DNA of 64,000 nucleotides from the IMG/VR virus record IMGVR_UViG_3300031841_004047; one strand, 5' to 3'. The stretch comes from a virus. The position numbers and the translations under genes are program-made. The notes beneath the pieces are model-generated. The model was given only the letters and a program-made list of their open reading frames with translations. It did no database searches and was not told the DNA's origin. This document shows, in pieces, positions 1 to 64,000 of this stretch (position 1 is its first letter; the number at the start of each line of letters is the position of its first letter).

Positions 1-1
1 G

Positions 2-1516
2 AGTGGTTCTACAAGAATGTTTATTGATGGCACTCAAGTAGGCTCTACTGTAACTTCTGATACAAATAATTATAGTGTTTCTGCACCAATGCATATAGGA
101 TCTGATGGTGATCCAACTGATAATCAGAAGCTTAATGGTTATCTTAGTGATTTTAGAATAGTCAAAGGCACTGGATTATACACCAGCAACTTTACTCCAA
201 CAACTGAACGTCTTACTACTGTTTCAGGAACAGGATACTCTACTTCTTTGCTTACCTGCCACCTTCCATACATAGCTGATGGTTCTTCTAGCGCTCACTC
301 AATCACAGTGAACGGCGACACTTCAACAAAAGCATTCGGCCCATACGACTACACTGAATACTCAGAAAGCACTAACGGTGGGTCAGTGTATTTTGATGGG
401 AATGACTATTTAAGTATTGCTCATAGTACAGACTTAGATTTAGGGACAGGCAACTTTACCATTGAGGGATGGTGGAGATTTGACGACACCTCAAATCAAA
501 ATCTAGTTAGTAAATACGCAGGTGGCCAAGGGTTTGTTGTACAGTATCAATCAGGAAATTTGCGGCTGGTTTTAGGGCTTGGCGGTTCTGATGCAGTGTA
601 TTCATTTTCTTGGACGCCTGTAGCAGGAACGTGGTATCACGTTTGTATTTTGAGAGATGGAACTAATGGAAAAGCGTTTATTAATGGAACGCAAATTGGA
701 TCGACAACAACAGTTAGCACTTCAAATGTTGGGACTACAGGAACTCTACAAATTGGTTTAACTCACACGGTTTCAGAATATACTAGAGGGCATGTTTCAG
801 ATGTCCGTATTGTAAAAGGAACTGCCGTTTATACTGCAAACTTTACTCCGCCAACTGCTCCTCTTACTGCTATTACAAATACCTCATTACTTCTCAAAAG
901 CACAGACGCTTCTATCATAGATAAGTCACAAGGGAGTAATCTAAAACTTGTTGGAAACACCACTGGTTCAACAACTCAAGTTAAGTTTACCGGCAGTAAA
1001 TCAATATATGTACCGTCAGCAGGGGTGTTTGATGCCAATACTGCAAATTGTGTAAGAATTGATGAAGTGGTTCTTACTAATACTGAAAGTTTTACTTATG
1101 AGTTTTGGATGAAATTAAGTAGTACTACATATAATGCATCACCATATGGACATACAGATCAGAATAGACAGACACAATGGAATGAAGGTGGTGTTACTGG
1201 AAAAATAATGTTATATATGGACGGATACATACATCAAACGACTGGCTGTTATTCAGCAGCAGAAGCATCAGACTGGATGCATGTTGCCTATAGTTTTGAC
1301 CAACCTGCTGGAGGTAACAATTTTAAACTTTTTATAAATGGAACACAAAGAGTTGCCACATTCCTTGGAACATGGATTTATATAAACACTATAGGTGCTG
1401 GGTATGCGGGTTATAATGCACCGATTAATGGTTATCTACAAGACTTCAGAGTTACCAAAGGTTTAGCAAGATACACCTCAAACTTTACACCACCAACAGA
1501 ATCTCTAAAAGGATAA
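2..1516 (+). CDS. LamG/concanavalin-A-like repeat virion (fibre/baseplate-associated) protein, probably 5'-truncated by the window
   Basis: Three repeats of the LamG-type ending (GYLSDFRIVKGTGLYTSNFTP / GHVSDVRIVKGTAVYTANFTP / GYLQDFRVTKGLARYTSNFTP). Frame is open upstream of ATG 17 to the window edge. Confidence 0.75.
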   Translation, partial: SGSTRMFIDGTQVGSTVTSDTNNYSVSAPMHIGSDGDPTDNQKLNGYLSDFRIVKGTGLYTSNFTPTTERLTTVSGTGYSTSLLTCHLPYIADGSSSAHSITVNGDTSTKAFGPYDYTEYSESTNGGSVYFDGNDYLSIAHSTDLDLGTGNFTIEGWWRFDDTSNQNLVSKYAGGQGFVVQYQSGNLRLVLGLGGSDAVYSFSWTPVAGTWYHVCILRDGTNGKAFINGTQIGSTTTVSTSNVGTTGTLQIGLTHTVSEYTRGHVSDVRIVKGTAVYTANFTPPTAPLTAITNTSLLLKSTDASIIDKSQGSNLKLVGNTTGSTTQVKFTGSKSIYVPSAGVFDANTANCVRIDEVVLTNTESFTYEFWMKLSSTTYNASPYGHTDQNRQTQWNEGGVTGKIMLYMDGYIHQTTGCYSAAEASDWMHVAYSFDQPAGGNNFKLFINGTQRVATFLGTWIYINTIGAGYAGYNAPINGYLQDFRVTKGLARYTSNFTPPTESLKG

Positions 1517-1540
1517 TTAAAAAGTTTAAATGCTTTTCCT

Positions 1541-1548
1541 TATAAATA
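1541..1548 (+). promoter_or_regulatory. T4-type late promoter
   Basis: TATAAATA 27 nt before the gp13 start. Confidence 0.85.
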
Positions 1549-1575
1549 GTAGCAAATACTATTGAGGAAAAAAAC

Positions 1576-2331
1576 ATGGCTGCAGTTACATCACGAGATG
1601 GTTTAATAGAATATTGTCTAAGAAGACTAGGTGAACCAGTTATAGAAGTTAATGTCGATCCTGACCAACTCGAAGATAGAGTAGATGAAGCATTTGAATT
1701 CTTTCAAGAATTCCATTCAGATGCGACACTAAGAACTTATCATACTCATCGGGTTACAGCTACAGATGTATCTAACACATACATCGATATTCCTACTGAC
1801 ATTGACATAGTTTCAAGACTTTTTCCAATTTCGGGATCAATCAATAACAGTGCTGATATGTTTAGTGTTAAGTATCAAATGATGCTTAATGATATAGCGG
1901 ACTTACAAAATTTTATGGGTGATCTGGCTTACTACACGCAAATGCAGCAGTACCTTGCGACTATTGATATGAAATTAAACGGGCATCCACAAGTACAGTT
2001 TTCAAGACATCAGAGTAGACTCTATATTCATGGAGAATTTGGAAATAAAGATATACAAGCCGATGATTATATAGTGATGGAAGTTTATAGAATTATAAAC
2101 CCAGATACTTTCACTTCGGTTTACAATGATAAGTTTATAAAGCACTACACTACCGCATTATTTAAAAGACAATGGGGACAGAATTTAATTAAGTTTGAAG
2201 GAATGCAGCTCCCCGGCGGTGTTACATTAAACGGTAGACAGATTTATGAAGATGCTATGCAAGATATTCAGAATCTTGAAGAAAATATGAGACTTGAGCA
2301 CGAGATGCCACCAGACTTTTTCGTAGGATGA
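1576..2331 (+). CDS. gp13: Neck protein gp13
   Basis: LGEPVIEVNVD..QLEDR, ALFKRQWGQNLIKFEGMQLPGGVTLNGRQIY; position before gp14. Confidence 0.93.
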   Translation: MAAVTSRDGLIEYCLRRLGEPVIEVNVDPDQLEDRVDEAFEFFQEFHSDATLRTYHTHRVTATDVSNTYIDIPTDIDIVSRLFPISGSINNSADMFSVKYQMMLNDIADLQNFMGDLAYYTQMQQYLATIDMKLNGHPQVQFSRHQSRLYIHGEFGNKDIQADDYIVMEVYRIINPDTFTSVYNDKFIKHYTTALFKRQWGQNLIKFEGMQLPGGVTLNGRQIYEDAMQDIQNLEENMRLEHEMPPDFFVG

Positions 2332-2334
2332 TAG

Positions 2335-3321
2335 ATGGCCACTAGTTTACATTTTAGTCAAAAAGTTAAATCTGAGCAGAACCTTTATGAAGACATAGTC
2401 ATAGAGAGTCTGAAGATATATGGACAGGATGTGTACTATCTTCCTCGTACTTTAGTAAACGAAAATACAATCTTAGGTGAAGATATTCCATCAAAGTTTG
2501 GTTCAGCCTATAAGATTGAGATGTATATTGAAAACATTGATGGTTTTGACGGTGAAGGAGATCTATTTACTAGGTTCGGTGTTGAGATTAGAGATGCAGC
2601 TACCTTTGTAGTTTCAAGACGTAGATTTAAAATGGTAGTTAATCAGCTAGGATATGAAGTTGATTTAATGAGACCAGCCGAAGGCGATTTGATCTATTTA
2701 GCTCTAACTAATAAGTTATTTCAAATCATGCATGTCGAGCATGAACAACCCTTTTATCAATTAAGCAATTTGCCGGTATTTAAATTACGTTGTGAGTTGT
2801 TTGAATATAGTGAAGAAGATTTCGATACCGGTATCCAAGGAATTGATAGAGTTGAAAGAAACGCATACAAAACAAGCCTATTGCTTAATAATGTAAACGA
2901 CAGTGCTAGATCAATATTCCCGCAATTCTTTATTGGAGAAGAAGTTATACAAAGAAGATCAGATGGTATAACTATGAGGGGTGAAGTTTTAAGATATAAT
3001 CCAGAGACGGATATCCTAGATCTTATTCATGTTGGTGCCGACAGCGGTGACTACGCAATATTCCATATAACGAATGCCGGTGACCCAGACTCGTTCTACT
3101 CCACTTGGTTAATTAACGATAGAGTAGAAAGTCCTTTTGTTGGAGTTGGTCAAATCGATAGTGATGTAAGAAGAAGAATTCTTGCGATAGGAGATTCAAT
3201 ATCAGGTGGAACAGTTCAATCACAAAACGATACGTTTGATACAACTTCTAGCGCCATGAATGTTCTAAACTTCTTAGACTTCACTGAAAAGAACCCATTT
3301 GGTGATGCGGAGGATATATAA
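2335..3321 (+). CDS. gp14: Neck protein gp14
   Basis: EQNLYEDIVIESLKIYGQDVYYLPR, RPAEGDLIY, EHEQPFYQL; synteny. Confidence 0.92.
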   Translation: MATSLHFSQKVKSEQNLYEDIVIESLKIYGQDVYYLPRTLVNENTILGEDIPSKFGSAYKIEMYIENIDGFDGEGDLFTRFGVEIRDAATFVVSRRRFKMVVNQLGYEVDLMRPAEGDLIYLALTNKLFQIMHVEHEQPFYQLSNLPVFKLRCELFEYSEEDFDTGIQGIDRVERNAYKTSLLLNNVNDSARSIFPQFFIGEEVIQRRSDGITMRGEVLRYNPETDILDLIHVGADSGDYAIFHITNAGDPDSFYSTWLINDRVESPFVGVGQIDSDVRRRILAIGDSISGGTVQSQNDTFDTTSSAMNVLNFLDFTEKNPFGDAEDI

Positions 3322-4181
3322 TGTTTGAATACTTCTATCATCAAAGAATAAAGAAGTCTGTCGCGGTTTTCGGTACAATATTTAATAACATATACGTTAT
3401 TAGAAAAAATTCTTCTGGTAATGTTCTAAGCCAAGTAAAAGTTCCTTTAGCATATGCTCCAAGAGAAAAGTATCTCGAGCGTATAAGAACAAATCCTGAT
3501 TTAAGAAACGATAGCACAGTTGCTCTAAAGCTACCGAGAATGTCGTTTGAAATAACTTCGTTTCAGTATGATACTACCAGAAAACTTCCAAAGTTAAATA
3601 GCTTTAATAGAGATTTATCAACTAGTAATAATCAAAGATATAAGATATATCAACCGGTTCCATACGTTATTTCATTTCAATTAAACATATATGCTAAGAA
3701 TCAAGATGATGCTTTACAGATAGTTGAGCAGATTATACCATACTTCAACCCACAATATTCTGTTACTATCAGGCCGGTTGAAGAAGATCAATCAATTAAG
3801 GAAGACGTTCCTATTACAATTCAGGCTTTGTCTTTCAGTGATGATTTTGATGGAAATATGGAAAACAGAAGAACTATAATTTATACACTAGATTTTGTTA
3901 TGACTACTAACTTCTATGGTCCAATGTATAAGTCAGATATAATTCGTAAAACAACTACTAACATTCATGAATTAATAGATCAATCTACTACTACTGATCC
4001 TATATATCAAAGACATACCACGACTCCTAATCCTGAGGATGCGAGCCCTGAAGATGATTATGGATTTACCACTATAATAGAAGAAGACTTCAGTGAGTAT
4101 GGAGCTGATGCTCTTTATGTAGAAACTGGTTATGTAAGAAAAGAAAACGATGAAACTTACATCGAAACAAACGGAGAATAA
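3321..4181 (+). CDS. gp15: Tail sheath stabiliser/terminator gp15
   Basis: YFYHQRIKKSVAVFGTIFNNI, VPLAYAPREK, LPRMSFE, QIVEQIIPYFNP; synteny. Confidence 0.92.
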   Translation: MFEYFYHQRIKKSVAVFGTIFNNIYVIRKNSSGNVLSQVKVPLAYAPREKYLERIRTNPDLRNDSTVALKLPRMSFEITSFQYDTTRKLPKLNSFNRDLSTSNNQRYKIYQPVPYVISFQLNIYAKNQDDALQIVEQIIPYFNPQYSVTIRPVEEDQSIKEDVPITIQALSFSDDFDGNMENRRTIIYTLDFVMTTNFYGPMYKSDIIRKTTTNIHELIDQSTTTDPIYQRHTTTPNPEDASPEDDYGFTTIIEEDFSEYGADALYVETGYVRKENDETYIETNGE

Positions 4182-4183
4182 AA

Positions 4184-6670
4184 ATGCCTATCGTATTAAG
4201 AAGCAGTAAGAATGCGGCGTTGACATTTGCTGAGATGGATGGCAATTTTACTGATTTAAATATAAGAATAAACACAAAGTTGGATTCCACTGGAGTAACT
4301 TCATTAATTAACTCGAGTTATATAGAAACAATAGTTGATTCAAGCTATGTGCAATTACGTCAAAGCATGACTGGAAGCTATCAAAACTCTGATGTAGATG
4401 CTCATTTAAATACTAATACCGCTTCTTCGGGACATATTTTAAAATGGAACGGACTGGATTATATCTGGGATAGTGACCTTGGCGGGGATCTTTCGGTTTC
4501 TACTATGGGTGCAAGTGGTGGAGGAGCTCTATCTTTTGACAATTCTACCGGAATCTTTACTTATAGACCAGCGGATTTGAGTGGATACGTACAGATAGGA
4601 TCTGAAACAAGTACTTTAAATGATGTTATACAAAGAGGTCATACTACTACCACGACTGCAGTAATACCTTTCTTATATTCCAATCAAGGATCATTCCCCA
4701 ACGCTTCAACTTATCATGGTGCTATGGCACACAGCGATGCTGATGGAGCGATGTACTTTGCTCATGCTGGAGCGTGGCATAAATTAGCAAATGATTCGGA
4801 TTTAAACGGAAATATAGATGCGCACTTAAACGTAAGCGGTGCTTCTTCAGGTCAAGTTTTAAGCTGGAACGGTACAGATTACGCTTGGGTTGCTGATCAA
4901 ACTGGAAGTGGTGGAGCAGAAACAGATCCAATTGTTGGTGCTATTAACGGTATTGTAAAAGCAGATGGCGCAGGAAATATTTCAGCAGCAGTGGCAGGAA
5001 CGGATTATAGCACATTCGACGGTGATTACAATAGTTTAACTAATAAGCCAACAATTCCTACAGCATATACTGATAGTGACGTTGATGCGCACTTAAACGT
5101 AAGCGGTGCTGCTTCAGGTCAAGTTTTAAGCTGGAACGGTACAGATTACGCTTGGGTTGCTGATCAAACTGGAAGTGGTGGAGGAGGACTAGATTCTGCC
5201 GGTGTAGCTTCTTATTTAAGTGGTAACTGGGATTTCCATCTTCTACCTGAAACCAATGCTACCTATGATATAGGTAGTGCAGAATATAAAGTCAGACATT
5301 TATATTTAAGTAATAATAGTTTATTCTTTGATTCTGGTCAGACAAGTATCGGTTTTGAATCTGTAGGAACAAGCAAAAATCTTAAGTTTAATAATAATAT
5401 AGTAAAAGAAGCATCTCATGTTGAAGAAGCAGGCGGACCAGCTGATTCAGAATACAACAATGGTGCATTGATTGCCGAAAACAATGGTACAGTGTTTAAC
5501 AGAGCCCTAACTATAAACGGATTGAAACTGGTTGTTGCAGGAGCAGTAGGCGGACAACTAGCAGTACCAGATGAATGGGCATTAAAAACAGCAAGAACAT
5601 TTGAATTAATGACTGATTCTAACGGTGCTGGCATTAACACTACACATCAACGCAATTTTCTTAAAACACTAAAAGGTGACGCTGGAACAAAACACGCAGG
5701 AATACCTACAGTACAAAGAGTTGGCTATGGTGGCGGCAGTACATACACACCTAACTGGTTAGAAGATTCCGGCATACCAAGCTATGCAGGACTACAAGCA
5801 TTCAATGCAAGTGTTGCTCAAAAGGATATGGTATGGTATAGAAATATATCAGGGCCAAACCCGCCAACACAGCGTGGAGATATCGAAGAAATATTCGAAC
5901 ACATATTCCACACCATACACGCATTTGGTATTCCGGGTGCAGTGCCTGGTAGTGCAGACGCAGTAGAAATGAATCCAGATATTAGAATTGGTAATGAACC
6001 AAGTTTCGATTGGCAAAACACAGCATTACATCTTGCTATGAAAGAAGCAATTGATGCAGGATTATATGATCCAAGTGGTTATGCTACTGATTGGAATACA
6101 GATCCAGAGAAAGCGGCAGTGGCATACACAGAATACACTTACTTGGTAAACTGGTCAATGTGGGATATGAGTGTATACTGGGACGGCGGATCCCTTAGTC
6201 CTGAATGGGATGATAGTTTAAAGACACCAGCAGGTATGTTGGCAAATAACCCATTAGGTCATGCATTGTTCAATACATACTTTGCTCCAGTGTTAAGCAA
6301 ACCAAATTTTACCACAATAGAAAGTATCTTTGGCGAAAATGACACAGGCGTGTCAGGATATGTTGCTGATGTATTAGTAGGTGGACCAGTTGATATAAGT
6401 AAAACAAATCATTTTGTTACTACAGGAACTACATATGACCTTCCAAATGGAGAGTATGTAGGACAAGAATTAAAATTCTGGCATAAAACACAAGGCGTAA
6501 CAAACACAGTTCGAGTGAATGTGCTTAATGCAAAATGGAGAAATGGTGTTGGAGTATTAAGTATTATTCCTAATATGTTATGGGATCAGGATAAAGAAAA
6601 TACTGCATGCTACAGCTGCATCTGGGATGGTGAAGCTTGGATTATTGGAGAAGGTTCATTAGGAGCATAA
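4184..6670 (+). CDS. Large mosaic virion/fibre-like protein with internal repeats
   Basis: Gly/Ser/Thr-rich; N-terminal LTFAEMDGNF motif of phage fibre proteins; repeated DAHLN..A.SGQVLSWNGTDYAW units; sits between gp15 and gp16. Confidence 0.6.
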   Translation: MPIVLRSSKNAALTFAEMDGNFTDLNIRINTKLDSTGVTSLINSSYIETIVDSSYVQLRQSMTGSYQNSDVDAHLNTNTASSGHILKWNGLDYIWDSDLGGDLSVSTMGASGGGALSFDNSTGIFTYRPADLSGYVQIGSETSTLNDVIQRGHTTTTTAVIPFLYSNQGSFPNASTYHGAMAHSDADGAMYFAHAGAWHKLANDSDLNGNIDAHLNVSGASSGQVLSWNGTDYAWVADQTGSGGAETDPIVGAINGIVKADGAGNISAAVAGTDYSTFDGDYNSLTNKPTIPTAYTDSDVDAHLNVSGAASGQVLSWNGTDYAWVADQTGSGGGGLDSAGVASYLSGNWDFHLLPETNATYDIGSAEYKVRHLYLSNNSLFFDSGQTSIGFESVGTSKNLKFNNNIVKEASHVEEAGGPADSEYNNGALIAENNGTVFNRALTINGLKLVVAGAVGGQLAVPDEWALKTARTFELMTDSNGAGINTTHQRNFLKTLKGDAGTKHAGIPTVQRVGYGGGSTYTPNWLEDSGIPSYAGLQAFNASVAQKDMVWYRNISGPNPPTQRGDIEEIFEHIFHTIHAFGIPGAVPGSADAVEMNPDIRIGNEPSFDWQNTALHLAMKEAIDAGLYDPSGYATDWNTDPEKAAVAYTEYTYLVNWSMWDMSVYWDGGSLSPEWDDSLKTPAGMLANNPLGHALFNTYFAPVLSKPNFTTIESIFGENDTGVSGYVADVLVGGPVDISKTNHFVTTGTTYDLPNGEYVGQELKFWHKTQGVTNTVRVNVLNAKWRNGVGVLSIIPNMLWDQDKENTACYSCIWDGEAWIIGEGSLGA
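4817..5183 (+). repeat. 100-bp direct repeat (4817-4916 and 5084-5183) inside the CDS
   Basis: GATGCGCACTTAAACGTAAGCGGTGCT...ACTGGAAGTGGTGGAG twice, one mismatch (TCT/GCT). Confidence 0.95.
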
Positions 6671-6671
6671 A

Positions 6672-7040
6672 GTGAGTGAAGATAGAGTAGATGATGACTT
6701 TGAATATTCAAGAAGAACTTATTATGATCTAATAGAAAAAGGTCAGGGTGCTCTTGAAGAGATGATGGAAGTCGCTAAGCAACTGGAACATCCCAGAGCA
6801 TTTGAAGTTGTGTCTGGGATGATTAAGAATATATCGGACGTGAACGACAGACTTATGGATCTCCATAAGAAAAAGAAAGATTACTTGAAGAAAGATCAGC
6901 CTAAGCAAGTTGAAGGAACCACGAATAACAACTTATTCGTAGGTTCAACCACTGAGCTTCAAAGAATGCTTCAAGATATGAACAAAAACCATGACAATGT
7001 AATTGATATTACAGATAGACTAGAAGATGATGCAAAATGA
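6672..7040 (+). CDS. gp16: Terminase small subunit gp16
   Basis: EHPRAFEV, NNNLFVGSTTELQRML; directly before gp17. Confidence 0.9.
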   Translation: MSEDRVDDDFEYSRRTYYDLIEKGQGALEEMMEVAKQLEHPRAFEVVSGMIKNISDVNDRLMDLHKKKKDYLKKDQPKQVEGTTNNNLFVGSTTELQRMLQDMNKNHDNVIDITDRLEDDAK

Positions 7041-8613
7041 ATCATATCTCGGTAATCCTAACGTAAAAAGAGACGGTGTAGTTCAGCAGTGGACACCCAG
7101 TGAAATACAAGAGTATGCTAGGTGTATGAACGATCCATCATATTTTGCGAAGAAATACTGTAAGATCATCTCACTTGATGAGGGTCTTGTCGACTTTGAT
7201 CTGTATCCGTATCAGGAAAAAATGTTTACTGCATTTAACGCAAATAGATTTAATATTGTTCTAGCTTGTAGACAATCCGGAAAATCAATCTCTTCAGTAG
7301 CATATCTACTTTGGTTTGCAATATTCCATTCAGAAAAAATAGTTGCGGTCATGGCCAACAAAGGAGCAACAGCTCGTGAAATGTTGGGTAGAGTAACTCT
7401 TATGCTTGAGAATCTTCCTTTCTTTCTGCAGCCCGGTTGCAAAGCACTTAACAAAGGTTCGATAGAATTCAGTAATAATTCAAGAATCGTAGCGGCAGCA
7501 ACGTCCGGTTCTTCAATTCGTGGTATGTCTGTTAGCTTACTATACTTAGACGAGTTTGCCTTTGTCGAAAGAGCAAATGAGTTTTATACATCAACGTATC
7601 CGGTTGTTTCATCTGGTAAAGACACAAAGGTTATTATTACTTCAACGGCGAACGGTATCGGTAATGTTTTTCATAAGATATGGGAGGGTGCTACTCAAGG
7701 AGTCAATGAGTACAAACCGTTTAGAGTCGACTGGTGGGATGTTCCCGGAAGAGATGAAGCATGGAAGAATCAAACCATTGCTAATACTTCTCAATTGCAG
7801 TTCGATCAAGAATTTGGAAACACCTTCTTTGGAACAGGAGATACACTCATTGGAGCCGAGACTCTTTTATCTTTAAGGAGAAAAGATCCTTCTAAAGTTA
7901 CGAGCGAAGGAGTTAAGATATACGAAGTTCCTAAGAAAAATCATACTTATATAATGACTGTGGATGTTGCGAAGGGAAGAGGACAGGACTATTCTACTTT
8001 CAATTTACTCGATGTGACGGCTAATCCGTTTAAACAGGTTGCAGTCTATCGCAACAACACTATATCTCCATTACTCTTCCCAAATATTATTTATAAATTT
8101 GCGACTTCCTACAATGAAGCTATGGTAGTAATAGAATCAAATGATGCTGGTCAGGTAGTTTGTAATGGTCTTTATCATGATCTCGAGTATGAAAATATGT
8201 TTGTTGAGTCTACTGTAAAGGCTAATGCGCTTGGTATACTTATGACTAGAAAAGTAAAAAGAATTGGTTGTTCATCATTCAAAGATCTTATTGAGAATCA
8301 AAAGATTGAGGTGGTGGATGAAGACACTATTCTTGAAATATCAACTTTTGTTGCTAGAGGTACATCATACGAAGCTTCCGAAGGAAATCATGATGATCTA
8401 GTAATGAACTTGATACTCTTTGGTTACTTCGTAGGAACCAACTACTTCAATGAGTTGACGGACATTGATATTAAGCAACTAATGTTCGAGAATAGAATGA
8501 AGGAGATAGAGGAAGACATTCTACCCTTTGGGTTCATAGATAACGGTTTGGATGATATACCTCGTCATCCAGAAAATGACGGATGGGCTATAGAGTATGA
8601 TCCAAACTTCTAA
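7027..8613 (+). CDS. gp17: Terminase large subunit gp17
   Basis: YLGNPNVK, ACRQSGKS (Walker A), LLYLDEFAF (Walker B), TVDVAKGRGQDYS nuclease, HDDLVM. Confidence 0.97.
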   Translation: MMQNESYLGNPNVKRDGVVQQWTPSEIQEYARCMNDPSYFAKKYCKIISLDEGLVDFDLYPYQEKMFTAFNANRFNIVLACRQSGKSISSVAYLLWFAIFHSEKIVAVMANKGATAREMLGRVTLMLENLPFFLQPGCKALNKGSIEFSNNSRIVAAATSGSSIRGMSVSLLYLDEFAFVERANEFYTSTYPVVSSGKDTKVIITSTANGIGNVFHKIWEGATQGVNEYKPFRVDWWDVPGRDEAWKNQTIANTSQLQFDQEFGNTFFGTGDTLIGAETLLSLRRKDPSKVTSEGVKIYEVPKKNHTYIMTVDVAKGRGQDYSTFNLLDVTANPFKQVAVYRNNTISPLLFPNIIYKFATSYNEAMVVIESNDAGQVVCNGLYHDLEYENMFVESTVKANALGILMTRKVKRIGCSSFKDLIENQKIEVVDEDTILEISTFVARGTSYEASEGNHDDLVMNLILFGYFVGTNYFNELTDIDIKQLMFENRMKEIEEDILPFGFIDNGLDDIPRHPENDGWAIEYDPNF

Positions 8614-8624
8614 ATCTATGTTTA

Positions 8625-8632
8625 TATAAATA
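8625..8632 (+). promoter_or_regulatory. T4-type late promoter for gp18
   Basis: TATAAATA in the gp17-gp18 intergenic region. Confidence 0.85.
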
Positions 8633-8690
8633 TAGTTAATTGAAGATAACCGTATTATGAACATCTTATAATTAAAAAAAGGAAAGAGAC

Positions 8691-10472
8691 ATGGCTTTAT
8701 TCGCACCATCAGAGTCTCCGGCAGTAATAGTAAAAGAAATTGACCTCACTAACGCCGTTCCCAATGTTCAATCATCTACAGGAGCATTCGCGGGAGCTTT
8801 TCGTTGGGGACCAGTCGAAGAGCCGAGACTCATAACAAGCGAAGCGGGACTAGTAGAAACTTTCGGTTCTCCAAAAGGTGTTGGGACCGAAGAAACAGAA
8901 TCAAATCAGGCTATTACCTATGATTTTCATACCGCTTCATACTTTTTAAAATATTCAAACGCAATGCAAGTAGTAAGATCTTCTGGCGACTCGATGATAA
9001 ATGCTGGAGTAGATGGACAGACTCATTTAATTAAAAATAAAGAAGCTTTTGATGCTTGGTCTCCCATTCAAGGAAAGAGTTGGTTAGCCAGATATCCCGG
9101 AAAACTAGGAAACTCAATAGCCGTTCATATGATGGCTTCAGAGTCTGATGGTATCGATGCATCCGAGTTTTCATCTTGGACGTATGCTACTCACTTCAAC
9201 AGCAAACCTGGTACTTCGGCTTACGTGGCTCAAGAAGGCGGTCTACATGACGAAATGCATGTTGCTGTCGTTGATTCAGACGGTCTTATCACCGGAACTA
9301 AGGGTTCTATTCTTGAAACATACTCATATGTTTCGAAAGCCGGAGATGCTAGAAACGCCGACGGTACGACTAACTACATAAAAGACGTAATCAACAATAA
9401 GTCAAACTACGTTTATCTAGGAAACGTGGCTTCTTTAGGTTCCGTAAATGCTGATCCAGTTACAGGATTCGGTCCGGCCGTAGGTAAAACAACTGCTGAA
9501 CATAAAGACTTTTCAAACCAGTCTGGAACTCAAGAAGTTCAGGTACAAAGACTGAGCGGTGGTCTAGACGGAAATGCTCCAAGCTTAGCACAGTATCAAA
9601 ATGGATTTAATCAGTTTGCTGATGTAGACACGATAGAAGTTGATTTCTTGATGAGTCCGGGAATGTCTAGTAGAACAAATCAAACGACTATAACCAACCA
9701 TCTAACATCCATCGCTACTTCTAGAAAAGACTGTGTTGCTGTAAGTTCTCCAGCAAGGAGTGATGTAGTAGGTAATATCGGCGGTGAAACTACGGATGCT
9801 GTATCAACGGCTGATACGTTCACTAATTCAAGTTACTTGATCGTGGATAACAACTATCTTAAAATATACGATAAGTATAACGATAAATTCATTCATATTC
9901 CTGCAGCTTCTTCAACCGCTGGTCTTATGGCTGCTACAGACAGAAACTCAGCCCCTTGGTTCTCACCGGCTGGTCCAAGAAGAGGAGCGTATCTTGGCAT
10001 AACCGGTCTAGCTTATAATCCTACAAAGGGTGAAAGAGATACACTCTATAAGGCAGGTGTAAACCCGATCGCTAATATTCCAGGTCAAGGTCTGCTTCTA
10101 TACGGTGACAAAACTCACCAAAATAGAGCATCGGCGTTTGACAGAATCAACGTACGCAGATTGTTCTTGGTGCTTGAAAGAGCTATCGCAAGAGCAGCAC
10201 AAAATGTAATGTTTGAGTTCAATGATGAGTTTACAAGAGCTGAATTCGTCGGTATCATTGAACCAGTATTGAGGAACGTACAGGGTCGAAGAGGTATTAC
10301 AGACTTTAAACTGGTATGTGACGAAACCAATAACGGTCCAGAAATCGTTGATGCCAATCAATTCGTAGCGAATATCTTCATCAAACCTGCTCGTTCAATC
10401 AACTTCATTACTCTTAATTTTGTTGCTGTACGGTCAGGCGTTGCCTTTGAAGAAGTCGTTGGCACGGTATAA
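8691..10472 (+). CDS. gp18: Tail sheath protein gp18
   Basis: SPAVIVKEIDLT, FRWGPVEE, PWFSPAGPRRG, SAFDRINVRRLF, KPARSINFITLNFVA. Confidence 0.97.
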   Translation: MALFAPSESPAVIVKEIDLTNAVPNVQSSTGAFAGAFRWGPVEEPRLITSEAGLVETFGSPKGVGTEETESNQAITYDFHTASYFLKYSNAMQVVRSSGDSMINAGVDGQTHLIKNKEAFDAWSPIQGKSWLARYPGKLGNSIAVHMMASESDGIDASEFSSWTYATHFNSKPGTSAYVAQEGGLHDEMHVAVVDSDGLITGTKGSILETYSYVSKAGDARNADGTTNYIKDVINNKSNYVYLGNVASLGSVNADPVTGFGPAVGKTTAEHKDFSNQSGTQEVQVQRLSGGLDGNAPSLAQYQNGFNQFADVDTIEVDFLMSPGMSSRTNQTTITNHLTSIATSRKDCVAVSSPARSDVVGNIGGETTDAVSTADTFTNSSYLIVDNNYLKIYDKYNDKFIHIPAASSTAGLMAATDRNSAPWFSPAGPRRGAYLGITGLAYNPTKGERDTLYKAGVNPIANIPGQGLLLYGDKTHQNRASAFDRINVRRLFLVLERAIARAAQNVMFEFNDEFTRAEFVGIIEPVLRNVQGRRGITDFKLVCDETNNGPEIVDANQFVANIFIKPARSINFITLNFVAVRSGVAFEEVVGTV

Positions 10473-10485
10473 CTAGGAGAAGAAA

Positions 10486-11043
10486 ATGGCAGTTTTAAGC
10501 GTAAATGATTTTAAACAGCAGCTTGCCGGTGGCGGCGCTAGACCTAATCTATTCAAGGTTACTTTTAGAGCACCTCCTGGTATAGCTGGCGTTGAAGCTA
10601 TAAGGGATGAGAAAACATCCTTTATGTGTAGAGCAGCACAGCTTCCGTCTTCCATTATGGGAAACATCATAGTCCCATTTCGTGGTCGTCAAGTTCAAAT
10701 AGCTGGAGACAGAGTTTTTGAACCGTGGGTAGCAACCGTGTTTAACGATACGGACTTTGCTATTCGTACGGCTATGGAAACATGGATGAACGGAATCAAT
10801 AACCACGAAGATAACTCGGGTGTTACGACTCCCGATCAATATCAGGTAGATCTTGATGTAGAACAGCTCGATAAAAACGGAGACACACTATATACTTACA
10901 AATTTGTAGGAGCGTTTCCAACCAACATCTCACCCATTGATCTATCTTATGATAATAATGACATTATTGAAGAATTCAGTATTGAGTTCCAGATTCAGTA
11001 CTGGCATTCGTTTAACCAAGCGAAAGCACAAGTAACTTCATAA
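10486..11043 (+). CDS. gp19: Tail tube protein gp19
   Basis: GGGARPNLFKV, PFRGRQVQIAGDRVFEPW, AFPTNISPIDLSYD. Confidence 0.95.
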   Translation: MAVLSVNDFKQQLAGGGARPNLFKVTFRAPPGIAGVEAIRDEKTSFMCRAAQLPSSIMGNIIVPFRGRQVQIAGDRVFEPWVATVFNDTDFAIRTAMETWMNGINNHEDNSGVTTPDQYQVDLDVEQLDKNGDTLYTYKFVGAFPTNISPIDLSYDNNDIIEEFSIEFQIQYWHSFNQAKAQVTS

Positions 11044-11057
11044 TGTTTGAATAAATA

Positions 11058-11082
11058 GTCTGAGAGGTTTAACCTCTCAGAC
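11058..11082 (+). terminator. Perfect inverted repeat between gp19 and gp20 (terminator or 5'-leader hairpin)
   Basis: GTCTGAGAGGTT-T-AACCTCTCAGAC; no U-tract; preceded by AATAAATA at 11050-11057. Confidence 0.5.
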
Positions 11083-11102
11083 AAATTATGAAAGGTAATT
11101 TC

Positions 11103-12647
11103 GTGGCAGAAAATAGTATTAAGTTATTTGGCTTTGAGATAAAAAGAGCTAACGATAAAAGTGCGGAGAAGTTAAAGTCCGTAGTTCCACCTCAGTCTGA
11201 GGATGGAGCCGGATACGTTACTGCTTCAGCCGGTCACTACGGTCAGTATGTTGATATAGACGGAAATGAAGCAAAAGATAACTATCAACTTATTAACAAA
11301 TATAGAGGTGTTGCTCTTCATCCTGAAGTTGATGCGGCGATAGAAGATATAGTTAACGAGGCGATCGTTGGTGATGATGATAATGGTGTGGGTGTATCCA
11401 TAGCGCTGGATGATATCGAAGCTCCTAAACAAATTAAAGATCAGATAACAGAAGAATTTGATAATATTTTAGGTATGCTTAATTTTAAAGAAAACGGTCA
11501 TGATATTTTTAAAAGATGGTATACCGATGGCAGAATCTTTCACCATCTCGTAGTAAAAGATGGGGCTGAGAAAGCAGGCATTCAAGAAATTAGATACATT
11601 GATGCCATGAAGATGCGTAAAGTGAAAGAAGTCAAGAAAGAAAAAGATCGGATTACTAACGCCGAAATCATTAAAAGTGTTAAAGAATATTTTATATTTC
11701 AAGAAAGGCCTGGACAAAATAGTGCGAGAAATAATGCTATTAAGTTTACGGAAGAATCTATAAGCTACGTAACATCCGGTCTACTTGATGAGAACCGTAA
11801 GAAAGTTGTTTCACACTTACATAAGTCGATAAAACCGATTAACCAACTAAGAATGATGGAAGACTCGCTTGTCATATATAGACTTGCTCGAGCACCGGAA
11901 CGTAGAATTTTTTATATTGATGTAGGTAACCTTCCAAAAGGTAAAGCCGAAGAATATATGAAAAATATCATGACTAAGTATAGAAACAAACTTGTATATG
12001 ATGCCAATTCGGGGGAACTAAGAGATGATCGTAAGCATATGTCGATGCTTGAAGATTTTTGGCTTCCAAGAAGAGAAGGTGGTAGAGGAACGGAGATATC
12101 CACTCTGCCAGGAGGCGAGAATCTTGGACAAATCGATGACATCATCTATTTTCAAAAACGTCTATACAGGTCACTCAATGTTCCTATAAACAGGCTTGAA
12201 CAAGAAGCTCAGTTTTCACTTGGTAGATCCACTGAAATATCCAGGGATGAAGTTAAGTTTCAAAAATTTATTGATAGACTTAGAAACAAATTCTCTCATT
12301 TATTCTTGGGTATCTTAAAGAAACATCTTTTACTCAAAAATATTATAACAGAGGAAGACTGGGATACTTGGAAGAATGATATTAGAGTCGAGTATTCAAG
12401 AGATAATTATTTCAGTGAATTAAAAGAAAGCGAGCTGTTTAAGGAAAGAATTCAGACTCTTGACATGATTAATCAGTATGTCGGTGAGTATTTCACCAAA
12501 GCTTGGGTCATGAAAAATATCTTGAAACTTTCAGAGGAAGACATGAAAGAATTGGAACAAGAAGTCGATGATGAAAATGAGGAAGAAGCACGTAAAGATG
12601 CTGCCGACATTAATAGGCAGAATGCTGATGACAAAGATGAAAACTAA
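11103..12647 (+). CDS. gp20: Portal protein gp20 (likely GTG start 11103; ORF open from 11088)
   Basis: LFGFEI, YRLARAPERRIFYIDVGNLPK, MLEDFWLPRREGGRGTEISTLPGG; AAGGT RBS before GTG. Confidence 0.97.
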   Translation: MAENSIKLFGFEIKRANDKSAEKLKSVVPPQSEDGAGYVTASAGHYGQYVDIDGNEAKDNYQLINKYRGVALHPEVDAAIEDIVNEAIVGDDDNGVGVSIALDDIEAPKQIKDQITEEFDNILGMLNFKENGHDIFKRWYTDGRIFHHLVVKDGAEKAGIQEIRYIDAMKMRKVKEVKKEKDRITNAEIIKSVKEYFIFQERPGQNSARNNAIKFTEESISYVTSGLLDENRKKVVSHLHKSIKPINQLRMMEDSLVIYRLARAPERRIFYIDVGNLPKGKAEEYMKNIMTKYRNKLVYDANSGELRDDRKHMSMLEDFWLPRREGGRGTEISTLPGGENLGQIDDIIYFQKRLYRSLNVPINRLEQEAQFSLGRSTEISRDEVKFQKFIDRLRNKFSHLFLGILKKHLLLKNIITEEDWDTWKNDIRVEYSRDNYFSELKESELFKERIQTLDMINQYVGEYFTKAWVMKNILKLSEEDMKELEQEVDDENEEEARKDAADINRQNADDKDEN

Positions 12648-13537
12648 TGGCAGATGTAGTACTATACAGGAATCCTGATGGGCAAGTAGTACGACTAACA
12701 TCTGATTCTTTTAATGTTACATATGAAGATTCTTTCATCGATATTACTATCGATGCTCCAAGATCTACGGATCAAGTTGGGCTGTGGTATGAGGTTAATA
12801 CTTCTGACTTCTATCAGCCTTTAAACTATAGTCTTAGATTAAACTTAGACTCGAATCAAATAACAACAGTTACCCTGCAGTCAGCTACTGCTTCAAGCTA
12901 TCACAATGCTCTAGACGGAGCGTGGGAAACTATCAATAAAACCTTTAATCTTAGAATACATCGTCCTACTAACCCTGTAGTAACTCTAGCAGACTCAGAT
13001 TTTGTAGAAGATATCATAGTTGACTCAGATAATATTCTTTATTCTGAAGAAATTGAAATAACGGGAAATGAGTCAGAGATACAAGAACTTTTAGTATCCG
13101 GTGTCAATATAAAAACGATAAACGCTCAATCACTATTGGGATCTGGTAACCTAGTTATCTCTGGTCTGCAATCAAGAAATACTGCATTAACAGCTACTGG
13201 ATCAGGCGAATTCAACTCCGACATAACCGGTTATAAAGCCTACATGCTTATGAAGATACAAACGAGTGGGGCTGCTTGGGTAAGAATATACACAAGCAGC
13301 ACAGCGAGAACTGCTGATGTAAATAGTGGTAGAACACAGTTGTCTGATCCATTGCCAAATGCTGGAGTAATTGCCGAAGTTATTACAAATGGTGCTGAGA
13401 CAGTAGTCATGTCTCCGGGTGTTCTTGGATTTAATGAATCAGAAAGTAGTAGTGATATTCCGGTTAGAGTATCCAGCTTAGCTTCGGGTGCGCCTTCAGT
13501 TACAGTTACTTTAACTGCTTTACAACTGGAGGCTTAA
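12647..13537 (+). CDS. Virion accessory/fibre-like protein
   Basis: Fibre-type motif SGVNIKTINAQSLLGSGNL and C-terminal AAWVRIY..AR..D...DPLPNAGVIAEVIT domain; TAATG-coupled to gp20. Confidence 0.5.
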   Translation: MADVVLYRNPDGQVVRLTSDSFNVTYEDSFIDITIDAPRSTDQVGLWYEVNTSDFYQPLNYSLRLNLDSNQITTVTLQSATASSYHNALDGAWETINKTFNLRIHRPTNPVVTLADSDFVEDIIVDSDNILYSEEIEITGNESEIQELLVSGVNIKTINAQSLLGSGNLVISGLQSRNTALTATGSGEFNSDITGYKAYMLMKIQTSGAAWVRIYTSSTARTADVNSGRTQLSDPLPNAGVIAEVITNGAETVVMSPGVLGFNESESSSDIPVRVSSLASGAPSVTVTLTALQLEA

Positions 13538-13575
13538 TGTGGGTAATTTTATTTTAATCCTAAAAACTTTACTTA

Positions 13576-13583
13576 TATAAATA
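13576..13583 (+). promoter_or_regulatory. T4-type late promoter
   Basis: TATAAATA upstream of the prohead core genes. Confidence 0.85.
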
Positions 13584-13592
13584 AACTAAAAT

Positions 13593-13898
13593 ATGGAGAA
13601 CAAAATGGATAATGAAGAAAATTTTGATGATGAAGTCGAAACAGTTGATACAACTGCGGAGCAAGACATCGAAGATATTGAAGAGCCTGAAGTAGAAGTA
13701 AATCCTATTTCAGAGCTTATTGGTTCTATTGAGGACAAAGATTTTGTTAAGTCTAATGATATTTTTAACAGTATGATTAGTGATAGATTGTCCACAGCAT
13801 TGGATAACGAAAGAATAGCGATCGCTAATCGTCTTTATAATGACGCACCTGAAGCAGAAACTGAAGAAGGTGATATGGAGTACGATGAAGCGGTTTAA
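13593..13898 (+). CDS. Acidic prohead core protein (gp67-like)
   Basis: Very acidic 101 aa; position between portal and protease. Confidence 0.55.
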   Translation: MENKMDNEENFDDEVETVDTTAEQDIEDIEEPEVEVNPISELIGSIEDKDFVKSNDIFNSMISDRLSTALDNERIAIANRLYNDAPEAETEEGDMEYDEAV

Positions 13899-14079
13899 TG
13901 ATATACGACATTCTCTAAACGAAAACAAAAAGATGAATATATCTGGAGTAAAAGTAGAGATAGTCAAAGATAAAAACAAATTTAAAGTAATGGTTGACGG
14001 AAGTCTTCTTGATAGCTACCCTACCGAGAATCAAGCTGTAAAGATGGCTAAAGAATTCGTCAAGCAATATAAAGGATAG
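13885..14079 (+). CDS. Small prohead core protein (gp68-like)
   Basis: MKRFNDIRHSLNE..., start re-set to ATG 13885; position before gp21. Confidence 0.5.
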   Translation: MKRFNDIRHSLNENKKMNISGVKVEIVKDKNKFKVMVDGSLLDSYPTENQAVKMAKEFVKQYKG

Positions 14080-14083
14080 AACT

Positions 14084-14782
14084 ATGAAGCTTATTGCGGA
14101 ATATAACGATCAAGATATATCTTATATTACTGAGGAAGTAGAAGGCTCAGGAAAGAAAAACTATGTGATTGAAGGTATCTTCGCACAAGCTGAAAGTAAG
14201 AATAGAAACGGTAGAATATATCCAAGAGAAATTTTGGAGTCTGCCGTACATAAATTTGCAACCGAGCAGGTTGCAACTAAGAGAGCGGTTGGAGAACTCA
14301 ATCATCCGGATGGTCCGACTGTTAACTTAGATAAGGTTTCACATCGCATAACCGAACTTAAGTGGGACGGTAATAATGTGATGGGAAAAGCGCTTATATT
14401 AGATACTCCAATGGGAAACATTGTAAAAGGTCTCCTCGATGGTGGTGTTCAACTAGGCGTTTCAACTCGTGGTATGGGAAGTCTTGAGAATCGTAATGGG
14501 ACAATGTATGTTAAAGAAGATTTTCATTTAGCAACTGTCGACATTGTACAAGATCCATCTGCTCCGCAAGCATTCGTTAATGGGATAATGGAAGGCGTAG
14601 AGTGGGTTTGGAACAATGGTGTAATTCAACCTCAGCACCTTATTGAAGAGGATGTTGAAGAGATTGAAGAAGAAATTCAAGACGTTGAAAAAATTGAGAC
14701 TGAAATTAAAAAAGCTCCACGTGCTGATCTGCATTTAGTGCAGGAACGTGAGTTTAAAAATTTCCTCTCGTTGCTCAAATAA
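14084..14782 (+). CDS. gp21: Prohead protease gp21
   Basis: IEGIFAQAESKNRNGRIYP, GELNHP, GVSTRGMGSL, DIVQDPSAP. Confidence 0.96.
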   Translation: MKLIAEYNDQDISYITEEVEGSGKKNYVIEGIFAQAESKNRNGRIYPREILESAVHKFATEQVATKRAVGELNHPDGPTVNLDKVSHRITELKWDGNNVMGKALILDTPMGNIVKGLLDGGVQLGVSTRGMGSLENRNGTMYVKEDFHLATVDIVQDPSAPQAFVNGIMEGVEWVWNNGVIQPQHLIEEDVEEIEEEIQDVEKIETEIKKAPRADLHLVQEREFKNFLSLLK

Positions 14783-14797
14783 AAAAGGGAGTCAAAC

Positions 14798-15889
14798 ATG
14801 ACTGATCAAATTAAGGAACAGGATGTTGAGCTCGATGAAATCGACGAGATCGAAGAAGCTCATGATCCTAAGAATGCAGAGGCACAATCAGTGGCTGCGG
14901 CTGATAAAGCTACAGACGCTGGACCCACTGCAAAAGAGCCTGGCGGGAAAGGTTTAAAAGCCGAGCCGATGCCAAAAACAAAAGCTGGCATGGTTAACGC
15001 CATGTATAACAAAATGAATAAGATGAAGAAAGAAGATCTGAAAGCATCTTATAAAACCATGATGGGTGAAGAAATTGAACTCGAAGATGAGATCATTACT
15101 TCAGACCATTCACAAGACCTGGAAGCTTTAATCGCTAACGAAGAAGGACTAGCGGAAGGTTTCAAAGATAAAGCTGCTACTATTTTCGAAGCTGCTGTTA
15201 GCTCAAGAGTCCAAGAGTACGTTTCTGCTAAACAAGCAGAGATGGATGCTCAGATGGAAGAAAGAGTTGCTGCACTTGAAGAGCAGTTTGCTATTGAAAC
15301 TGAAGAAAGTCTCAATGAAACCAGAGAAGAGCTTATCGGTAAAATCGATAGCTACCTCAACTACGTAGTTGAAACTTGGATGGAAGAAAACAGAGTGGCT
15401 GTTGAAAAAGGTCTGCGTACAGAAATCGCAGAAACCTTTATGAGCAACCTGAAAGATCTGTTTAAAGAATCTTATATCGAAGTTCCTGAAGGAAAAGTTG
15501 ACCTAGTCGACGATCTAGTGGAAACTATTGAAGATTTGGAAAGTCAAGTTAACGCTAAAACAGAACAAGCCATGGCAATGAAGGAAGAAGTAGATCAACT
15601 TCGTCGTACTATTATTGTACGTGAAGCATCTAAAGGTCTTGCTGATACTCAAGCTGCCAAGCTAGAAAAACTCGCAGAAAGCGTAGAATACGAATCAGAT
15701 GAAAAATTTGCTGAAAAAGTAGCGACTCTGAAGGACTCATACTTTGGATCTAAAACTTCATCTGATGACACAATCGTAGAAGAAGAACTGTCAACAGAAG
15801 CTGAAGTCATCAAAGAAGAATCTGACAATGCTTCAACTGGTTCAGACGCGATGTCACGTTACATTTCTGCACTTAGAACTACATCTTAA
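14798..15889 (+). CDS. gp22: Prohead scaffold gp22
   Basis: FKDKAATIFEAAV, IDSYLNYVVETWMEEN, GLRTEIAETFM; acidic coiled coil. Confidence 0.93.
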   Translation: MTDQIKEQDVELDEIDEIEEAHDPKNAEAQSVAAADKATDAGPTAKEPGGKGLKAEPMPKTKAGMVNAMYNKMNKMKKEDLKASYKTMMGEEIELEDEIITSDHSQDLEALIANEEGLAEGFKDKAATIFEAAVSSRVQEYVSAKQAEMDAQMEERVAALEEQFAIETEESLNETREELIGKIDSYLNYVVETWMEENRVAVEKGLRTEIAETFMSNLKDLFKESYIEVPEGKVDLVDDLVETIEDLESQVNAKTEQAMAMKEEVDQLRRTIIVREASKGLADTQAAKLEKLAESVEYESDEKFAEKVATLKDSYFGSKTSSDDTIVEEELSTEAEVIKEESDNASTGSDAMSRYISALRTTS

Positions 15890-15906
15890 TAAGGGGACAA
15901 AAGAAA

Positions 15907-17244
15907 ATGTCTAATATGTATAAAAATCTCACGGAGAAATGGGCACCCGTTCTCAATGAAGAATCTGCAGGTAAAATTGAAGATTCTTACAGAAAGCAGG
16001 TGACCGCGGTTGTTCTTGAAAACCAAGAGCAAGCTCTTAAAGAAGCACGTATGATCACTGAAGACGTACCTGGAACTTCAACGGCGTCTATTGATCGCTG
16101 GGATCCCGTGCTTATCTCACTCGTACGTCGTGCAATGCCAAACATGATGGCGTATGACGTCTGCGGTGTTCAGCCAATGACTGGTCCAACTGGCTTGATC
16201 TTCGCTATGAAGTCACGCTATAAAACAACACGTGGTGGTGTAACTGCTGGTGATGAAGCACTGTTCGATGAAGCAAATACTGCATACTCAGGTGATTCTT
16301 CCGGAACACACACTAACAACCCATCAGGTCTTTCAGGTCTTACAGACGGTGATGCAGACAGCACCATCGATGGAGAGCGTTCATCTACTCATCCTGCAGG
16401 CGCTATGCCAACGGCTGACGGTGAAGGTCTTGGTTCAGGTGGCAACGTAGATCCAAACTCAGCATTCGCTGAAATGGGTTTCACCATCGAGAAATCAACC
16501 GTAACAGCGAAAACACGTGCTCTGAAAGCAGAGTACAGCTTGGAGCTGGCTCAAGACCTTAAAGCAATTCATGGTCTTGATGCAGAATCAGAACTGGCAA
16601 ACATCTTGTCAGCAGAAATTCTTGCAGAAATCAACCGCGAAGTTATTCGCACAATCAACAGCCAAGCTAAAACAGGCGCTTCAACGGGTAACACCGCAAT
16701 CAACGGTATCTTCAACGTACAAACGGATGCAGATGGTCGTTGGTCAGTTGAGCGTTTCAAAGGTCTCATGGTACAAATCGAGCGTGAAGCAAACGCGATT
16801 GCTAAGCAAACTCGGAGAGGCCGTGGTAACTTCATCATCTGTTCATCAGATGTAGCTTCTGCTCTTGCTTCAACTGGTATGCTTGACTACGCACCAGCGA
16901 TGTCAACGAATCTGAACGTTGATGACACAGGCAACACTTTTGCTGGTGTTCTTAACGGTCGTACACGTGTATACATCGACCCATATGCTGTCGCTGATTA
17001 CATCACTGTTGGCTACAAAGGTACTAACGCATACGATGCAGGTCTCTTCTACTGCCCATACGTACCACTTACGATGGTTCGTGCTGTCGGTGAGGAAGAC
17101 TTCCAGCCACGTATCGGGTTTAAAACTCGTTACGGCATGGTATCAAACCCATTCGTTGGTTCTACACCAGCAGATGGTCTTGCTGCAGCGAAGTCAAACC
17201 AGTACTACCGTATCTTCCGCGTGGACAACATCCTCGGCGCATAA
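15907..17244 (+). CDS. gp23: Major capsid protein gp23
   Basis: GVQPMTGPTGLIFAMKSRY, TAKTRALKAEYSLELAQDLKAIHGLDAE, FYCPYVPL, QPRIGFKTRYG. Confidence 0.98.
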   Translation: MSNMYKNLTEKWAPVLNEESAGKIEDSYRKQVTAVVLENQEQALKEARMITEDVPGTSTASIDRWDPVLISLVRRAMPNMMAYDVCGVQPMTGPTGLIFAMKSRYKTTRGGVTAGDEALFDEANTAYSGDSSGTHTNNPSGLSGLTDGDADSTIDGERSSTHPAGAMPTADGEGLGSGGNVDPNSAFAEMGFTIEKSTVTAKTRALKAEYSLELAQDLKAIHGLDAESELANILSAEILAEINREVIRTINSQAKTGASTGNTAINGIFNVQTDADGRWSVERFKGLMVQIEREANAIAKQTRRGRGNFIICSSDVASALASTGMLDYAPAMSTNLNVDDTGNTFAGVLNGRTRVYIDPYAVADYITVGYKGTNAYDAGLFYCPYVPLTMVRAVGEEDFQPRIGFKTRYGMVSNPFVGSTPADGLAAAKSNQYYRIFRVDNILGA

Positions 17245-17285
17245 GGGTTACCCCCAAAATAATAAAAATAATGAAGAAACGAACT

Positions 17286-17313
17286 GGGCCGGTTTTTACC
17301 GGCCCTTATTTTT
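17286..17313 (+). terminator. Rho-independent terminator after gp23
   Basis: GGGCCGGT-TTTT-ACCGGCCC followed by TTATTTTT. Confidence 0.9.
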
Positions 17314-17323
17314 AGATGATATA

Positions 17324-17331
17324 TATAAATA
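17324..17331 (+). promoter_or_regulatory. T4-type late promoter for gp3
   Basis: TATAAATA just after the terminator. Confidence 0.85.
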
Positions 17332-17349
17332 GATAAAAAAGGAATCTAT

Positions 17350-17832
17350 ATGGCCGTTCGTACAGATAATGTTAATTACTTACAACCGAGTAATTTTAAG
17401 ATAACAATTGAAAGACAGAAGTATGGCAACTTGCAATTTTTTGCGCAGTCTGTCATACATCCCGGTATAGCCGTATCTTCTGCTCAAGTGCCATTCAGTA
17501 GAATTCAAACGGTGTCTATTCCTGGTGATACTTTAAACTTTGACGAGTTACAGATAGATTTGATAATTGATGAAGACATGAACTCATATACTGAGATTTT
17601 TAACTGGATAAAATCTCTTACTGATAGTAGATCAAATCCTACAGAAAATTTTATAGAGCAAGACATACAGGTTAGTATACTATCTAGTTCTAACAACGTC
17701 ATAAGAACAATAAGATATTTAAATGCCGTGCCGACAAGTATAGGGTCTATAACCTTTACGGCTAGCTTATCGGATACTGATGTTATAACTATGCCGGTAT
17801 CTTTTAGAATAGATGAGTTTGAAGTAGTTTGA
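17350..17832 (+). CDS. gp3: Tail tube terminator/completion protein gp3
   Basis: NYLQPSNFK, PGDTLNFDELQIDLIIDEDMNSYTEIFNWI; synteny after gp23. Confidence 0.85.
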   Translation: MAVRTDNVNYLQPSNFKITIERQKYGNLQFFAQSVIHPGIAVSSAQVPFSRIQTVSIPGDTLNFDELQIDLIIDEDMNSYTEIFNWIKSLTDSRSNPTENFIEQDIQVSILSSSNNVIRTIRYLNAVPTSIGSITFTASLSDTDVITMPVSFRIDEFEVV

Positions 17833-17862
17833 TATATAATACTATATGATGGAGAATATAAC

Positions 17863-18306
17863 TTGAATCTGGAAACAATCCTTAAGGAGTGGGAAGAAGA
17901 TAGTAAGATCAACGCAAGTGATCTAGCTAGAACTTCGGTAGATACCGCTAAACTGCACTCAAAATATCTACAGCTTCTATCAATCAATAAACTACAGCTG
18001 AAGAAAGCAGAGTTGAAACAAAAAACTTTGTTGAAAGATAAGTGGTTATACTATAACAACAAGATGTCGAAGGAAGAGATTGAAGAGAAGGGGTGGGAGT
18101 ATGATCCTTTCAATGGTCTAAAAGTCATGAAGGGTGACATGAATCACTACTATGATTCTGATATAGATATTCAAAAGAGTGAGGAAACCGTAACTTACTA
18201 TAAGACATTGGTTGAAACTTTACAAGAAATCGTTACTAATATAAATTGGCGACATCAAACAATTGGTAATATTATAAAATGGAAACAGTTTGAACAAGGT
18301 GGATGA
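17863..18306 (+). CDS. uvsY: Recombination mediator UvsY
   Basis: LHSKYL, LKDKWLYY..K, YYDSDIDI, I..RHQTIGNIIKWKQFEQG; TTG start with GGAG RBS. Confidence 0.88.
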   Translation: MNLETILKEWEEDSKINASDLARTSVDTAKLHSKYLQLLSINKLQLKKAELKQKTLLKDKWLYYNNKMSKEEIEEKGWEYDPFNGLKVMKGDMNHYYDSDIDIQKSEETVTYYKTLVETLQEIVTNINWRHQTIGNIIKWKQFEQGG

Positions 18307-18527
18307 TGGTTAAACCTAATAAAAATTTTGAGTTAACTGTAAGAGATATAGAAGTAATCGAGCAAGCTCTAAGAGCTAAAGCCGGTCGAAGAGGCATAGC
18401 TATAGCTCAAGGTGAGACTTCTCCTGAGTTTAAAGCTGAAATGAATGAGATTCAGGATCTTTTAGGTAGGATACATGAACAGAAGCAGTGGTTTAGACCA
18501 AAAGATGGTGTATATATAAGTGGATAA
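18303..18527 (+). CDS. Hypothetical protein
   Basis: 74-aa ORF coupled to uvsY and uvsW. Confidence 0.7.
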   Translation: MMVKPNKNFELTVRDIEVIEQALRAKAGRRGIAIAQGETSPEFKAEMNEIQDLLGRIHEQKQWFRPKDGVYISG

Positions 18528-20034
18528 AGTTGTCTTACAGAAGATGAATCATAGTAATATGATTGTAGGATGTGACTGGGGAATAGCACAAGAACTTAGT
18601 GACTATTTCTCATTCTTTGTCCCTGGGTATAAGTATATGCCCCTATACCGTAATAAAGTATGGGACGGTAAAGTAAGACTATTTAATGTCAACAACCATG
18701 AGCTACCATGCGGATTACTTCCTTACGTAAAAGATTTTTGTGAAAAAAGACAATATACAGTTGAGTATGAGGATAGTAACTATGGTCCTCCTGAATCAAT
18801 TAATGACATCGATCCAAACAAGATAATGTCTTTCATTAAAAGTTTGGACTTATGTAGCAGTGGTCAACCGATAGAAATTAGAGATTACCAGTTTAACGCT
18901 ATATGTGAAGGTATTCGTAGAAAAAGAGCTATCATGCTTTCTCCAACTGGTTCCGGTAAATCACTTATAATATATGTATTAATGAGATGGTTTCTTGAAA
19001 ACTACGATCAAAAAGCTCTAATCATTGTTCCTACGACTTCTTTAGTTGAGCAGATGTACGGTGACTTCGATGACTACTCTTCCAATGATGAATCTTGGTC
19101 TGCTAATGAAGAGTGTCACGTAATATATTCCGGTAAACCAAAAACTAATGTAACGGAAAAAGTATTCATTAGCACTTGGCAGTCTATATACAAGCTTCCT
19201 ATAACTTGGTTCGAACAGTTTGGATCAGTATTCGGAGACGAGTGTCATGGGTTTAAATCTAAGTCGTTAACTAACATTATGAATAAGTCTAGAGATGCTG
19301 AGTATAGGTTTGGTACTACGGGTACTTTGGATGGAACACAGACACACCAACTTGTGCTGGAAGGGTTGTTTGGTAAAGTTATGAAAGTAACCACCACCAA
19401 GAACCTTCAAGATAAGAACACCTTAGCCGATCTCGATATCTTTATGCTTGAATTAAATTATGATGATGAGACTAAGAAAAATAATGTTGGTTTAACGTAT
19501 ATTGATGAAATAGATTTTATAGTAAGAAATGAAAAAAGAAATAAGTTTATACGTAACTTAGCTTTAGACCAGACTGGTAATACATTGGTTTTATTTCAGT
19601 TTGTCGAAAAACATGGAAAACCACTTTTTGACCTTATAAATAATAAGGTGGAGGTAAACAGAAAGGTTTTCTTCGTATCTGGAGCTACTGAAACCTCTGA
19701 CAGAGAAGCTATTCGTAAAATAACTGAAGGACAAAAAAATGCTATTATTGTTGCAAGTCTTGGTACCTTTAGTACTGGTATTAATATTCGGAATCTGCAC
19801 AATATCATCTTTGCTAGCCCGTCAAAGTCTCAAATTAAAGTTTTACAGAGTATCGGAAGAGGGTTACGTAAGTCCGATAACGGAAGAAGCACTAAGCTCT
19901 ACGACATAGTAGATAATATGCAGCATAAGTCTAAGAAAAACTACGCTCTCTTACACTCCGAAGAAAGATTAAAGATATATAAAAAAGAAAAATTTAATTT
20001 TAAGCTATATAAGGTAGAAATTAATGGGAATTGA
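18520..20034 (+). CDS. uvsW: UvsW DNA helicase
   Basis: FSFFVPGYKYMP.YRNKVWDGK, SPTGSGKS, GDECH, GTTGT, STGINI, QSIGRGLR. Confidence 0.96.
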   Translation: MDKVVLQKMNHSNMIVGCDWGIAQELSDYFSFFVPGYKYMPLYRNKVWDGKVRLFNVNNHELPCGLLPYVKDFCEKRQYTVEYEDSNYGPPESINDIDPNKIMSFIKSLDLCSSGQPIEIRDYQFNAICEGIRRKRAIMLSPTGSGKSLIIYVLMRWFLENYDQKALIIVPTTSLVEQMYGDFDDYSSNDESWSANEECHVIYSGKPKTNVTEKVFISTWQSIYKLPITWFEQFGSVFGDECHGFKSKSLTNIMNKSRDAEYRFGTTGTLDGTQTHQLVLEGLFGKVMKVTTTKNLQDKNTLADLDIFMLELNYDDETKKNNVGLTYIDEIDFIVRNEKRNKFIRNLALDQTGNTLVLFQFVEKHGKPLFDLINNKVEVNRKVFFVSGATETSDREAIRKITEGQKNAIIVASLGTFSTGINIRNLHNIIFASPSKSQIKVLQSIGRGLRKSDNGRSTKLYDIVDNMQHKSKKNYALLHSEERLKIYKKEKFNFKLYKVEINGN

Positions 20035-20422
20035 ATCTGACAATATAAAGCAACTTTTATTATCAGATGGTTCTGAAATTATCTGTAAGATAGAAGAAGA
20101 ACTCGAAGACGATCTAGTAATTTCAAGTGCTTTTAAGATTGTGAGGATAGATACTCCTATTACTGGAAACAGCTACTATACTTTTAAGCCTTTCATGACT
20201 TATGTGGAAGATAGCAATCACTTTATATCTTTGAATCTGTATCATATCGTATCTGCTACCGTTCCTTATAGTGAGCTACATAATCAATACGTAAAAATTA
20301 TGGCGAATGTTAAAGAGATAATGTTGAGGCAAGAAGAAGAATTTAATGAAGAAGACGTTTTAGAAGAGAGTATAGAAGATTACAGTAACGTGATCAGCAT
20401 AGACAGAAGCAAGCTGCACTAG
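20024..20422 (+). CDS. Conserved hypothetical protein (uvsW-gp55 position)
   Basis: IKQLLLSDGSEIIC start; position seen in marine T4-like phages. Confidence 0.7.
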   Translation: MGIESDNIKQLLLSDGSEIICKIEEELEDDLVISSAFKIVRIDTPITGNSYYTFKPFMTYVEDSNHFISLNLYHIVSATVPYSELHNQYVKIMANVKEIMLRQEEEFNEEDVLEESIEDYSNVISIDRSKLH

Positions 20423-20453
20423 TACTACTGCCCACCATAAAGACCACTTTATT

Positions 20454-20481
20454 ATTATATACTATTTGTCAAAAAAGTAAA
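20454..20481 (-). promoter_or_regulatory. Minus-strand early-type promoter (antisense to the uvsW operon)
   Basis: Reverse complement reads GGGG-TTTACT-16 nt-TATAAT. Confidence 0.55.
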
Positions 20482-20514
20482 CCCCAAAAATGCCTTTTTT
20501 TGAAAAAAAAGTGT

Positions 20515-20543
20515 TTTACTTTACTTTATTTTTAGTGTATAAT
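20515..20543 (+). promoter_or_regulatory. Sigma70-like early/middle promoter for gp55
   Basis: TTTACT-N17-TATAAT. Confidence 0.8.
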
Positions 20544-20572
20544 ATATCTAAATTATGTTTAAGGAATTTGTA

Positions 20573-21169
20573 ATGAGTAAAAAGAAATCAAAGAACGTAC
20601 ATTACATTAACAATCAAGAATTTTCTCAGGCTGTAGTAAACTATGTCACTGAGGTAAAGAAATCTAAAGAAAAAGATGAATCTCTTCCCGTAGTTCCAGA
20701 CTACATAGCGATATCATTTTTAAGAATAGCCGAAAACTTATCACATAAATCTAACTTTATCAGATACACCTATCGTGAAGAAATGGTGATGGATGCTGTA
20801 GAAAACTGTCTTAAAGCAATAGAAAACTACGACATAAATGCTGAGACGAGAACAGGAAAACCAAACGCTTTCGCGTACTTCACACAAATTATTTGGTATG
20901 CTTTCCTGAGAAGAATTCAAAAAGAAAAGAGACAACAGGATATAAAAGAAAAATATCTTTCTCAATCCGGAGTTGAAGCTTTTATAGCCAATGAATTGGC
21001 TGATGACGCTGCTACTCAGGTAGCAACTCACTTCATCGATACTCTTAAAGATAGGATAGATAAAGTAAAAGCTTATGATACTGAGATAAAAGAATTCGCG
21101 AAAACCACCAAAAAGAAAAAGAAAAGAGCGGTTCACGTAGACTCAGACCTTACAGAATTTTTGGAATAA
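20573..21169 (+). CDS. gp55: Late-transcription sigma factor gp55 (ORF open from 20555)
   Basis: HYINNQEF, IAENLSHKSNFIRYTYREEMVMDAVENCL, NAFAYFTQIIWYAFLRRIQKEK. Confidence 0.95.
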   Translation: MSKKKSKNVHYINNQEFSQAVVNYVTEVKKSKEKDESLPVVPDYIAISFLRIAENLSHKSNFIRYTYREEMVMDAVENCLKAIENYDINAETRTGKPNAFAYFTQIIWYAFLRRIQKEKRQQDIKEKYLSQSGVEAFIANELADDAATQVATHFIDTLKDRIDKVKAYDTEIKEFAKTTKKKKKRAVHVDSDLTEFLE

Positions 21170-21172
21170 TAA

Positions 21173-22234
21173 ATGAAGATAGCAGTACTGAATGATACTC
21201 ATTGCGGTATTAGAAACAGCAGTGAAGTTTTTTTGAATAATGCAGCTGATTTTTGGGGAAAAGTATTTTTTCCTCATTGCATTGAGCATGATATTAAACA
21301 CATAGTTCATCTCGGTGATGTCTATGATCATCGTAAGTTCGTTAACTTTAGAGCTCTTAATCATAATCGTAAGCACTTTTTAGATAAGCTTCGTGAAAAC
21401 AAGATGACTATGGACGTCATCCCAGGTAATCATGATACTTATTATAAGAATACGAATGATTTAAATTCTCTTAAAGAACTTCTTGGACACTATATGAATG
21501 AGATCCATATTATTATGGAACCAACAGTTATGGAGTATGGATCTTTAAAGATGGCTCTGCTCCCTTGGATTAATCAAGAAAACTATGAAAAAAGCATTAA
21601 CTTTGTACGAAACTGTAAAGCTGATTGGTTAGGTGGTCATTTAGAACTATCTGGGTTTGATCTTATGAGAGGTGTGGTTAACCATCATGGTATGGACCAT
21701 AAGATATTTGATAGGTTCGAAAAAGTTTTATCTGGTCACTTCCACGTAAAATCACAAAAAGATAATGTCATGTATCTTGGTTCTCAAATGGAGTTCTTCT
21801 GGTCTGATGCTCATGATCCCAAGTATTTTCATGTCATTGACACCGAGACTCGTGAGATAGAAGCCATTCGTAACCCACATACTCTTTATGAAAGAATTCA
21901 CTACGATGATTCTAAAAAAGATTACACCGATATGAATGTGGATTTTGTAGACAATAAATTTGTAAAAATAGTTGTAATAAATAAGCAAGACCTATTTACA
22001 TTTGACCGATTTGTTGATAGAATACAAAATAGGAAGATACATGAACTCAAGATTGCTGAAAACTTTAATGAGTTTATTGGTGAAAACGTTGATGATGAAG
22101 GTGTTTCTGTCGAAGAGACTGAAACTCTTCTGGATAGTTATATTGATGCTGTTGAAACGGATCTGGATAAAGACAAGATCAAAGTAAGCATGCGCAATTT
22201 GTTAAGTGAAGCACAGGCTCTCGAAATAGTATGA
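21173..22234 (+). CDS. gp47: Recombination endonuclease subunit gp47 (Mre11/SbcD-like)
   Basis: DTHCG, HLGDVYD, PGNHD, GHLEL, SGHFH. Confidence 0.96.
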   Translation: MKIAVLNDTHCGIRNSSEVFLNNAADFWGKVFFPHCIEHDIKHIVHLGDVYDHRKFVNFRALNHNRKHFLDKLRENKMTMDVIPGNHDTYYKNTNDLNSLKELLGHYMNEIHIIMEPTVMEYGSLKMALLPWINQENYEKSINFVRNCKADWLGGHLELSGFDLMRGVVNHHGMDHKIFDRFEKVLSGHFHVKSQKDNVMYLGSQMEFFWSDAHDPKYFHVIDTETREIEAIRNPHTLYERIHYDDSKKDYTDMNVDFVDNKFVKIVVINKQDLFTFDRFVDRIQNRKIHELKIAENFNEFIGENVDDEGVSVEETETLLDSYIDAVETDLDKDKIKVSMRNLLSEAQALEIV

Positions 22235-23949
22235 TCGTATTTAAAACTGTTCGTTGGAAAAATTTTCTATCCACCGGTAATAAGTGGACTGAAATTAATC
22301 TAAATAAAGTGAAATCAACTCTTATCGTTGGTCAAAACGGTGCTGGTAAATCAACTTTACTGGATGCTTTATCGTTTGCTCTGTTTGGTAAACCTCACCG
22401 TAACATCAATAAACCTCAGCTTGTAAACACTATTAATAATAAAGACTGTATAGTAGAAGCAGTATTTACTATCGGTTCATCTGAATTCAAAGTAGTACGT
22501 GGTATAAAACCGGGTATCTTTGAGATCTGGAAGAATGGGACAATGATTAATCAATCATCTCATTCCAAAGAGTACCAGAAGGTCCTCGAGCAAAACATCA
22601 TTAAGCTTAATCATAAGAGCTTCCATCAGATTGTTGTGCTTGGTTCCTCCTCCTTTATTCCTTTCATGCAGCTGCCAGCACAGCATAGACGGGATGTTAT
22701 CGAGGACCTTCTGGATATTAATATATTTTCAAAGATGAACCAGCTTATTAAGGAAAAGAACGCCAGTCTTAAAGATAAATTAAAAGATAATGATTACCAG
22801 CTCGATATCGTAAAAAACAAGATAGAAGCTCAACGCAAATATATTCGAGACATCACTCAAATGAATGAGGATGAGATTAATGATAAAAAAGATAAGATCG
22901 CCGAAGTACAAAAGAACATCGAAGACTTACAATATTCAAATGGCGAGCTCTCACATTTTATTCAAGACAGTGCCGAAAACACATCAGAAGCACTTAAAGA
23001 AGCCAATGATGAGAAACAGCGCCTTCTTCACGATAAGGCTACAGCCACATCAGCCATTAAATCAATTGTTAAAGATTCAAAGTTTTATGAAGAGAATGAT
23101 AATTGCCCGACGTGTTCACAAGTTATCGACCCAGAACTTAAATCCAAAAAGATCGAGGAGTGTAAACATGATGCTCATGAGATCAAAAAGCAGATGGATG
23201 CTCTCCAAGAAAAAAGTAAAGAGCTAACCGAAAGACTAGACTATTGGAATGCTCAAGCAGAAAAGCTTAGAGAGTTTCAATCTAAGATAAACGGTAACAA
23301 TCAAACCATTACATCTTTACAAAAACAAATATTCGGTTTGAATAAAGACATTGAAAGACTTACCGCTAAGGAGGGTGATATCGGCGAAGCTAATAAAGAC
23401 CTTCAAGAAATGAATGATGATCGTAACTCTCGTATGGAAGAAAAGCTCAAGCTTAACGAAGAGTATTCTTATAACATGGTCATGTCTGAGATGCTGAAAG
23501 ATACTGGTATCAAGACCAAAGTAATCAAGCAGTATATTCCAATCATAAATAAGCTAGTCAACCAGTACCTACAAGTTCTTGATTTTTTCGTACACTTTAA
23601 CTTAGATGAAAGTTTTCAAGAAACTATACGTTCAAGACATCGGGATGCTTTCTCCTATGATTCTTTTTCTGAAGGAGAAAAACAAAGAATTGATTTGGCT
23701 CTATTATTTACATGGCGCCAGATTGCTAAGATGAAAAATTCAGTAGCCACGAATTTGCTCATTCTTGATGAAACGTTCGACTCATCTCTCGATCATGATG
23801 GTGTAGACAATCTTATGAAAATTCTATACACACTTGGTGAGGATACGAATGTATTTGTCATATCTCATAAGGGAGAAATACTTGACGGGAAATTCGCAGA
23901 AAAAATAGAATTTATGAAAGAGAAAAACTTTAGCAAAATGGTGGCATAA
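22231..23949 (+). CDS. gp46: Recombination ATPase subunit gp46 (Rad50/SbcC-like)
   Basis: GQNGAGKST, zinc hook CPTC, FSEGEKQRIDLALL, LILDETFDSSLD. Confidence 0.97.
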   Translation: MIVFKTVRWKNFLSTGNKWTEINLNKVKSTLIVGQNGAGKSTLLDALSFALFGKPHRNINKPQLVNTINNKDCIVEAVFTIGSSEFKVVRGIKPGIFEIWKNGTMINQSSHSKEYQKVLEQNIIKLNHKSFHQIVVLGSSSFIPFMQLPAQHRRDVIEDLLDINIFSKMNQLIKEKNASLKDKLKDNDYQLDIVKNKIEAQRKYIRDITQMNEDEINDKKDKIAEVQKNIEDLQYSNGELSHFIQDSAENTSEALKEANDEKQRLLHDKATATSAIKSIVKDSKFYEENDNCPTCSQVIDPELKSKKIEECKHDAHEIKKQMDALQEKSKELTERLDYWNAQAEKLREFQSKINGNNQTITSLQKQIFGLNKDIERLTAKEGDIGEANKDLQEMNDDRNSRMEEKLKLNEEYSYNMVMSEMLKDTGIKTKVIKQYIPIINKLVNQYLQVLDFFVHFNLDESFQETIRSRHRDAFSYDSFSEGEKQRIDLALLFTWRQIAKMKNSVATNLLILDETFDSSLDHDGVDNLMKILYTLGEDTNVFVISHKGEILDGKFAEKIEFMKEKNFSKMVA

Positions 23950-24089
23950 TGAGTCAAAATTACTGTACTACAAAAGGTTTAGGATGGGCTGTTCTTATAT
24001 CAGTCTTTATCATATTAGGTATTCCAATTATTATTAATTTGTTAGCTTGGCCTGACGTTGGTGTGTGGACTTTGTTCAATGACGCCTAG
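23949..24089 (+). CDS. Small membrane protein (46 aa, below ORF-track cut-off)
   Basis: MSQNYCTTKGLGWAVLISVFIILGIPIIINLLAWPDVGVWTLFNDA; TAATG-coupled to gp46; one hydrophobic helix. Confidence 0.6.
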   Translation: MSQNYCTTKGLGWAVLISVFIILGIPIIINLLAWPDVGVWTLFNDA

Positions 24090-24282
24090 AGAAGAAGCAC
24101 AGAAAGAAGCGGAAAAAACTTTTGAGTTGTTTATGCTTTGGACAAAGAGAGCCACAATTTATAGTATTTTGTTTTTGATGGTAGTTGTTTTTGGATGTAA
24201 CAGTGGTGTAGAAACAGGACCAGATAAAACTGGCTCACAATATAATGGTGAGGTTTATGCTCCCATGAATGTAGGAGATTAA
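24079..24282 (+). CDS. Small membrane protein resembling aa3-type cytochrome c oxidase subunit IV
   Basis: EAEKTFELFMLWTKRATIYSILFLMVVVFGCNS resembles the alphaproteobacterial EKTF-helix subunit IV pattern. Confidence 0.45.
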   Translation: MTPREEAQKEAEKTFELFMLWTKRATIYSILFLMVVVFGCNSGVETGPDKTGSQYNGEVYAPMNVGD

Positions 24283-24284
24283 TA

Positions 24285-25487
24285 ATGCCAAATATTGAGA
24301 TTACAACTAACCCCACAGGTAGAAGTCCAGAAAACAAATATCATTTTGGTACATTGACTAGAGAGCTAGATAAATCAAGACCGAAATATTATAAAATTGG
24401 TGATGAAGCTGATTACTACGAATTTTATAAAGATTTAAAAAATGATGATTGTTATAAGCATGATATAGAATTTGAAACTTGTGGGTATAGGTTTCGTGTT
24501 GTGACAAATGATGACAGACACGCACAGTTTGTTCGTAATATGTTTACGCCCGTTATAAAAGGTAAGATTCCAGATTGGAATATTATTCACAACACGAATT
24601 TAGAAATGGATCCAAAGATTTATGTGCATCTTGATAAGCAAGAAATGCTTATTGCTGGAACAACCTTTCTTGGTGAAATTAAAAAAGGTGTGTTTGGTAT
24701 AATAAGTTTTCTTTTACCTAAGAACGGTGTACTACCAATGCATTGTAGCGCATTTACATATAAAGATACTACGAACCTAATGTTTGGATTAAGTGGAACT
24801 GGAAAAACAACGCTTAGCAGCGATCCTGACTTCAATCTTATTGGAGATGATGAAATTTCTTGGAATCATTATGGAATTGAAATGGTTGAAACCGGTTGTT
24901 ATGCTAAAAGTGAAGGTTTAACTCCAGAAACACACAAGACCATTTTTGATGCTGTTGAGTTGGCCAGAAAAAGAGAAACACTTGTGATAGAGAATCCCGG
25001 TGTACCAAACGCTAGATTGAGTTATCCAATAGACTGCGTTGAAAATTCTCATAGACTACAAAGAGAATTTGAACACCCAAATAACATCTTCTTTTTAACT
25101 ATGGATGCAAAGGGATTATTTCCACCAGTAAGTAAAATTAAAGGAGACACGGTTAGAAGATTTTTTGAAACTGGATACACTAGCCAGATGCCGGGAACAG
25201 AAGCTGGTAGTAATGAAATTAAAGCCATATTCAGTCCATGTTATGGTTCACCCTTTATGCCAAGAAAGATAGAAGAATATAGTGATCTTCTTATGCAAAA
25301 AATTCATGCTAATGAGTGTAATGTTTTTCTCATAAATACTGGAATGGATAAAGCCGGTAAGCGCTATCCTCTTCCATTTACTCGCGATTGTGTTAAAAAT
25401 GCTATTTTGAGAGGAGCCACTGATAATAGTCAAGAGTGTTTAAAAATATTGGAAAATCTATTAAATGATAGTTTACAAGCAGCTTAA
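24285..25487 (+). CDS. pckA: Phosphoenolpyruvate carboxykinase (ATP), compact form
   Basis: TGRSPENKY, GEIKKG, MHCSA, GLSGTGKTTLS, LIGDDE, GCYAK, NARLSYP, FSPCYGSPF, FLINTG. Confidence 0.92.
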   Translation: MPNIEITTNPTGRSPENKYHFGTLTRELDKSRPKYYKIGDEADYYEFYKDLKNDDCYKHDIEFETCGYRFRVVTNDDRHAQFVRNMFTPVIKGKIPDWNIIHNTNLEMDPKIYVHLDKQEMLIAGTTFLGEIKKGVFGIISFLLPKNGVLPMHCSAFTYKDTTNLMFGLSGTGKTTLSSDPDFNLIGDDEISWNHYGIEMVETGCYAKSEGLTPETHKTIFDAVELARKRETLVIENPGVPNARLSYPIDCVENSHRLQREFEHPNNIFFLTMDAKGLFPPVSKIKGDTVRRFFETGYTSQMPGTEAGSNEIKAIFSPCYGSPFMPRKIEEYSDLLMQKIHANECNVFLINTGMDKAGKRYPLPFTRDCVKNAILRGATDNSQECLKILENLLNDSLQAA

Positions 25488-25500
25488 AATAGTTTATAAT
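25472..25500 (+). promoter_or_regulatory. Early/middle promoter for gp45
   Basis: TTTACA-N17-TATAAT; -35 lies in the last codons of pckA. Confidence 0.8.
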
Positions 25501-25531
25501 AGTTTTATGATTTACAAAGGAGAAATATATA

Positions 25532-26206
25532 ATGGAACTCAGTGATTCAACACTGCAGGTATTGAAGAACTATGCCTCTATCAATTCTAATCTCGTGGTT
25601 GAAGAAGGTAATACTCTTCAAACTATTTCTGAGGCTAAAAATGTTCTTTCAAAATCTACTATCAGTGAAGTGTTTCCTTCTAGGTTTGGCATTTATGATT
25701 TAAACGAATTCTTAAATGTGCTTGGTCTAGTTGATAGACCTCGTTTAAAATTTGAAGACAACTCCGTGCTCATTGGAGATTCTACTGGTAGGTCAAAAGT
25801 ACGTTACTACTTCTCAGACACAGAGATGCTCACAGCACCGTCTAAAGAAGTGAAGATGCCAGACACAGACGTAAGGTTCTCTCTTGATAACGACACCTTA
25901 AATAAAATCAAACGTGCGGCTTCAGCTCTTGGTCATAATGAACTTCAAGTATCACCAAGTGGAGGTGTGGTATCTCTTACCGTTACTTCTACTGAAAACT
26001 CAACCGCAAATTCTTTTTCTATTGACGTGGAGGGCTCTGCAAACATTGATAAATACAACTTTATATTTAACATCTCAAACCTTAAAATGACTCCAGGTAA
26101 TTATGAGGTTGAGATATCATCTAAACTAATTTCGAAGTTTACCAATACTGAAACTGACTTGAAGTATTGGATCGCTCTTGAAAAGACATCAACATACGGA
26201 GAATAA
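25532..26206 (+). CDS. gp45: Sliding clamp gp45
   Basis: LKNYASINSNL, FGIYDLNEFL, GNYEVEISSK, YWIALE. Confidence 0.95.
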   Translation: MELSDSTLQVLKNYASINSNLVVEEGNTLQTISEAKNVLSKSTISEVFPSRFGIYDLNEFLNVLGLVDRPRLKFEDNSVLIGDSTGRSKVRYYFSDTEMLTAPSKEVKMPDTDVRFSLDNDTLNKIKRAASALGHNELQVSPSGGVVSLTVTSTENSTANSFSIDVEGSANIDKYNFIFNISNLKMTPGNYEVEISSKLISKFTNTETDLKYWIALEKTSTYGE

Positions 26207-26209
26207 TTA

Positions 26210-26410
26210 ATGTTTGATAATGAAGATCAAAAACGTGCAATGGAACTAATGAATCAAATCTCACGTAGCACTATTGCTATCATTGATACAATTACTCAGC
26301 GTGGTGGTTTCCGCGGTGAAGAACTTTCAACCATCGGTAACCTACGTGATCAGTGTACACAGGGTGTACAAATTGTAGAAGCTTGGAAACAGGAACAAGC
26401 TGAAGAGTAA
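26210..26410 (+). CDS. Hypothetical protein
   Basis: 66-aa ORF with GGAG RBS; IIDTITQRGGFRGEELSTIG. Confidence 0.75.
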   Translation: MFDNEDQKRAMELMNQISRSTIAIIDTITQRGGFRGEELSTIGNLRDQCTQGVQIVEAWKQEQAEE

Positions 26411-26427
26411 AGGGATAGTTTTATATT

Positions 26428-27366
26428 ATGAATGATGATTTCTTGTGGGTTGAAAAATATCGGCCACAGACTATTGAACAAACTATCTTACCAGAAAAAC
26501 TAAAAACTATATTTAAGAATATTGTCAAGTCTGGCGAAGTACCGAATATGTTATTTAGCGGTACTGCTGGCCTTGGTAAAACTACTGTTGCAAAAGCAAT
26601 GTGTAATGAGTTAGATCTCGATTATATTCTTGTTAACGGTTCAGAAGAAGGCAATATTGATACTCTTCGCACGAAGATAAAACAATTTGCCTCTTCTGTT
26701 TCTTTATCTGGTGGATACAAAGTAGTAATACTTGATGAAGCGGATTATCTTAATCCTCAATCAACACAACCCGCTCTTCGTGGATTCATTGAAGAATTTG
26801 CAAATAACTGCAGGTTTATTCTTACTTGTAATTTTAAAAATAGAATTATCGAACCTCTACATTCTAGATGTTCAGTATACGAATTCAATACAAGTAAGAA
26901 GGATATGGCACCCTTAGCCGGACAAATGATGTCCAGACTAAAAGACATTCTTGAAAAAGAAAATGTTGAATATGAAGATAAAGTACTCGCCAATCTAATT
27001 ATGAAGTACGGTCCGGATTGGAGAAGAGTATTAAATGAGTGTCAAAGGTATTCTATAGGTGGAAGAATTGATTCCGGTATTCTGATTAATATCGGGGACG
27101 AATCTTTTCAGAATCTTTTTTCGTTTTTAAAAACCAAAGACTTTAAGAAGATGAGGTCTTGGGTCGTAAACAACATCGACACTGATGCATCGTCTATATT
27201 TCGCGGTCTTTACGATAGAATGTATGATTCCGTAAAGCCTCATTTCATTCCTCAACTGGTTTTAATACTAGCTGACTACCAGTATAAGAATGCTTTTGTT
27301 GCAGATCATGAGTTGAACGTAGTGGCGTGTATGACTGAAATTATGGCTAACGTGGAGTTTAATTAA
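26428..27366 (+). CDS. gp44: Clamp loader ATPase subunit gp44
   Basis: LWVEKYRPQ, GTAGLGKTT, ILDEAD, IIEPLHSRC. Confidence 0.96.
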   Translation: MNDDFLWVEKYRPQTIEQTILPEKLKTIFKNIVKSGEVPNMLFSGTAGLGKTTVAKAMCNELDLDYILVNGSEEGNIDTLRTKIKQFASSVSLSGGYKVVILDEADYLNPQSTQPALRGFIEEFANNCRFILTCNFKNRIIEPLHSRCSVYEFNTSKKDMAPLAGQMMSRLKDILEKENVEYEDKVLANLIMKYGPDWRRVLNECQRYSIGGRIDSGILINIGDESFQNLFSFLKTKDFKKMRSWVVNNIDTDASSIFRGLYDRMYDSVKPHFIPQLVLILADYQYKNAFVADHELNVVACMTEIMANVEFN

Positions 27367-27974
27367 TGGTAAAGTATGAAGGATTAGACAACGCAGTAAT
27401 CTTTGATTTTGAAACGTTATCTCAAGATCAAATGAACGGTGTAGTGGTATCCATGGCCATGTTAACTTTTTCTGAGACAAGGTTTATTGGAGACTTAGCA
27501 TATACTTTTGATGAGTTAGTTAAAAACACTCACTTAATTAAATTTAATGTTGAGGAACAAGTAAAAAAGTTTGGAAGAAAGATTGATAAATCAACTCTCG
27601 AATGGTGGAACAAACAGGGTGAATTAGCTAAAAAGCAGCTAGCTCCTAGTGAAGAAGATGTTTCAATATCTGAACTCTATCAGTTTTTTATCATAAATAA
27701 AAGAGTAAATGTTAAGAAAGTATACACTCGCGGCAATACTTTCGATCCAATTATTATGGAGCATATTCTCAAACAATTTGATAGACCTATGCCATACGAA
27801 TGGTGGGAAGTTCGTGATACAAGATCTCTTATAGAAGGTCTATCTTGGGGTACAGATCTAAATAATAGCTTCATGCCTCCTAACTGTGAATCGTTTATAC
27901 ACCATGATCCAAGACACGACATCGCTCTTGATGTTATGAGAATGCAAACACTAGTACAGGCTATCAATGAATGA
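27366..27974 (+). CDS. DEDD 3'-5' exonuclease (DexA-like)
   Basis: IFDFETLS, RGNTFDP, RDTRS, HDPRHDIALD. Confidence 0.8.
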   Translation: MVKYEGLDNAVIFDFETLSQDQMNGVVVSMAMLTFSETRFIGDLAYTFDELVKNTHLIKFNVEEQVKKFGRKIDKSTLEWWNKQGELAKKQLAPSEEDVSISELYQFFIINKRVNVKKVYTRGNTFDPIIMEHILKQFDRPMPYEWWEVRDTRSLIEGLSWGTDLNNSFMPPNCESFIHHDPRHDIALDVMRMQTLVQAINE

Positions 27975-28351
27975 ATCATTTTGACTTCTTAAATTCTATT
28001 AATTCTACTAAAGAAAATATAATGAAAGATGATTTGGATGAAAAAGCTTATAGTAGCTTTATGGTGAACAGAGGCTTGTCATACTTCAATGATACAGTAA
28101 TTTATGCAAATGAAATGAACAAGTACTCTCATCTTGATTCTAAACTTCAATATGATTTTTTACGACACATTGTTAGAAAAAGAAAAAGATTTTCTAAATG
28201 GAATAAAGCAGATAAGATGCCAGATGTTGAAGTTGTTTCTAAATACTATGGATACTCAAAACAAAAATCTATTGAAGCTTTAAAAGTCTTAAATCAAGAT
28301 CAACTACAAGTTTTACGTAAAAAAGTCAGCAAGGGTGGAAGAAATCCTTAA
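27971..28351 (+). CDS. gp62: Clamp loader small subunit gp62
   Basis: FDFLNSIN, Y.SFMVNRGLSYF.DT, ANEMN, RKRKRFSKW. Confidence 0.9.
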   Translation: MNHFDFLNSINSTKENIMKDDLDEKAYSSFMVNRGLSYFNDTVIYANEMNKYSHLDSKLQYDFLRHIVRKRKRFSKWNKADKMPDVEVVSKYYGYSKQKSIEALKVLNQDQLQVLRKKVSKGGRNP

Positions 28352-28362
28352 AACTCAAATTT

Positions 28363-28370
28363 TATAAATA
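28363..28370 (+). promoter_or_regulatory. T4-type late promoter upstream of regA
   Basis: TATAAATA. Confidence 0.7.
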
Positions 28371-28422
28371 TATCTATCATGAATGATAATCATGAGTAAT
28401 ATAATAAAAAGTGAGTTGAAAT

Positions 28423-28836
28423 ATGACTGAATCTGAAATACTAGTGGAGTGGTCTCCAGATATAATGCTGGAAGTAACACTCAATGAGCCGGATGATTTT
28501 TTAAAGGTAAGGGAAACTCTTACACGTATCGGCGTAGCATCAAGAAAAGATAAAAAGCTGTATCAATCTTGCCATATACTTCATAAGCAAGGTAGATACT
28601 TTATCGTACACTTCAAAGAATTGTTTTTATTGGATGGTAAAAAAGCTAACCTCGAAGAGTCTGATATAGCTAGAAGAAATACCATTGCAACATTAATGTC
28701 AGACTGGGGTTTAGTAACCATTGATAATTTAGAAAAGGTTCAGCCGCTTTCACCACTGAGACAAATAAAAATTATTTCTTATAAAGAAAAAGATCAATGG
28801 GAATTATGCCCGAAGTATAATATCGGAAAAAAATGA
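28423..28836 (+). CDS. regA: Translational repressor RegA
   Basis: PDDFLKVRETLTRIGVAS, LYQSCHILHKQGRYFIVHFKELF. Confidence 0.97.
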   Translation: MTESEILVEWSPDIMLEVTLNEPDDFLKVRETLTRIGVASRKDKKLYQSCHILHKQGRYFIVHFKELFLLDGKKANLEESDIARRNTIATLMSDWGLVTIDNLEKVQPLSPLRQIKIISYKEKDQWELCPKYNIGKK

Positions 28837-28846
28837 ATAAGGGCTA

Positions 28847-28888
28847 TTTACTTTCGTAATGGCTTGTGATATAATTAATGTATAAATA
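28847..28888 (+). promoter_or_regulatory. Tandem early (TTTACT-N17-TATAAT, 28847-28875) and late (TATAAATA, 28881-28888) promoters for hsp20
   Basis: Both consensus elements present with correct spacing. Confidence 0.8.
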
Positions 28889-28893
28889 ATCTT

Positions 28894-28952
28894 GTAATGC
28901 GGAGTATTCCGGTTACACTCTAATCTTGCTTGTATAAAAGGAGATAACTATG
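28894..28952 (+). promoter_or_regulatory. ROSE-like RNA thermometer in the hsp20 5'UTR
   Basis: Hairpin GTAAT-G-CGGA/GTAT/TCCG-GTTAC, then UCUU-G-CUU pairing with the SD AAGGAGA with a bulged G (UUGCU motif). Confidence 0.6.
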
Positions 28953-29420
28953 ACAGGCTTACAAACACTTTTTCCACGTTCATCTTTTGTTGGTTTTGAC
29001 CATTTGTTTAATGAACTAGAGTTCACAGCAAAGCACGCACAAGATCATTATCCACCCCATAATATTATTAAGACCGATGAGAACGATTACCTCATTGAGC
29101 TTGCTATTGCTGGGTTTACGAGAGATGAAATTACAGTAGAGGTCAAAGACCGAACACTGACAGTTACAGGAGAACACGTGTCCAAAGGTCGTGAGTTTAT
29201 TCATCGTGGTATTTCGACGAAGAAGTTTAAACGCACGTTCCGGCTGTCCGAACATGTAAATGTACTCGGAGCAGATATTCAGGATGGAATACTTGCAATA
29301 GAATTGAAGTATATCATTCCCGAAGAAATGCGTCCTCGTAAAATCGAAATCGGTAAAGCGAGGAATTTAAATGACACAGGCAGTATTAGTAGCCCACAGC
29401 TACTTAACGAAGACGGTTGA
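28950..29420 (+). CDS. hsp20: Small heat-shock protein Hsp20 (IbpA-like)
   Basis: FVGFDHLF, YPPHNIIK, IELAIAGF, HRGISTKKFKRTFRL, GADIQDGIL. Confidence 0.95.
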   Translation: MTGLQTLFPRSSFVGFDHLFNELEFTAKHAQDHYPPHNIIKTDENDYLIELAIAGFTRDEITVEVKDRTLTVTGEHVSKGREFIHRGISTKKFKRTFRLSEHVNVLGADIQDGILAIELKYIIPEEMRPRKIEIGKARNLNDTGSISSPQLLNEDG

Positions 29421-29601
29421 ACTCATCTTTGATTTTTTTAAATCAATTGATGAAGCAAGACAGAGAAGAAAAATAGTAAAACAAACCATCAGAGAATTGT
29501 CATCTTTGAACGACAGAGAATTGACAGACATCGGAATTTCAAGAAGCGATATCTTGCATATTGCTCACAGTAAGAATCCAAACTTGAAAGGATGGGTGTA
29601 A
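29371..29601 (+). CDS. DUF1127 small protein
   Basis: RQRRKIVKQTIRELSSLNDRELTDIGISRSDI matches the DUF1127 signature; GAGGA RBS. Confidence 0.85.
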   Translation: MTQAVLVAHSYLTKTVELIFDFFKSIDEARQRRKIVKQTIRELSSLNDRELTDIGISRSDILHIAHSKNPNLKGWV

Positions 29602-29792
29602 TGATTGCTAAAACAACACACTATTGGTGGTCATTGAAAGAAGAACTAATTAATATCTTCTCATCTATGTTTTCTGGTTTTATGAGAACAGCAGAAGTCA
29701 TTGGTTACACACGAGCAGCTTCAGAGCTTGCTAGAATGGGTTACCATGAACAAGCAAAAGAAGTTATGATGCAAATCAGAAAATTAAAATAA
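29601..29792 (+). CDS. Hypothetical protein
   Basis: TAATG-coupled; GYTRAASELARMGYHEQAK. Confidence 0.7.
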   Translation: MIAKTTHYWWSLKEELINIFSSMFSGFMRTAEVIGYTRAASELARMGYHEQAKEVMMQIRKLK

Positions 29793-29800
29793 ATAATATT

Positions 29801-29823
29801 GAGGGCCGCCCTGGCCCTCTTTT
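29801..29823 (+). terminator. Intrinsic terminator-like hairpin closing the hsp20 operon
   Basis: GAGGGCC-GCCCT-GGCCCTC + TTTT. Confidence 0.7.
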
Positions 29824-29847
29824 ACACACAAACACAGGAGAAATAAA

Positions 29848-30072
29848 ATGACAAATAAGAATCCATTCGAAATCCGTGCAGACATGCTTAAACTTGCAAA
29901 AGACTATATGGATCAACAGTATCACATGAATGTAGACTTTTGGAGACAACAGTTTGATACAAACAAAGCAACAGCTGAAGAATTTCAAAAAGCAATCCAA
30001 GAATATTATACAATGGATGATTTAATGGATAAAGCAAAAGAGATGTATTCTTTTGTTTCAAAGAAAGACTAA
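29848..30072 (+). CDS. Hypothetical protein
   Basis: NKNPFEIRADMLKLAKDYMDQQ; AGGAG RBS. Confidence 0.8.
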   Translation: MTNKNPFEIRADMLKLAKDYMDQQYHMNVDFWRQQFDTNKATAEEFQKAIQEYYTMDDLMDKAKEMYSFVSKKD

Positions 30073-30073
30073 T

Positions 30074-30262
30074 ATGAAAGATTGGTATAACTGGTGGAAA
30101 CTTTTGAGATCTAAAGGTTATTCATTTTTTCATAGTATTGAGTGGGCTTATTATAACAATAAGTACTGGAAACCAAAAGGCGACTGGCCTTATGGAATGG
30201 AAAAAAGAGACAGAAGTTTTCACCGCCAACACACTATAAAATATGAAGATTTATGTATGTAG
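30074..30262 (+). CDS. Hypothetical Trp-rich protein
   Basis: MKDWYNWWKLLRSKG...; follows the previous stop directly. Confidence 0.55.
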   Translation: MKDWYNWWKLLRSKGYSFFHSIEWAYYNNKYWKPKGDWPYGMEKRDRSFHRQHTIKYEDLCM

Positions 30263-30265
30263 AGG

Positions 30266-30294
30266 TTTACAATTCTTTTAGACTATGATATAAT
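30266..30294 (+). promoter_or_regulatory. Early/middle promoter for gp43
   Basis: TTTACA-N17-TATAAT. Confidence 0.82.
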
Positions 30295-30317
30295 AGACCT
30301 CAAATGGAGGTTATAAG

Positions 30318-32849
30318 TTGAGTTCATTCTATACATCTGTGAACCGTTACGGCAACAGCATACTTTATCGTGGCTATACGAGTAACGGTTCACCTATTAC
30401 ACAGAGATATAAATTCTCTCCAAAATTTTATTTACCAACAAAAGAAATTACTCAGTATCGCTCGTTTGACGGTGATCCCGTTAAGTCGGTAGAGTTTTCT
30501 ACAATGCGAGATGCTAAAGACTTTCTTGAACAATATTCAGAAATGGATGGTGTAAAAGTCTACGGCACTCGCAACTACATTCATCAGTTCATAACTGATA
30601 TGTATCCTGATAATATTTCCTTCAATCCTAATCATGTTAACGTAGTTAATATCGACATCGAGGTGGCCTCAGACGATGGCTTCCCCGTACCAGAAAAAGC
30701 TGCGTATCCCATCATATCGATTGCCCTGAAATCAAGCAAGTCTTCGATATATCAAGTGTGGGGTTTGGATACTTATGATCCACTCAAAACGGAACTCGAC
30801 ATGCAAGGTGATCAAATTAAGTATCACCATTGTGAATCGGAAGTTCACCTCCTTTCCTCGTTCTTGAGTTACTGGACGAAAAATTATCCAGACATCATCA
30901 CTGGTTGGAATACGCGGTTTTTTGATATTCCATATCTCGTAAATCGTATCTCTATCGTTGGTAGTGAAGAAGCAAAGAAACGATTGTCTCCATGGAAAAT
31001 GGTAGATGAGCGCAATATCGTTATGGGTGGTCGTCAACAATATGGATACGATATTGGTGGTATTCAACAAGCAGATTACTATGAACTATTTAAAAAGTTT
31101 GGTTATTCGTATGGTCCACAAGAATCATATAAGCTTGATCATATCTCATATGTAGTTCTTGGTGAAAAGAAACTGTCATACGAAGAAGCTGGTAATCTAT
31201 ATACACTATATAAGATGAATCACCAGAAATTTATCGATTATAACATTAAAGACGTACAGTTGGTTGACCGCATTGATAAAAAGATGGGGTTGATTAATCT
31301 GGTTATGACTATGGCTTATAAAGCAGGTGTTAACTTTGCGGATACTTTTGGTACTACATCGATATGGGAATCTATCATATATCGTAAGCTACTCCAAAAT
31401 AATATCATATCACCCGTGGATCAGATACGAAAAGTCGCGTATCAGAATAACTCCAATCCTAACATGATTGAGGGTGGCTACGTTAAGAATCCACAGGTCG
31501 GTGAACATGAATGGGTGGTATCTTTTGATCTAAACTCTCTGTATCCAAACATCATTGTTGAGTATAACATATCACCCGAAACTCTTGTTAAAGAAAAATC
31601 ATTTGGTGTCTTTGTTCAAGACGTAAGTCATTATCTTAACGATGATCCAACTAAATCATCTAAAGAGTATTCTATATGTGCAAGTGGTGTACCCTTCTCT
31701 CATGAAAAACAAGGTATCATTCCGGAACTTATCGTTGAGTATTATGCTGAACGTAGTGAAATAAAAAAGAAAATGCTGCATGCAAAATCACAATATGAAA
31801 AGACGAAGTCTACGTATCTTGAGTCTGAGATTAACCAGCTTGAAAACAATCAGATGGCTATCAAGATCTTGATGAACTCACTTTATGGTGCTTTGGCTAA
31901 CAAGTACTTTAAATATTTTGACACAGCACTCGCCGAATCCGTAACTCTGACCGGTCAGCTTTCTATCAAGTGGGCGGAAAAAGCTATCAATAGAGAAATG
32001 AATCGCATACTTGGTACAGATAAAGACTATGTAATAGCGATTGATACCGATTCAGTCTATATCAATATGGGTCCACTCGTAAAGAAACTGAATCCTTCAG
32101 ATCCAGTCAAAGCACTTGATAAGATATGTAAAGAACACTTTGAAAAAATTATTGCTGATGCTTACGGTGAGCTATTCAATAAGATGAATGCCTACACGCC
32201 AAGAATGGAAATGGGAAGGGAAGTTATAGCTGATCGTGGTATCTGGATGGCTAAGAAAAGATATATTCTTAACGTACATAACAACGAAGGTGTACAATAC
32301 GCTGAACCAAAACTTAAGATCATGGGTATCGAAGCAATTAAGTCTTCTACACCTGAAGTTGTTCGAGATAAGTTCAAAGAAATATTTAAAGTTATTATAA
32401 CTGGAAATGAATCGGATACAAGAAAATTTATAAACAATTTTAAACAATACTTTAAATCTCTTCCTCCCGAATCAGTTGCTTTTCCTCGAGGAGTTCAAGA
32501 AGTAGATAAATGGTCTGATCGTTTAAAAATCTATATTAAAGGTACACCTATTCATGTTAGAGGTGCTTTGCTATATAATCATACTATAAAAGATAAAGCA
32601 CTCGAAAAGAAACATACTCTTATTCAATCTGGAGAAAAAATCAAGTTTTCTTACTTAAAAATGCCAAATCCTCTTCGTGAAAACGTGATATCTTTCCCAG
32701 ATTATTTACCAAGTGAGTTGAATCTTCATAAATATATAGACTATGACACTCAGTTTGAAAAAACATTTATCGAACCCTTAAATCCAATCCTTGAAGCGGT
32801 GGGTTGGTCAGTCAAAGAACAAGCAACACTAGAGGATTTTTTCGGATGA
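30318..32849 (+). CDS. gp43: Family B DNA polymerase gp43
   Basis: DIEVAS exonuclease, SFDLNSLYPNII, KILMNSLYGAL, DTDSVY; C-terminal TLEDFFG; no intein/intron seen. Confidence 0.98.
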   Translation: MSSFYTSVNRYGNSILYRGYTSNGSPITQRYKFSPKFYLPTKEITQYRSFDGDPVKSVEFSTMRDAKDFLEQYSEMDGVKVYGTRNYIHQFITDMYPDNISFNPNHVNVVNIDIEVASDDGFPVPEKAAYPIISIALKSSKSSIYQVWGLDTYDPLKTELDMQGDQIKYHHCESEVHLLSSFLSYWTKNYPDIITGWNTRFFDIPYLVNRISIVGSEEAKKRLSPWKMVDERNIVMGGRQQYGYDIGGIQQADYYELFKKFGYSYGPQESYKLDHISYVVLGEKKLSYEEAGNLYTLYKMNHQKFIDYNIKDVQLVDRIDKKMGLINLVMTMAYKAGVNFADTFGTTSIWESIIYRKLLQNNIISPVDQIRKVAYQNNSNPNMIEGGYVKNPQVGEHEWVVSFDLNSLYPNIIVEYNISPETLVKEKSFGVFVQDVSHYLNDDPTKSSKEYSICASGVPFSHEKQGIIPELIVEYYAERSEIKKKMLHAKSQYEKTKSTYLESEINQLENNQMAIKILMNSLYGALANKYFKYFDTALAESVTLTGQLSIKWAEKAINREMNRILGTDKDYVIAIDTDSVYINMGPLVKKLNPSDPVKALDKICKEHFEKIIADAYGELFNKMNAYTPRMEMGREVIADRGIWMAKKRYILNVHNNEGVQYAEPKLKIMGIEAIKSSTPEVVRDKFKEIFKVIITGNESDTRKFINNFKQYFKSLPPESVAFPRGVQEVDKWSDRLKIYIKGTPIHVRGALLYNHTIKDKALEKKHTLIQSGEKIKFSYLKMPNPLRENVISFPDYLPSELNLHKYIDYDTQFEKTFIEPLNPILEAVGWSVKEQATLEDFFG

Positions 32850-33589
32850 ATAACATGAACTACGTATTCGATGTAGACGGAACACTTACACCAAGTAGGA
32901 TGAAGATGGATCCTGTTTTCCAAAAGTTTTTTCTCGAGTTTGCGGATAGGAATAAGTGTTACTTAGTTACTGGTTCAGACTATGAAAAAACAGTTCAACA
33001 AGTTGGAAAAGAAATATGTGAAACAGTCATAACCGTATGGAACTGCTGCGGTAACAGCGTTTGGCAGAGAGGAGTTGAAGTTTACAGAGATTCGTGGAGA
33101 CTTCCTGATCATATGCGTAAATGGTTAGAAAAAAAGATAAAGACAAGTAAATTTAGTCTTAGAACCGGTGGCCACATTGAAGACAGACCTGGGCTGGTAA
33201 ACTTTACTGTCCTAGGAAGAAACTGCACACTTGGTGAAAGAATGCTGTATCGTCAATGGGATGAAGAAAATAACGAAAGAAAAACAATTGCAAGAGAATT
33301 TAATATTGCTTTCAACCACGAAGGTGTTGTAGCTCAAGTAGCAGGTGAAACCGGTCTTGATATAATGATGATAGGTTCTGATAAATCACAAGTAGCCATG
33401 AGCTTATTTGGACCTACGATGTTCTTTGGCGATAAGATGGAAGTGGGTGGTAATGATTACCCTTTAGCTCAGGAACTAAAACAGCGTGATGATAATGTCT
33501 GCATTGCAGTCAAAGACTGGAAAGATACACAAAAATATTTATTTGGATTGTCATATGAGGGTTTACAAGAAAGAGTAAATATTGTATAA
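32846..33589 (+). CDS. HAD-IIB phosphomannomutase (eukaryotic PMM-like)
   Basis: FDVDGTLTPSR, LVTGSD, IEDRPGLVNF, FFGDKM..GGNDYPL. Confidence 0.8.
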   Translation: MNNMNYVFDVDGTLTPSRMKMDPVFQKFFLEFADRNKCYLVTGSDYEKTVQQVGKEICETVITVWNCCGNSVWQRGVEVYRDSWRLPDHMRKWLEKKIKTSKFSLRTGGHIEDRPGLVNFTVLGRNCTLGERMLYRQWDEENNERKTIAREFNIAFNHEGVVAQVAGETGLDIMMIGSDKSQVAMSLFGPTMFFGDKMEVGGNDYPLAQELKQRDDNVCIAVKDWKDTQKYLFGLSYEGLQERVNIV

Positions 33590-33590
33590 T
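33562..33590 (+). promoter_or_regulatory. Early/middle promoter
   Basis: TTTACA-N17-TATAAT inside the 3' end of the PMM-like gene. Confidence 0.8.
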
Positions 33591-33609
33591 ATACAAAATG
33601 GAGAAAAAT

Positions 33610-34020
33610 ATGAGTGATTGGGCTTTTGATATCTACCAAATGCATAATAAGTTTGGTGTAAAAGAATGGTTTGAAAATAACAAACATGATAAAGAACTAA
33701 TGAAAACATACCTACGTTTTCGTTTGAATATGTGTAATGAAGAAATGGGTGAATGCTTTGATGCACTCGACAACGAAGATCCTGAAGAAATCGTAGATGG
33801 TCTTATTGATATCTGTGTATTTGCTATCGGTACTCTTGATGTCTTTGGTGTAGATGCCAATGAAGCATGGAATCGTATCTACGAAGCAAACATGGCAAAG
33901 TCACCTGGTGTGAAAGAAGGTAGACCTAATCCATTTGGTTTACCAGATCTAATCAAACCCGACGGATGGGAATCACCTAACCACGAAGGTAATCATGGAA
34001 GTCTCAGCGACCTTTTTTAA
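33610..34020 (+). CDS. All-alpha NTP pyrophosphohydrolase (MazG/PRA-PH-like; possible dCTPase/dUTPase)
   Basis: EEMGE...EIVDGLID...EANMAK; GGAG RBS before ATG 33610. Confidence 0.78.
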   Translation: MSDWAFDIYQMHNKFGVKEWFENNKHDKELMKTYLRFRLNMCNEEMGECFDALDNEDPEEIVDGLIDICVFAIGTLDVFGVDANEAWNRIYEANMAKSPGVKEGRPNPFGLPDLIKPDGWESPNHEGNHGSLSDLF

Positions 34021-34930
34021 AAACATATATGATAACAAAACGCACAAGCGCTTTGACTTTGAAGACTTCAGTAAGTTTGAAGAGTTCTTGTACAAGTTAT
34101 CGAGAAGAAGGCTGAAGGGTAAGAAAGACGCCGCGCTTATGTCACCCGCAACTTATGTCGAGGGTACTACACGTGCTAATAAGAACGTAGTCAGTTGGGC
34201 TGGCTGGGCAGCCATTGATGTTGATGATCACGAGTTTAAAGGAGATCTGAAAAATGAATTGGCTTCCACTCATGGTAAATGGCATTATGTTTGCTATTCT
34301 ACTGCTAGCTCTAGAGAAAGTTTACCAAAGTTTAGGCTATGTTTCCCACTTAGAACAAGAGTTGAACCAGACAAGATCAGACATTTCTGGTTCGCCCTTA
34401 ACAAAGAGTTCGGATCGCTCGGCGATGAACAAGCTAAAGATCTATCACGAATGTATTATATCCCTGGCACGTACGATGACGCTTTCAACTTTATTTTTAC
34501 TAATACTGGCGATTTTCTAGATCCTCAGACAATTATGGATAAACACTCGTATGTTGAAAAGAAAACCGGAAGCTTTCTTGACAGATTGCCCACTGAGATA
34601 CAAAAACAAATCGTAGAACATCGCAAGAAAAAAATGGACAATACTAGTATATCTTGGACTAGTTATGAAGACTGTCCTTTTGTAAATAAAAACATGATCC
34701 GTGATTTTAAAAACATCGCTCATGTCGATAATAGTGGTAGATACGCAATGATCTATAAGATTATGGTATCCATCGCAAGTAACGCAGTTGATAGGCGTTA
34801 TCCAATAAGCGTATATGAAATCGTAGAGTTAGTCAGACAGCTAGATGCTGACACGGCTCGTAGATATGAAAACAGACCATTGAATGTAGAAGCAGATAGG
34901 GCTATAGAGTATGCATACCGAAACGTTTGA
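33995..34930 (+). CDS. Archaeo-eukaryotic-type primase-like protein
   Basis: AAIDVD, YSTASS, KFRLCFPL, KDLSRMYYIP, helical C-terminal domain. Confidence 0.7.
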   Translation: MEVSATFFKNIYDNKTHKRFDFEDFSKFEEFLYKLSRRRLKGKKDAALMSPATYVEGTTRANKNVVSWAGWAAIDVDDHEFKGDLKNELASTHGKWHYVCYSTASSRESLPKFRLCFPLRTRVEPDKIRHFWFALNKEFGSLGDEQAKDLSRMYYIPGTYDDAFNFIFTNTGDFLDPQTIMDKHSYVEKKTGSFLDRLPTEIQKQIVEHRKKKMDNTSISWTSYEDCPFVNKNMIRDFKNIAHVDNSGRYAMIYKIMVSIASNAVDRRYPISVYEIVELVRQLDADTARRYENRPLNVEADRAIEYAYRNV

Positions 34931-35360
34931 TTATGATATGAGTTTTAATATTTCTGATATTATTAACGTCGATGAATGGCATGAAAGGGCTATGAATGAA
35001 GCTAAACAGATTCATAGTAAAAAAAGTACAAGAAGAGGTCGTACTCTTAAGGAAATTTATGAAACTTGTAAGTACGGGCATGCCGCTGAGCAGTACCTCA
35101 TAGAAACGGGTTGGACTGACGATGAAAGACCATATAAAGATTTGTTAGACCCATACCTTGATCCGGTTGAGATAAAAGTAACACAAGGAAAATACTATAT
35201 ACCATATGTTCTTGAAAGCTGCAGAAAAGCTAAGCTTGATAAATGGAGAAAATATCCAGACATAGTTTATATTTTTATAAACAATAAGAAAGACGGTGAG
35301 TACATACATGAAGGAGTGTATGTTTGGGATGGAAAAAAATTTGCAAGAAATACATTTTAG
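34911..35360 (+). CDS. Putative PD-(D/E)XK nuclease
   Basis: GHAAEQYL...YKDLLDP..PVEIKVT. Confidence 0.5.
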   Translation: MHTETFDYDMSFNISDIINVDEWHERAMNEAKQIHSKKSTRRGRTLKEIYETCKYGHAAEQYLIETGWTDDERPYKDLLDPYLDPVEIKVTQGKYYIPYVLESCRKAKLDKWRKYPDIVYIFINNKKDGEYIHEGVYVWDGKKFARNTF

Positions 35361-35363
35361 GGG

Positions 35364-35392
35364 TTTACATTTCATGAAAAATATGTTAGTAT
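35364..35392 (+). promoter_or_regulatory. Early promoter with extended GGGGTTTACA -35
   Basis: TTTACA-N17-TAGTAT; 22-nt upstream block identical to 63001-63022. Confidence 0.7.
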
Positions 35393-35425
35393 ATTTTTGC
35401 ATGAAACTTAAAGGACAAAAATAAA

Positions 35426-35995
35426 ATGGCTTACGAGGAAATAAATGGAATACAAATTATAGGCCGTTCCCCTTGGATACCTATTTCAAAAATACCAACA
35501 AAAGATACGGCTGATTTTTTAGATTTAAATGAAAAATATGGTACGTGTGGAATATACCAAGTTGCCGAAACAAAATATATAGAAGAAATAGGTAATGAAG
35601 TAATACACGATAAAATAGGCTATACTGGTAAATCAGGTAGCATTCTTCAAAGAACTTACGATATACGTCAACCAAAAGGTACTCACGGCGCTGGACGTTA
35701 TATCCGTCAAAACGATCTTTGCAAAGAAGCTGAAGTTAAAATACGCTATATTTACACATCTTCGGAAGATTATAAAAGTCTTGAAGACTATATTCATCAT
35801 GAAACAACACGTAATTATGGTTTTCGATTTGCTTGGAAAGACGCGTCACAAGGTAATGTTGGGGTATATTCACAATGGCTTGAATTATCTAAACGATTAA
35901 CAGCTGATGAAATATTATCAGGAATTCCAAATTTAAAAGAATTGGCTATAGAAAAAAACATAGAAGAATTTCAAGAAAGGTTGAATGAAGTATGA
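35426..35995 (+). CDS. GIY-YIG-like endonuclease
   Basis: TCGIYQV...KIGYTGKS..ILQR...LEDYIH. Confidence 0.55.
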   Translation: MAYEEINGIQIIGRSPWIPISKIPTKDTADFLDLNEKYGTCGIYQVAETKYIEEIGNEVIHDKIGYTGKSGSILQRTYDIRQPKGTHGAGRYIRQNDLCKEAEVKIRYIYTSSEDYKSLEDYIHHETTRNYGFRFAWKDASQGNVGVYSQWLELSKRLTADEILSGIPNLKELAIEKNIEEFQERLNEV

Positions 35996-36354
35996 AAGAT
36001 AAGTACTCACTAAAGTTTCTTCAGCGTTGTGCTGAGATACAAATTAAAAAGGGTAATGATTACCAAAACCCAAACTCACGTGTAAGACAAGCACACTACT
36101 ATCCACGTGGTTGTGCTACTATTCTTGACACTATGGCAGCAAAAGTCTTACGTATGCAATCAGTTCTTGAAGCTATGGAACTTGATCCAAACTATCAGCC
36201 AAACTTTGAGTCACTTGAAGACTCGTGTGTTGATATTGCAAACTACGCTTCGTTCTTTGCTGCTTATATGAATGGTGCAATTGATGGCCAACATCCTGAC
36301 TATGATTTTCTAAATCGTCCAAAAAATAAAGTAGAACATATTAGTGAAGAATAA
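35992..36354 (+). CDS. Nucleotide-modification-associated alpha-helical protein (Nmad1/DUF1599-like)
   Basis: KKGNDYQ...AKVLRM...ESLEDSCVDIANYASF. Confidence 0.65.
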   Translation: MKDKYSLKFLQRCAEIQIKKGNDYQNPNSRVRQAHYYPRGCATILDTMAAKVLRMQSVLEAMELDPNYQPNFESLEDSCVDIANYASFFAAYMNGAIDGQHPDYDFLNRPKNKVEHISEE

Positions 36355-36521
36355 TGTGGGTTCTGTTTGTCATAAATCCAGTCTTTGATATTGATACGCC
36401 AGCATTAAGATGGACACAATACTCAGAGTTTGAAACTCATGAAAGCTGTCTTGTAACTAAAGTCTTGATAGAGGAGCAGTTCAATATGAATGAACTGGCT
36501 ATTTGTGTTAAAGATGAATGA
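36354..36521 (+). CDS. Hypothetical protein (55 aa, below ORF-track cut-off)
   Basis: MWVLFVINP...FETHESCL...LAICVKDE; TAATG-coupled. Confidence 0.6.
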   Translation: MWVLFVINPVFDIDTPALRWTQYSEFETHESCLVTKVLIEEQFNMNELAICVKDE

Positions 36522-36750
36522 GTTTAGAATTGGTATATTTAATCTTTTAAGAAAGATTATAGGCGGAAGCAGTGTACTTCTAGCAGTCATATATACACTA
36601 GGTCATATAATCATTGCCATGACTTGTAACTACTTAATAACCGGAGCTAGATTAGATCTTGCTGCGGTTGATGCGCTTATAGAACCTATCATTAATGGTT
36701 TCTGGTTCTATGCTTTACATAAGATTTGGAAAGGGTTTCAGAATGAGTGA
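36514..36750 (+). CDS. DUF2061-like membrane protein
   Basis: LAVIYTLGHIIIAM....ITG...LAAVDALIEPIINGFWFYALHKIW. Confidence 0.7.
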   Translation: MNEFRIGIFNLLRKIIGGSSVLLAVIYTLGHIIIAMTCNYLITGARLDLAAVDALIEPIINGFWFYALHKIWKGFQNE

Positions 36751-37072
36751 TTATGCAGTATTAACAGCTGTTCTACAGTTTAGAACAAGATATGTCATTC
36801 CTACGAGTGACATCAAAGACTGTGATCCAGAAACTTTTATTAAAGATTCCGTGACTTGCAATGAAGTTGAAGAGTTTAGTCAATTATGTTTAAATGAAAA
36901 CATTGTTGATACACAGTTAATGTCAGAAGAAGAAGTATTAAAACTATTTGACAGAGATAATGATTATCTGGCTGGTTGGTCAAAAGAAAAGAAAATTGAA
37001 TGGATTGGAGATTGGGCAGGCCGTTGGTCAGCAGAAAATTTCAAAGATAAGGACGATGGAAATGTATCATAA
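36743..37072 (+). CDS. Hypothetical protein
   Basis: Overlap-coupled ORF; FRTRYVIP, EEFSQLCLNENI. Confidence 0.7.
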   Translation: MSDYAVLTAVLQFRTRYVIPTSDIKDCDPETFIKDSVTCNEVEEFSQLCLNENIVDTQLMSEEEVLKLFDRDNDYLAGWSKEKKIEWIGDWAGRWSAENFKDKDDGNVS

Positions 37073-37391
37073 CTGGAATCTACACAATGGGTATCTTGCA
37101 CATACTCTTGAAAACTATCTTATGCATGGATACGAGCCAGGCGGATTTACTACAGCAGTTATTGCTGGTGATTTGTTTGGTGCTGTTGCTAGAGCAGATC
37201 ACTGCAACCGTCCTGCTATTGCAGAGATCGCAGAAGCAGTACTAAACACTTGTCCTGCACATGCAGTTGGCAGTTACGAAGCTGTACGAGCATGGTGTAC
37301 AGATCTAGATGAACGCCGTAGCAAGTATGTGACTTGGAAACTACTTCAAGGACCTGTCAAACAAGAAATCGACGAAGAAGTACCATTTTGA
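37056..37391 (+). CDS. Hypothetical protein
   Basis: LENYLMHGYEPGGFTTAVIAGDLFGAVARAD. Confidence 0.7.
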   Translation: MEMYHNWNLHNGYLAHTLENYLMHGYEPGGFTTAVIAGDLFGAVARADHCNRPAIAEIAEAVLNTCPAHAVGSYEAVRAWCTDLDERRSKYVTWKLLQGPVKQEIDEEVPF

Positions 37392-37403
37392 AAGGATTAA
37401 ACA

Positions 37404-37658
37404 ATGCGCTATAAAACTATAACTGTAGATGTAAATGTAGATGCAGATGTTTATATAGGTGATATCATCGACAGTTTGGACGATGAAGATCTGATCGACG
37501 AACTCAACAGACGTGGCTACATTGTAAACAAAGATACACACCCTGGCGGATTTGACCGAGAAGATTTGCAATTTCTACTTGAAATCATAGATCAAATACC
37601 TGAAACAATATATACTCGTAGAGTAAGAGATAAACTAATGAGGGCTCGTTTTGGCTAA
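37404..37658 (+). CDS. Hypothetical protein
   Basis: AAGGA RBS; acidic DSLDDEDLIDELNRRGY. Confidence 0.7.
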   Translation: MRYKTITVDVNVDADVYIGDIIDSLDDEDLIDELNRRGYIVNKDTHPGGFDREDLQFLLEIIDQIPETIYTRRVRDKLMRARFG

Positions 37659-37839
37659 GGTAACAATGGTAGATCCACCCAGTGGTTGGAAGTATGGCTT
37701 TCCTAAACCGTTGCCTGCAGATTATCCAGAGGGCGAAAGCATCTTTCCGTGGCTATTAAGTGAAGGCTATCCTCAGAAAGAGATAGACAACTGCGGCAAA
37801 CACTTTTATTGTAGGTATTGGGAAGAGGAAACAGAATGA
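37651..37839 (+). CDS. Hypothetical protein
   Basis: TTG start; VDPPSGWKYGFPKP. Confidence 0.7.
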   Translation: MAKVTMVDPPSGWKYGFPKPLPADYPEGESIFPWLLSEGYPQKEIDNCGKHFYCRYWEEETE

Positions 37840-37863
37840 AAGAACTATGGATGGTGAAAAATA

Positions 37864-38346
37864 ATGAGTAAAGCAGGTAAAGTATGGGGTACAACTGAAT
37901 TAATTGAAGCCAATGGTGCTTTAGAGTTTCATCGTATTCAAATGAATAAAGGGGGCGTTTGTTCTAAACATCTTCATGAGTTCAAATGGAATGGGTTCTA
38001 TGTCGAAAGGGGCGTAATGTTGGTTCGTGTCTGGCAGAAAGATTATAATCTAGTGGATGAGACTATTCTATATGAAGGAGATTATACGAAAGTAAAACCG
38101 GGTCTTTATCATCAGTTTGAATGTCTAGAGTCTGGCGTTGCTTACGAACTCTATTGGGCCGAGTTTGCTCATAAAGATATTGTAAGAGAAACTGTTGGAT
38201 ATAAAGAAGAAGGCATGATCCATGATAGCTCTTATTCTTTAAATATTCCAGATATTACCTTTACAATTGATGGAGAAGATGTTAAAATAAACACAGAAAC
38301 TTACACTCTATATGATAAACTAGACGTAGAAAAAATCGGTTGTTAA
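37864..38346 (+). CDS. Cupin (sugar-phosphate isomerase-like)
   Basis: KVWG...CSKHLHEFKWNGFYVERG...PGLYHQF. Confidence 0.75.
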   Translation: MSKAGKVWGTTELIEANGALEFHRIQMNKGGVCSKHLHEFKWNGFYVERGVMLVRVWQKDYNLVDETILYEGDYTKVKPGLYHQFECLESGVAYELYWAEFAHKDIVRETVGYKEEGMIHDSSYSLNIPDITFTIDGEDVKINTETYTLYDKLDVEKIGC

Positions 38347-38453
38347 TTCAAGACTTAATAACAGTAAGTCCGGTGATTGTAATTATCTCCATAATTATTA
38401 TATGGCCAAGTGCGGTAGAAGAATGGAGAAAGAGAAAGAATAAAAATGAGTAG
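38340..38453 (+). CDS. Possible small membrane protein (37 aa)
   Basis: TTG start; LIQDLITVSPVIVIISIIIIWPSAVEEWRKRKNKNE fills the gap exactly. Confidence 0.4.
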   Translation: MLIQDLITVSPVIVIISIIIIWPSAVEEWRKRKNKNE

Positions 38454-39291
38454 ATCTTTAAAGATTACTATTATAGGTCATGGGTTTGTCGGGAAAGCCA
38501 TTGATTATGCTTTTCAGTATAACGTTCAAAAACAAATCATAGATCCTAAAATAGGAGTAAACTTGAGTGACGTAACATTAAACTCCGATGTTACGTTCGT
38601 ATGCGTGCCGACTCCTATGCACGAAAATGGAAAGTGTGACATATCAATAATAAGTGAAGTCATAAAACAAATAAAGCAAAGAAGATCTGGTTTGATAGTT
38701 ATTAAGTCTACCGTTCCACCTGATCAAATAGAAAATCTTTTTAGAGGTACAGCTATATCAAGAATGGTTTACAACCCAGAGTTTCTTACAGAAAGAAATG
38801 CAAATGAAGATATACTAAATCCTTCGATGCATATTTTCGGAGGAGATAATAATGCTACCGAAAGACTAGAAAAAATATATAATGAGTACAGTATATGTAA
38901 ACCATGTCAAGTATTTCATGTTTCTGCTACTGACGCAAGTTTTATAAAATACGGAATAAATACTTTTCTTGCAACTAAACTAATATGGTTCAATGAACTA
39001 TATGACACAGTAAATAATTTTGGAGGCAACTTTGGAAAAATTGCAAACGCTATTGGGGCCGATCCAAGAATCGGACATTCCCATACTCGTGTTCCTGGGT
39101 TTGACAATCGTCGTGGTTTTGGTGGTGCATGTTTTCCCAAAGATGTAAGCGCTTTTGTCAACTTTACGGATCATATGCCTATCTTAGAATATGTTATGAA
39201 TAAAAACAACAATTATAGATTGTCTTATGAAAAAAATGATAGAGAAGTCGAACAAAACGTGAACTATGAGAATAAGAAAGAGAGTATATAA
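38446..39291 (+). CDS. UDP-glucose/GDP-mannose dehydrogenase family protein (lacks C-terminal domain)
   Basis: IIGHGFVG, VCVPTP, IKSTVPP, YNPEFL, GFGGACFPKD. Confidence 0.88.
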   Translation: MSRSLKITIIGHGFVGKAIDYAFQYNVQKQIIDPKIGVNLSDVTLNSDVTFVCVPTPMHENGKCDISIISEVIKQIKQRRSGLIVIKSTVPPDQIENLFRGTAISRMVYNPEFLTERNANEDILNPSMHIFGGDNNATERLEKIYNEYSICKPCQVFHVSATDASFIKYGINTFLATKLIWFNELYDTVNNFGGNFGKIANAIGADPRIGHSHTRVPGFDNRRGFGGACFPKDVSAFVNFTDHMPILEYVMNKNNNYRLSYEKNDREVEQNVNYENKKESI

Positions 39292-39980
39292 TGATAATCC
39301 CTAGTGTAAAAGATATTCGTGAGTTCTTTGTCGGTGAACTTAAAGACGAAGCTTATACTATAGATAAGACCGGAGCTAAGACTATAGAAATGATTGGTGC
39401 TTCGTTCATAGCCGATGAGTCTTCTATATTTGGTACACCTAATACCGACTACATATCTCAAGAAATGTTGTGGTATACAAGCATGTCGACAAATATTAAA
39501 GACATATACGGAGAACACAGAGACCCGCCTTCTGCATGGCAGTATGCCGCGAACCAATTTGGTGAGATTAACTCTAACTACGGTTTGTTAATATATTCCG
39601 AAAAGTATTACAGCCAGTTTGAAAGAGTGTGTGACGAGTTGTTTGAAAACCCTGATGGTCGAAGAGCAACTATGATTTATAACAGACCATCGATATGGGT
39701 GGAGTATAATGAAAATGGAAAATCAGATTTTATTTGTACTAACGCTGTCACTTACTATATTCGTGATAATCTACTGCATGCTGTAGTTCAAATGCGTTCC
39801 AATGATGTTGTGTATGGTTATAAGAATGACTGGGCATGGCAAAACCGAGTGATGCACGACATAGTTCATGATCTTAATTTCTCAAATGGAAATGAAGATT
39901 TGGAAGTAGGTAAGATGGTTTGGCAGGTTCAGAACTTGCATGTATATGAACGTCACTTTGATCTAGTAAAAAATATTTAA
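39291..39980 (+). CDS. gp42: dCMP hydroxymethylase (T4 gp42-like)
   Basis: KTGAKTIEMIGASF, GEINSNYG, DGRRA, SDFICTN, MRSNDVVYGYKNDWAWQ (cytosine-specifying Asp), LHVYERHF. Confidence 0.9.
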   Translation: MIIPSVKDIREFFVGELKDEAYTIDKTGAKTIEMIGASFIADESSIFGTPNTDYISQEMLWYTSMSTNIKDIYGEHRDPPSAWQYAANQFGEINSNYGLLIYSEKYYSQFERVCDELFENPDGRRATMIYNRPSIWVEYNENGKSDFICTNAVTYYIRDNLLHAVVQMRSNDVVYGYKNDWAWQNRVMHDIVHDLNFSNGNEDLEVGKMVWQVQNLHVYERHFDLVKNI

Positions 39981-39990
39981 GGATGTTCTT

Positions 39991-40224
39991 ATGAGCAATT
40001 TGATATTGATCACCGATATCCTTGAAACAAAAGTAAGAAAAGAAAAAGAACTACAGTACTATCAGAAAGAATTAGAAAAACTTCAGAAAAAAATGTTCTT
40101 TGTTAAAAAGGATATTGAACTAACAAACCTGATCATTAATATGATTGAGAAAGAAAATATAATAGACTTTAAAGAGCAAGTCTTAATACGACAGGAAAAA
40201 AATGATACCACCTCAGATAATTAA
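39991..40224 (+). CDS. Hypothetical coiled-coil protein
   Basis: ITDILETKVRKEKELQYYQKELEKL. Confidence 0.75.
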   Translation: MSNLILITDILETKVRKEKELQYYQKELEKLQKKMFFVKKDIELTNLIINMIEKENIIDFKEQVLIRQEKNDTTSDN

Positions 40225-40684
40225 GATTTTTGAAAAAGATATGGCTAAAGGTCTTCACTGGACCACTGTGATCACCGAAAGAGCAATGCTAGCAGTAATA
40301 GGTGCTTTAACTGTAATCGCAGCTAGTTTTAATGTGTACTCAATGATAGTATCAATGAAGATAGAATTAGCGGATTTGTTTCTTTTATTCATCTATACAG
40401 AAATAGTCGGCATGGTTGGTGCTTACTACATAAGTAATAGGATACCAGTTACTCTTCCTATCATTATAGCTATGACTGCTTTATGTAGGCTTATTATTCT
40501 TCATTCTAAAGATGCTAACCCATGGGTACTAGTAGCAGAAGCTGGAGCGATCGTCGTTCTAGCCGGAGCCGCGTATCTCATGAGTGCTAAGGAAAAACTA
40601 AGCCTGGAAAAGAAAGAAAAGCGAAAAAAAGAATATGATGCGGGGTTCAAAAAGACAGAAAAAAAAGATTTAGACGATGAATAG
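40202..40684 (+). CDS. psiE: Phosphate-starvation-inducible PsiE family membrane protein
   Basis: LADLFLLFIYTEIVGMVGAYY...RIPVTLPIIIAMTALCRLIIL. Confidence 0.82.
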   Translation: MIPPQIIKIFEKDMAKGLHWTTVITERAMLAVIGALTVIAASFNVYSMIVSMKIELADLFLLFIYTEIVGMVGAYYISNRIPVTLPIIIAMTALCRLIILHSKDANPWVLVAEAGAIVVLAGAAYLMSAKEKLSLEKKEKRKKEYDAGFKKTEKKDLDDE

Positions 40685-41126
40685 TAGGTATACTAAATGG
40701 GATAGAAGATATCTGGATCTGGCATATACGGTTAGTAAATGGTCAAGAGATCCATCAACACAAATCGGCGCGGTCGCGATTGGATCCAAGGGTCAAGTTT
40801 TATCTCAAGGTTATAACGGCTTTCCTAGAGGAATAAAAGATACTCTAGATCGATATCATCATAGAGAAACTAAATATAAGCTTATTGTTCATGCTGAACA
40901 AAATTTAATATACAATGCTACATACAATGGTGTCTCATTGGATGGATCTACACTGTATGTAACGGGACTTCCGGTTTGTTCCGAATGTGCTAAAGGTGTT
41001 ATACAAGTCGGTATCAAAAGAGTTGTTATGCCACATATAGATGATATGAAATCTTGGAAAGAATCTTGGGAGTTGTCTGCTTCTATGTTCAGAGAAGCCG
41101 GAATATTATGGGATTTCATAATATAA
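40677..41126 (+). CDS. cd: dCMP deaminase
   Basis: SRDPSTQIGAV, GYNGFPRG, HAEQN, PVCSECAK. Confidence 0.92.
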   Translation: MNSRYTKWDRRYLDLAYTVSKWSRDPSTQIGAVAIGSKGQVLSQGYNGFPRGIKDTLDRYHHRETKYKLIVHAEQNLIYNATYNGVSLDGSTLYVTGLPVCSECAKGVIQVGIKRVVMPHIDDMKSWKESWELSASMFREAGILWDFII

Positions 41127-41158
41127 AAATTTTAATTTTTTGATTGATCACTTTATAG

Positions 41159-41187
41159 TTTACATAACTATACTACTATGATATAAT
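41159..41187 (+). promoter_or_regulatory. Early/middle promoter for the UDG-GT-cupin-NTase-MTase operon
   Basis: TTTACA-N17-TATAAT. Confidence 0.82.
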
Positions 41188-41207
41188 AACAAAAAATAGG
41201 AAAAACA

Positions 41208-41702
41208 ATGAAAATAAAAAGCTTAATAGTCATGGGTCTTAATCCTTCTAAGAGTCCATCACGAAAAGGTTCTACTATCCCAAAGCTACACTCTTGGATG
41301 TATGACAGCCTAGAAGTAGACTCATTCTTTATGTCTAATGTTTCTCATGATCCAGACTGGGATTTTAAATATAGATCTATAGATAAAAATCATGTCATTG
41401 AAACTTTAAGAGATCATGATATCATAATAGCTTTAGGTAGCACGGTGTATAACTACTTAAAGAGGATGGGGTTTAAGAATATGTTTAAGCTTCCTCATCC
41501 ATCACCTAGGAATCGTCAGTTAAATGACAAATCTTTCGAAATAAAAATTTTAAATGAATGTAAAGAGTATTTGACTCAGGAAGGCTTCTATGAAAATAGC
41601 AATAGGCAAAGTGGGAAAATCAATAAAGTTTGGTCCGGAGTCGTTAAGCACCGGAAAAAAATCAATGACGGCGGGCTCGATAGATGCACGTGTAATCTTT
41701 GA
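41208..41702 (+). CDS. Uracil-DNA glycosylase superfamily protein
   Basis: IVMGLNPS, IIALG, LPHPSPRNR. Confidence 0.7.
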   Translation: MKIKSLIVMGLNPSKSPSRKGSTIPKLHSWMYDSLEVDSFFMSNVSHDPDWDFKYRSIDKNHVIETLRDHDIIIALGSTVYNYLKRMGFKNMFKLPHPSPRNRQLNDKSFEIKILNECKEYLTQEGFYENSNRQSGKINKVWSGVVKHRKKINDGGLDRCTCNL

Positions 41703-42828
41703 ACTTTTAATTAGGTTTAATCCACAACACACGTTTTATATAGTTGGTAGATCAAACTATTCTCGTCTTAAACCTGAGATAAGAGATAAGATCAACGTTC
41801 ATAACAACGTTGTTGATCTGTGGAGTGGTTTTAACGAGTGGTTTGATAATCAAGACGATAAAGATGAAATGACGGAGTCATGGAGGTACATGGATCACGT
41901 CATTGAATCCGGACATACATTTGACACGGGTATATTTATTGCAGGAGGAGTACTTGAGTACGCGGTTCAAGGAAAAACTCTAAAGAACGGCGAACCTATT
42001 AAAACTTTAAACGCAGCGACTAAGTATGCAGCTCCTATTCATCACTTCATAAATATTACGAAGCTACCATACGTGATGCTGGTCACTGATCCAAGATGCT
42101 ACCCGAAACCAACAAAAGATCTTATGGTACCACCTCGTAGAATATTGTCTCAGTACGATGAAGTTGTAGACGTCGAACATCGTGTAACTTATGAGGATGA
42201 CGATATGGTCATCGATAAAGTTAAATCCGTATACTCCGGTATAGAATCTCTATACGTAGTCGAAGAACAGTGGAACGAAAAAGAAACAAGTCTTGAAGAC
42301 TTCTTTGGTGATCCAGACCCAGCCCCTGAACGTGACATCAACATGGTACTATTCCTAAACGAAGGTAACCCTTCAAGATATGAAGACTTAAAGAAATATA
42401 TCTTAAATGACATAGAAGATGTTAACGTCTATGGAGTATGGAACGATAAAGCTTTACAAGATCCACGAATAGAGCAGATAGCGATGGCTGAGCTTACTCA
42501 TCTTTTCCCTAGGATTAGATACACGTTTTGTATACCAATCGCTCCCGGTTGGGCGACCGGAAAGTTTTGGGAGATGACTAAGTACGGAATCATTCCGTTT
42601 ATGCATCCGAGTTATGATGAAGGTAAAAACATTGGTTTTCCAGAGGAGCTAAGAGTTAAAGATTCAAAAGATTTGTTAGAAAAAATAAGTATGTACAACT
42701 CTGATAAATTATGTTATAATAATATACATGAAAGGCTTCAGAATATGGTCACTCCGGATCATAAATCTGGCAAGTTTATAAATGATATGGTTATGAAAAA
42801 TGTTATGGAGATAGTCAATGAAGATTGA
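41590..42828 (+). CDS. DNA glycosyltransferase, T4 beta-glucosyltransferase-like (GT-B)
   Basis: MKIAI start, VTDPR (cf. T4 Bgt TDIR catalytic Asp), ILSQ, KFWEM, and a C-terminus matching Bgt as recalled. Confidence 0.7.
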   Translation: MKIAIGKVGKSIKFGPESLSTGKKSMTAGSIDARVIFELLIRFNPQHTFYIVGRSNYSRLKPEIRDKINVHNNVVDLWSGFNEWFDNQDDKDEMTESWRYMDHVIESGHTFDTGIFIAGGVLEYAVQGKTLKNGEPIKTLNAATKYAAPIHHFINITKLPYVMLVTDPRCYPKPTKDLMVPPRRILSQYDEVVDVEHRVTYEDDDMVIDKVKSVYSGIESLYVVEEQWNEKETSLEDFFGDPDPAPERDINMVLFLNEGNPSRYEDLKKYILNDIEDVNVYGVWNDKALQDPRIEQIAMAELTHLFPRIRYTFCIPIAPGWATGKFWEMTKYGIIPFMHPSYDEGKNIGFPEELRVKDSKDLLEKISMYNSDKLCYNNIHERLQNMVTPDHKSGKFINDMVMKNVMEIVNED

Positions 42829-43150
42829 AAAAAGACATATTTCTGAGTTTACTGGTGGATGGTTTATTGGAAACTTTGAGCCATCGGTTCTTAAAAGCGA
42901 TGATTTCGAAGTATCAATTAAGCTGCATCCTAAGGGAGAAGTTTGGCCAAAGCATTATCACAAAGTGGCTACCGAGTATAACTATGTGATAGACGGCATA
43001 GTAGAAATAGATGGCATAAAATATGAAAAAGATGACATCTTCATTATTCATCCAAACTTTGTCGTAGATCCCAATTTTCTTGAAGACTGCAGAATAGTAT
43101 GTGTAAAAACACCATGCGTACCTGGAGATAAGTATGAGGTTGAAAGATAA
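42818..43150 (+). CDS. Cupin protein
   Basis: GGWFIGNFEPS, KHYHKVATEYNYVIDG, VKTPCVPGDKY. Confidence 0.75.
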   Translation: MKIEKRHISEFTGGWFIGNFEPSVLKSDDFEVSIKLHPKGEVWPKHYHKVATEYNYVIDGIVEIDGIKYEKDDIFIIHPNFVVDPNFLEDCRIVCVKTPCVPGDKYEVER

Positions 43151-44215
43151 ATGAGAGTAATTATTCCAATGGCCGGACTGGGGTCAAGATTTACAAACAA
43201 GGGATATAAGACACACAAACCGTTAATCGAAGTTAACGGTAAAACTCTTATTAGATACGCAGTTGAGTCATTAAACATAAGTGCTCATTACGTATTCGTA
43301 TGTAGGGACTTAGGAGGTTCATACCTTGAAAACTTAGAATCAGAAATAAAAGACATTACTTACGGTCGATACGAAATAAAAGTAATAGATCATATGACGT
43401 CTGGAGCAGCAGAAACCGCTCTTTTAGGTTGTGATAGCGAGTATGACGGAGAATTAATTGTCACCAACTGTGATCAGTATTTAGACTGGGACTCTGAAGC
43501 TTTCCTTAAAGAATCAAGAAAATATGATGGTTCTGTACTAACTTACGACTCGACTGATCCTAAAAATTCTTTCGTAGAGTTCGCGAACAAAAAAGTAGTA
43601 AGAATGGTCGAGAAACAAGCTATATCAAACAATGCTTTAGTAGGAGTACACTACTGGAAAAAAGCATCGGATTTCATTAACTCTACTAAATCTTCTCTAG
43701 CTAACTTTACCTCAAAAGAATCTTATGTGTCTGAAACATATAACTACTTAATAGCTGATGGTAAAAAAATTGGAGCAATATCAATTATGGATGGTACTTA
43801 TTGGTCCACCGGAACTCCTGAAGATCTGGCATATTTCAAAGGGATGATATCCGAATATTATACCTCTAAAAATAATACATATTTTATTGATCTTGATGGT
43901 ACAATCTTTATGCATGCACATAGGTACTCCAACTTAAAAAATGATGTTCAGTTGTGTCCAGGTGTTCTTGAAACTTTAGATGAACTTGATTCGAGAGGTG
44001 ATACGATCATACTTGTTTCGGCAAGAAAAGAGTCTGCGAGATCAATGACTGAGAAATTACTTGATGATTTCATGATTCCTTATGATCAGCTTATACTTGG
44101 TGTATCTCAAGGATGTAGGATAGTCATAAACGATATTATCACGAAGTCATCTTTTCCAAGAGCAAGAGCCGTGAATGTAATCACGGACAAAGGATGGAAA
44201 GCAAACGATTTATGA
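43151..44215 (+). CDS. Sugar-phosphate nucleotidyltransferase fused to C-terminal HAD-like domain
   Basis: IIPMAGLGSRF..KGY..HKPLI, NCDQ, GTPEDL; then FIDLDGTI HAD motif I. Confidence 0.82.
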   Translation: MRVIIPMAGLGSRFTNKGYKTHKPLIEVNGKTLIRYAVESLNISAHYVFVCRDLGGSYLENLESEIKDITYGRYEIKVIDHMTSGAAETALLGCDSEYDGELIVTNCDQYLDWDSEAFLKESRKYDGSVLTYDSTDPKNSFVEFANKKVVRMVEKQAISNNALVGVHYWKKASDFINSTKSSLANFTSKESYVSETYNYLIADGKKIGAISIMDGTYWSTGTPEDLAYFKGMISEYYTSKNNTYFIDLDGTIFMHAHRYSNLKNDVQLCPGVLETLDELDSRGDTIILVSARKESARSMTEKLLDDFMIPYDQLILGVSQGCRIVINDIITKSSFPRARAVNVITDKGWKANDL

Positions 44216-45402
44216 ATTATGCGAGTATAGTACCTTTAATCGGAGGAGAGACATTCGGTATGCAAGAAGTGTTTGGTCAAAAGCCAGACTACATCTTATC
44301 ATACTCGGATTTTGAAGCAAATGATAGACAACTTCTTAACTATTATAATAATAGTGTTCCTTATTATAAGCTTGATCAAGGTGGTTCTGCCCCTCACAGA
44401 GTGGATGTTATCAATACTGTATGCCCTTGTGCGGGTCTTTCTTCACTTAGTCCTACTAGCAGCGCTAGTAACACTACTAATGATTGGATGGTCAAGTCTG
44501 CCCAGTATATTCTAGAAGAAGTACAACCGACTGTCTTTTGGGGAGAAAATGCTCCTAGACTAGCCAGCAAGATGGGTGAGCCTATAGTAAATAAGCTAAG
44601 GAAGATCGGGAAAGATAATGGTTACACCATGACTCTTTATAAAACAAAATCTTTACTTCATGGCTTATCTCAAGTAAGAGACAGATGCTTTTACTTCTTT
44701 TGGAAAGGCAACCATGTTCCAGTTTTTGCATACTACAACAACTTATTAAGGGAGAGTATCGAAGATACTATAAGGTCATCATCTAGTAATCAAATAGACG
44801 AAATGTATGATATGCAGGCCAAGACTTCTAAGCCTTCAGATGATCCATACTATAAATATGTTTTAGAAGAGATTGAAGATGGTATAACACATCAAGATTT
44901 TTTTAAAAAAATTAAAAAAACTACCAATCCATTGGATTATATCGAGCAAAAAGGTATTAAATATAATACTGTAGCTAAGTGGATGAAGATGAAGGGATAT
45001 GACAAGTATGAAGTCAAATGTCAAAGAATGCATGAAAAGCTTGAGTCTGGTGGAAACATAATGAGAAAGGCTACTACAATCGCAAAGGATTATATCGGCG
45101 CTTTTGTAGGTAACATGGCAACTGACATTACACACCCTGATGTTGATAGGTACATAAACGTAAGAGAAGCTCTTGATATAATGAAGATGCCTAAAGATTT
45201 TCAGCTTCAAGGAGGAACAAAAAACATTAATATGATATGTCAAAACGTTCCGGTTACTACTGCTAGAGATATGGCTTTTAATGTATCAGCATACCTAGGA
45301 GGACATTTAACTACTCATAAATCTGATTTTGCTGTTCAGGATAATAAAACAACTAAGTTTTGGAGAGAGCCTGAACCCTCAACTCTTGAAGAGTTTTTGT
45401 AG
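44212..45402 (+). CDS. Atypical C5 cytosine DNA methyltransferase
   Basis: CPCAGLS (catalytic PC), GENAP, HGLSQVRDR, INVREA...PKDF, QNVP; motif I degenerate (VPLIGG). Confidence 0.72.
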   Translation: MNYASIVPLIGGETFGMQEVFGQKPDYILSYSDFEANDRQLLNYYNNSVPYYKLDQGGSAPHRVDVINTVCPCAGLSSLSPTSSASNTTNDWMVKSAQYILEEVQPTVFWGENAPRLASKMGEPIVNKLRKIGKDNGYTMTLYKTKSLLHGLSQVRDRCFYFFWKGNHVPVFAYYNNLLRESIEDTIRSSSSNQIDEMYDMQAKTSKPSDDPYYKYVLEEIEDGITHQDFFKKIKKTTNPLDYIEQKGIKYNTVAKWMKMKGYDKYEVKCQRMHEKLESGGNIMRKATTIAKDYIGAFVGNMATDITHPDVDRYINVREALDIMKMPKDFQLQGGTKNINMICQNVPVTTARDMAFNVSAYLGGHLTTHKSDFAVQDNKTTKFWREPEPSTLEEFL

Positions 45403-45431
45403 TTTACAACATAATGAAAATAGTTTATAAT
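45403..45431 (+). promoter_or_regulatory. Early/middle promoter for uvsX
   Basis: TTTACA-N17-TATAAT. Confidence 0.82.
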
Positions 45432-45460
45432 AATCAATATAGTATACAAAGGAGTATTGT

Positions 45461-46510
45461 ATGTCGATTATGGACAAGCTCAAAAAGAACTCAAAGCTAA
45501 GTCACACCGAAGTTCTTTCTGAGTCTAAATTCTTTACTGAAAAAGATATGGTACCAACTGACGTACCGATGATTAACGTTGCGTTATCTGGTTCAGTAGA
45601 TGGTGGCTTAGCACCTGGGCTAACAGTTCTTGCTGGCCCTTCAAAACATTTTAAAACATCATTTGCGTTACTAATGGCTGCAGCTTATATGAAGAAGTAT
45701 CCTGAAGCCGTTATGTTATTTTATGATTCCGAGTTTGGTTCACCTGAAGCTTACTTCGAACAATTTGAAGTTGATACATCACGAGTACTTCACACACCAA
45801 TCACAAACGTAGAAGAATTAAAGTTTGATCTCATCGGTCAGCTTGAAGAACTTGATCGTGAAGATAAAGTGGTTATAGTTATCGACTCAATCGGTAACTT
45901 AGCGTCTAAGAAAGAAATGGAAGACGCACTGAATGAAAAATCAGTTGCTGATATGTCAAGGGCTAAAGCACTGAAAGGGTTGTTTCGTATGTGTACACCC
46001 TATCTAGCCATGAAGAATATCCCTCTTCTTGCTGTTAACCATACTTATAAAGAAATAGGTTTGTTTCCTCGTGATGTTGTTGGCGGTGGTACAGGTATAT
46101 ACTACTCAGCTGATAACATTTGGATTCTAGGTCGTCAACAAGATAAGAAGGGTACAGAAATTCAAGGGTATCACTTCGTAATCAATGTGGAGAAATCACG
46201 ATATGTTAAAGAAAAGTCTAAGATTCCTATCACTGTTAGTTGGGACGGTGGTGTACGTAATTTTTCTGGTTTACTCGATGTTGCTCTTGCCGGTGGTTAT
46301 GTTACTAAACCTTCTAACGGTTGGTATGCTAGAACTGACAGACAAACTGGAGAGGTCGGTCCGAAAGTCAGACAAGAGCAGACTCTAGAAAAAGAATTTT
46401 GGGATCCGATCTTCGCGGAAACAGATTTCAAAGATTTTTTAAAGAAACAGTATTCTATAGGACACCAAGAACAAGTATCAATGGAATCCATTGTTGAGGA
46501 AGAAGTATGA
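45461..46510 (+). CDS. uvsX: RecA-like recombinase UvsX
   Basis: AGPSKHFKT, FYDSEFG, IDSIGNLAS, ADMSRAK, GGTGIYYSAD. Confidence 0.97.
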   Translation: MSIMDKLKKNSKLSHTEVLSESKFFTEKDMVPTDVPMINVALSGSVDGGLAPGLTVLAGPSKHFKTSFALLMAAAYMKKYPEAVMLFYDSEFGSPEAYFEQFEVDTSRVLHTPITNVEELKFDLIGQLEELDREDKVVIVIDSIGNLASKKEMEDALNEKSVADMSRAKALKGLFRMCTPYLAMKNIPLLAVNHTYKEIGLFPRDVVGGGTGIYYSADNIWILGRQQDKKGTEIQGYHFVINVEKSRYVKEKSKIPITVSWDGGVRNFSGLLDVALAGGYVTKPSNGWYARTDRQTGEVGPKVRQEQTLEKEFWDPIFAETDFKDFLKKQYSIGHQEQVSMESIVEEEV

Positions 46511-46800
46511 TTGAGAATGAACATTATGAACTTATTCCATCCGACAATGAGAACTGGAACGTTAGAATTCTAAAAGGTATATACAATGAGACCGTCATAA
46601 CGTATGGATCCCTTAGAATACAGGATGATCCAATAAATGATGTAGGAATATTAAAGTTTGATTATGATATTGTCTCTACGCCGGATGAATCTCTAGACTC
46701 AAATGACGAAGACTTTAAAAATTTTTGTGGTGACATCCTCGTATCAATAATTGAAAGAGCTGTTGAAAAAGACCAGATAATTAAAAGAGAGGTTGAATGA
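46507..46800 (+). CDS. gp40-like protein (uvsX-gp41 position)
   Basis: Synteny with the T4 uvsX-40-41 order; YGSLRI, FCGDILVSII. Confidence 0.55.
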   Translation: MIENEHYELIPSDNENWNVRILKGIYNETVITYGSLRIQDDPINDVGILKFDYDIVSTPDESLDSNDEDFKNFCGDILVSIIERAVEKDQIIKREVE

Positions 46801-48173
46801 ATACAAATATAGAACAAGTTGTTCTAAAAAACATTTTAACTAACGAAAAATATATGCGAAAGGTTTTGCCTTTCGTTAAACCAGATTACTTTGAGGGCAT
46901 TTATCGAACATTATTTACACAAGCTGGAAAATTTGTAGGAAAATATAATAAGCTTCCAACCGCGGAAGCCTTTAAGATTGACATTGATGAAGCCGATGTT
47001 TTCAATGAAGAACAGTATCGCCACGCAGTAGAAATAATTCCAAGTCTATTTGAAAGAGAAGAAGCCGACGATCAATGGTTAAGTGACGTTACCGAGAAGT
47101 GGTGTCAAGATCGTGCTCTTTACAATGCTGTTATGGAGTCAATTAACATCATTGACGGTAAGCATAAGACTCTTACAAAAAATGCTCTACCGGATATCTT
47201 ATCAAAAGCGCTCGGTGTTTCTTTTGATCGTAATATCGGTCATGACTACATCGAAAATTTTGAAGAACGGTGGGACTTCTATCACCGTGATGAAGAAAGA
47301 TTAGAGTTTGATCTTGACTACTTCAACAAGATTACAAAGGGTGGTCTACTAAATAAGACTCTAAACGTATGTCTTGCTGGTACCGGCGTTGGTAAGTCTT
47401 TATTTATGTGTCACTGTGCAGCCTCAAATCTCAATCGAGGTAAGAATGTTTTGTATCTTACGATGGAAATGGCGGAAGAAAGAATCGCTGAACGTATCGA
47501 TGCTAACTTACTTGATATACCCATTAATCAGCTTGAACATCTCAGTAAAGAAATGTTTGCGGAACGAGTTCATGGTCTATCTAAAAAGACAGAGGGTAAG
47601 TTAATCATTAAAGAGTATCCTACTGGCTCGGCTCACACCGGACACTTTCGTGCTTTGTTAAACGAGCTAAAGTTGAAAAGAACTTTTGAACCGGATATTA
47701 TATACATCGACTATCTCAATATTTGCGCATCAAGTAGAATGAAAGGAATGGGAGGTGCGATCAACTCATACAACTACATTAAAGCAATTGCTGAAGAGAT
47801 ACGAGGCCTTGCGGTGGAGTTTGACGTACCGATCGTATCTGCAACACAGACGACTCGTTCTGGTTATACTAACTCGGATATTGGGCTTGAAGATACGTCC
47901 GAGTCTTTTGGATTACCAGCAACCGCGGATCTCATGTTCGCCCTTATCTCGACAGAAGAGCTTGAAAGCATGGGACAACTTGCAGTCAAACAATTGAAGA
48001 ATAGATACAATGATCCAACATATAAGAAAAGATTTGTAATCGGTGTAGATAGGTCAAAGATGAGGCTGTTTGATGCTCATGAAGATCAACAAACACTCAT
48101 AGATGATACGCCAGTGTTTGACAAATCTGATCAGGGTATGGACGTGAAAAAATTTGTAGATTTTAAGCTATGA
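46797..48173 (+). CDS. gp41: Replicative helicase gp41
   Basis: LAGTGVGKSLFMC, TMEMAEERIAERIDANL, IKEYPT, IDYLNIC, SESFGLPATAD. Confidence 0.97.
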   Translation: MNTNIEQVVLKNILTNEKYMRKVLPFVKPDYFEGIYRTLFTQAGKFVGKYNKLPTAEAFKIDIDEADVFNEEQYRHAVEIIPSLFEREEADDQWLSDVTEKWCQDRALYNAVMESINIIDGKHKTLTKNALPDILSKALGVSFDRNIGHDYIENFEERWDFYHRDEERLEFDLDYFNKITKGGLLNKTLNVCLAGTGVGKSLFMCHCAASNLNRGKNVLYLTMEMAEERIAERIDANLLDIPINQLEHLSKEMFAERVHGLSKKTEGKLIIKEYPTGSAHTGHFRALLNELKLKRTFEPDIIYIDYLNICASSRMKGMGGAINSYNYIKAIAEEIRGLAVEFDVPIVSATQTTRSGYTNSDIGLEDTSESFGLPATADLMFALISTEELESMGQLAVKQLKNRYNDPTYKKRFVIGVDRSKMRLFDAHEDQQTLIDDTPVFDKSDQGMDVKKFVDFKL

Positions 48174-48430
48174 AGACATTAGATACACACCAACAGCTCT
48201 TTGTTATAACCGCTGAAGAATGTGGTGAGTTAACACAGGTCTGTTCAAAGATATTAAGAAATGCTGCCGTAGATGATAAATGGAATAAAAAACTTTTAGA
48301 AGAAGTAGGCGATATCTACTGCATGATCGATTTAATTGTACAGCATGGATATTTAAACTGGGAAGATATTACTAAAAGAAGTAATGTAAAGAAACAAAAG
48401 TTGCTAAAGTGGAGCAACCTTATAACATAG
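48170..48430 (+). CDS. MazG-like pyrophosphohydrolase
   Basis: AEECGEL...LLEEVGDI. Confidence 0.7.
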   Translation: MKTLDTHQQLFVITAEECGELTQVCSKILRNAAVDDKWNKKLLEEVGDIYCMIDLIVQHGYLNWEDITKRSNVKKQKLLKWSNLIT

Positions 48431-48441
48431 AAAGGTTAATT

Positions 48442-48723
48442 ATGGGTAAGACTAAAGGTGGAAAATCTAGTGGAAACGTTTCTCAAGGTATCCACGCAAA
48501 CACTTCTACTAATACTAAAAGACTTATGAAGAAAGGATATAAGTCTTCAATTATGAGAGTATTAAATCAACAGAAAGCACTGTCGCAGGGTAAAGATATA
48601 GTACTTACTATTAAAAACCCAAAAACAGATGAAACCAATAAACCCTTTATTAGACAAAGGATCTCCGGCAAGAATTACCTTAATAGTTTAAAGAACGGTT
48701 ACGTAATGAAAGATGCGCAATGA
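48442..48723 (+). CDS. Basic hypothetical protein
   Basis: AAGGT RBS; MGKTKGGKSSG..., NPKTDETNKPFIR. Confidence 0.7.
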   Translation: MGKTKGGKSSGNVSQGIHANTSTNTKRLMKKGYKSSIMRVLNQQKALSQGKDIVLTIKNPKTDETNKPFIRQRISGKNYLNSLKNGYVMKDAQ

Positions 48724-48971
48724 ATTGGGAAGAGTTTGAAGAAGAGTCTTTTAAGTCAGTATACGAGTCATATTTAAGAATAACAATTGGGCTGATTGAA
48801 AGTGATCATGATCCATTAATGTTAGCAGCAGTATTATCGACTATAGGGTTAAGCATATATAGAACTATGCTGAACGAAACAGATTATGACTTAATGATTG
48901 ATGCTATCGGCAGTTTTAAAGATCAAATAAAAACATTTGAAAATTCTAGCCCAAAAGGACATCTGCATTGA
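48720..48971 (+). CDS. Hypothetical protein
   Basis: ATGA-coupled ORF. Confidence 0.65.
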   Translation: MNWEEFEEESFKSVYESYLRITIGLIESDHDPLMLAAVLSTIGLSIYRTMLNETDYDLMIDAIGSFKDQIKTFENSSPKGHLH

Positions 48972-49849
48972 AAGTAAGACTAGTAGGTTATACTCAACCA
49001 TCAGAGGAGTTTATGAATGACTTCGATACCCCCAAAGATCTCATCGCCTTCTGTGCGCGTGTATCCAACCCATCAAACCAAAACAACAAAGAGACGTCAG
49101 AAAAACTCATCCGGTATCTTATTAGGCATAAGCACTGGAGCCCGCTCGAAATGGCGTCAGCAACACTCGAAGTCACAACCACGAGAGACATCGCGAGACA
49201 ATTCCTTAGACACAGGTCATTCTCTTTTCAAGAGTTTAGTCAGCGTTATGCTGATCCTAATGATCTTGATGATACTTTTGTTATGAGAGAAGCTAGACTT
49301 CAAGACACTAAGAATCGACAAAACAGTATAGAAGTCGAAGACATAGCGCTTGATATGAAATGGAAAAGCATGCAGAATCAAGTGATACGTCAAGCAAAAG
49401 AAGCTTATAAGTGGGCTATTGAAAATGGAATAGCAAAAGAACAAGCTCGAGCTGTATTACCGGAAGGTAATACCGTTTCGAAACTATATGCGAATGGTAC
49501 AATTAGATCATGGGTTCACTATATCGAACTAAGATCTGCAAATGGTACACAAAAAGAACATATGGAACTAGCCAAGGAAATTGGCAAAGTTATAAGTAAA
49601 ATTTTTACACTGGAAAAGGAGGAAAGAATGGGACGTAAGATTTCAACCTATTACTCGGATCACGGTCAAGGACATGCTGAAGTTCACTTTGATTTTAAAG
49701 AAGAGCAAGCTTATATTAAGTACTTTGATAATAATGAAAAGATGTTCTTTACTGAAGACTTTCCAGGTAAATCACTTCGTTATGTTGAGGATGCAGCAGA
49801 AAACTGGGCACTCGGTATAAAGAAGCTAGAAGATGTTCAAAGCGCATAG
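48968..49849 (+). CDS. thyX: Flavin-dependent thymidylate synthase ThyX with in-frame C-terminal extension
   Basis: HKHWSPLEM, IARQFLRHRSFSFQEFSQRYA, AKEQARAVLP; internal AAGGAGG+ATG at 49628. Confidence 0.93.
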   Translation: MKVRLVGYTQPSEEFMNDFDTPKDLIAFCARVSNPSNQNNKETSEKLIRYLIRHKHWSPLEMASATLEVTTTRDIARQFLRHRSFSFQEFSQRYADPNDLDDTFVMREARLQDTKNRQNSIEVEDIALDMKWKSMQNQVIRQAKEAYKWAIENGIAKEQARAVLPEGNTVSKLYANGTIRSWVHYIELRSANGTQKEHMELAKEIGKVISKIFTLEKEERMGRKISTYYSDHGQGHAEVHFDFKEEQAYIKYFDNNEKMFFTEDFPGKSLRYVEDAAENWALGIKKLEDVQSA

Positions 49850-50021
49850 GGAAATTATTTGGCATCTAACATGTAACTGTTGCAAATATTATTTTACTCT
49901 TGCCACGATGGAAGATAAGTGGACACCAAAGGGTTTTATTCACTGTCCCGGCTGTGGCAAGAAACAAACCGTTGAAGAAAATGTAACATATTTATCACAG
50001 GTTGAAAAAAAGAAAAAATAA
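49833..50021 (+). CDS. Small zinc-ribbon protein
   Basis: CNCC...HCPGCG. Confidence 0.65.
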   Translation: MFKAHREIIWHLTCNCCKYYFTLATMEDKWTPKGFIHCPGCGKKQTVEENVTYLSQVEKKKK

Positions 50022-50024
50022 CCA

Positions 50025-50052
50025 TTTACTTTCCTGAATTATAGTATATATT
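50025..50052 (+). promoter_or_regulatory. Putative early promoter
   Basis: TTTACT-N16-TATATT(AGTA). Confidence 0.5.
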
Positions 50053-50078
50053 AGTACTATAAAAAATGAGGCAGTAAA

Positions 50079-50615
50079 ATGAAACGTATCGCTAAAACAC
50101 TTAACATGTCGTTCGTGTTAATTCTAAATATGTCAATCGTAGTATCCTGCGTAACAATCTTTTCATTCGCTATGGCGGATGAAAGATCTAAGTATGATGG
50201 AGAACAGATAAATTGTTTAGCTCTCAACATATATTTCGAAACTCATGCTTCGTCTCTAGCAGACGCTATGGCTGTAGCAGACGTAGTAATGAATAGAGTT
50301 AATCACATATCATACCCAAATACAATTTGTGAAGTAGTTCATCAATCAATAAACAATGAAGATGGATCACCAAAACGAAACCAGTGTCAATTCAGCTGGT
50401 GGTGTGACGGAAAAACAGACACTCCAAAAAATTTAGATGCATGGGAAAAATCACGTAAATACGCAAGAGACGTGTATGTGCACGGCGCTTATATCGGATT
50501 AACTGAGGGTGCTACACACTATCACGCTAACTATGTGAAACCTTATTGGGCACCTGAGATGGATCGCGTAACAAAGATTGGATCTCATATCTTTTATCGT
50601 ATGAAAGGAAAGTAG
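50079..50615 (+). CDS. Cell-wall hydrolase (SleB/CwlJ, Hydrolase_2)
   Basis: CLALNIYFE, AVADVVMNRV, YPNTICEVVHQ, CQFSWWCDG, GATHYHA; N-terminal hydrophobic segment. Confidence 0.9.
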   Translation: MKRIAKTLNMSFVLILNMSIVVSCVTIFSFAMADERSKYDGEQINCLALNIYFETHASSLADAMAVADVVMNRVNHISYPNTICEVVHQSINNEDGSPKRNQCQFSWWCDGKTDTPKNLDAWEKSRKYARDVYVHGAYIGLTEGATHYHANYVKPYWAPEMDRVTKIGSHIFYRMKGK

Positions 50616-50631
50616 TTTAAAGATCTTTCCA

Positions 50632-50639
50632 TATAAATA
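50632..50639 (+). promoter_or_regulatory. T4-type late promoter for the structural island
   Basis: TATAAATA. Confidence 0.8.
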
Positions 50640-50671
50640 AAGAAAACAGAACTTTTCTACAAGGATTTAGA

Positions 50672-51226
50672 ATGGTAAACTACTCATCAATAAGATCTTC
50701 ACTTGATCTTTCTGCGATTGATCAGCATATCCTTCCAAGTGCAGATAGCTCCTATAACCTAGGAAGCCCTGCACTTAGATGGAAAGATATGTATCTTTCT
50801 GGTGGGACCTTGCACGTCGGAGGAGTTGTTATTAAAGAAGATCCAGTAAACCCTGGTTCTATAAAGTTTGAGGATTCTGCCGGAAACTCTGCTTTTGCAG
50901 CTGGTGGTGGGATTGAAAAAGATTACAAATATACTGGAATTCTTTATCCTCAGAACGGTTCTTCAAGATTGTTTATGAGTTCAGCAGTAACATTAAATGA
51001 GGTTGTTGCTAATATTGAAGTCGGTCCAGTTGGAAATGACATAGGTTTGAGGATAAATAAAAACGGTACATCTGCTACTACTGTTACGATTACTGATGGT
51101 ACCACCAGCGCAACTACTACACCAAACGTCTCTTTTGTTTCTGGAGACTATATCACAGTGGATATTACGTCGGTTGGTTCAACAACGGCCGGATCTAATC
51201 TCTACATGGTATTAAAATTTAGTTAG
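50672..51226 (+). CDS. Virion fibre-associated protein
   Basis: HILPSADSSYNLGS..LRWKDMYLS motif shared with ORF 4184; beta-rich C-terminus GDYITVDITSVGSTTAGSNL. Confidence 0.55.
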   Translation: MVNYSSIRSSLDLSAIDQHILPSADSSYNLGSPALRWKDMYLSGGTLHVGGVVIKEDPVNPGSIKFEDSAGNSAFAAGGGIEKDYKYTGILYPQNGSSRLFMSSAVTLNEVVANIEVGPVGNDIGLRINKNGTSATTVTITDGTTSATTTPNVSFVSGDYITVDITSVGSTTAGSNLYMVLKFS

Positions 51227-51236
51227 GAAAAGATAA

Positions 51237-52451
51237 ATGTATTTAAAATATACCCCAGGATCAAGCGTTCGTTCAAATGCAGTGGTAAGAGATGTTGCTC
51301 GAGCCGTCACAACAAGCAGCGTAGGCTCTAATGAATTTGACAGTGGAGTAGCTAGTGAAAATGTTATCGAAGGAAATACTTCTCACGGTTGGACTCTAGA
51401 TTCCAGAGATACTTTTTCTGCAGATGCTACACCCGGTGTTAATGACCAAAAATATAGGATCTATAATACCACAGCTGCGTCTGGAATTAAAAAAGCATTT
51501 TCATTGAAACAAAACGGAAACCACACTAGCTCAACCATTTACAATTCAAATTACGGTTCCGGGGGAGGAATTGGGTTATTCCCATTAATGGCGTATGAAG
51601 CGGCAGAAGAGTTGGAGTGTTGGGGTCATGCCTCAACCAACAACTCTTATTACTATCATAATACAATGAACAAGGCCACATCAGGATTTAACACTATTCA
51701 TATCTTTGCCGGTCCAAAATATTTTATAATGGCTAGTTGGGATTATATGACAGATGTCATTGTACAGGGATATGTGGAAGTTGATAAGACTAGTATGCAT
51801 GATAGATGGGAGTCGATTACTGGAAGAACTTCTCCTTCTGCAGTGTTTTTTACGCTTTCTGGTTCGGCAGACGACGGAATCGGACATTGTTATTATGGAC
51901 AGGGAAACGGTTCAAACGGCCACTCCGCAAATTGGGTTAATCTGCCAGAAATGACAGTCATGGGAGCTGTTAACAAAGCTTATAAGAATGTATATTTTGG
52001 AGGAGGAAACTGGGACGTTAGTAATCCAAATCATACTTATAACTCTTACGCCGTCATCGATGACGGTACCAGCACAGGAACTACAAGTGGAGTTTCAAAC
52101 CTTTATGATTACGCTGGTGGTAAAAGTCTAGTTGATAATACTGGTATGTGGAATTGGTTAGACGTTTCAAGAGCAAATTATTTACAAAATTATCCAAACA
52201 GCCTTGGTAAAAACAACTACTATCAAGATGCATCTGGAACAAAGCATGTACCCTTATGGCCTATGGTTGTAGACGCTTCTTTTTACATGTCTGGTGTTAC
52301 CATGAATATTTCTAAGTATTGTCCTATATACTATACTTTACCTAGTCAAGGATCGATGGGAGACACTATGACGGTTGGTTCAGATAAGTATGTATATCTT
52401 GGTGATAACACGACTGGAAGACAGTTTGGATTTTTTATAAAGGTTGAGTAG
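51237..52451 (+). CDS. Putative virion/receptor-binding protein
   Basis: G/S/N/T/Y-rich 404 aa in a late operon. Confidence 0.45.
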   Translation: MYLKYTPGSSVRSNAVVRDVARAVTTSSVGSNEFDSGVASENVIEGNTSHGWTLDSRDTFSADATPGVNDQKYRIYNTTAASGIKKAFSLKQNGNHTSSTIYNSNYGSGGGIGLFPLMAYEAAEELECWGHASTNNSYYYHNTMNKATSGFNTIHIFAGPKYFIMASWDYMTDVIVQGYVEVDKTSMHDRWESITGRTSPSAVFFTLSGSADDGIGHCYYGQGNGSNGHSANWVNLPEMTVMGAVNKAYKNVYFGGGNWDVSNPNHTYNSYAVIDDGTSTGTTSGVSNLYDYAGGKSLVDNTGMWNWLDVSRANYLQNYPNSLGKNNYYQDASGTKHVPLWPMVVDASFYMSGVTMNISKYCPIYYTLPSQGSMGDTMTVGSDKYVYLGDNTTGRQFGFFIKVE

Positions 52452-52660
52452 TGGCGGAGTTAAATGACAGCGCTGGATCACCGTTCGCGAACATATATTT
52501 TTCTACGATAGATTCAGATCAACATAACATTATAGAAGCTCCAACTACTCCTCAAGTAGTATATCAAAGTTCTTTTGTTGAACCACTAATTAATAATCCT
52601 AAGGGCGGTTTAGGTGAATATAACATAAAAGATGCATGGGGTGGAAGATGGCGGAGTTAA
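52451..52660 (+). CDS. Small protein, paralogue A
   Basis: GTG start; AELNDSAGSPFANIYF. Confidence 0.65.
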   Translation: MAELNDSAGSPFANIYFSTIDSDQHNIIEAPTTPQVVYQSSFVEPLINNPKGGLGEYNIKDAWGGRWRS

Positions 52661-52842
52661 ATGACAGCGCTGGATCACCCTTCGCAAATATATATTTCGT
52701 TAATGTTGATTCGGATCAGCATGATATTTTAGAAGCAAACGTTGTTCCTCAGGTGATTAATATTGCAACTCATTATGATCCGATAACAAATGCTTGGGTC
52801 GGTGAATATATTGGCGGACCCAAAAAAGGAGAAAGTTGGTAG
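52648..52842 (+). CDS. Small protein, paralogue B
   Basis: ATG 52648; AELNDSAGSPFANIYF; shares a 29-bp identical block with paralogue A. Confidence 0.65.
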   Translation: MAELNDSAGSPFANIYFVNVDSDQHDILEANVVPQVINIATHYDPITNAWVGEYIGGPKKGESW

Positions 52843-52843
52843 T

Positions 52844-53167
52844 ATGAATATTGTAAAAAGTGTTATTAAATATAATAAGTACAATGAGTTTCATACGGGT
52901 CATGAAACTCTACAAAATGCAATAAGTCATGTATGGGTAGGTTTTAGTGTTCAAGATACAAACGATGAAGAAGTAGCAAGTTTCACTAGAGTGTATGCAT
53001 TACAAATAAGAAACACCGGAAGTCATATCCTAGAAGAAAACGTGACAGAAGATGATATACTTGGGTGGCTGAACTGGCAGATAGAACAGAGTAATTATGT
53101 TGATTATGCTAGAGTTCTCATGGACTTACACTATATGGATAGTAGTAGCACATTGGTTAATATGTGA
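52844..53167 (+). CDS. Hypothetical protein
   Basis: Start re-set to ATG 52844 after the previous stop. Confidence 0.6.
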   Translation: MNIVKSVIKYNKYNEFHTGHETLQNAISHVWVGFSVQDTNDEEVASFTRVYALQIRNTGSHILEENVTEDDILGWLNWQIEQSNYVDYARVLMDLHYMDSSSTLVNM

Positions 53168-53174
53168 GGATAAA

Positions 53175-53420
53175 ATGAAAACATTTAAGCAATTAATTAA
53201 AGAAGGTACCTATAAAGTAGACATACAAGGTCTACCTACTGTTTTCATATCTTCTGACAATCCAGCAGAAATAAAAAGAAAGCTTCGTAAAATAGTTAAG
53301 CGAAGTGAAATGATAGATAATGTTGAGAGGGTTCAAAAAAGTGATGTGCGGAAACACTTTCAAATTAAATTAAAAGATCAAGACATAGAAGGTGATGATC
53401 TTGAAGACAATGACAAATAA
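53175..53420 (+). CDS. Small protein with capsid-targeting-like N-terminus
   Basis: GAGGA RBS; MKTFKQLIKE. Confidence 0.6.
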   Translation: MKTFKQLIKEGTYKVDIQGLPTVFISSDNPAEIKRKLRKIVKRSEMIDNVERVQKSDVRKHFQIKLKDQDIEGDDLEDNDK

Positions 53421-53437
53421 AAAGGAATTATTTTAAA

Positions 53438-53674
53438 ATGACTGATCAAAATGAAAAACCAGCTTTGGAAATGCCAGAAATTAATATGCAGGATCTGGTT
53501 GTGATGAGACAAATCATTGACGCTTCAACTCAAGCAGGTGTCTTTAAAGCGGCTGATATGTCTATGGTAGGTAGACTATATGATAAGTTATCTATCGTCG
53601 TAAACACCTTTGTTGAGCAGCAGAAGGCAGCTCAAGAAGAAGAAGAGAATCAACCGACAGAAGAATCTGAATAA
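53438..53674 (+). CDS. Hypothetical protein
   Basis: AAGGA RBS; QDLVVMRQIIDASTQAGVFKA. Confidence 0.75.
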   Translation: MTDQNEKPALEMPEINMQDLVVMRQIIDASTQAGVFKAADMSMVGRLYDKLSIVVNTFVEQQKAAQEEEENQPTEESE

Positions 53675-53698
53675 TAACTCCCAGATGAAATTTCACTA

Positions 53699-53727
53699 TT
53701 TACATATATCTTAAAATAGTGTATAAT
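53699..53727 (+). promoter_or_regulatory. Early/middle promoter heading the glycan island
   Basis: TTTACA-N17-TATAAT. Confidence 0.82.
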
Positions 53728-53748
53728 AATTAAAAAGGGATTTATATC

Positions 53749-54525
53749 ATGAAAAGATTAATATATCAAGTATATGTTGGAAAAAGATCAAAGCTGTATG
53801 ATCACTGTGTAGCATCAGTTGAAGAATACTGTAAAAAACACGGTATAGATCATGAAGTTCAAAGATCTCCAATATTAATGATCAAACCGGACATCTTTCA
53901 GACAAATAGAAGTAAAGAATCCTACGAAAAACATGGAGGATTCTTACCGATATTTGAGAAAGAAAACGCTTTCACATACTTAAAAACCTATGATCAAGTA
54001 GCGATTATAGATGCTGATGTATGGATTCGTCCAGATTCTCCAAACATATTCGATGATCTTGAGCCAGAGTACGATTTTGGTGGAGTGGTTGAAAGATCAG
54101 CACCAATTGAGCCATGGTATAAGCAAAAACTTGTTCAATACTCCAACATGCAGTTTAGAAACATTAAAGTTGATTGGAAGTGGAATAATCTTGGTGCAGA
54201 GTTCATAAACATGGGCATCATGGTCATGAACCAAAAAATTAAAGATTACTTAAGGGGTGAAACACCTACGCAGTTTATTCGTCGACCAGAGTTTAAAGCA
54301 TTCGTTGATGGAATCGGAAACTGGAAGTGGTCCACCGATCAAGTTCTTCTTAATACTTGGATTAAAAATGAGAATATGAAAGTAAAGAACATGGACTGGA
54401 AATGGAACGGTTTGTTTACTGCTAACAGTAGAATAAAAGAGTGTCACTTCGTGCATTTCTTTTTAAAAGATAAACTTCCTAATAGAGGTGAAAACGTGGA
54501 AGAATTGAGAAAGATAGTAGAATGA
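53749..54525 (+). CDS. GT-A glycosyltransferase (GT8-like)
   Basis: IIDADVWI (DxD), INMGIMV, HFVHFFLK. Confidence 0.75.
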   Translation: MKRLIYQVYVGKRSKLYDHCVASVEEYCKKHGIDHEVQRSPILMIKPDIFQTNRSKESYEKHGGFLPIFEKENAFTYLKTYDQVAIIDADVWIRPDSPNIFDDLEPEYDFGGVVERSAPIEPWYKQKLVQYSNMQFRNIKVDWKWNNLGAEFINMGIMVMNQKIKDYLRGETPTQFIRRPEFKAFVDGIGNWKWSTDQVLLNTWIKNENMKVKNMDWKWNGLFTANSRIKECHFVHFFLKDKLPNRGENVEELRKIVE

Positions 54526-54956
54526 TTTTAATATCACATCGTGGAAACATAAACGGTAAGCAACCTTCTTTTGAAAATAGTCCGGAATACATCATGGCTG
54601 CTATTGAAGCTGGTTACGAAGTAGAAATAGATGTATGGTATAAAGATGATTCTTTATGGCTAGGGCATGATGGACCCGAGTATAAGACGGACGTAGACTT
54701 TCTTTTCAAGGGAGACTTCTGGATCCATTGTAAAAACATAGAAGCCTTATGTAAGCTTCAACCCTGGAGACTAAATACCTTCTGGCATGATAATGACGAT
54801 TATACTTTAACTAATAACGGAACAATTTGGGCTTATCCCGGTAAACTAGTCCCTCATGGGTTTGAAACTATAGCTGTTTTACCAGAAATACATGAAGTTG
54901 ATGTGACAAATTTCAACGGAGTTTGTTCAGATTTTATTGAAAGATATAAAGTATGA
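54522..54956 (+). CDS. Glycerophosphodiester phosphodiesterase-like protein
   Basis: ILISHRGN, ENSPEYI, VEIDVW, LGHD, GVCSDF. Confidence 0.75.
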   Translation: MILISHRGNINGKQPSFENSPEYIMAAIEAGYEVEIDVWYKDDSLWLGHDGPEYKTDVDFLFKGDFWIHCKNIEALCKLQPWRLNTFWHDNDDYTLTNNGTIWAYPGKLVPHGFETIAVLPEIHEVDVTNFNGVCSDFIERYKV

Positions 54957-56305
54957 TAAAACTAGTACTCTTTGACTTAGATGGTGTATTGATAGACGCA
55001 AAAAAGATTCACTTTGATGCATTAAATGAAGCACTCGGTGAACAATACGCAATATCCGAAAAAGAACATACAAGTCTGTATGATGGAAGAAAAACTTTTG
55101 AGAAGCTAGACTTACTAACTGAACGTAAAGGTTTACCTTCATCTCTCCATAAAGAGATATACGACAAGAAGCAATCAATCACAATGACAAAAATATCGGA
55201 GTTGAAACCGATAGACGAGATTGTGAAACTCTTTCAAGCTCTAGAGCAACAAAACTATCTTATCGGTGTTTGTTCTAACTCTATTCGTAGAACAGTATTA
55301 ACTTCACTTGCAAAAACTCAACTTATGGAATACTGTTCAGTTATTATATCAAATGAAGATGTGAAGAATTCAAAACCTCACCCAGAGATGTACTGGAAAG
55401 CGATGTCAATGATGACGGTGTTGCCAGAAGAAACATTGATCGTTGAAGATAGTCCTCCTGGTCTTTTAGCTGCGGAGAGATCAAGAGCAAATTATATAAG
55501 AGTAGATAATCCGTATGATGTAACACGAGAAAAGGTATTCTCAAATCTCAAAGGAAGTAAGATGGCGAATATTTGGAAAGATGAAAAGCTAAACGTCTTG
55601 ATACCAATGGCCGGTGCAGGTTCAAGATTTCAAAAAGCGGGATACACGTTTCCTAAACCAATGATACAAGTACATGACAAACCAATGATACAAGTTGTAG
55701 TCGATAACCTAGGATTAGAAGCAAATTATATCTTTGTTGTACAAAAAGACCATAGAGAGAAATATAATCTTGATACGTTTCTTAATTTAATAACACCGGG
55801 CGAGTGTAAAGTTATCGAGGTTGATGGTATTACAGAAGGTGCTGCTTGCACTGCACTACTCGCCAAAGAATTCATTAACAACCAGAACCCGCTGTTCTTT
55901 GCAAACTCCGACCAGTTTGTTGAGTGGAATCCGGTTGAGTTTATGTATAATATGCAAGAAACGAATGCAGATGGTGGTATGGTTACTTTCAAAGCAACAC
56001 ATCCTAAATGGTCTTTCGCAAAAGTTAATGATGATGGATTGGTTACGCAAGTAGCAGAAAAGAATCCAATTAGTGATAATGCAACCGTAGGTTACTACTA
56101 TTGGAAACAGGGGTCAGACTTCGTTAAGTACGCTGAAGATATGATAGAGAAAGATATAAGAGTTAATAATGAGTTCTACGTTTGTCCAGTATATAATCAG
56201 GCCATTGAAGATAATAAACAAATTAGAGTGTATGATGTTAAAGGTATGTGGGGACTTGGTACACCAGAAGATCTGGAATACTACATAAACAATTATAAAG
56301 GCTAG
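54953..56305 (+). CDS. HAD phosphatase fused to sugar-phosphate nucleotidyltransferase
   Basis: FDLDGVLID, KPHPEMY, VEDS; then IPMAGAGSRF..GY.FPKPMI, NSDQ, GLGTPEDL. Confidence 0.88.
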   Translation: MIKLVLFDLDGVLIDAKKIHFDALNEALGEQYAISEKEHTSLYDGRKTFEKLDLLTERKGLPSSLHKEIYDKKQSITMTKISELKPIDEIVKLFQALEQQNYLIGVCSNSIRRTVLTSLAKTQLMEYCSVIISNEDVKNSKPHPEMYWKAMSMMTVLPEETLIVEDSPPGLLAAERSRANYIRVDNPYDVTREKVFSNLKGSKMANIWKDEKLNVLIPMAGAGSRFQKAGYTFPKPMIQVHDKPMIQVVVDNLGLEANYIFVVQKDHREKYNLDTFLNLITPGECKVIEVDGITEGAACTALLAKEFINNQNPLFFANSDQFVEWNPVEFMYNMQETNADGGMVTFKATHPKWSFAKVNDDGLVTQVAEKNPISDNATVGYYYWKQGSDFVKYAEDMIEKDIRVNNEFYVCPVYNQAIEDNKQIRVYDVKGMWGLGTPEDLEYYINNYKG

Positions 56306-56307
56306 TT

Positions 56308-56901
56308 ATGTATAGAGAAAACAACCCTATAGGGATACCAAATATAAGAAATTATAAATTATCAGAAACACCTGATATATTCAATGACATATATAATAGT
56401 TCATATTGGAAACACGGTGATGGTTCAGGTGGCAATTCTCAACCTCACATTGTTTTAGACTTATTTCCTATACTAGATGAGATATTTGAAACATATGATA
56501 TCACAACAGTTGCTGACTTAGGATGTGGTTCACACTATGTATTCAAAGACTACAAATGGCCTGATTATATACAATACACTGGATACGATGCATCTAAACT
56601 AGCCATAGAAAGAGCTAATAATAATTGTAATAGAAATGACTTTACTTTTGTAGAATGCTACGACTTCAATGAAATACCGCCATGTGATTTTTTACTCGTA
56701 AAAGATGTAGTATGTCATTGGCATGTAGACTTATTAAATAGCTTCATTGACAATATTATCCCTAAATTTAAATATACTGCTATTATAGGAGGTGTTGATA
56801 TTACACTAACTAAAAAGATAGAGAAAGATTGTACAACTAATTGGTTCATGAAAACTGGAAAGGATATAGACTATGGTATCTGGTTATTTTCAAACATGTA
56901 G
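56308..56901 (+). CDS. Class I SAM-dependent methyltransferase
   Basis: SGGNS, VADLGCG, YTGYDAS, LLVKDVVCHW. Confidence 0.78.
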   Translation: MYRENNPIGIPNIRNYKLSETPDIFNDIYNSSYWKHGDGSGGNSQPHIVLDLFPILDEIFETYDITTVADLGCGSHYVFKDYKWPDYIQYTGYDASKLAIERANNNCNRNDFTFVECYDFNEIPPCDFLLVKDVVCHWHVDLLNSFIDNIIPKFKYTAIIGGVDITLTKKIEKDCTTNWFMKTGKDIDYGIWLFSNM

Positions 56902-57493
56902 TTGTCCATACTGCATAAAGAACGGTGGATGGCCTAACTTAAAGTTTGTAAAAACTATTGATAGATTCTGGTTTGAAACTCCAAAGAATGCTTCTGTATC
57001 TATAAAATGGGAATGTGGGATAAATAAAAGTTCTAGAACTAAAGCCAAGATGACAGAAGGTGATAAAGCTATACTGGTGTATAGAGATCCAATCGTTAGG
57101 TTTAAGAGTACTTTAATTCATTACTTCCACGAATCTGGTTTAAGATTTAAAAATCACAAGGGTAAAAGATTTCCAGATGGAATTGGATTCTTTAAAGACT
57201 TGGGCTATAATATAGAAGAAATTAATATCGGTAAAAGAGTGGATATTATACTAGATAATTTAAATGTTCTTTCGACAAAATATGAAGTACATCATTGGTG
57301 GCCACAAGTTAATTTCTTTGATACTAATAATGTGGATATAATTCCTATGGAAAAAGTGAACGAAGTATTCAATATAAGTAGAAAAAGAAACGTCGCACCA
57401 AAAAAGGTTGATTTGAAATTTACAAAGGAACAAAGACAAAAAATAATTAAAGTCTATGAAGAAGATTATAACTATTTTGAAGGAAAGATATAA
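56873..57493 (+). CDS. Sulfotransferase family protein
   Basis: ETPKNASVSIK (5'-PSB), YRDPIVRFKS (3'-PB), HWWPQ, YEEDY. Confidence 0.75.
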   Translation: MVSGYFQTCSCPYCIKNGGWPNLKFVKTIDRFWFETPKNASVSIKWECGINKSSRTKAKMTEGDKAILVYRDPIVRFKSTLIHYFHESGLRFKNHKGKRFPDGIGFFKDLGYNIEEINIGKRVDIILDNLNVLSTKYEVHHWWPQVNFFDTNNVDIIPMEKVNEVFNISRKRNVAPKKVDLKFTKEQRQKIIKVYEEDYNYFEGKI

Positions 57494-58201
57494 ATGAAAG
57501 TAGCAGCAGTTTATTCTGGCCTATATCGTGAATTTGATGGATGGGATAGAAATCATGAAAAAATAACAAAATATTGTGATGATGTTCTTTATACTACTTG
57601 GAAAGGTAAACCAAAACCAAATAAAAAAGTTGTTACATTTTCTGAACCAATCATAGACTATAAACCAATGCAGATTCCAGAGGTTGTACGAAGATGGCCT
57701 CGTATGATAAGTCACTTTGATAATCCGGGTCAGATGTGGCTAACTAAGCAAATAGTCGCACATCAGTATGCCTGTGATTATATAGGGGCAGAAAACTATG
57801 ATGTAATTATAAGAATGAGGTATGACATATGGTTAGGAAATCAAGATTGGAAAGGATTCATTGATAAAGTATCAGAAGAGAAAGTAGTCATATCATTTGG
57901 TGGATGGAGTGGAGAGATGGATAGAAATAAAAATATATGTGAAGAATTAATAATCCCTACTCCAAAAAATGGCGGTACGAAAATGGAAGGACAAATGCTT
58001 GATTTTATGAATATTCACCCAGGTTATAAAATGAAAGATGGTGTAAGACTTCATAATGAAAAAAAACTTATGCCCGCCAATCTGGGTTGGCAACAAGTTT
58101 TAGCTGATCCGTATCCAGAGGAAACTATTAATTACGGTGGAGGGGCTATGTTATCTAGATATAGAGAAAAATCTTTTCATCATATCCCAGGAGGAATTTG
58201 A
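57494..58201 (+). CDS. Glycan-biosynthesis protein (putative glycosyltransferase), paralogue 1
   Basis: KVAAVYSGLYR, YTTW, YDVIIRMRYDI. Confidence 0.55.
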   Translation: MKVAAVYSGLYREFDGWDRNHEKITKYCDDVLYTTWKGKPKPNKKVVTFSEPIIDYKPMQIPEVVRRWPRMISHFDNPGQMWLTKQIVAHQYACDYIGAENYDVIIRMRYDIWLGNQDWKGFIDKVSEEKVVISFGGWSGEMDRNKNICEELIIPTPKNGGTKMEGQMLDFMNIHPGYKMKDGVRLHNEKKLMPANLGWQQVLADPYPEETINYGGGAMLSRYREKSFHHIPGGI

Positions 58202-58207
58202 TTATAA

Positions 58208-58858
58208 ATGGAAAATAGAATTGTTTTAGAAGTTGGATGCAGTGACGGTTTTGATACGCTTAAACTTAGAAAAAAGTTTAACTTACCAGTATATGGCTTT
58301 GAACCAGTACCACAGAATTTTAAACATTTAAATAAAATTATGGAAAACGATAAAAACATTCATATTTATCAGACGGCCATAGATATCAATGATGGAGAAA
58401 GTGATTTTTATTTAAGCGATCCGTATGGTGAGAACGGAAAATTTACAGACGGTACAAATAGGGTTATACATCCTTATGGTTGCAGCAGTTTGTATCAATT
58501 TAACGATGATATACATGAAAAATGGCATGGAAGACCAGACTTTAATATGGTTGAAAAAATAACAGTAAAAACCAAACGTCTTGATACATTCTTAAGCGAA
58601 AATAATTTTGATGGAGAGATCGAGTATCTACACTGTGATGCTCAAGGTCATGATGTTAAAGTTCTTGAAAGTTTAGGAGATTATATTAGATGCGTTAAGC
58701 AAGGTAATATAGAAGTAGCTGGTAAAACTGAGCTGTATAAAGGAACCAACAATAATATTAGAGCTGCTAAAATTCTTCTAGCAAAGAAAGGTTTTCTGAT
58801 TACTAATAACCCAAATACAAAAAATCATGAAACTGACGTGAATTTTAAAAGGATGTAG
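58208..58858 (+). CDS. FkbM-family methyltransferase
   Basis: LEVGCSDG, YGFEPVP, KRLDTF, LHCDAQGHDVKVL. Confidence 0.85.
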   Translation: MENRIVLEVGCSDGFDTLKLRKKFNLPVYGFEPVPQNFKHLNKIMENDKNIHIYQTAIDINDGESDFYLSDPYGENGKFTDGTNRVIHPYGCSSLYQFNDDIHEKWHGRPDFNMVEKITVKTKRLDTFLSENNFDGEIEYLHCDAQGHDVKVLESLGDYIRCVKQGNIEVAGKTELYKGTNNNIRAAKILLAKKGFLITNNPNTKNHETDVNFKRM

Positions 58859-58859
58859 T

Positions 58860-59597
58860 ATGAAAGTCGCGGTTTGTTTATCCGGTATATGTCGAGGAGA
58901 CATCAGTAAAAACTTAGAAATAATGAAAGAACATTTTCCTTATGACTACTACTTTGCAACCTGGAAAAATTCAGAAATTCATGAAAGTATAAAGGATGAA
59001 GTATTTTATATAGATGAACCCGACATGCATTATCATCCTATACTAGACGTAGAAAAAATGAAGCATCCAAAATTACAAAATATAAAGAAAGAAATGTTAT
59101 CTTTTGGAACTCCTTTAAGTGGAAAAAAATATAAAGAAAGAATATTACACCATACAAAACAGATAATCATTCATAACGAATTATTAAAATTAATTCCAGA
59201 TGATTATGATATGATAATACGTATAAGATATGATACTAGACTATCTAAAAAAGTAGATTTCTCTAAGTATTTAAAAATGTCATATGATAAAAAACTTTCT
59301 ATTGGATTTGGGACTAGAACTTCACGATATAAGAATTTCAATGATTTATATGAGATACCAAAAATATACATAAGACATGATACACCAGACAGTGTAAGCA
59401 GAGACTGGTCTTACTACTTAATGGATCCAATGATTTTTCATCCGAGATCCATGTTTAAAGATAGATTAGTCAAAAGATTACATGAACAAAAAAAATTACT
59501 TCCAGCTGAGTATGGTTGGTATCAGATATTATCAGAACCATATGGAGATAACCATTTGTCCGTTTATGGTGGAGCACAGATAGAAAAGTATTTGTGA
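58860..59597 (+). CDS. Glycan-biosynthesis protein (putative glycosyltransferase), paralogue 2
   Basis: KVAVCLSGICR, FATW, YDMIIRIRYDT. Confidence 0.55.
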   Translation: MKVAVCLSGICRGDISKNLEIMKEHFPYDYYFATWKNSEIHESIKDEVFYIDEPDMHYHPILDVEKMKHPKLQNIKKEMLSFGTPLSGKKYKERILHHTKQIIIHNELLKLIPDDYDMIIRIRYDTRLSKKVDFSKYLKMSYDKKLSIGFGTRTSRYKNFNDLYEIPKIYIRHDTPDSVSRDWSYYLMDPMIFHPRSMFKDRLVKRLHEQKKLLPAEYGWYQILSEPYGDNHLSVYGGAQIEKYL

Positions 59598-59604
59598 GGA
59601 AAAG

Positions 59605-60300
59605 ATGAAAGCTTATGCGATTGTAGTGAAAAATAATGAAACTTCACAAATAGGTTACGAAAAACTTGTTGAGAGTTTCTGGAAAGTAGGAAATGAGTTT
59701 CCGCTGATAATGTATGAAGCTATTACTCCAGATAACGTCGACAAAGAAATGAGAGACAATAAGATCCAATGGAACTATCCTTGGGAGGGTAGTGTAATTG
59801 ATTTTGCTACAGGATTAACTAAAACGTCTTATCGTACTAAAAATAAAAAGGCTCGTATGGCGTGTAGTATGAGTCATTTTTCATTATGGCAGTTATGTTA
59901 TGAAACCAATGAACCCCTTATTATCTTTGAGCATGACTCACTTTGCCTTACAAAAATAGATTTTGATCCAGATGACACCGGTTTTCAAATAGTTGGTTTA
60001 AATAATCCTCTTGGAGCTACTCGTAAATCAAACATCTATTATGAGAAAATTATGTCTAAGTCTCAGCCATTTCAGTTGGCTCCATATATAGATGACGACT
60101 TAAAAATTCCACAGGGTTTAGCTGGTAATTCTTGCTACATGATAAAACCAAGTGGAGCTGAACAACTTATTAGTCTCATATATAAGTATGGATTATGGCC
60201 AAACGATGCTATTATGTGCAGACAGCTTGTAAATGGTCTAGGTGTAAGTAGAAAATTCTATACAAGAGTTCAAGGGCTGCCGTCAACAACGAGTGACTAG
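59605..60300 (+). CDS. GT25 glycosyltransferase
   Basis: YEAITP, ACSMSHFSLW, IIFEHD, YMIKPSGAEQL, PNDA. Confidence 0.82.
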   Translation: MKAYAIVVKNNETSQIGYEKLVESFWKVGNEFPLIMYEAITPDNVDKEMRDNKIQWNYPWEGSVIDFATGLTKTSYRTKNKKARMACSMSHFSLWQLCYETNEPLIIFEHDSLCLTKIDFDPDDTGFQIVGLNNPLGATRKSNIYYEKIMSKSQPFQLAPYIDDDLKIPQGLAGNSCYMIKPSGAEQLISLIYKYGLWPNDAIMCRQLVNGLGVSRKFYTRVQGLPSTTSD

Positions 60301-60309
60301 GAGGTTATT

Positions 60310-60519
60310 ATGAAACAAGATGAAGGCTTAAATTTAGATGTAACTGGTAATGAACAGTATAGGAGAGAACTTATCGCTGTTCAACAAGAAAATGAAATAC
60401 TTAAAAAAAATATCAATGATTTACAGGGACAGCTGCAATCCACTTATCACCGAATAAAAGTGTTAATACGTGATTTAGAAAATATGAAAAGAATAGTAGA
60501 CTTTAACGGAGTTGAATAA
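60310..60519 (+). CDS. Coiled-coil hypothetical protein
   Basis: GGAGG RBS; heptad pattern. Confidence 0.7.
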   Translation: MKQDEGLNLDVTGNEQYRRELIAVQQENEILKKNINDLQGQLQSTYHRIKVLIRDLENMKRIVDFNGVE

Positions 60520-61184
60520 TGAAAGCCTTTGTTATTTGTATTGACGAAATAGAACAATCTGTGCAAGCAGCAGAAAGATGCATAAAGTCTGGAGCCAGTA
60601 GAGGCGTGGATGTGAAGAAATTTAAAGCAGTTACTCCGAATGATGACTATGAAAATATATTGAAAGAAGAAAAAATTCCCGTAGACAAGTTCATTGAAGA
60701 CAGCAGAAAATATTCGAGATACGATAGAGTAATTTGTGCTTTTTTGTCTCATTACTCTTTATGGAAAAAGTGTTCTGAACAACGTGATAATTTTTTAATC
60801 TTAGAACACGATGCTTACTTCGATAACGTAATCTCTACAAACGTTAAGTACCATACCGAAGATGTAGTCTCAATAGGTGCTCCATCATACGGAAAATTTA
60901 ATACACCCAACATGCTAGGAATCGGTCCTCTTGTCTCTAAGAGTTATTTCCCTGGAGCTCACGCATATATAATTTCACCAAAGGGTGCTAAAAAAGCTAT
61001 TGAAAAAGCAAAGACCGATGCTGGTCCAACCGATGTATTCTTCGGGTATCACAACTTTAATAACCTAAAAGAGTTCTATCCTTGGCCCATATCAGTAAAA
61101 GAAAGTTTTAGTACCATTCAAAGAGAAAGTGGCTGTTTGGCTAAACACGCCTATAAAGACGGAGTTGGTTATGGCATTGTTTAA
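60519..61184 (+). CDS. GT25 glycosyltransferase
   Basis: CAFLSHYSLW, LILEHDA, GAHAYIISPKGA. Confidence 0.82.
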   Translation: MKAFVICIDEIEQSVQAAERCIKSGASRGVDVKKFKAVTPNDDYENILKEEKIPVDKFIEDSRKYSRYDRVICAFLSHYSLWKKCSEQRDNFLILEHDAYFDNVISTNVKYHTEDVVSIGAPSYGKFNTPNMLGIGPLVSKSYFPGAHAYIISPKGAKKAIEKAKTDAGPTDVFFGYHNFNNLKEFYPWPISVKESFSTIQRESGCLAKHAYKDGVGYGIV

Positions 61185-61842
61185 AAAAATGTTCTTGACT
61201 GGATGTGATGAAAAAAATGAGTGGATGGTCGAATGGTTTCTCGGAAACTACAGGGAACATAATAAAGAAGTACCTATAGCCTTTGCTGATTTTGGAGTAA
61301 GTAAGAAATTTAATAAATGGGCTAAGAAAAACTTTGATCATTACATAGATATGACACAAATAGTAGATCAAGGATGGTTTAAAAAACCTAAGAGTATGAT
61401 TTCAGCTTCAAAACTATCTCGAAGAACTTGTTGGCTCGATACAGATCTTCAAATACTCGCGAACATAGAGGACATATTTGAATATTTAGAACCTAATAGA
61501 TTAGCGATGGTTGAAGACAAACCTTGGACAAAAAGAAGACAAGACATAAGAGGTCTACAATATTACAATTCAGGAGTGGTTGCATTCGAGAATTGTCCTC
61601 AGATTTTACATCAATGGGCTTATAATGTTGAAACAAGACCACAACAAGGAGATCAAGAAACACTTCATGCCATGATGGATTCACCACTTACACAAAGGGT
61701 ATATATTACTGAACTGCCTAATGAATACAATTGGCTTCGTTTACAATTAGAGCACGACAACCAAGATAGTAATAAAAAAAGAATTATTCACTGGACAGGG
61801 CCAAAGGGTAAAACTAGAATAAAGGAATTAATTAATGGGTGA
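61171..61842 (+). CDS. GT-A glycosyltransferase (GT8-like)
   Basis: WLDTD (DxD), YNSGVV, GDQETL, EYNW, IIHWTG. Confidence 0.78.
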   Translation: MALFKKMFLTGCDEKNEWMVEWFLGNYREHNKEVPIAFADFGVSKKFNKWAKKNFDHYIDMTQIVDQGWFKKPKSMISASKLSRRTCWLDTDLQILANIEDIFEYLEPNRLAMVEDKPWTKRRQDIRGLQYYNSGVVAFENCPQILHQWAYNVETRPQQGDQETLHAMMDSPLTQRVYITELPNEYNWLRLQLEHDNQDSNKKRIIHWTGPKGKTRIKELING

Positions 61843-62497
61843 TGTAGCACATCTTATCGGTAATGGAAAAAGTACTGGATTCTATACACCGGCTAAAGGA
61901 TTAAAAATCGCGTGTAATCTGCCACCGTTTGAAGTACCTAATCTTTACACCACTGTTATCGTTGATTTTAAAATGATGAATGCTATCCATAAAGGTGATA
62001 TTGTTGTACCAGGTGATTGGGTTCTTGGTGCAAGACCACATAAATGGATGGAGCTAAAGAACGACTTTTATATCAAGTATTCTACTCAAATAAAAGAATT
62101 TTATTTGACACTTCCAAAATATGCTGGTAACTACACTGATTTTAATTGTGGACATATGGCAACTCATTGGCTAGCAAATAAAATGAAAAGAAAAGAAATT
62201 CACATGTACGGATTTGATTCTATTTTTGAGTTTGATACTACAAGCATGTCTGATACGTTTATGAATTCAGTAAGAGACAATATGAATACCGAAAGACTAA
62301 CTTCCAAATGGAGACCTATTTGGAAAGGTATATTTAATGAATTTAAAGATACTGAATTTATCTTATATCACGACATTGGAAAACCCTCTTTCAAAATGCC
62401 TGACAATGTAACTATCAAAACAGATAACAAGGGCAAAAGAGCTGTAAGAAAGAAAACCGAAGAGCCATTTGATAAAACTAAATTGAGTAATGCATAA
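61835..62497 (+). CDS. Putative glycosyltransferase (sialyltransferase/MAF-like fold)
   Basis: HLIGNGKS, CGHMA, IHMYGFD. Confidence 0.5.
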   Translation: MGDVAHLIGNGKSTGFYTPAKGLKIACNLPPFEVPNLYTTVIVDFKMMNAIHKGDIVVPGDWVLGARPHKWMELKNDFYIKYSTQIKEFYLTLPKYAGNYTDFNCGHMATHWLANKMKRKEIHMYGFDSIFEFDTTSMSDTFMNSVRDNMNTERLTSKWRPIWKGIFNEFKDTEFILYHDIGKPSFKMPDNVTIKTDNKGKRAVRKKTEEPFDKTKLSNA

Positions 62498-62503
62498 ATA
62501 CTA

Positions 62504-62532
62504 TTTACAACCAAATCAATTTAGTATATAAT
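62504..62532 (+). promoter_or_regulatory. Early promoter
   Basis: TTTACA-N17-TATAAT. Confidence 0.8.
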
Positions 62533-62539
62533 ATTACTT

Positions 62540-62944
62540 ATGTTCTATCATGTAAAAAAACGTCCTGAAAATATATCCTTTGAATTTCTTGATGAAGTAT
62601 TCACATTTGCCGAGTACTTTCTCGGATTTGATGAAAATCTTATGATAACAATAGACTTCAAGCTATTGGATGACAACGTATATGGATACGCTGAACCTGA
62701 AGACTTTAACGAATACATTATTGAGGTTCACTCACATCTAACAGAGAAAGATGTGGTCAAGACTATTTTTCATGAACTGATACACGTAAGACAGTTTATA
62801 GACGGTAAGCTTGATGAAGATGGAATGACTTGGTTAGGTATAAAATACAAATCCACCTCCATGCCTTATCATGAACTACCTTGGGAGGAAGAAGCTCATA
62901 GAGTCGAGGGTCTTATGAGTAAAGAGTTCTTTCAGGGTAGATAG
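62540..62944 (+). CDS. HExxH zinc metallopeptidase-like protein
   Basis: TIFHELIHVRQ, YHELPWEEEA. Confidence 0.78.
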   Translation: MFYHVKKRPENISFEFLDEVFTFAEYFLGFDENLMITIDFKLLDDNVYGYAEPEDFNEYIIEVHSHLTEKDVVKTIFHELIHVRQFIDGKLDEDGMTWLGIKYKSTSMPYHELPWEEEAHRVEGLMSKEFFQGR

Positions 62945-63016
62945 TGACAAATATGTTACAGTTTTATGTTTTTGAGAAAAAAATGCACTTAAAATGAAAA
63001 AAATACATTTTAGGGG

Positions 63017-63045
63017 TTTACAAACCACTTTACTTATATTATATT
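63017..63045 (+). promoter_or_regulatory. Strong early promoter with A-rich UP element
   Basis: GGGG-TTTACA-N17-TATATT; poly-A tracts upstream. Confidence 0.75.
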
Positions 63046-63069
63046 AGTATTATAAGGAATGAGGAAAAC

Positions 63070-63366
63070 ATGAAAAATCAAACCGTGAAATTCTGGACAG
63101 AAACTCCACTGAACGCAATCGATCAATTGATGGATCGTACTTTTAGTTGGGCTCATGACAATGATGATCTGGCTGACATGTATCTTGAAGATCTAGATGA
63201 CTACAAAAAGGCAGTATCCTTTTTCCGTCAATCAGATGCAGAAGCTCTTAGCAGTCATATCGATTACATGGATACTTCTCCACGTGAACAGTTGGTCATC
63301 GCTTTCCAAGAAGACTTAGGTTCTGATTTTGTAAGAAATGTTTTAGGTTACGAGGTGGAGGTATAA
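63070..63366 (+). CDS. Hypothetical early protein
   Basis: GAGGA RBS; first gene after an early promoter. Confidence 0.75.
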   Translation: MKNQTVKFWTETPLNAIDQLMDRTFSWAHDNDDLADMYLEDLDDYKKAVSFFRQSDAEALSSHIDYMDTSPREQLVIAFQEDLGSDFVRNVLGYEVEV

Positions 63367-63368
63367 TT

Positions 63369-63734
63369 ATGTCTTGGAACCCAAATAACGCCGAATGGGG
63401 TTGCACTAAAGTAACAAAAGAGCTTGTTGACAAGCTTTCAAATCTCGACCACTTTCCCTTTCAAGGTGAAGTTGAAGATAAGAAAAACAACCCCGCTCTG
63501 GAAAAGTTTCGTAGAGCACAAAACGTTGTCTATGACATCTTCAATAATGCTTTAGGTAATCAGGCTCGTAAATGTCGTTTTGCACTTAATGGTCTGACTA
63601 AAGCTGATCTTGCACTGCCAACATACTATTATGGTCAATACTACCCTGGCAACTGGGACCAAGTCGAAGAACTCGTTGAGGAAAAATTCACTCCAATCGT
63701 AATGGCTGCCGCCAAAGAACAAGGACTTATCTAA
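63369..63734 (+). CDS. Hypothetical early protein
   Basis: GGAGG RBS; KFRRAQNVVYDIFNNALGN. Confidence 0.75.
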   Translation: MSWNPNNAEWGCTKVTKELVDKLSNLDHFPFQGEVEDKKNNPALEKFRRAQNVVYDIFNNALGNQARKCRFALNGLTKADLALPTYYYGQYYPGNWDQVEELVEEKFTPIVMAAAKEQGLI

Positions 63735-63907
63735 TGAACGATAAAGAATTCATTGCTGAAGAATACCGCCGCATTAATCCTGAGCCAGTACTCAGCAGTC
63801 TTGAAGAAATGTTGGAAGATGACTACACTGCATGGTGTAAATCCAACCGCGATCCTAGAATCACGTCATTTCTCAAAGCGAAGTTTTTTAGGTCTAGTAA
63901 TGTCTAA
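63734..63907 (+). CDS. Hypothetical protein (57 aa, below cut-off)
   Basis: TAATG-coupled; MNDKEFIAEEYRRINP. Confidence 0.55.
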   Translation: MNDKEFIAEEYRRINPEPVLSSLEEMLEDDYTAWCKSNRDPRITSFLKAKFFRSSNV

Positions 63908-64000
63908 TCAATATTTTCAAGCTCTCGCAACATCTGCTGGTATCCTTGCACTTGACATTTTACAGAATGATTTCCATCGTCCTGTGGTGAATAAGAAATG
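63900..64000 (+). CDS. Hypothetical protein, runs off the window
   Basis: ATG 63900, MSNQYFQALATSAG..., open to the end. Confidence 0.4.
   Translation, partial: MSNQYFQALATSAGILALDILQNDFHRPVVNKK

What the first reader, a model, noticed from the sequence alone, without database searches (positions are those of the whole stretch)
32826..45402. Same clamp-binding-like peptide on the polymerase, the DNA glycosyltransferase and the methyltransferase
Seen: gp43 ends ATLEDFFG* (32826-32849). The Bgt-like GT has ETSLEDFFG in an acidic linker (42289-42309). The MTase ends PSTLEEFL* (45382-45402). gp55 ends DLTEFLE* and the pyrophosphohydrolase ends SLSDLF*. Established: T4-family gp43, gp55 and gp33 bind the gp45 clamp through short acidic-hydrophobic peptides, and T4 alpha-glucosyltransferase interacts with gp45. 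Inference: the modifying enzymes ride the sliding clamp, so nascent DNA is modified at the fork. This would be a replisome-coupled toolbelt.
Basis: partly seen in the sequence, partly recalled or inferred. Interest (0 to 1): 0.75.

Follow-up and report, generated by a model that had tools for sequence, protein, structure and literature searches.

The report
Polymerase's clamp-docking peptide on DNA modifiers
In this marine T4-like phage, the short tail peptide that tethers the DNA polymerase to the sliding clamp also sits on a DNA glycosyltransferase and a DNA cytosine methyltransferase, and in three phage lineages these enzymes copy their own polymerase's tail, so DNA modification is probably hitched to the replication clamp.

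Summary
gp43 ends TLEDFFG*. A glycosyltransferase with the T4 beta-glucosyltransferase fold carries SLEDFFG in an acidic inter-domain linker. A C5-methyltransferase ends TLEEFL*, and gp55 ends DLTEFLE*.

The peptide behaves like a short linear motif:
- In the GT linker only L, F and F are conserved.
- GT homologues that lack the linker insertion carry the same motif at their extreme C-terminus.
- About 117 of the 120 closest MTase homologues keep the tail.

The strongest evidence is co-variation across three phage lineages. The polymerase, GT and MTase tails always match within a genome:
- Lineage A: acidic ...LEDFF.
- Lineage B: basic ...xLF*.
- Lineage C: acidic ...LDDW*.

I predicted the polymerase tails of lineages B and C before reading them, and both predictions held.

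T4's own alpha-GT, beta-GT and Dam have no such peptide. A phage without gp43/gp45 has a motif-less GT.

Physical binding to gp45 was not tested, because the complex predictor was unavailable. The pyrophosphohydrolase tail is poorly conserved and is not supported as a clamp peptide.

Verdict: probable clamp-docking peptides that couple DNA modification to the replisome. This is a phage counterpart of DNMT1-PCNA, and a new variant of a known kind.

The parts
25532..26206 (+). gp45 sliding clamp, the presumed docking target
   Evidence: phrog_223 3e-72 and PF09116 3.8e-12. A profile of 35 homologues hits RB69 gp45 1b77/1b8h at 1.8e-40 and T4 gp45 1czd at 2.1e-36.
26428..27366 (+). gp44 clamp-loader large subunit (context; gp62-like gene at 27971-28351)
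   Evidence: Used as query (33% identity to lineage B homologues). Syntenic loci carry an AAA/Gp44_lid gene in the same position after gp45.
30318..32849 (+). gp43 family-B DNA polymerase. The C-terminal tail ...GWSVKEQATLEDFFG* is the reference clamp-binding peptide (nt 32826-32846).
   Evidence: phrog_262 E = 0, aligned to profile position 852/856. T4 gp43 ends ...KASLDFLFG*. Lineage A homologues end [ST]L[ED][DE]FF[GSAV]*.
20555..21169 (+). gp55 late sigma factor with tail DSDLTEFLE*
   Evidence: phrog_234 9e-50. Orthologues in complete genomes end DLSEFMMED* and PLTDFFDK*. T4 gp55 ends SLDFLYEAND*. gp55 and gp33 bind gp45 through a C-terminal LDFL motif (PMC9690074).
41590..42828 (+). GT-B DNA glycosyltransferase with the T4 beta-glucosyltransferase fold
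   Evidence: AF2 pLDDT 90.1, pTM 0.89. Foldseek top hits are T4 BGT 1qkj, 1nzd and 1c3j, E = 5e-10 to 7e-9. 132 homologues found.
42259..42330 (+). Acidic inter-domain linker insertion of the GT (residues ~224-247). It holds the internal motif SLEDFFG (residues 234-240, nt 42289-42309).
   Evidence: pLDDT falls to 76/61/81 over residues 221-250, with a short helix at 235-239, between strands 206-215 and 250-255. Column entropy: L235 1.7, F238 0.73, F239 0.40 bits, against 2.5-3.3 bits in the flanks. The insertion is absent in distant homologues, which carry the motif at the C-terminus instead.
44194..45402 (+). C5-cytosine methyltransferase-fold enzyme (probable true start at M7, nt 44212). 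C-terminal tail REPEPSTLEEFL* at nt 45367-45399.
   Evidence: PF00145 4.5e-16. AF2 pLDDT 95: last strand at 388-391, coil at 392-397, terminal helix at 398-401 with pLDDT 73-79. The tail is conserved in about 117 of the 120 closest homologues and in IMG/VR loci.
33598..34020 (+). MazG-like pyrophosphohydrolase ending GSLSDLF*: a weak, unsupported clamp-peptide candidate
   Evidence: PF01503 1.5e-8. Homologue tails are mostly unlike it (GRLPK*, GTLTGV*, GKFNDI*). A few resemble it (GNLSDIF*, GNISDIL*).
38446..44215 (+). DNA-modification gene cluster around the GT (context): UDP-glucose dehydrogenase-like 38446-39291, ThyA/pyrimidine hydroxymethylase-like 39291-39980, dCMP deaminase 40677-41126, NTP-transferase/HAD 43151-44215
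   Evidence: Pfam and PHROG hits. The same gene neighbourhood is seen in related contigs.

Best explanation
The [ST]L[ED]xF[FL] peptides on the BGT-fold glycosyltransferase and on the C5-methyltransferase are clamp-interaction motifs. They mimic the C-terminal tail by which gp43, and also gp55, dock onto the gp45 sliding clamp.

Proposed mechanism: clamps loaded by gp44/62 on replicating phage DNA recruit the two modifying enzymes through this peptide. The enzymes are thereby concentrated on, and probably slide along, newly made phage DNA. Modification would then be fast, complete and restricted to clamp-loaded (phage) DNA.

Shown here:
- the peptides exist and are conserved as short linear motifs in exposed segments;
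- they have moved position within the GT family;
- they change together with the polymerase tail across three phage lineages.

Inferred, not shown:
- that the common partner is gp45 (by homology with T4/RB69, where the gp43 and gp55 tails bind gp45);
- that binding stimulates modification.
For: 1. Same peptide as the phage's own gp43 tail, which is positionally homologous to the T4 gp43 tail SLDFLFG*. gp45 is a clear homologue of RB69/T4 gp45, including entry 1b8h.

2. Short-linear-motif signature in the GT. Only L235, F238 and F239 are conserved in a linker of variable length and sequence. The region has the lowest pLDDT of the model body and lies between the two domains.

3. Positional plasticity. 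Of 118 full-length GT homologues, 96 have the motif in the linker. Ten lack the insertion and end in ...SLEDFFS*, GIEDFFA*, TLEDFFG*, GLDNFFE* and the like. In L002, gp43 ends TLEDFFS*, the GT ends GIEDFFA* and the MTase ends SSLEGFI*.

4. MTase tail. It is conserved in about 117 of the 120 closest homologues while the preceding residues vary. It sits after the last strand of a confident fold.

5. Three-lineage co-variation, with two predictions made before reading the polymerase tail.
- Lineage B (G004): PolB C-part ...VRTQLF*, GT ...AKSLF*, a GT25-family GT ...NKQLF*, MTase ...KSKNLF*. Seven LF* ends among 317 ORFs against 1.4 expected.
- Lineage C (L156): PolB C-part ...SLDDW*, GT ...ELDDW*, MTase ...VQSDW*. 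Three of 21 ORFs end in DW, binomial p about 1e-6.

6. Specificity. In the complete related genome G006 the tail motif marks gp43, gp55, a T4 RNase H-type exonuclease and the MTase: 5 hits (the fifth a baseplate hub, likely chance) against 1.2 expected.

7. Negative contrasts. T4 alpha-GT, beta-GT and Dam lack any such peptide. The GT homologue of Enterococcus phage Planchet, which has a PolIII-alpha and no gp43/gp45, lacks it.
Against: - No physical or modelled binding to gp45 was obtained. The complex predictor was unavailable.
- All characterised gp45-binding peptides are C-terminal (own knowledge). An internal one in a GT linker has no precedent for gp45, although extra residues after the motif are tolerated: T4 gp55 ...LDFLYEAND*, and the L009 MTase ...LDAFFDLHS*.
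- Not universal. Pseudoalteromonas phage XG4 is T4-like (gp43 ends SLDDLFM*), yet its GT and MTase homologues have no such tail.
- The clamps of lineages B and C were not identified. Co-variation there shows a partner shared with the polymerase tail, but not which partner.
- Only three lineages are available and related sequences are not independent, so the p-values are rough.
- The strict motif was defined post hoc.
Confidence: 0.72

Rival explanations
1. The shared peptide binds a common partner other than the sliding clamp. Candidates are the clamp loader, the gp32-type single-strand-binding protein, a scaffold of a phage replication compartment, or a host factor. Polymerase and modifiers would be co-localised, but not through gp45.
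For: The co-variation shows only that the polymerase, GT and MTase tails change together. No clamp was identified in lineages B and C. Binding was not tested.
Against: In T4 and RB69 the homologous gp43 tail and the gp55 tail bind gp45 (PMC9690074; the RB69 clamp-peptide structure 1b8h is own knowledge; one search shows the homology). In lineage A genomes the motif also marks gp55 and an RNase H-type exonuclease, which are known clamp clients.
Confidence: 0.12
2. The peptides do bind the clamp, but their role is regulatory rather than catalytic coupling. They could compete with gp43 or gp55 for clamp sites to time replication or late transcription. Alternatively they simply retain the enzymes near phage DNA, without stimulating modification or making it processive.
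For: Clamp sites are limited (three per trimer), and gp43, gp55, RNase H, GT and MTase would all compete for them. In T4, promoter strength rather than gp45 affinity largely sets the alpha/beta glucosylation ratio (PMC13216743).
Against: The enzymes bearing the motif are exactly those that must act on every newly made duplex. Several modification enzymes gained the tail independently (BGT-like GT, GT25-family GT, C5-MTase). That fits recruitment of catalysts better than regulation.
Confidence: 0.1
3. The resemblance is coincidental or structural. Acidic-aromatic segments would be common in these AT-rich phage proteomes, or would be intrinsic parts of each fold, with no shared partner.
For: The strict pattern was defined after seeing the three hits. 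Looser patterns are frequent (65 hits). A baseplate hub protein in G006 also ends in ...GVEDFF*.
Against: Expected 0.02 strict hits against 3 observed. The motif is an island of conservation inside a variable linker. It relocates between linker and C-terminus. It lies outside the folded cores. Tail chemistry switches in step with the polymerase in three lineages.
Confidence: 0.03

Closest known systems
T4/RB69 gp45-interaction motif on gp43, gp55 and gp33 (C-terminal ...SLDFL[FY]...; RB69 clamp-peptide complex 1b8h)
   Same: Same clamp family. Same type of short hydrophobic-acidic-aromatic peptide, on a flexible terminal segment. The window's gp43 and gp55 carry it in the homologous position.
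   Different: Here the peptide is also on DNA-modifying enzymes, and in the GT it is internal, in an inter-domain linker. The consensus is [ST]L[ED]xF[FL] rather than SLDFL[FY].
DNMT1-PCNA coupling through a PIP box in eukaryotes
   Same: A C5-cytosine methyltransferase is tethered to the replication clamp by a short motif so that newly made DNA is modified (PMC9690074).
   Different: Independent origin: a phage gp45 clamp rather than PCNA, a C-terminal tail rather than an N-terminal PIP box, and a small single-domain enzyme. Binding is not yet shown here.
T4 alpha-glucosyltransferase-gp45 interaction (Sommer et al. 2004, BBRC 323:809; PMC13216743)
   Same: A phage DNA glycosyltransferase proposed to work with the sliding clamp during replication.
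   Different: T4 alpha-GT has no gp43-like peptide anywhere, and the interaction rests on in vitro co-purification only. The window's GT has the beta-GT fold, T4 beta-GT does not bind gp45, and the window's enzyme carries an explicit copy of the polymerase peptide.
Bacterial beta-clamp-binding motif (QL[SD]LF and C-terminal QLxLF variants; own knowledge)
   Same: Lineage B tails (...RTQLF*...AKSLF*...SKNLF*...NKQLF*) resemble it in sequence and in being C-terminal.
   Different: This does not apply to the window, whose tails are acidic FF/FL. No DnaN-type clamp was found in lineage B contigs. Use of the host clamp is untested.
T4 beta-glucosyltransferase (PDB 1qkj, 1bgt; Pfam PF09198)
   Same: GT-B two-Rossmann fold. 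It is the best structural match (E = 5e-10, TM 0.53-0.66), and the gene sits in a ThyA/hydroxymethylase context.
   Different: About 10% sequence identity and no Pfam hit. The window's protein is 60 residues longer and has the linker insertion with the motif. Acceptor base and sugar are unknown.

Membership tests
gp45-type clamp-interaction motif client | Peptide resembles the resident polymerase's C-terminal clamp-binding tail | tested here: met
   gp43 TLEDFFG*, GT SLEDFFG, MTase TLEEFL*. The same match is seen within L002, L009, G006 and G007.
gp45-type clamp-interaction motif client | Motif lies in a flexible, exposed segment outside the folded core | tested here: met
   GT: inter-domain linker, pLDDT 61-76, against 90+ elsewhere. 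MTase: 11-residue tail after the last strand, pLDDT 73-79. No coordinates were available, so solvent exposure was not computed.
gp45-type clamp-interaction motif client | Motif residues conserved while the flanks vary (short-linear-motif signature) | tested here: met
   Entropy 0.4-1.7 bits at L, F and F, against 2.5-3.3 bits in the flanks. MTase tails.
gp45-type clamp-interaction motif client | The phage encodes a gp45-family clamp and its loader | tested here: met
   gp45 at 25532-26206 and gp44 at 26428-27366.
gp45-type clamp-interaction motif client | Physical binding of the peptide to the gp45 inter-domain pocket, in competition with the gp43 tail | not testable with these tools
GT-B DNA beta-glucosyltransferase-like enzymes | Two-Rossmann GT-B fold closest to T4 BGT | tested here: met
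   Foldseek 1qkj, E = 5e-10, probability 1.00.
GT-B DNA beta-glucosyltransferase-like enzymes | Sequence membership in Pfam PF09198 (T4 beta-GT) | tested here: not met
   No Pfam hit except a sub-threshold Glyco_trans_1_2 match (E = 0.008), and no PHROG hit. It should be described as BGT-fold, not as a Bgt family member.
GT-B DNA beta-glucosyltransferase-like enzymes | Glycosyl transfer to a hydroxymethylated pyrimidine in DNA | not testable with these tools
   Supported only by context: ThyA-like gene, dCMP deaminase and NDP-sugar genes nearby.
C5-cytosine DNA methyltransferase (PF00145) | Pfam DNA_methylase match above the gathering score | tested here: met
   59.6 bits against a cut-off of 22, E = 4.5e-16.
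C5-cytosine DNA methyltransferase (PF00145) | Catalytic Pro-Cys (motif IV) and ENV-like motif VI | tested here: met
   TVCPCAGLS and WGENAP are read directly in the translation. P78, C79, E118 and N119 are invariant or nearly invariant in 56 homologues.
C5-cytosine DNA methyltransferase (PF00145) | Canonical SAM-binding motif I (FxGxGG) | tested here: inconclusive
   The sequence reads IVPLIGGETFG, and P14, L15, I16, G17 and G18 are conserved in the subfamily. This is atypical, so the methyl-transfer chemistry is not proven.

The most novel reading that the evidence does not exclude
A general rule may hold for phages with hypermodified DNA. Their post-replicative modification enzymes (BGT-fold GT, GT25-family GT, C5-MTase) carry a modular docking peptide that copies whatever tail the resident replicative polymerase uses to hold its processivity clamp.

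The peptide has been re-invented or exchanged several times (acidic ...LEDFF, basic ...xLF*, acidic ...LDDW*). It can sit at the C-terminus or in an internal loop. It co-switches with the polymerase.

If so, tail matching would predict new clamp clients, and even unrecognised clamps, directly from sequence. It would be an independently evolved phage counterpart of DNMT1-PCNA coupling, and it would settle in principle the long-running T4 question of whether DNA glycosylation can be replisome-coupled.
Probability: 0.55. Interest if true: 0.82.

Novelty: new variant of a known kind. Interest (0 to 1): 0.72.

Why it matters
Clamp 'tool-belts' are textbook for polymerases, ligases, nucleases and, in eukaryotes, DNMT1. 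For phage DNA modification the only precedent is the T4 alpha-GT-gp45 pull-down, which has no known motif.

Here the modifying enzymes carry an explicit copy of the polymerase's clamp peptide, and evolution has kept the copies matched through three changes of tail chemistry. This gives three things:
- a sequence-level, mutable handle (FF->AA, tail swaps) to test whether DNA hypermodification is replisome-coupled;
- an explanation of how phages could modify only their own DNA, quickly enough to escape restriction;
- a simple rule, tail matching to the polymerase, for finding clamp clients in uncultured phages.

These enzyme families are abundant in marine metagenomes: 2,302 MTase and 132 GT homologues were found.

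Tried and rejected
- The search for related loci with the GT in viral contigs found nothing.
- ENA and JGI metagenome loci could not be searched as whole records. The contigs of P0074 and P0124 gave gene tables but no DNA. The contig of P0433 was too short.
- The initial idea that motif-less GTs come from phages without gp45 was rejected. P0116 comes from a T4-like phage and carries the motif at its C-terminus instead.
- A search for the clamp of lineage B failed: gp45 profile, PF09116 and PF02768 gave nothing.
- A 247-249-aa ORF next to the lineage B polymerase gene gave only weak signals: hmmsearch E = 0.03-0.07, hhalign probability 4.9%. It is reported as a lead, not a finding.
- The MazG-like tail as a clamp peptide was rejected as unsupported, because most homologues lack it.
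- The window ORFs ending PDFFVG* (head-tail adaptor, 1576-2331) and KEFFQGR* (62540-62944) were treated as chance.
- Cyanophage S-TIM5 and Pseudoalteromonas phage XG4 have MTase and GT homologues without tails. This shows the feature is lineage-specific, not universal.

Full report
**What is in the window.** The window is a T4-like marine myovirus, with about 36% G+C and all genes on one strand. At the DNA level it is only distantly related to cultured phages: about 66% identity over part of gp43 to Phage C48C1 and to cyanophages.

The replication module is typical of T4-like phages:
- gp55, 20555-21169;
- gp47/gp46, 21173-23949;
- gp45, 25532-26206;
- gp44, 26428-27366;
- gp62-like and RegA-like genes;
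- gp43, 30318-32849;
- UvsX, 45461-46510;
- gp41, 46797-48173.

Between gp43 and UvsX lies a DNA-modification cluster:
- MazG-like pyrophosphohydrolase;
- UDP-glucose dehydrogenase-like gene;
- ThyA/hydroxymethylase-like gene;
- dCMP deaminase;
- a 412-aa glycosyltransferase, 41590-42828;
- an NTP-transferase/HAD protein;
- a C5-methyltransferase-fold enzyme, 44194-45402.

**Check of the observation.**
- gp43 ends ...ATLEDFFG*.
- The GT has ...ETSLEDFFGDPDP... at residues 232-244.
- The MTase ends ...PSTLEEFL*.
- gp55 ends ...DLTEFLE*.
- The MazG-like protein ends ...SLSDLF*.

The strict pattern [ST]L[ED][DE]F[FL] occurs three times in 93 ORFs (20.7 k residues). Those three are exactly gp43, GT and MTase, against 0.02 expected from shuffles. 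The pattern was defined after the fact, so I give this little weight on its own.

**What the GT and the MTase are.**

The GT has no significant Pfam or PHROG match. Its AF2 model is confident (pLDDT 90.1, pTM 0.89). Its best structural matches are six T4 beta-glucosyltransferase entries (1qkj E = 5e-10, TM 0.53-0.66), followed by other GT-B enzymes. So 'Bgt-like' is right for the fold but not for sequence-family membership.

The motif lies between the last strand of the N-terminal domain (206-215) and the first strand of the C-terminal domain (250-255). This is the only internal stretch where confidence drops (76/61/81 per ten residues). The motif itself is predicted as a one-turn helix at 235-239.

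The MTase matches PF00145. It has the catalytic Pro-Cys and an ENA (ENV-like) motif, and an atypical motif I. It folds confidently (pLDDT 95). The fold ends with a strand at 388-391. After it come the coil EPEPST and a terminal one-turn helix, LEEF, of lower confidence. This architecture, an aromatic anchor, 5-6 variable residues and then the motif, is the same as in the gp43 tail (...GWSVKEQATLEDFFG*).

**Conservation.** The GT has 132 homologues, from 100% down to 30% identity.

In an alignment of 45 of them, the linker varies in length and sequence, except for an L-x-x-F-F island. Entropy is 1.7, 0.73 and 0.40 bits at L235, F238 and F239, against 2.5-3.3 bits around them.

Homologues at 34% identity or less lack the insertion altogether. 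Most of these carry the same peptide at the extreme C-terminus...ASLEDFFS*...GIEDFFA*...ATLEDFFG*...NTLESFFG*...GLDNFFE*...SSLNDFF*.

Of 118 full-length homologues:
- 96 have the motif in the linker;
- 10 have it at the C-terminus;
- 5 have degenerate linker variants;
- 4 end in ...DDW*;
- 3 have nothing recognisable.

A motif whose presence is kept while its position moves is hard to explain except by selection on the peptide itself.

For the MTase, about 117 of the 120 closest homologues (61-100% identity) end in [TS][LI]ExF[FLIM] or a close variant, while the preceding residues vary. The same holds in about 50 IMG/VR loci.

**Co-variation with the polymerase.** This is the main new evidence. 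A search of 50%-identity representatives of the MTase family showed two kinds of tail. Some are acidic and gp43-like. About 25-30 of 150 are basic and end in ...K-x-K-x-LF*.

*Lineage B.* In loci with LF-tailed MTases, the adjacent GT is a true homologue of the window's GT (26% identity, E = 2e-34). It lacks the linker insertion and has a C-terminal extension ending ...AKSLF*. I therefore predicted that the polymerase of this lineage would also end in LF. It does. The C-terminal half of the split PolB ends ...IVRTQLF* in two contigs (G004, G005), and it aligns to the gp43 profile up to position 839/856.

In the 238-kb contig G004, seven of 317 ORFs end in LF*. Shuffles give a mean of 1.4 and a maximum of 6 in 1,000 runs. 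Binomial p is about 2e-4. The seven include PolB, the BGT-like GT, a GT25-family glycosyltransferase and the MTase. The last three are adjacent genes.

*Lineage C.* The four GTs ending in ...DDW* allowed a second prospective test. In contig L156 the GT ends ...ELDDW*, the neighbouring MTase ends ...VQSDW*, and the PolB C-terminal part ends ...DSLDDW*. Three of 21 ORFs end in DW, where the per-protein expectation is 9e-4. That gives p of about 1e-6.

*Lineage A.* Within the window's own lineage, gp43 always ends [ST]L[ED][DE]FF[GSAV]*, and the MTase and GT peptides are acidic F-F/L/M types.

So there are three lineages with three tail chemistries, and in each one the modifying enzymes match their own polymerase.

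A quick maximum-likelihood tree of 56 MTases shows tail types clustered but switched several times. Well-supported branches force at least 7 changes for the acidic type and 3 for the LF type. This fits a modular peptide. My tail classes are crude and the tree search was not finished.

**Specificity and contrasts.**
- In the complete related genome G006 (220 kb, 258 ORFs), a C-terminal motif scan returns gp43, gp55, the MTase, a T4 RNase H-type exonuclease (phrog_107) and one baseplate hub protein. That is five hits against 1.2 expected. The first four are DNA or transcription enzymes. gp43, gp55 and RNase H are known gp45 partners in T4; the RNase H case is own knowledge, and gp55/gp33 are covered in PMC9690074.
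- In G007 the scan returns gp43, gp55 and one unidentified 785-aa protein (likely chance) at the C-terminus, and the GT internally. Its MTase ends ...SLEDFT*, which the scan pattern misses.
- T4's gp43 ends SLDFLFG* and its gp55 ends SLDFLYEAND*. T4 alpha-GT, beta-GT and Dam have no such peptide anywhere.
- Enterococcus phage Planchet replicates with a PolIII-alpha and has no gp43 or gp45. Its GT homologue has no motif.
- The feature is not universal. Pseudoalteromonas phage XG4 has gp45 and a gp43 ending SLDDLFM*, but tail-less GT and MTase homologues. The cyanophage S-TIM5 MTase has no tail either.
- The MazG-like tail is mostly not conserved. I do not count it as a clamp peptide.

**Mechanism.** gp45 is an unambiguous homologue of the RB69 and T4 clamps (1b77/1b8h at 1.8e-40, 1czd at 2.1e-36). 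The gp43 and gp55 tails occupy the positions of the T4 tails that bind gp45. The most economical reading is therefore that the GT linker peptide and the MTase tail dock in the same pocket of gp45.

Clamps are loaded only on replicating or nicked phage DNA. Docking would concentrate the enzymes on nascent phage DNA and let them track along it. This is what gp55 and gp33 do for late transcription, and what DNMT1 does on PCNA (PMC9690074).

Whether this happens at the fork or on clamps left behind cannot be decided here, nor how five or more clients share three sites per trimer. The steps 'binds gp45' and 'binding speeds modification' are inferred.

**Relation to the literature.** Three reports bear on T4 alpha-GT and gp45:
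- Sommer et al. 2004 (BBRC 323:809) reported the interaction in vitro.
- A December 2025 preprint saw no interaction, in vitro or in vivo.
- The peer-reviewed version (NAR 2026, PMC13216743) reports that alpha-GT, but not beta-GT, co-purifies with gp45 in vitro. It concludes that expression strength, not clamp affinity, mainly sets the alpha/beta ratio.

No motif is known in T4 alpha-GT, and I find none.

A 2023 survey of viral DNA glycosyltransferases mentions only that GT genes lie near gp45/clamp genes (10.1101/2023.12.21.572611).

Full-text searches found no report of polymerase-like clamp peptides on phage DNA GTs or MTases. The library is incomplete, so earlier work cannot be excluded.

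The scan's own notes hold a duplicate of this finding from an overlapping window, not followed up.

**Verdict.** It is a new variant of a known kind (clamp-interaction motifs and DNMT1-PCNA-like coupling). Two features were unexpected: an internal gp45-type motif that trades places with a C-terminal one, and three-way co-switching of tails with the polymerase.

Noticed in passing
L146:4608-5351 (-) in G004 and L109:3269-4018 (-) in G005: An orthologous 247-249-aa ORF next to the split PolB gene of lineage B. Its N-terminus (TNFLKRFSPVSSNLLL) resembles the gp45 N-terminus (LKNFASINSNIV). The clamp-profile signals are only weak (E = 0.03-0.07; hhalign probability 4.9%). It may be a highly divergent clamp for the ...xLF* tails.
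   Followed up: partly
L109, L110, L111-L113, L156:16403-19406, L006-L008: The family-B polymerase is split into two genes in lineages B and C and in Pseudoalteromonas phage XG4. In G005 a homing endonuclease (phrog_314, 2.7e-47) sits directly beside the C-terminal part.
   Followed up: partly
L127:3102-3953 (-) in G006: A T4 RNase H/FEN-type exonuclease (phrog_107, 4.6e-53) ends ...LLENVQEFL*. This is a likely clamp-binding tail on the Okazaki-fragment nuclease of a lineage A phage.
   Followed up: partly
L019 and L022 (IMG/VR contigs): Each contig encodes two paralogous C5-MTases of this family. All four end in ...S(K/T)xLF* (KTLF, TCLF, KILF).
   Followed up: no
window 44194-45402: The C5-MTase-fold enzyme has an atypical motif I (IVPLIGGETFG instead of FxGxGG) that is conserved across the subfamily. 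The cluster also encodes a dCMP deaminase and a ThyA-like hydroxymethylase, so which base is modified (5hmU or 5hmC route) and what the 'MTase' transfers are open questions.
   Followed up: partly
window 24285-25487: A compact ATP-dependent PEP carboxykinase gene (PF01293, 1e-89, 400 aa) lies between gp46 and gp45. This is an unusual auxiliary metabolic gene inside the replication module.
   Followed up: partly
window 40202-40684: A PsiE (phosphate-starvation-inducible) family membrane protein (PF06146, 7e-18) sits inside the DNA-modification cluster.
   Followed up: no
window 41208-41702: A 164-aa ORF with a marginal uracil-DNA-glycosylase superfamily match (25.4 bits against a cut-off of 24.3) overlaps the conserved GT start (41590) by 113 nt. 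Its real end or frame needs checking.
   Followed up: no
L116:4632-6245 (-) in G004: A 537-aa protein upstream of the lineage B clamp loader ends in an acidic ...AGDDMGF* tail. This is reminiscent of SSB-type acidic tails. Not examined further.
   Followed up: no
L003 (Pseudoalteromonas phage vB_Psh_XG4, PP712099.1): A cultured T4-like phage with GT and MTase homologues (about 31% identity) that have no docking tails, although its gp43 ends SLDDLFM*. It is a natural negative control for experiments. The record is unannotated.
   Followed up: partly

What the first reader, a model, noticed from the sequence alone, without database searches (positions are those of the whole stretch)
37864..45402. 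Cytosine-hypermodification locus with its own sugar-supply pathway (candidate new DNA glyco-modification)
Seen: a close T4 gp42-like enzyme (DFICTN, RSND..YKNDWAWQ), a Bgt-like glycosyltransferase, a UDP-sugar dehydrogenase directly upstream of gp42, two cupins, a nucleotidyltransferase-HAD fusion, dCMP deaminase and a UDG-like gene within 7.5 kb. ThyX elsewhere (48968) can cover dTMP synthesis. Established: T4 makes hmdC with gp42 and glucosylates it from host UDP-glucose without any sugar genes, whereas RB69-type phages that attach arabinose carry their own sugar-activation genes. Inference: this phage builds a non-glucose donor (uronic acid, pentose or rarer sugar) and transfers it to hydroxymethyl-C, giving a possibly undescribed modified base.
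Basis: partly seen in the sequence, partly recalled or inferred. Interest (0 to 1): 0.88.

Follow-up and report, generated by a model that had tools for sequence, protein, structure and literature searches.

The report
Phage cytosine sugar-modification gene island
An uncultured marine T4-like phage has an enlarged version of T4's "hydroxymethyl-cytosine plus sugar" gene slot that includes its own sugar-activation genes, so its DNA cytosines probably carry a sugar other than plain glucose; this kind of system is already known, but this version is untested.

Summary
39291-39980 is a T4-type dCMP hydroxymethylase: E 4e-71 to T4 gp42, with the catalytic Cys, the cytosine-specifying Asp, and RSND, which lacks the D169N mark of RB69-type 5-hydroxy-C synthases. 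41590-42828 folds as GT-B (pLDDT 90), and T4 beta-glucosyltransferase is its best solved match (Z 21.2). The island fills the T4 slot pol ... 42 - beta-gt - uvsX - 41.

Comparative data link the sugar genes to DNA modification:
- 50 of 52 GT loci have the hydroxymethylase upstream.
- 31 of 35 long loci with the short sugar dehydrogenase have a hydroxymethylase or a TAGT DNA glycosyltransferase within 10 kb.
- PMM, cupin and nucleotidyltransferase sit directly beside DNA GTs in relatives.

- an upstream phosphomannomutase;
- a C5-methyltransferase-fold gene that follows the GT in 57 of 58 loci;
- a polymerase-like clamp peptide on both the GT and that methyltransferase.

The most likely product is glycosyl-hmC made from a phage-built NDP-sugar, possibly a hexuronic acid. 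The sugar itself is unproven. Sugar-diverse cytosine modifications, including HexA and Kdo, are already published, so this is a new variant and not a new kind. Other first-stage notes of this scan covered the same stretch.

The parts
32804..33589 (+). Phosphomannomutase-type HAD-IIB enzyme (hexose-6-P to hexose-1-P), directly after the DNA polymerase
   Evidence: PF03332 PMM, E 1.8e-20; TIGR01484. Homologues lie contiguous with cupin160, a small nucleotidyltransferase and a TAGT DNA GT in L101-L105, L113.
33598..34020 (+). MazG/PRA-PH-like NTP pyrophosphohydrolase. It is a candidate dCTPase; that role is inferred.
   Evidence: PF01503; phrog_671. Present in 39 of 81 GT loci. Best isolate relatives are in Ochrobactrum and Rhizobium phages.
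35992..36354 (+). Small all-alpha 'hydrolase' (DUF1599-like) that travels with the hydroxymethylase; function unknown
   Evidence: phrog_18404/1485. Lies just upstream of TS in 53 GT loci. A 50%-identical homologue lies immediately upstream of dCMP hydroxymethylase in Serratia phage Muldoon.
37864..38346 (+). Cupin, likely a sugar or sugar-phosphate isomerase (PMI/lyxose-isomerase-like lead)
   Evidence: Cupin_2 24.9 bits; phrog_7851; weak WbuC cupin hit. Some Atlas neighbour clusters carry MannoseP_isomer or Lyx_isomer. It is 78-93% identical in relatives, next to PMM, NTase and DNA GT genes.
38446..39291 (+). Short NDP-sugar 6-dehydrogenase (UGDH/GMD family) lacking the C-terminal UDP-binding domain
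   Evidence: PF03721 + PF00984; best PDB matches are UDP-glucose dehydrogenases, E 1.8e-24. NPEFLTE, K..N and GGACFPKD are invariant in the family. The family is uniformly 270-290 aa. In 31 of 35 long loci it lies within 10 kb of a TS-type hydroxymethylase or TAGT.
39291..39980 (+). dCMP hydroxymethylase (T4 gp42 type)
   Evidence: E 4e-71 to 1b5e/1b49. Cys in DFICTN; Asp at the L143, D169 and N177 positions of E. coli ThyA. Only E 1.6e-10 to 9iqc/9iqu.
39991..40224 (+). 77-aa ORF, a strain-variable insertion
   Evidence: Contigs in all four runs laid join 39998 to 40207, skipping 208 bases.
40202..40684 (+). PsiE-like membrane protein; role in the island unknown
   Evidence: PF06146, E 7e-18. 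Not found in any related locus.
40677..41126 (+). dCMP deaminase
   Evidence: PF00383, E 5e-19; phrog_174, E 3e-43. Present in 48 of 81 GT loci.
41159..41187 (+). Promoter-like site TTTACA-N17-TATAAT ahead of the UDG-like / GT / cupin / NTase-HAD / C5MT gene string
   Evidence: 11 of 12 match in the intergenic gap. Identical sites lie at 33562 and 45403. The overall count is not above shuffles.
41208..41702 (+). Minimal UDG-superfamily protein. The family is about 120-130 aa; here the ORF reads 38 aa past the family's usual stop, into the GT gene.
   Evidence: PF03167 25.4 bits. Family alignment has invariant HPS..NR. AF2 pLDDT 87.7. Foldseek top hits are family-4 UDG, TDG-hmU complexes, SMUG1 and UdgX (E 1.8e-3 or weaker).
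41590..42828 (+). GT-B DNA glycosyltransferase, positional counterpart of T4 beta-gt. An internal loop (residues 233-239) reads SLEDFFG, matching the polymerase's C-terminal peptide.
   Evidence: AF2 pLDDT 90.4. T4 BGT is top by Foldseek (E 2.7e-9) and by VIA-align (Z 21.2, rmsd 4.1, 311 aligned). TS lies upstream in 50 of 52 loci. The peptide is conserved, and in distant members it moves to the C-terminus.
42818..43150 (+). Small metal-binding cupin (110 aa), co-inherited with the NTase-HAD gene
   Evidence: phrog_24762; Atlas neighbours are viral cupin clusters. Present together with NTase-HAD in the 10 loci of the closest GT clade and in the P0070 contig.
43151..44215 (+). Sugar-1-phosphate nucleotidyltransferase fused to a HAD-IIIA phosphatase
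   Evidence: NTP_transf_3 / rmlA_long / AglF-type hits and HAD-IIIA; phrog_3980. The HAD part is 27% identical (E 9e-8) to the stand-alone HAD that precedes the NTase-kinase gene of Pseudoalteromonas phage XG4. The same NTase family also occurs fused to kinases.
44212..45402 (+). C5-cytosine DNA methyltransferase-fold protein with a non-canonical motif I and a C-terminal STLEEFL peptide. It is a conserved partner of the GT.
   Evidence: PF00145, E 4.5e-16. PC, ENAP, QxRxR, RE and QNVP are invariant, with PLIGG in place of FxGxGG. Follows the GT in 57 of 58 loci, with a gap of 7-2492 bases. Also found in all 11 AGT-like loci and in none of the clear TAGT loci (the one exception, L168, has only a 24% TAGT match).
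45461..48173 (+). UvsX, a 97-aa ORF and the gp41 helicase: the right-hand border, as in T4
   Evidence: PF21134/PF00154 and PF03796. Tequatrovirus order is pol - imm - 42 - beta-gt - uvsX - 40 - 41.
48968..49849 (+). ThyX, the flavin-dependent thymidylate synthase that can make dTMP
   Evidence: PF02511, E 5e-44.

Best explanation
This island is an enlarged version of the T4 '42 - beta-gt' slot, lying between the DNA polymerase and uvsX.

Proposed pathway:
1. Before replication, the gp42-type enzyme converts dCMP to 5-hydroxymethyl-dCMP. This assignment is shown by active-site signature; the activity itself is inferred.
2. MazG-like pyrophosphatases probably deplete dCTP. dCMP deaminase plus ThyX keep dTMP supplied.
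3. hmC enters the DNA through the polymerase.
4. After replication, a GT-B enzyme whose nearest solved relative is T4 beta-glucosyltransferase transfers a sugar to the hydroxymethyl group. It carries the polymerase's clamp-binding-like peptide, so it probably works behind the fork.
5. The donor is made by phage enzymes: PMM (hexose-6-P to hexose-1-P), a cupin isomerase, a sugar-1-P nucleotidyltransferase fused to a HAD phosphatase, and a short NDP-sugar 6-dehydrogenase.

There is no SDR decarboxylase or epimerase here, unlike in most relatives. The end product is therefore most simply an NDP-hexuronic acid, which would give hexuronosyl-hmC. A hexose or another derivative cannot be excluded.

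A C5-MTase-fold protein and a mini-UDG are co-transcribed partners. Their roles are unresolved.
For: Hydroxymethylase:
- E 4e-71 to T4 gp42, with Cys and Asp at the L143, D169 and N177 positions.
- The D169N mark of 5hoC synthases (PMC13326640) is absent.

GT:
- pLDDT 90.4. T4 BGT is the top match by Foldseek and by VIA-align (Z 21.2, against 19.2 for the best GT4 enzyme).

Synteny:
- The order matches Tequatrovirus and Serratia phage Muldoon: pol ... 42 - GT - uvsX - 41.

Linkage:
- TS lies upstream in 50 of 52 GT loci.
- GT homologues in Enterococcus Denvervirus and Pseudoalteromonas phage XG4 also sit beside TS homologues and sugar-activation genes.

Sugar genes tied to DNA GTs:
- The short dehydrogenase lies within 10 kb of TS or TAGT in 31 of 35 long loci.
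- It is contiguous with AGT-SDR or TAGT-SDR strings.
- PMM, cupin160, NTase and TAGT are contiguous in L101 and similar loci.
- Phage C48C1 has the dehydrogenase but no TS. It carries a Tet_JBP gene instead.

Other support:
- Dehydrogenase catalytic residues are invariant.
- The clamp-like peptide [ST]LE[DE]F[FL] occurs only three times in the window's long ORFs: polymerase C-terminus, GT loop and C5MT C-terminus. In the GT family it is kept either as a loop or as a C-terminal tail.
- UDG-like, GT, cupin, NTase-HAD and C5MT overlap or abut one another behind one promoter-like site.
- The cluster is collinear in contigs from four studies.
Against: - No chemistry is available. The sugar, the acceptor and full replacement of C are all inferred.
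- The dehydrogenase lacks the UDP-binding domain, so its substrate is uncertain.
- No dNMP kinase for hm-dCMP and no SDR were found among the window ORFs I scanned. The rest of the genome is not held.
- The GT's margin over generic GT4 enzymes is only about 2 Z units, with 12% identity to BGT.
- Proximity in a hypervariable slot could partly reflect shared ancestry of the loci and not function.
- A conserved C5 methyltransferase is hard to reconcile with fully C5-substituted DNA.
- The phage has a second glycan island (53.7-62.5 kb), so sugar nucleotides have other possible uses.
Confidence: 0.6

Rival explanations
1. Plain T4-like glucosyl-hmC. The GT uses host UDP-glucose. The PMM, cupins, NTase-HAD and dehydrogenase are auxiliary metabolic genes for envelope, capsule or virion glycans, or they only boost the UDP-glucose pool.
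For: - Pelagimyophage and cyanomyophage literature reads UDP-glucose dehydrogenase and GTs as LPS-related genes (PMC7029224).
- The window has a separate glycan island with GT25 genes, methyltransferases and a second HAD-NTase.
- The closest GT clade mostly lacks the dehydrogenase, cupin160 and PMM.
- The dehydrogenase family is very widespread, with more than 7000 hits.
Against: - The sugar genes overlap or abut the GT and TS genes.
- The dehydrogenase sits directly beside DNA GTs of three families.
- The variable sugar genes always lie between TS and C5MT/uvsX.
- T4-type phages that use host UDP-glucose carry no such genes.
Confidence: 0.2
2. RB69-type chemistry. The TS homologue makes 5-hydroxy-dCMP and the GT builds an ether-linked glycoside, such as arabinose, on 5-hydroxycytosine.
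For: - RB69 and DLP3 TS homologues were long annotated as gp42 (PMC13326640).
- The HAD plus NTase components resemble AfhF and the AfhE N-terminal domain.
Against: - The diagnostic D169N is absent: RSND is kept, as in T4.
- The protein is about 55% identical to T4 gp42, but reaches only E 1.6e-10 to 9iqc/9iqu.
- No SIS isomerase or kinase domain was found in the island.
Confidence: 0.05
3. Non-canonical chemistry. Either the short dehydrogenase (which has no UDP-binding domain) oxidises a primary alcohol that is not on an NDP-sugar, such as the sugar already on DNA or the hydroxymethyl group itself. Or the C5-MTase-fold protein performs non-methyl chemistry on hmC. Either route would give a base beyond simple glycosyl-hmC.
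For: - The whole dehydrogenase family lacks PF03720 yet keeps the catalytic Cys, Lys, Asn and Glu.
- Its stop overlaps the gp42-like start.
- C5MT has PLIGG in place of FxGxGG. It follows the GT in 57 of 58 loci, although C5 should already be occupied.
Against: - The dehydrogenase is usually paired with an SDR epimerase/decarboxylase-type gene (31 of 35 loci). It also occurs in TAGT loci without a TS gene. Both fit ordinary NDP-sugar chemistry.
- All other C5-MTase motifs are intact, so plain methylation of residual C remains possible.
Confidence: 0.1
4. The GT glycosylates something other than DNA, such as a protein or lipid, and the phage DNA carries bare hmC.
For: GT-B is a generic fold, and GT4 enzymes score close behind BGT. 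There is no Pfam membership in a DNA-GT family.
Against: - It occupies the position of T4 beta-gt.
- It is linked to TS in 50 of 52 loci.
- It carries the polymerase's C-terminal peptide.
Confidence: 0.05

Closest known systems
T4 / Tequatrovirus gene 42 (dCMP hydroxymethylase) - beta-gt module
   Same: - Same genomic slot: pol ... 42 - GT - uvsX - 41.
- Hydroxymethylase about 55% identical, with the same active-site signature.
- GT-B enzyme whose best solved match is T4 BGT.
   Different: - The GT is only about 12% identical to BGT and has no sequence-level hit to it.
- The island adds PMM, two cupins, NTase-HAD, a short sugar dehydrogenase, a mini-UDG, a PsiE-like protein and a C5-MTase-fold gene.
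- T4 uses host UDP-glucose and has none of these.
RB69 / DLP3 / HY126 arabinosyl-5-hydroxycytosine system (PMC13326640)
   Same: - TS homologue, GT-B transferases and phage-encoded NDP-sugar supply clustered near the polymerase.
- HAD phosphatase and sugar-1-P nucleotidyltransferase components.
   Different: - Those TS homologues carry D169N and make 5hoC. This one keeps Asp.
- Their pathway needs a SIS isomerase and a kinase domain, neither seen here.
- This island has PMM and a 6-dehydrogenase instead.
- The HY126 GT (9iqz) scores lower than BGT (Z 15.7 against 21.2).
Metavirome MT + 5mYOX (TET) + GT pathways that put HexA, Kdo, heptose and glycans on hmC (bioRxiv 10.1101/2023.12.21.572611)
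   Same: - Sugar-diverse hmC hypermodification, with GT-B enzymes resembling T4 beta-GT and accessory sugar-activation genes.
- That survey found GT-B genes near thymidylate-synthase homologues in about 28% of contigs.
   Different: - Those reconstituted pathways make hmC after replication, from 5mC.
- Here hmC is made before replication by a gp42-type enzyme.
- The C5-MTase-fold gene is not accompanied by any TET/JBP gene in the window ORFs scanned.
Pseudoalteromonas phage vB_Psh_XG4 (PP712099.1) and Enterococcus Denvervirus phages (Planchet, 9183)
   Same: - Cultured phages with homologues of this GT (28-31% identity) beside TS homologues.
- XG4 has the string TS - HAD - NTase-kinase - GT - GT2 - C5MT.
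   Different: - XG4 uses an NTase-kinase fusion (RB69-like architecture) and has no dehydrogenase in the stretch read.
- Their DNA modifications have not been reported in the papers I could search.

Membership tests
T4 gp42-type dCMP hydroxymethylase | Thymidylate-synthase fold with the catalytic Cys (T4 Cys148) | tested here: met
   PF00303, E 6.6e-16. DFICTN aligns to T4 DFMCTN.
T4 gp42-type dCMP hydroxymethylase | Asp at the ThyA N177 position (cytosine specificity) and an acidic residue at the L143 position (water access) | tested here: met
   KND aligns to T4 RND; SDF aligns to T4 SDF. The rule comes from PMC13326640.
T4 gp42-type dCMP hydroxymethylase | Produces 5-hm-dCMP from dCMP and methylene-THF | not testable with these tools
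   Needs an enzyme assay, or expression with a dNMP kinase followed by LC-MS.
5-hydroxy-dCMP synthase (RB69 gp48 type) | Asn in place of ThyA Asp169 (D169N) | tested here: not met
   RSND keeps Asp, in the window and in four relatives. The rule comes from PMC13326640 section 28.
T4 beta-glucosyltransferase family | GT-B two-domain fold closest to BGT | tested here: met
   Z 21.2, rmsd 4.1, 311 of 351 residues aligned; the next family scores 19.2. Foldseek E 2.7e-9.
T4 beta-glucosyltransferase family | Detectable sequence membership | tested here: not met
   No PDB chain at E <= 10 by phmmer. Pfam gives only a weak Glyco_trans_1_2 hit. No PHROG.
T4 beta-glucosyltransferase family | Gene lies between gene 42 and uvsX | tested here: met
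   Window gene order compared with Tequatrovirus and Muldoon.
T4 beta-glucosyltransferase family | Transfers glucose from UDP-glucose to hmC in DNA | not testable with these tools
   Donor and acceptor need biochemistry.
UDP-glucose/GDP-mannose 6-dehydrogenase | NAD-binding and central domains with the catalytic Cys, Lys, Asn and Glu | tested here: met
   PF03721 and PF00984. GGACFPKD, K..N and NPEFLTE align to 2y0e and are invariant.
UDP-glucose/GDP-mannose 6-dehydrogenase | C-terminal UDP/GDP-binding domain (PF03720) | tested here: not met
   The protein ends after the central domain at 281 aa. The whole family is 270-290 aa.
C5-cytosine DNA methyltransferase | Motifs IV (PC), VI (ENV), VIII (QxRxR), IX and X | tested here: met
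   PCAGLS, GENAP, QVRDR, REAL..MP and QNVPV are invariant across 21 sequences. PF00145, E 4.5e-16.
C5-cytosine DNA methyltransferase | Motif I FxGxGG (SAM binding) | tested here: inconclusive
   The family has an invariant PLxGG in its place. Pfam does not align the first 65 residues. SAM binding was not tested.
UDG superfamily | UDG alpha/beta fold with the HPSP-type motif | tested here: inconclusive
   Top Foldseek hits are nearly all UDG-superfamily chains, but E is 1.8e-3 or weaker and TMq is 0.67 or lower. The protein is only about 125 aa. HPS..NR is invariant, and the first motif varies.
RB69/HY126 Afh UDP-arabinose pathway | SIS arabinose-5-P isomerase and a sugar kinase domain fused to the NTase | tested here: not met
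   No SIS or APH domain in any island ORF. The NTase is fused to HAD instead.

The most novel reading that the evidence does not exclude
The island makes a base that goes beyond 'hmC plus a ready-made sugar', by one of two routes.

Route 1: the dehydrogenase, which lacks a UDP-binding domain, oxidises the sugar or the hydroxymethyl group after it is already on the nucleotide or on DNA.

Route 2: the C5-MTase-fold protein is not a plain methylase but acts on hmC or glycosyl-hmC behind the replication fork. It has a non-canonical motif I and a clamp-binding-like tail, and it is co-inherited with GT-B DNA glycosyltransferases in 57 of 58 loci.
Probability: 0.12. Interest if true: 0.85.

Novelty: new variant of a known kind. 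Interest (0 to 1): 0.56.

Why it matters
Near-identical copies of this island occur in seawater, estuary and biofilm metagenomes from nine studies. Relatives run to hundreds of IMG/VR contigs.

If the reading is right, an abundant marine T4-like lineage carries fully substituted, sugar-acid-decorated cytosines. That would have several consequences:
- It would affect how these phages are sequenced, because of library and basecalling biases.
- It would change how their hosts can restrict them.
- It would change what the 'LPS-type' auxiliary genes of marine myophages are thought to do.

The island also gives a compact set of testable parts:
- a Bgt-fold GT with a polymerase-like clamp peptide;
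- a dehydrogenase family lacking its nucleotide-binding domain;
- a C5-MTase-fold partner whose presence in an hmC phage is unexplained.

A cultured relative, Pseudoalteromonas phage XG4, is available for the bench work.

Tried and rejected
- Whole-genome search of the window's own genome: none is held. The absence of a dNMP kinase, a gp56-type dCTPase or an SDR could therefore only be checked among window ORFs.
- phmmer against PDB found nothing for the GT, C5MT, the UDG-like protein or the 120-aa hydrolase.
- Sequencing runs: 20 holders, all kept as contigs, and no RNA holder listed. No raw or nanopore reads were available, so no modification signal could be read.
- Window NTase against the XG4 NTase-kinase: only a 38-residue match at E 0.001. 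They are not close homologues.
- I first asked whether the short dehydrogenase might oxidise hm-dCMP directly. I now rate this low: the dehydrogenase is usually paired with an SDR, and it also occurs in TAGT and Tet_JBP phages that have no TS gene.
- I asked whether C5MT is merely a syntenic core gene before uvsX. I reject that, because it is missing from 24 of 26 same-synteny loci that lack a GT-B GT. That Fisher test is small (p 0.016) and the loci are phylogenetically related.
- The promoter scan as a whole is not enriched over shuffles. Only the three identical intergenic sites are worth noting.
- Literature searches for a described marine dCMP-hydroxymethylase/GT system found nothing specific.

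Full report
**What is there**

All genes lie on the + strand and are tightly packed. After the family-B DNA polymerase (30318-32849) the order is:
- PMM-type phosphomannomutase (32804-33589; PF03332)
- PRA-PH/MazG-like pyrophosphohydrolase (33598-34020)
- primase
- several small ORFs
- a 120-aa all-alpha 'hydrolase' (35992-36354)
- a cupin (37864-38346)
- a short NDP-sugar 6-dehydrogenase (38446-39291)
- a TS homologue (39291-39980)
- a 77-aa ORF
- a PsiE-like membrane protein
- dCMP deaminase (40677-41126)
- a UDG-like ORF (41208-41702)
- a 412-aa GT (41590-42828)
- a 110-aa cupin
- an NTase-HAD fusion (43151-44215)
- a C5-MTase-fold protein (44212-45402)
- UvsX, a 97-aa ORF and the gp41 helicase
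- a MazG-like ORF (48170-48430)
- ThyX (48968-49849)

The nearest sequenced phage is the Kyanoviridae phage C48C1 (polymerase 56% identical), followed by cyanomyophages at about 47%.

**The hydroxymethylase**

phmmer gives E 4e-71 to T4 dCMP hydroxymethylase over the whole length. The catalytic Cys is present (DFICTN against DFMCTN) and so is the cytosine-specifying Asp (KND against RND).

This call needs care. Lee et al. 2026 (PMC13326640) showed that the 'gp42' homologues of RB69 and DLP3 are flavin-dependent 5-hydroxy-dCMP synthases, and that ThyA D169N is their diagnostic mark. The window protein and four relatives keep Asp there (RS[NC]D). The window protein matches 9iqc/9iqu only at E 1.6e-10. 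Those entries carry deposit codes next to the HY126 GT 9iqz, so they are probably the HY126 enzyme; that link is my inference. I therefore file the window enzyme as T4-type.

**The glycosyltransferase**

There is no sequence hit to any solved chain and no Pfam or PHROG family.

A family of about 406-aa marine proteins was found (alignment A1). It gave an AF2 model with pLDDT 90.4. The top six Foldseek hits are T4 BGT entries (E 2.7e-9). VIA-align gives Z 21.2 (rmsd 4.1, 311 of 351 residues aligned), against 19.2 for the best GT4 enzyme, 16.8 for T4 AGT and 15.7 for the HY126 GT. The fold is GT-B and Bgt is the nearest structure, but the margin is modest.

Position adds weight. In a Tequatrovirus the order is pol - imm - 42 - beta-gt - uvsX - 40 - 41. 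In Serratia phage Muldoon it is pol ... hydrolase - 42 - x - GTs - uvsX. The window GT occupies the beta-gt position.

**Comparative evidence for the GT**

I fetched eighty IMG/VR loci with a GT homologue.
- Of 52 loci with at least 5 kb upstream, 50 have the TS homologue.
- Of 58 loci with at least 5 kb downstream, 57 have the C5-MTase-fold gene, 7-2492 bases after the GT.

More distant homologues in cultured phages keep the link. Enterococcus Denvervirus phages have the GT next to a 'thymidylate synthase/pyrimidine hydroxymethylase', a nucleotide kinase and two further GTs. Pseudoalteromonas phage XG4 has TS - HAD - NTase-kinase - GT - GT2 - C5MT.

**Are the sugar genes for DNA?**

The dehydrogenase keeps every catalytic residue of UDP-glucose dehydrogenases. 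However, the whole family of 270-290 aa proteins lacks the C-terminal UDP-binding domain.

In contexts from public assemblies it sits as follows:
- AGT-like GT - SDR - dehydrogenase - C5MT - UvsX (L006)
- TAGT - SDR - dehydrogenase (L007)
- a TS island that also has KdsA/KdsB-like genes (L005)

Among 80 IMG/VR loci, 35 are at least 14 kb long. Of those 35, 31 have a TS-type hydroxymethylase (17) or a TAGT (15) within 10 kb, and 31 have an SDR.

C48C1 has the SDR-dehydrogenase pair but no TS gene. It carries a Tet_JBP protein instead.

PMM and cupin160 (78-93% identical) lie contiguous with a small nucleotidyltransferase and a TAGT in several loci.

The HAD half of the window's NTase-HAD is homologous to the stand-alone HAD that precedes XG4's NTase-kinase gene (E 9e-8). 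The NTase family also occurs fused to kinases. Both echo the AfhE/AfhF logic of the RB69 pathway.

I read these genes as a donor-supply pathway. The window has PMM, a PMI-like cupin lead, an NTase and a 6-dehydrogenase but no SDR. The simplest product is therefore an NDP-hexuronic acid. This step is inference only.

The C5-MTase-fold protein keeps motifs IV, VI, VIII, IX and X but has an invariant PLxGG where FxGxGG is expected.

It tracks GT-B DNA GTs and not synteny alone:
- It is present in 57 of 58 Bgt-like loci and in all 11 AGT-like loci.
- It is absent from the clear TAGT loci; one locus with a weak 24% TAGT match (L168) has it.
- It is absent from 24 of 26 same-synteny loci without a GT-B GT.

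Why an hmC phage keeps a C5-acting enzyme is unexplained. It might methylate residual C, or it might do something else.

Following a lead from earlier notes of this scan, I checked the clamp-like peptide.
- The polymerase ends in ATLEDFFG.
- The GT has SLEDFFG in a low-confidence loop.
- C5MT ends in STLEEFL.
- These are the only three matches to [ST]LE[DE]F[FL] in the window's long ORFs.
- In the GT family the peptide is conserved in the loop. In the most distant members, which lack the loop, it sits at the C-terminus.

This looks like a movable short linear motif. It supports action on replicating DNA.

**The UDG-like protein**

The family is about 120-130 aa with invariant HPS..NR. The model has pLDDT 87.7. 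Its best Foldseek matches are nearly all UDG-superfamily chains: family-4 UDG, TDG bound to hmU, SMUG1 and UdgX. The E-values are weak (1.8e-3). It is a minimal UDG fold. Removal of hmU that arises from hmC deamination is a plausible role, but it is untested. In the window the ORF reads 38 aa past the family's usual stop and overlaps the GT by 113 bases.

**Reality of the locus**

Near-identical sequence is held by 20 runs from nine studies. Contigs from four studies cover the cluster collinearly. The only recurrent difference is a 208-base deletion that removes the 77-aa ORF.

**Novelty**

Three published systems already establish glycodiverse cytosine modification:
- RB69/DLP3/RL38J1 glycosyl-5hoC (PMC13326640)
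- the Thanatos pentose (PMC12838424)
- metavirome MT + 5mYOX + GT pathways that install HexA, Kdo and other sugars, together with a survey linking GT-B genes to ThyS (bioRxiv 10.1101/2023.12.21.572611)

The pelagimyophage literature instead read such genes as LPS-related (PMC7029224).

This island is a new variant. It combines T4-type pre-replicative hmC with a Bgt-fold GT, a PMM/NTase/short-dehydrogenase supply route, and a C5-MTase-fold partner. No chemistry has been done on it.

Noticed in passing
window 32829-32846, 42292-42312, 45385-45399: The peptide [ST]LE[DE]F[FL] occurs only at the polymerase C-terminus (ATLEDFFG), in a disordered loop of the GT (SLEDFFG) and at the C5MT C-terminus (STLEEFL). 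In distant GT homologues that lack the loop, the same peptide sits at the C-terminus. It looks like a sliding-clamp-binding motif shared by the polymerase and both DNA-modifying enzymes.
   Followed up: partly
window 44212-45402; loci L008-L168: The C5-MTase-fold gene tracks GT-B DNA glycosyltransferases (57 of 58 Bgt-like loci, 11 of 11 AGT-like loci). It is absent from the clear TAGT loci and from loci with other module types, although all share the uvsX synteny. Its role in a phage with C5-substituted cytosine is unexplained.
   Followed up: partly
window 39999-40206: A 208-base stretch carrying most of the 77-aa ORF is missing from contigs in all four metagenome runs laid. One run holds both forms. 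It is a strain-level indel inside the island.
   Followed up: partly
window 41583-41702: The UDG-like ORF reads through the position where its relatives stop (...YENSNR*). It continues 38 aa into the GT gene, giving a 113-base overlap.
   Followed up: partly
window 24285-25487: Phage-encoded ATP-dependent PEP carboxykinase (PF01293, E 1e-89). A homologue also lies upstream of the modification island in L006. It may be a gluconeogenic auxiliary gene that feeds sugar-phosphate supply.
   Followed up: no
window 53749-62497: A second glycan island: a beta-phosphoglucomutase-type HAD fused to a sugar-1-P nucleotidyltransferase (54953-56305), three methyltransferase-like genes and two GT25 genes. 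It could decorate the DNA sugar further, or it could serve a non-DNA glycan.
   Followed up: partly
window 33562-33590, 41159-41187, 45403-45431: Three identical TTTACA-N17-TATAAT sites lie in the gaps before PRA-PH, before the UDG-like/GT operon and before uvsX. The scan as a whole is not enriched over shuffles.
   Followed up: no
window 35992-36354; L170 4857-5321: The 120-aa all-alpha 'hydrolase' has a 50%-identical homologue immediately upstream of dCMP hydroxymethylase in Serratia phage Muldoon. It also lies upstream of TS in 53 marine loci. It is an uncharacterised companion of gp42-type enzymes across distant T4-like phages.
   Followed up: partly
L005 1806-9799; L006 1498-10002; L007 6097-8858: Sister islands swap the sugar and GT parts.
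- L005: KdsA-like, CMP-Kdo-synthetase-like, dehydrogenase and SDR.
- L006: QueC-like, radical SAM, AGT-like GT, SDR, dehydrogenase and C5MT.
- L007: TAGT, SDR and dehydrogenase.
The slot is a hotspot of modification diversity.
   Followed up: partly
L169 3584-5002 (phage C48C1, OQ984149.1 49583-51001): The nearest sequenced phage lacks a TS homologue. It encodes a 472-aa Tet_JBP-domain protein followed by two unannotated proteins of about 340 aa, and it has the SDR-dehydrogenase pair next to uvsX. This suggests a post-replicative route to a glycosylated base.
   Followed up: partly
window 40202-40684: A PsiE-like membrane protein sits between the hydroxymethylase and dCMP deaminase. It is found in none of about 160 related loci.
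   Followed up: no
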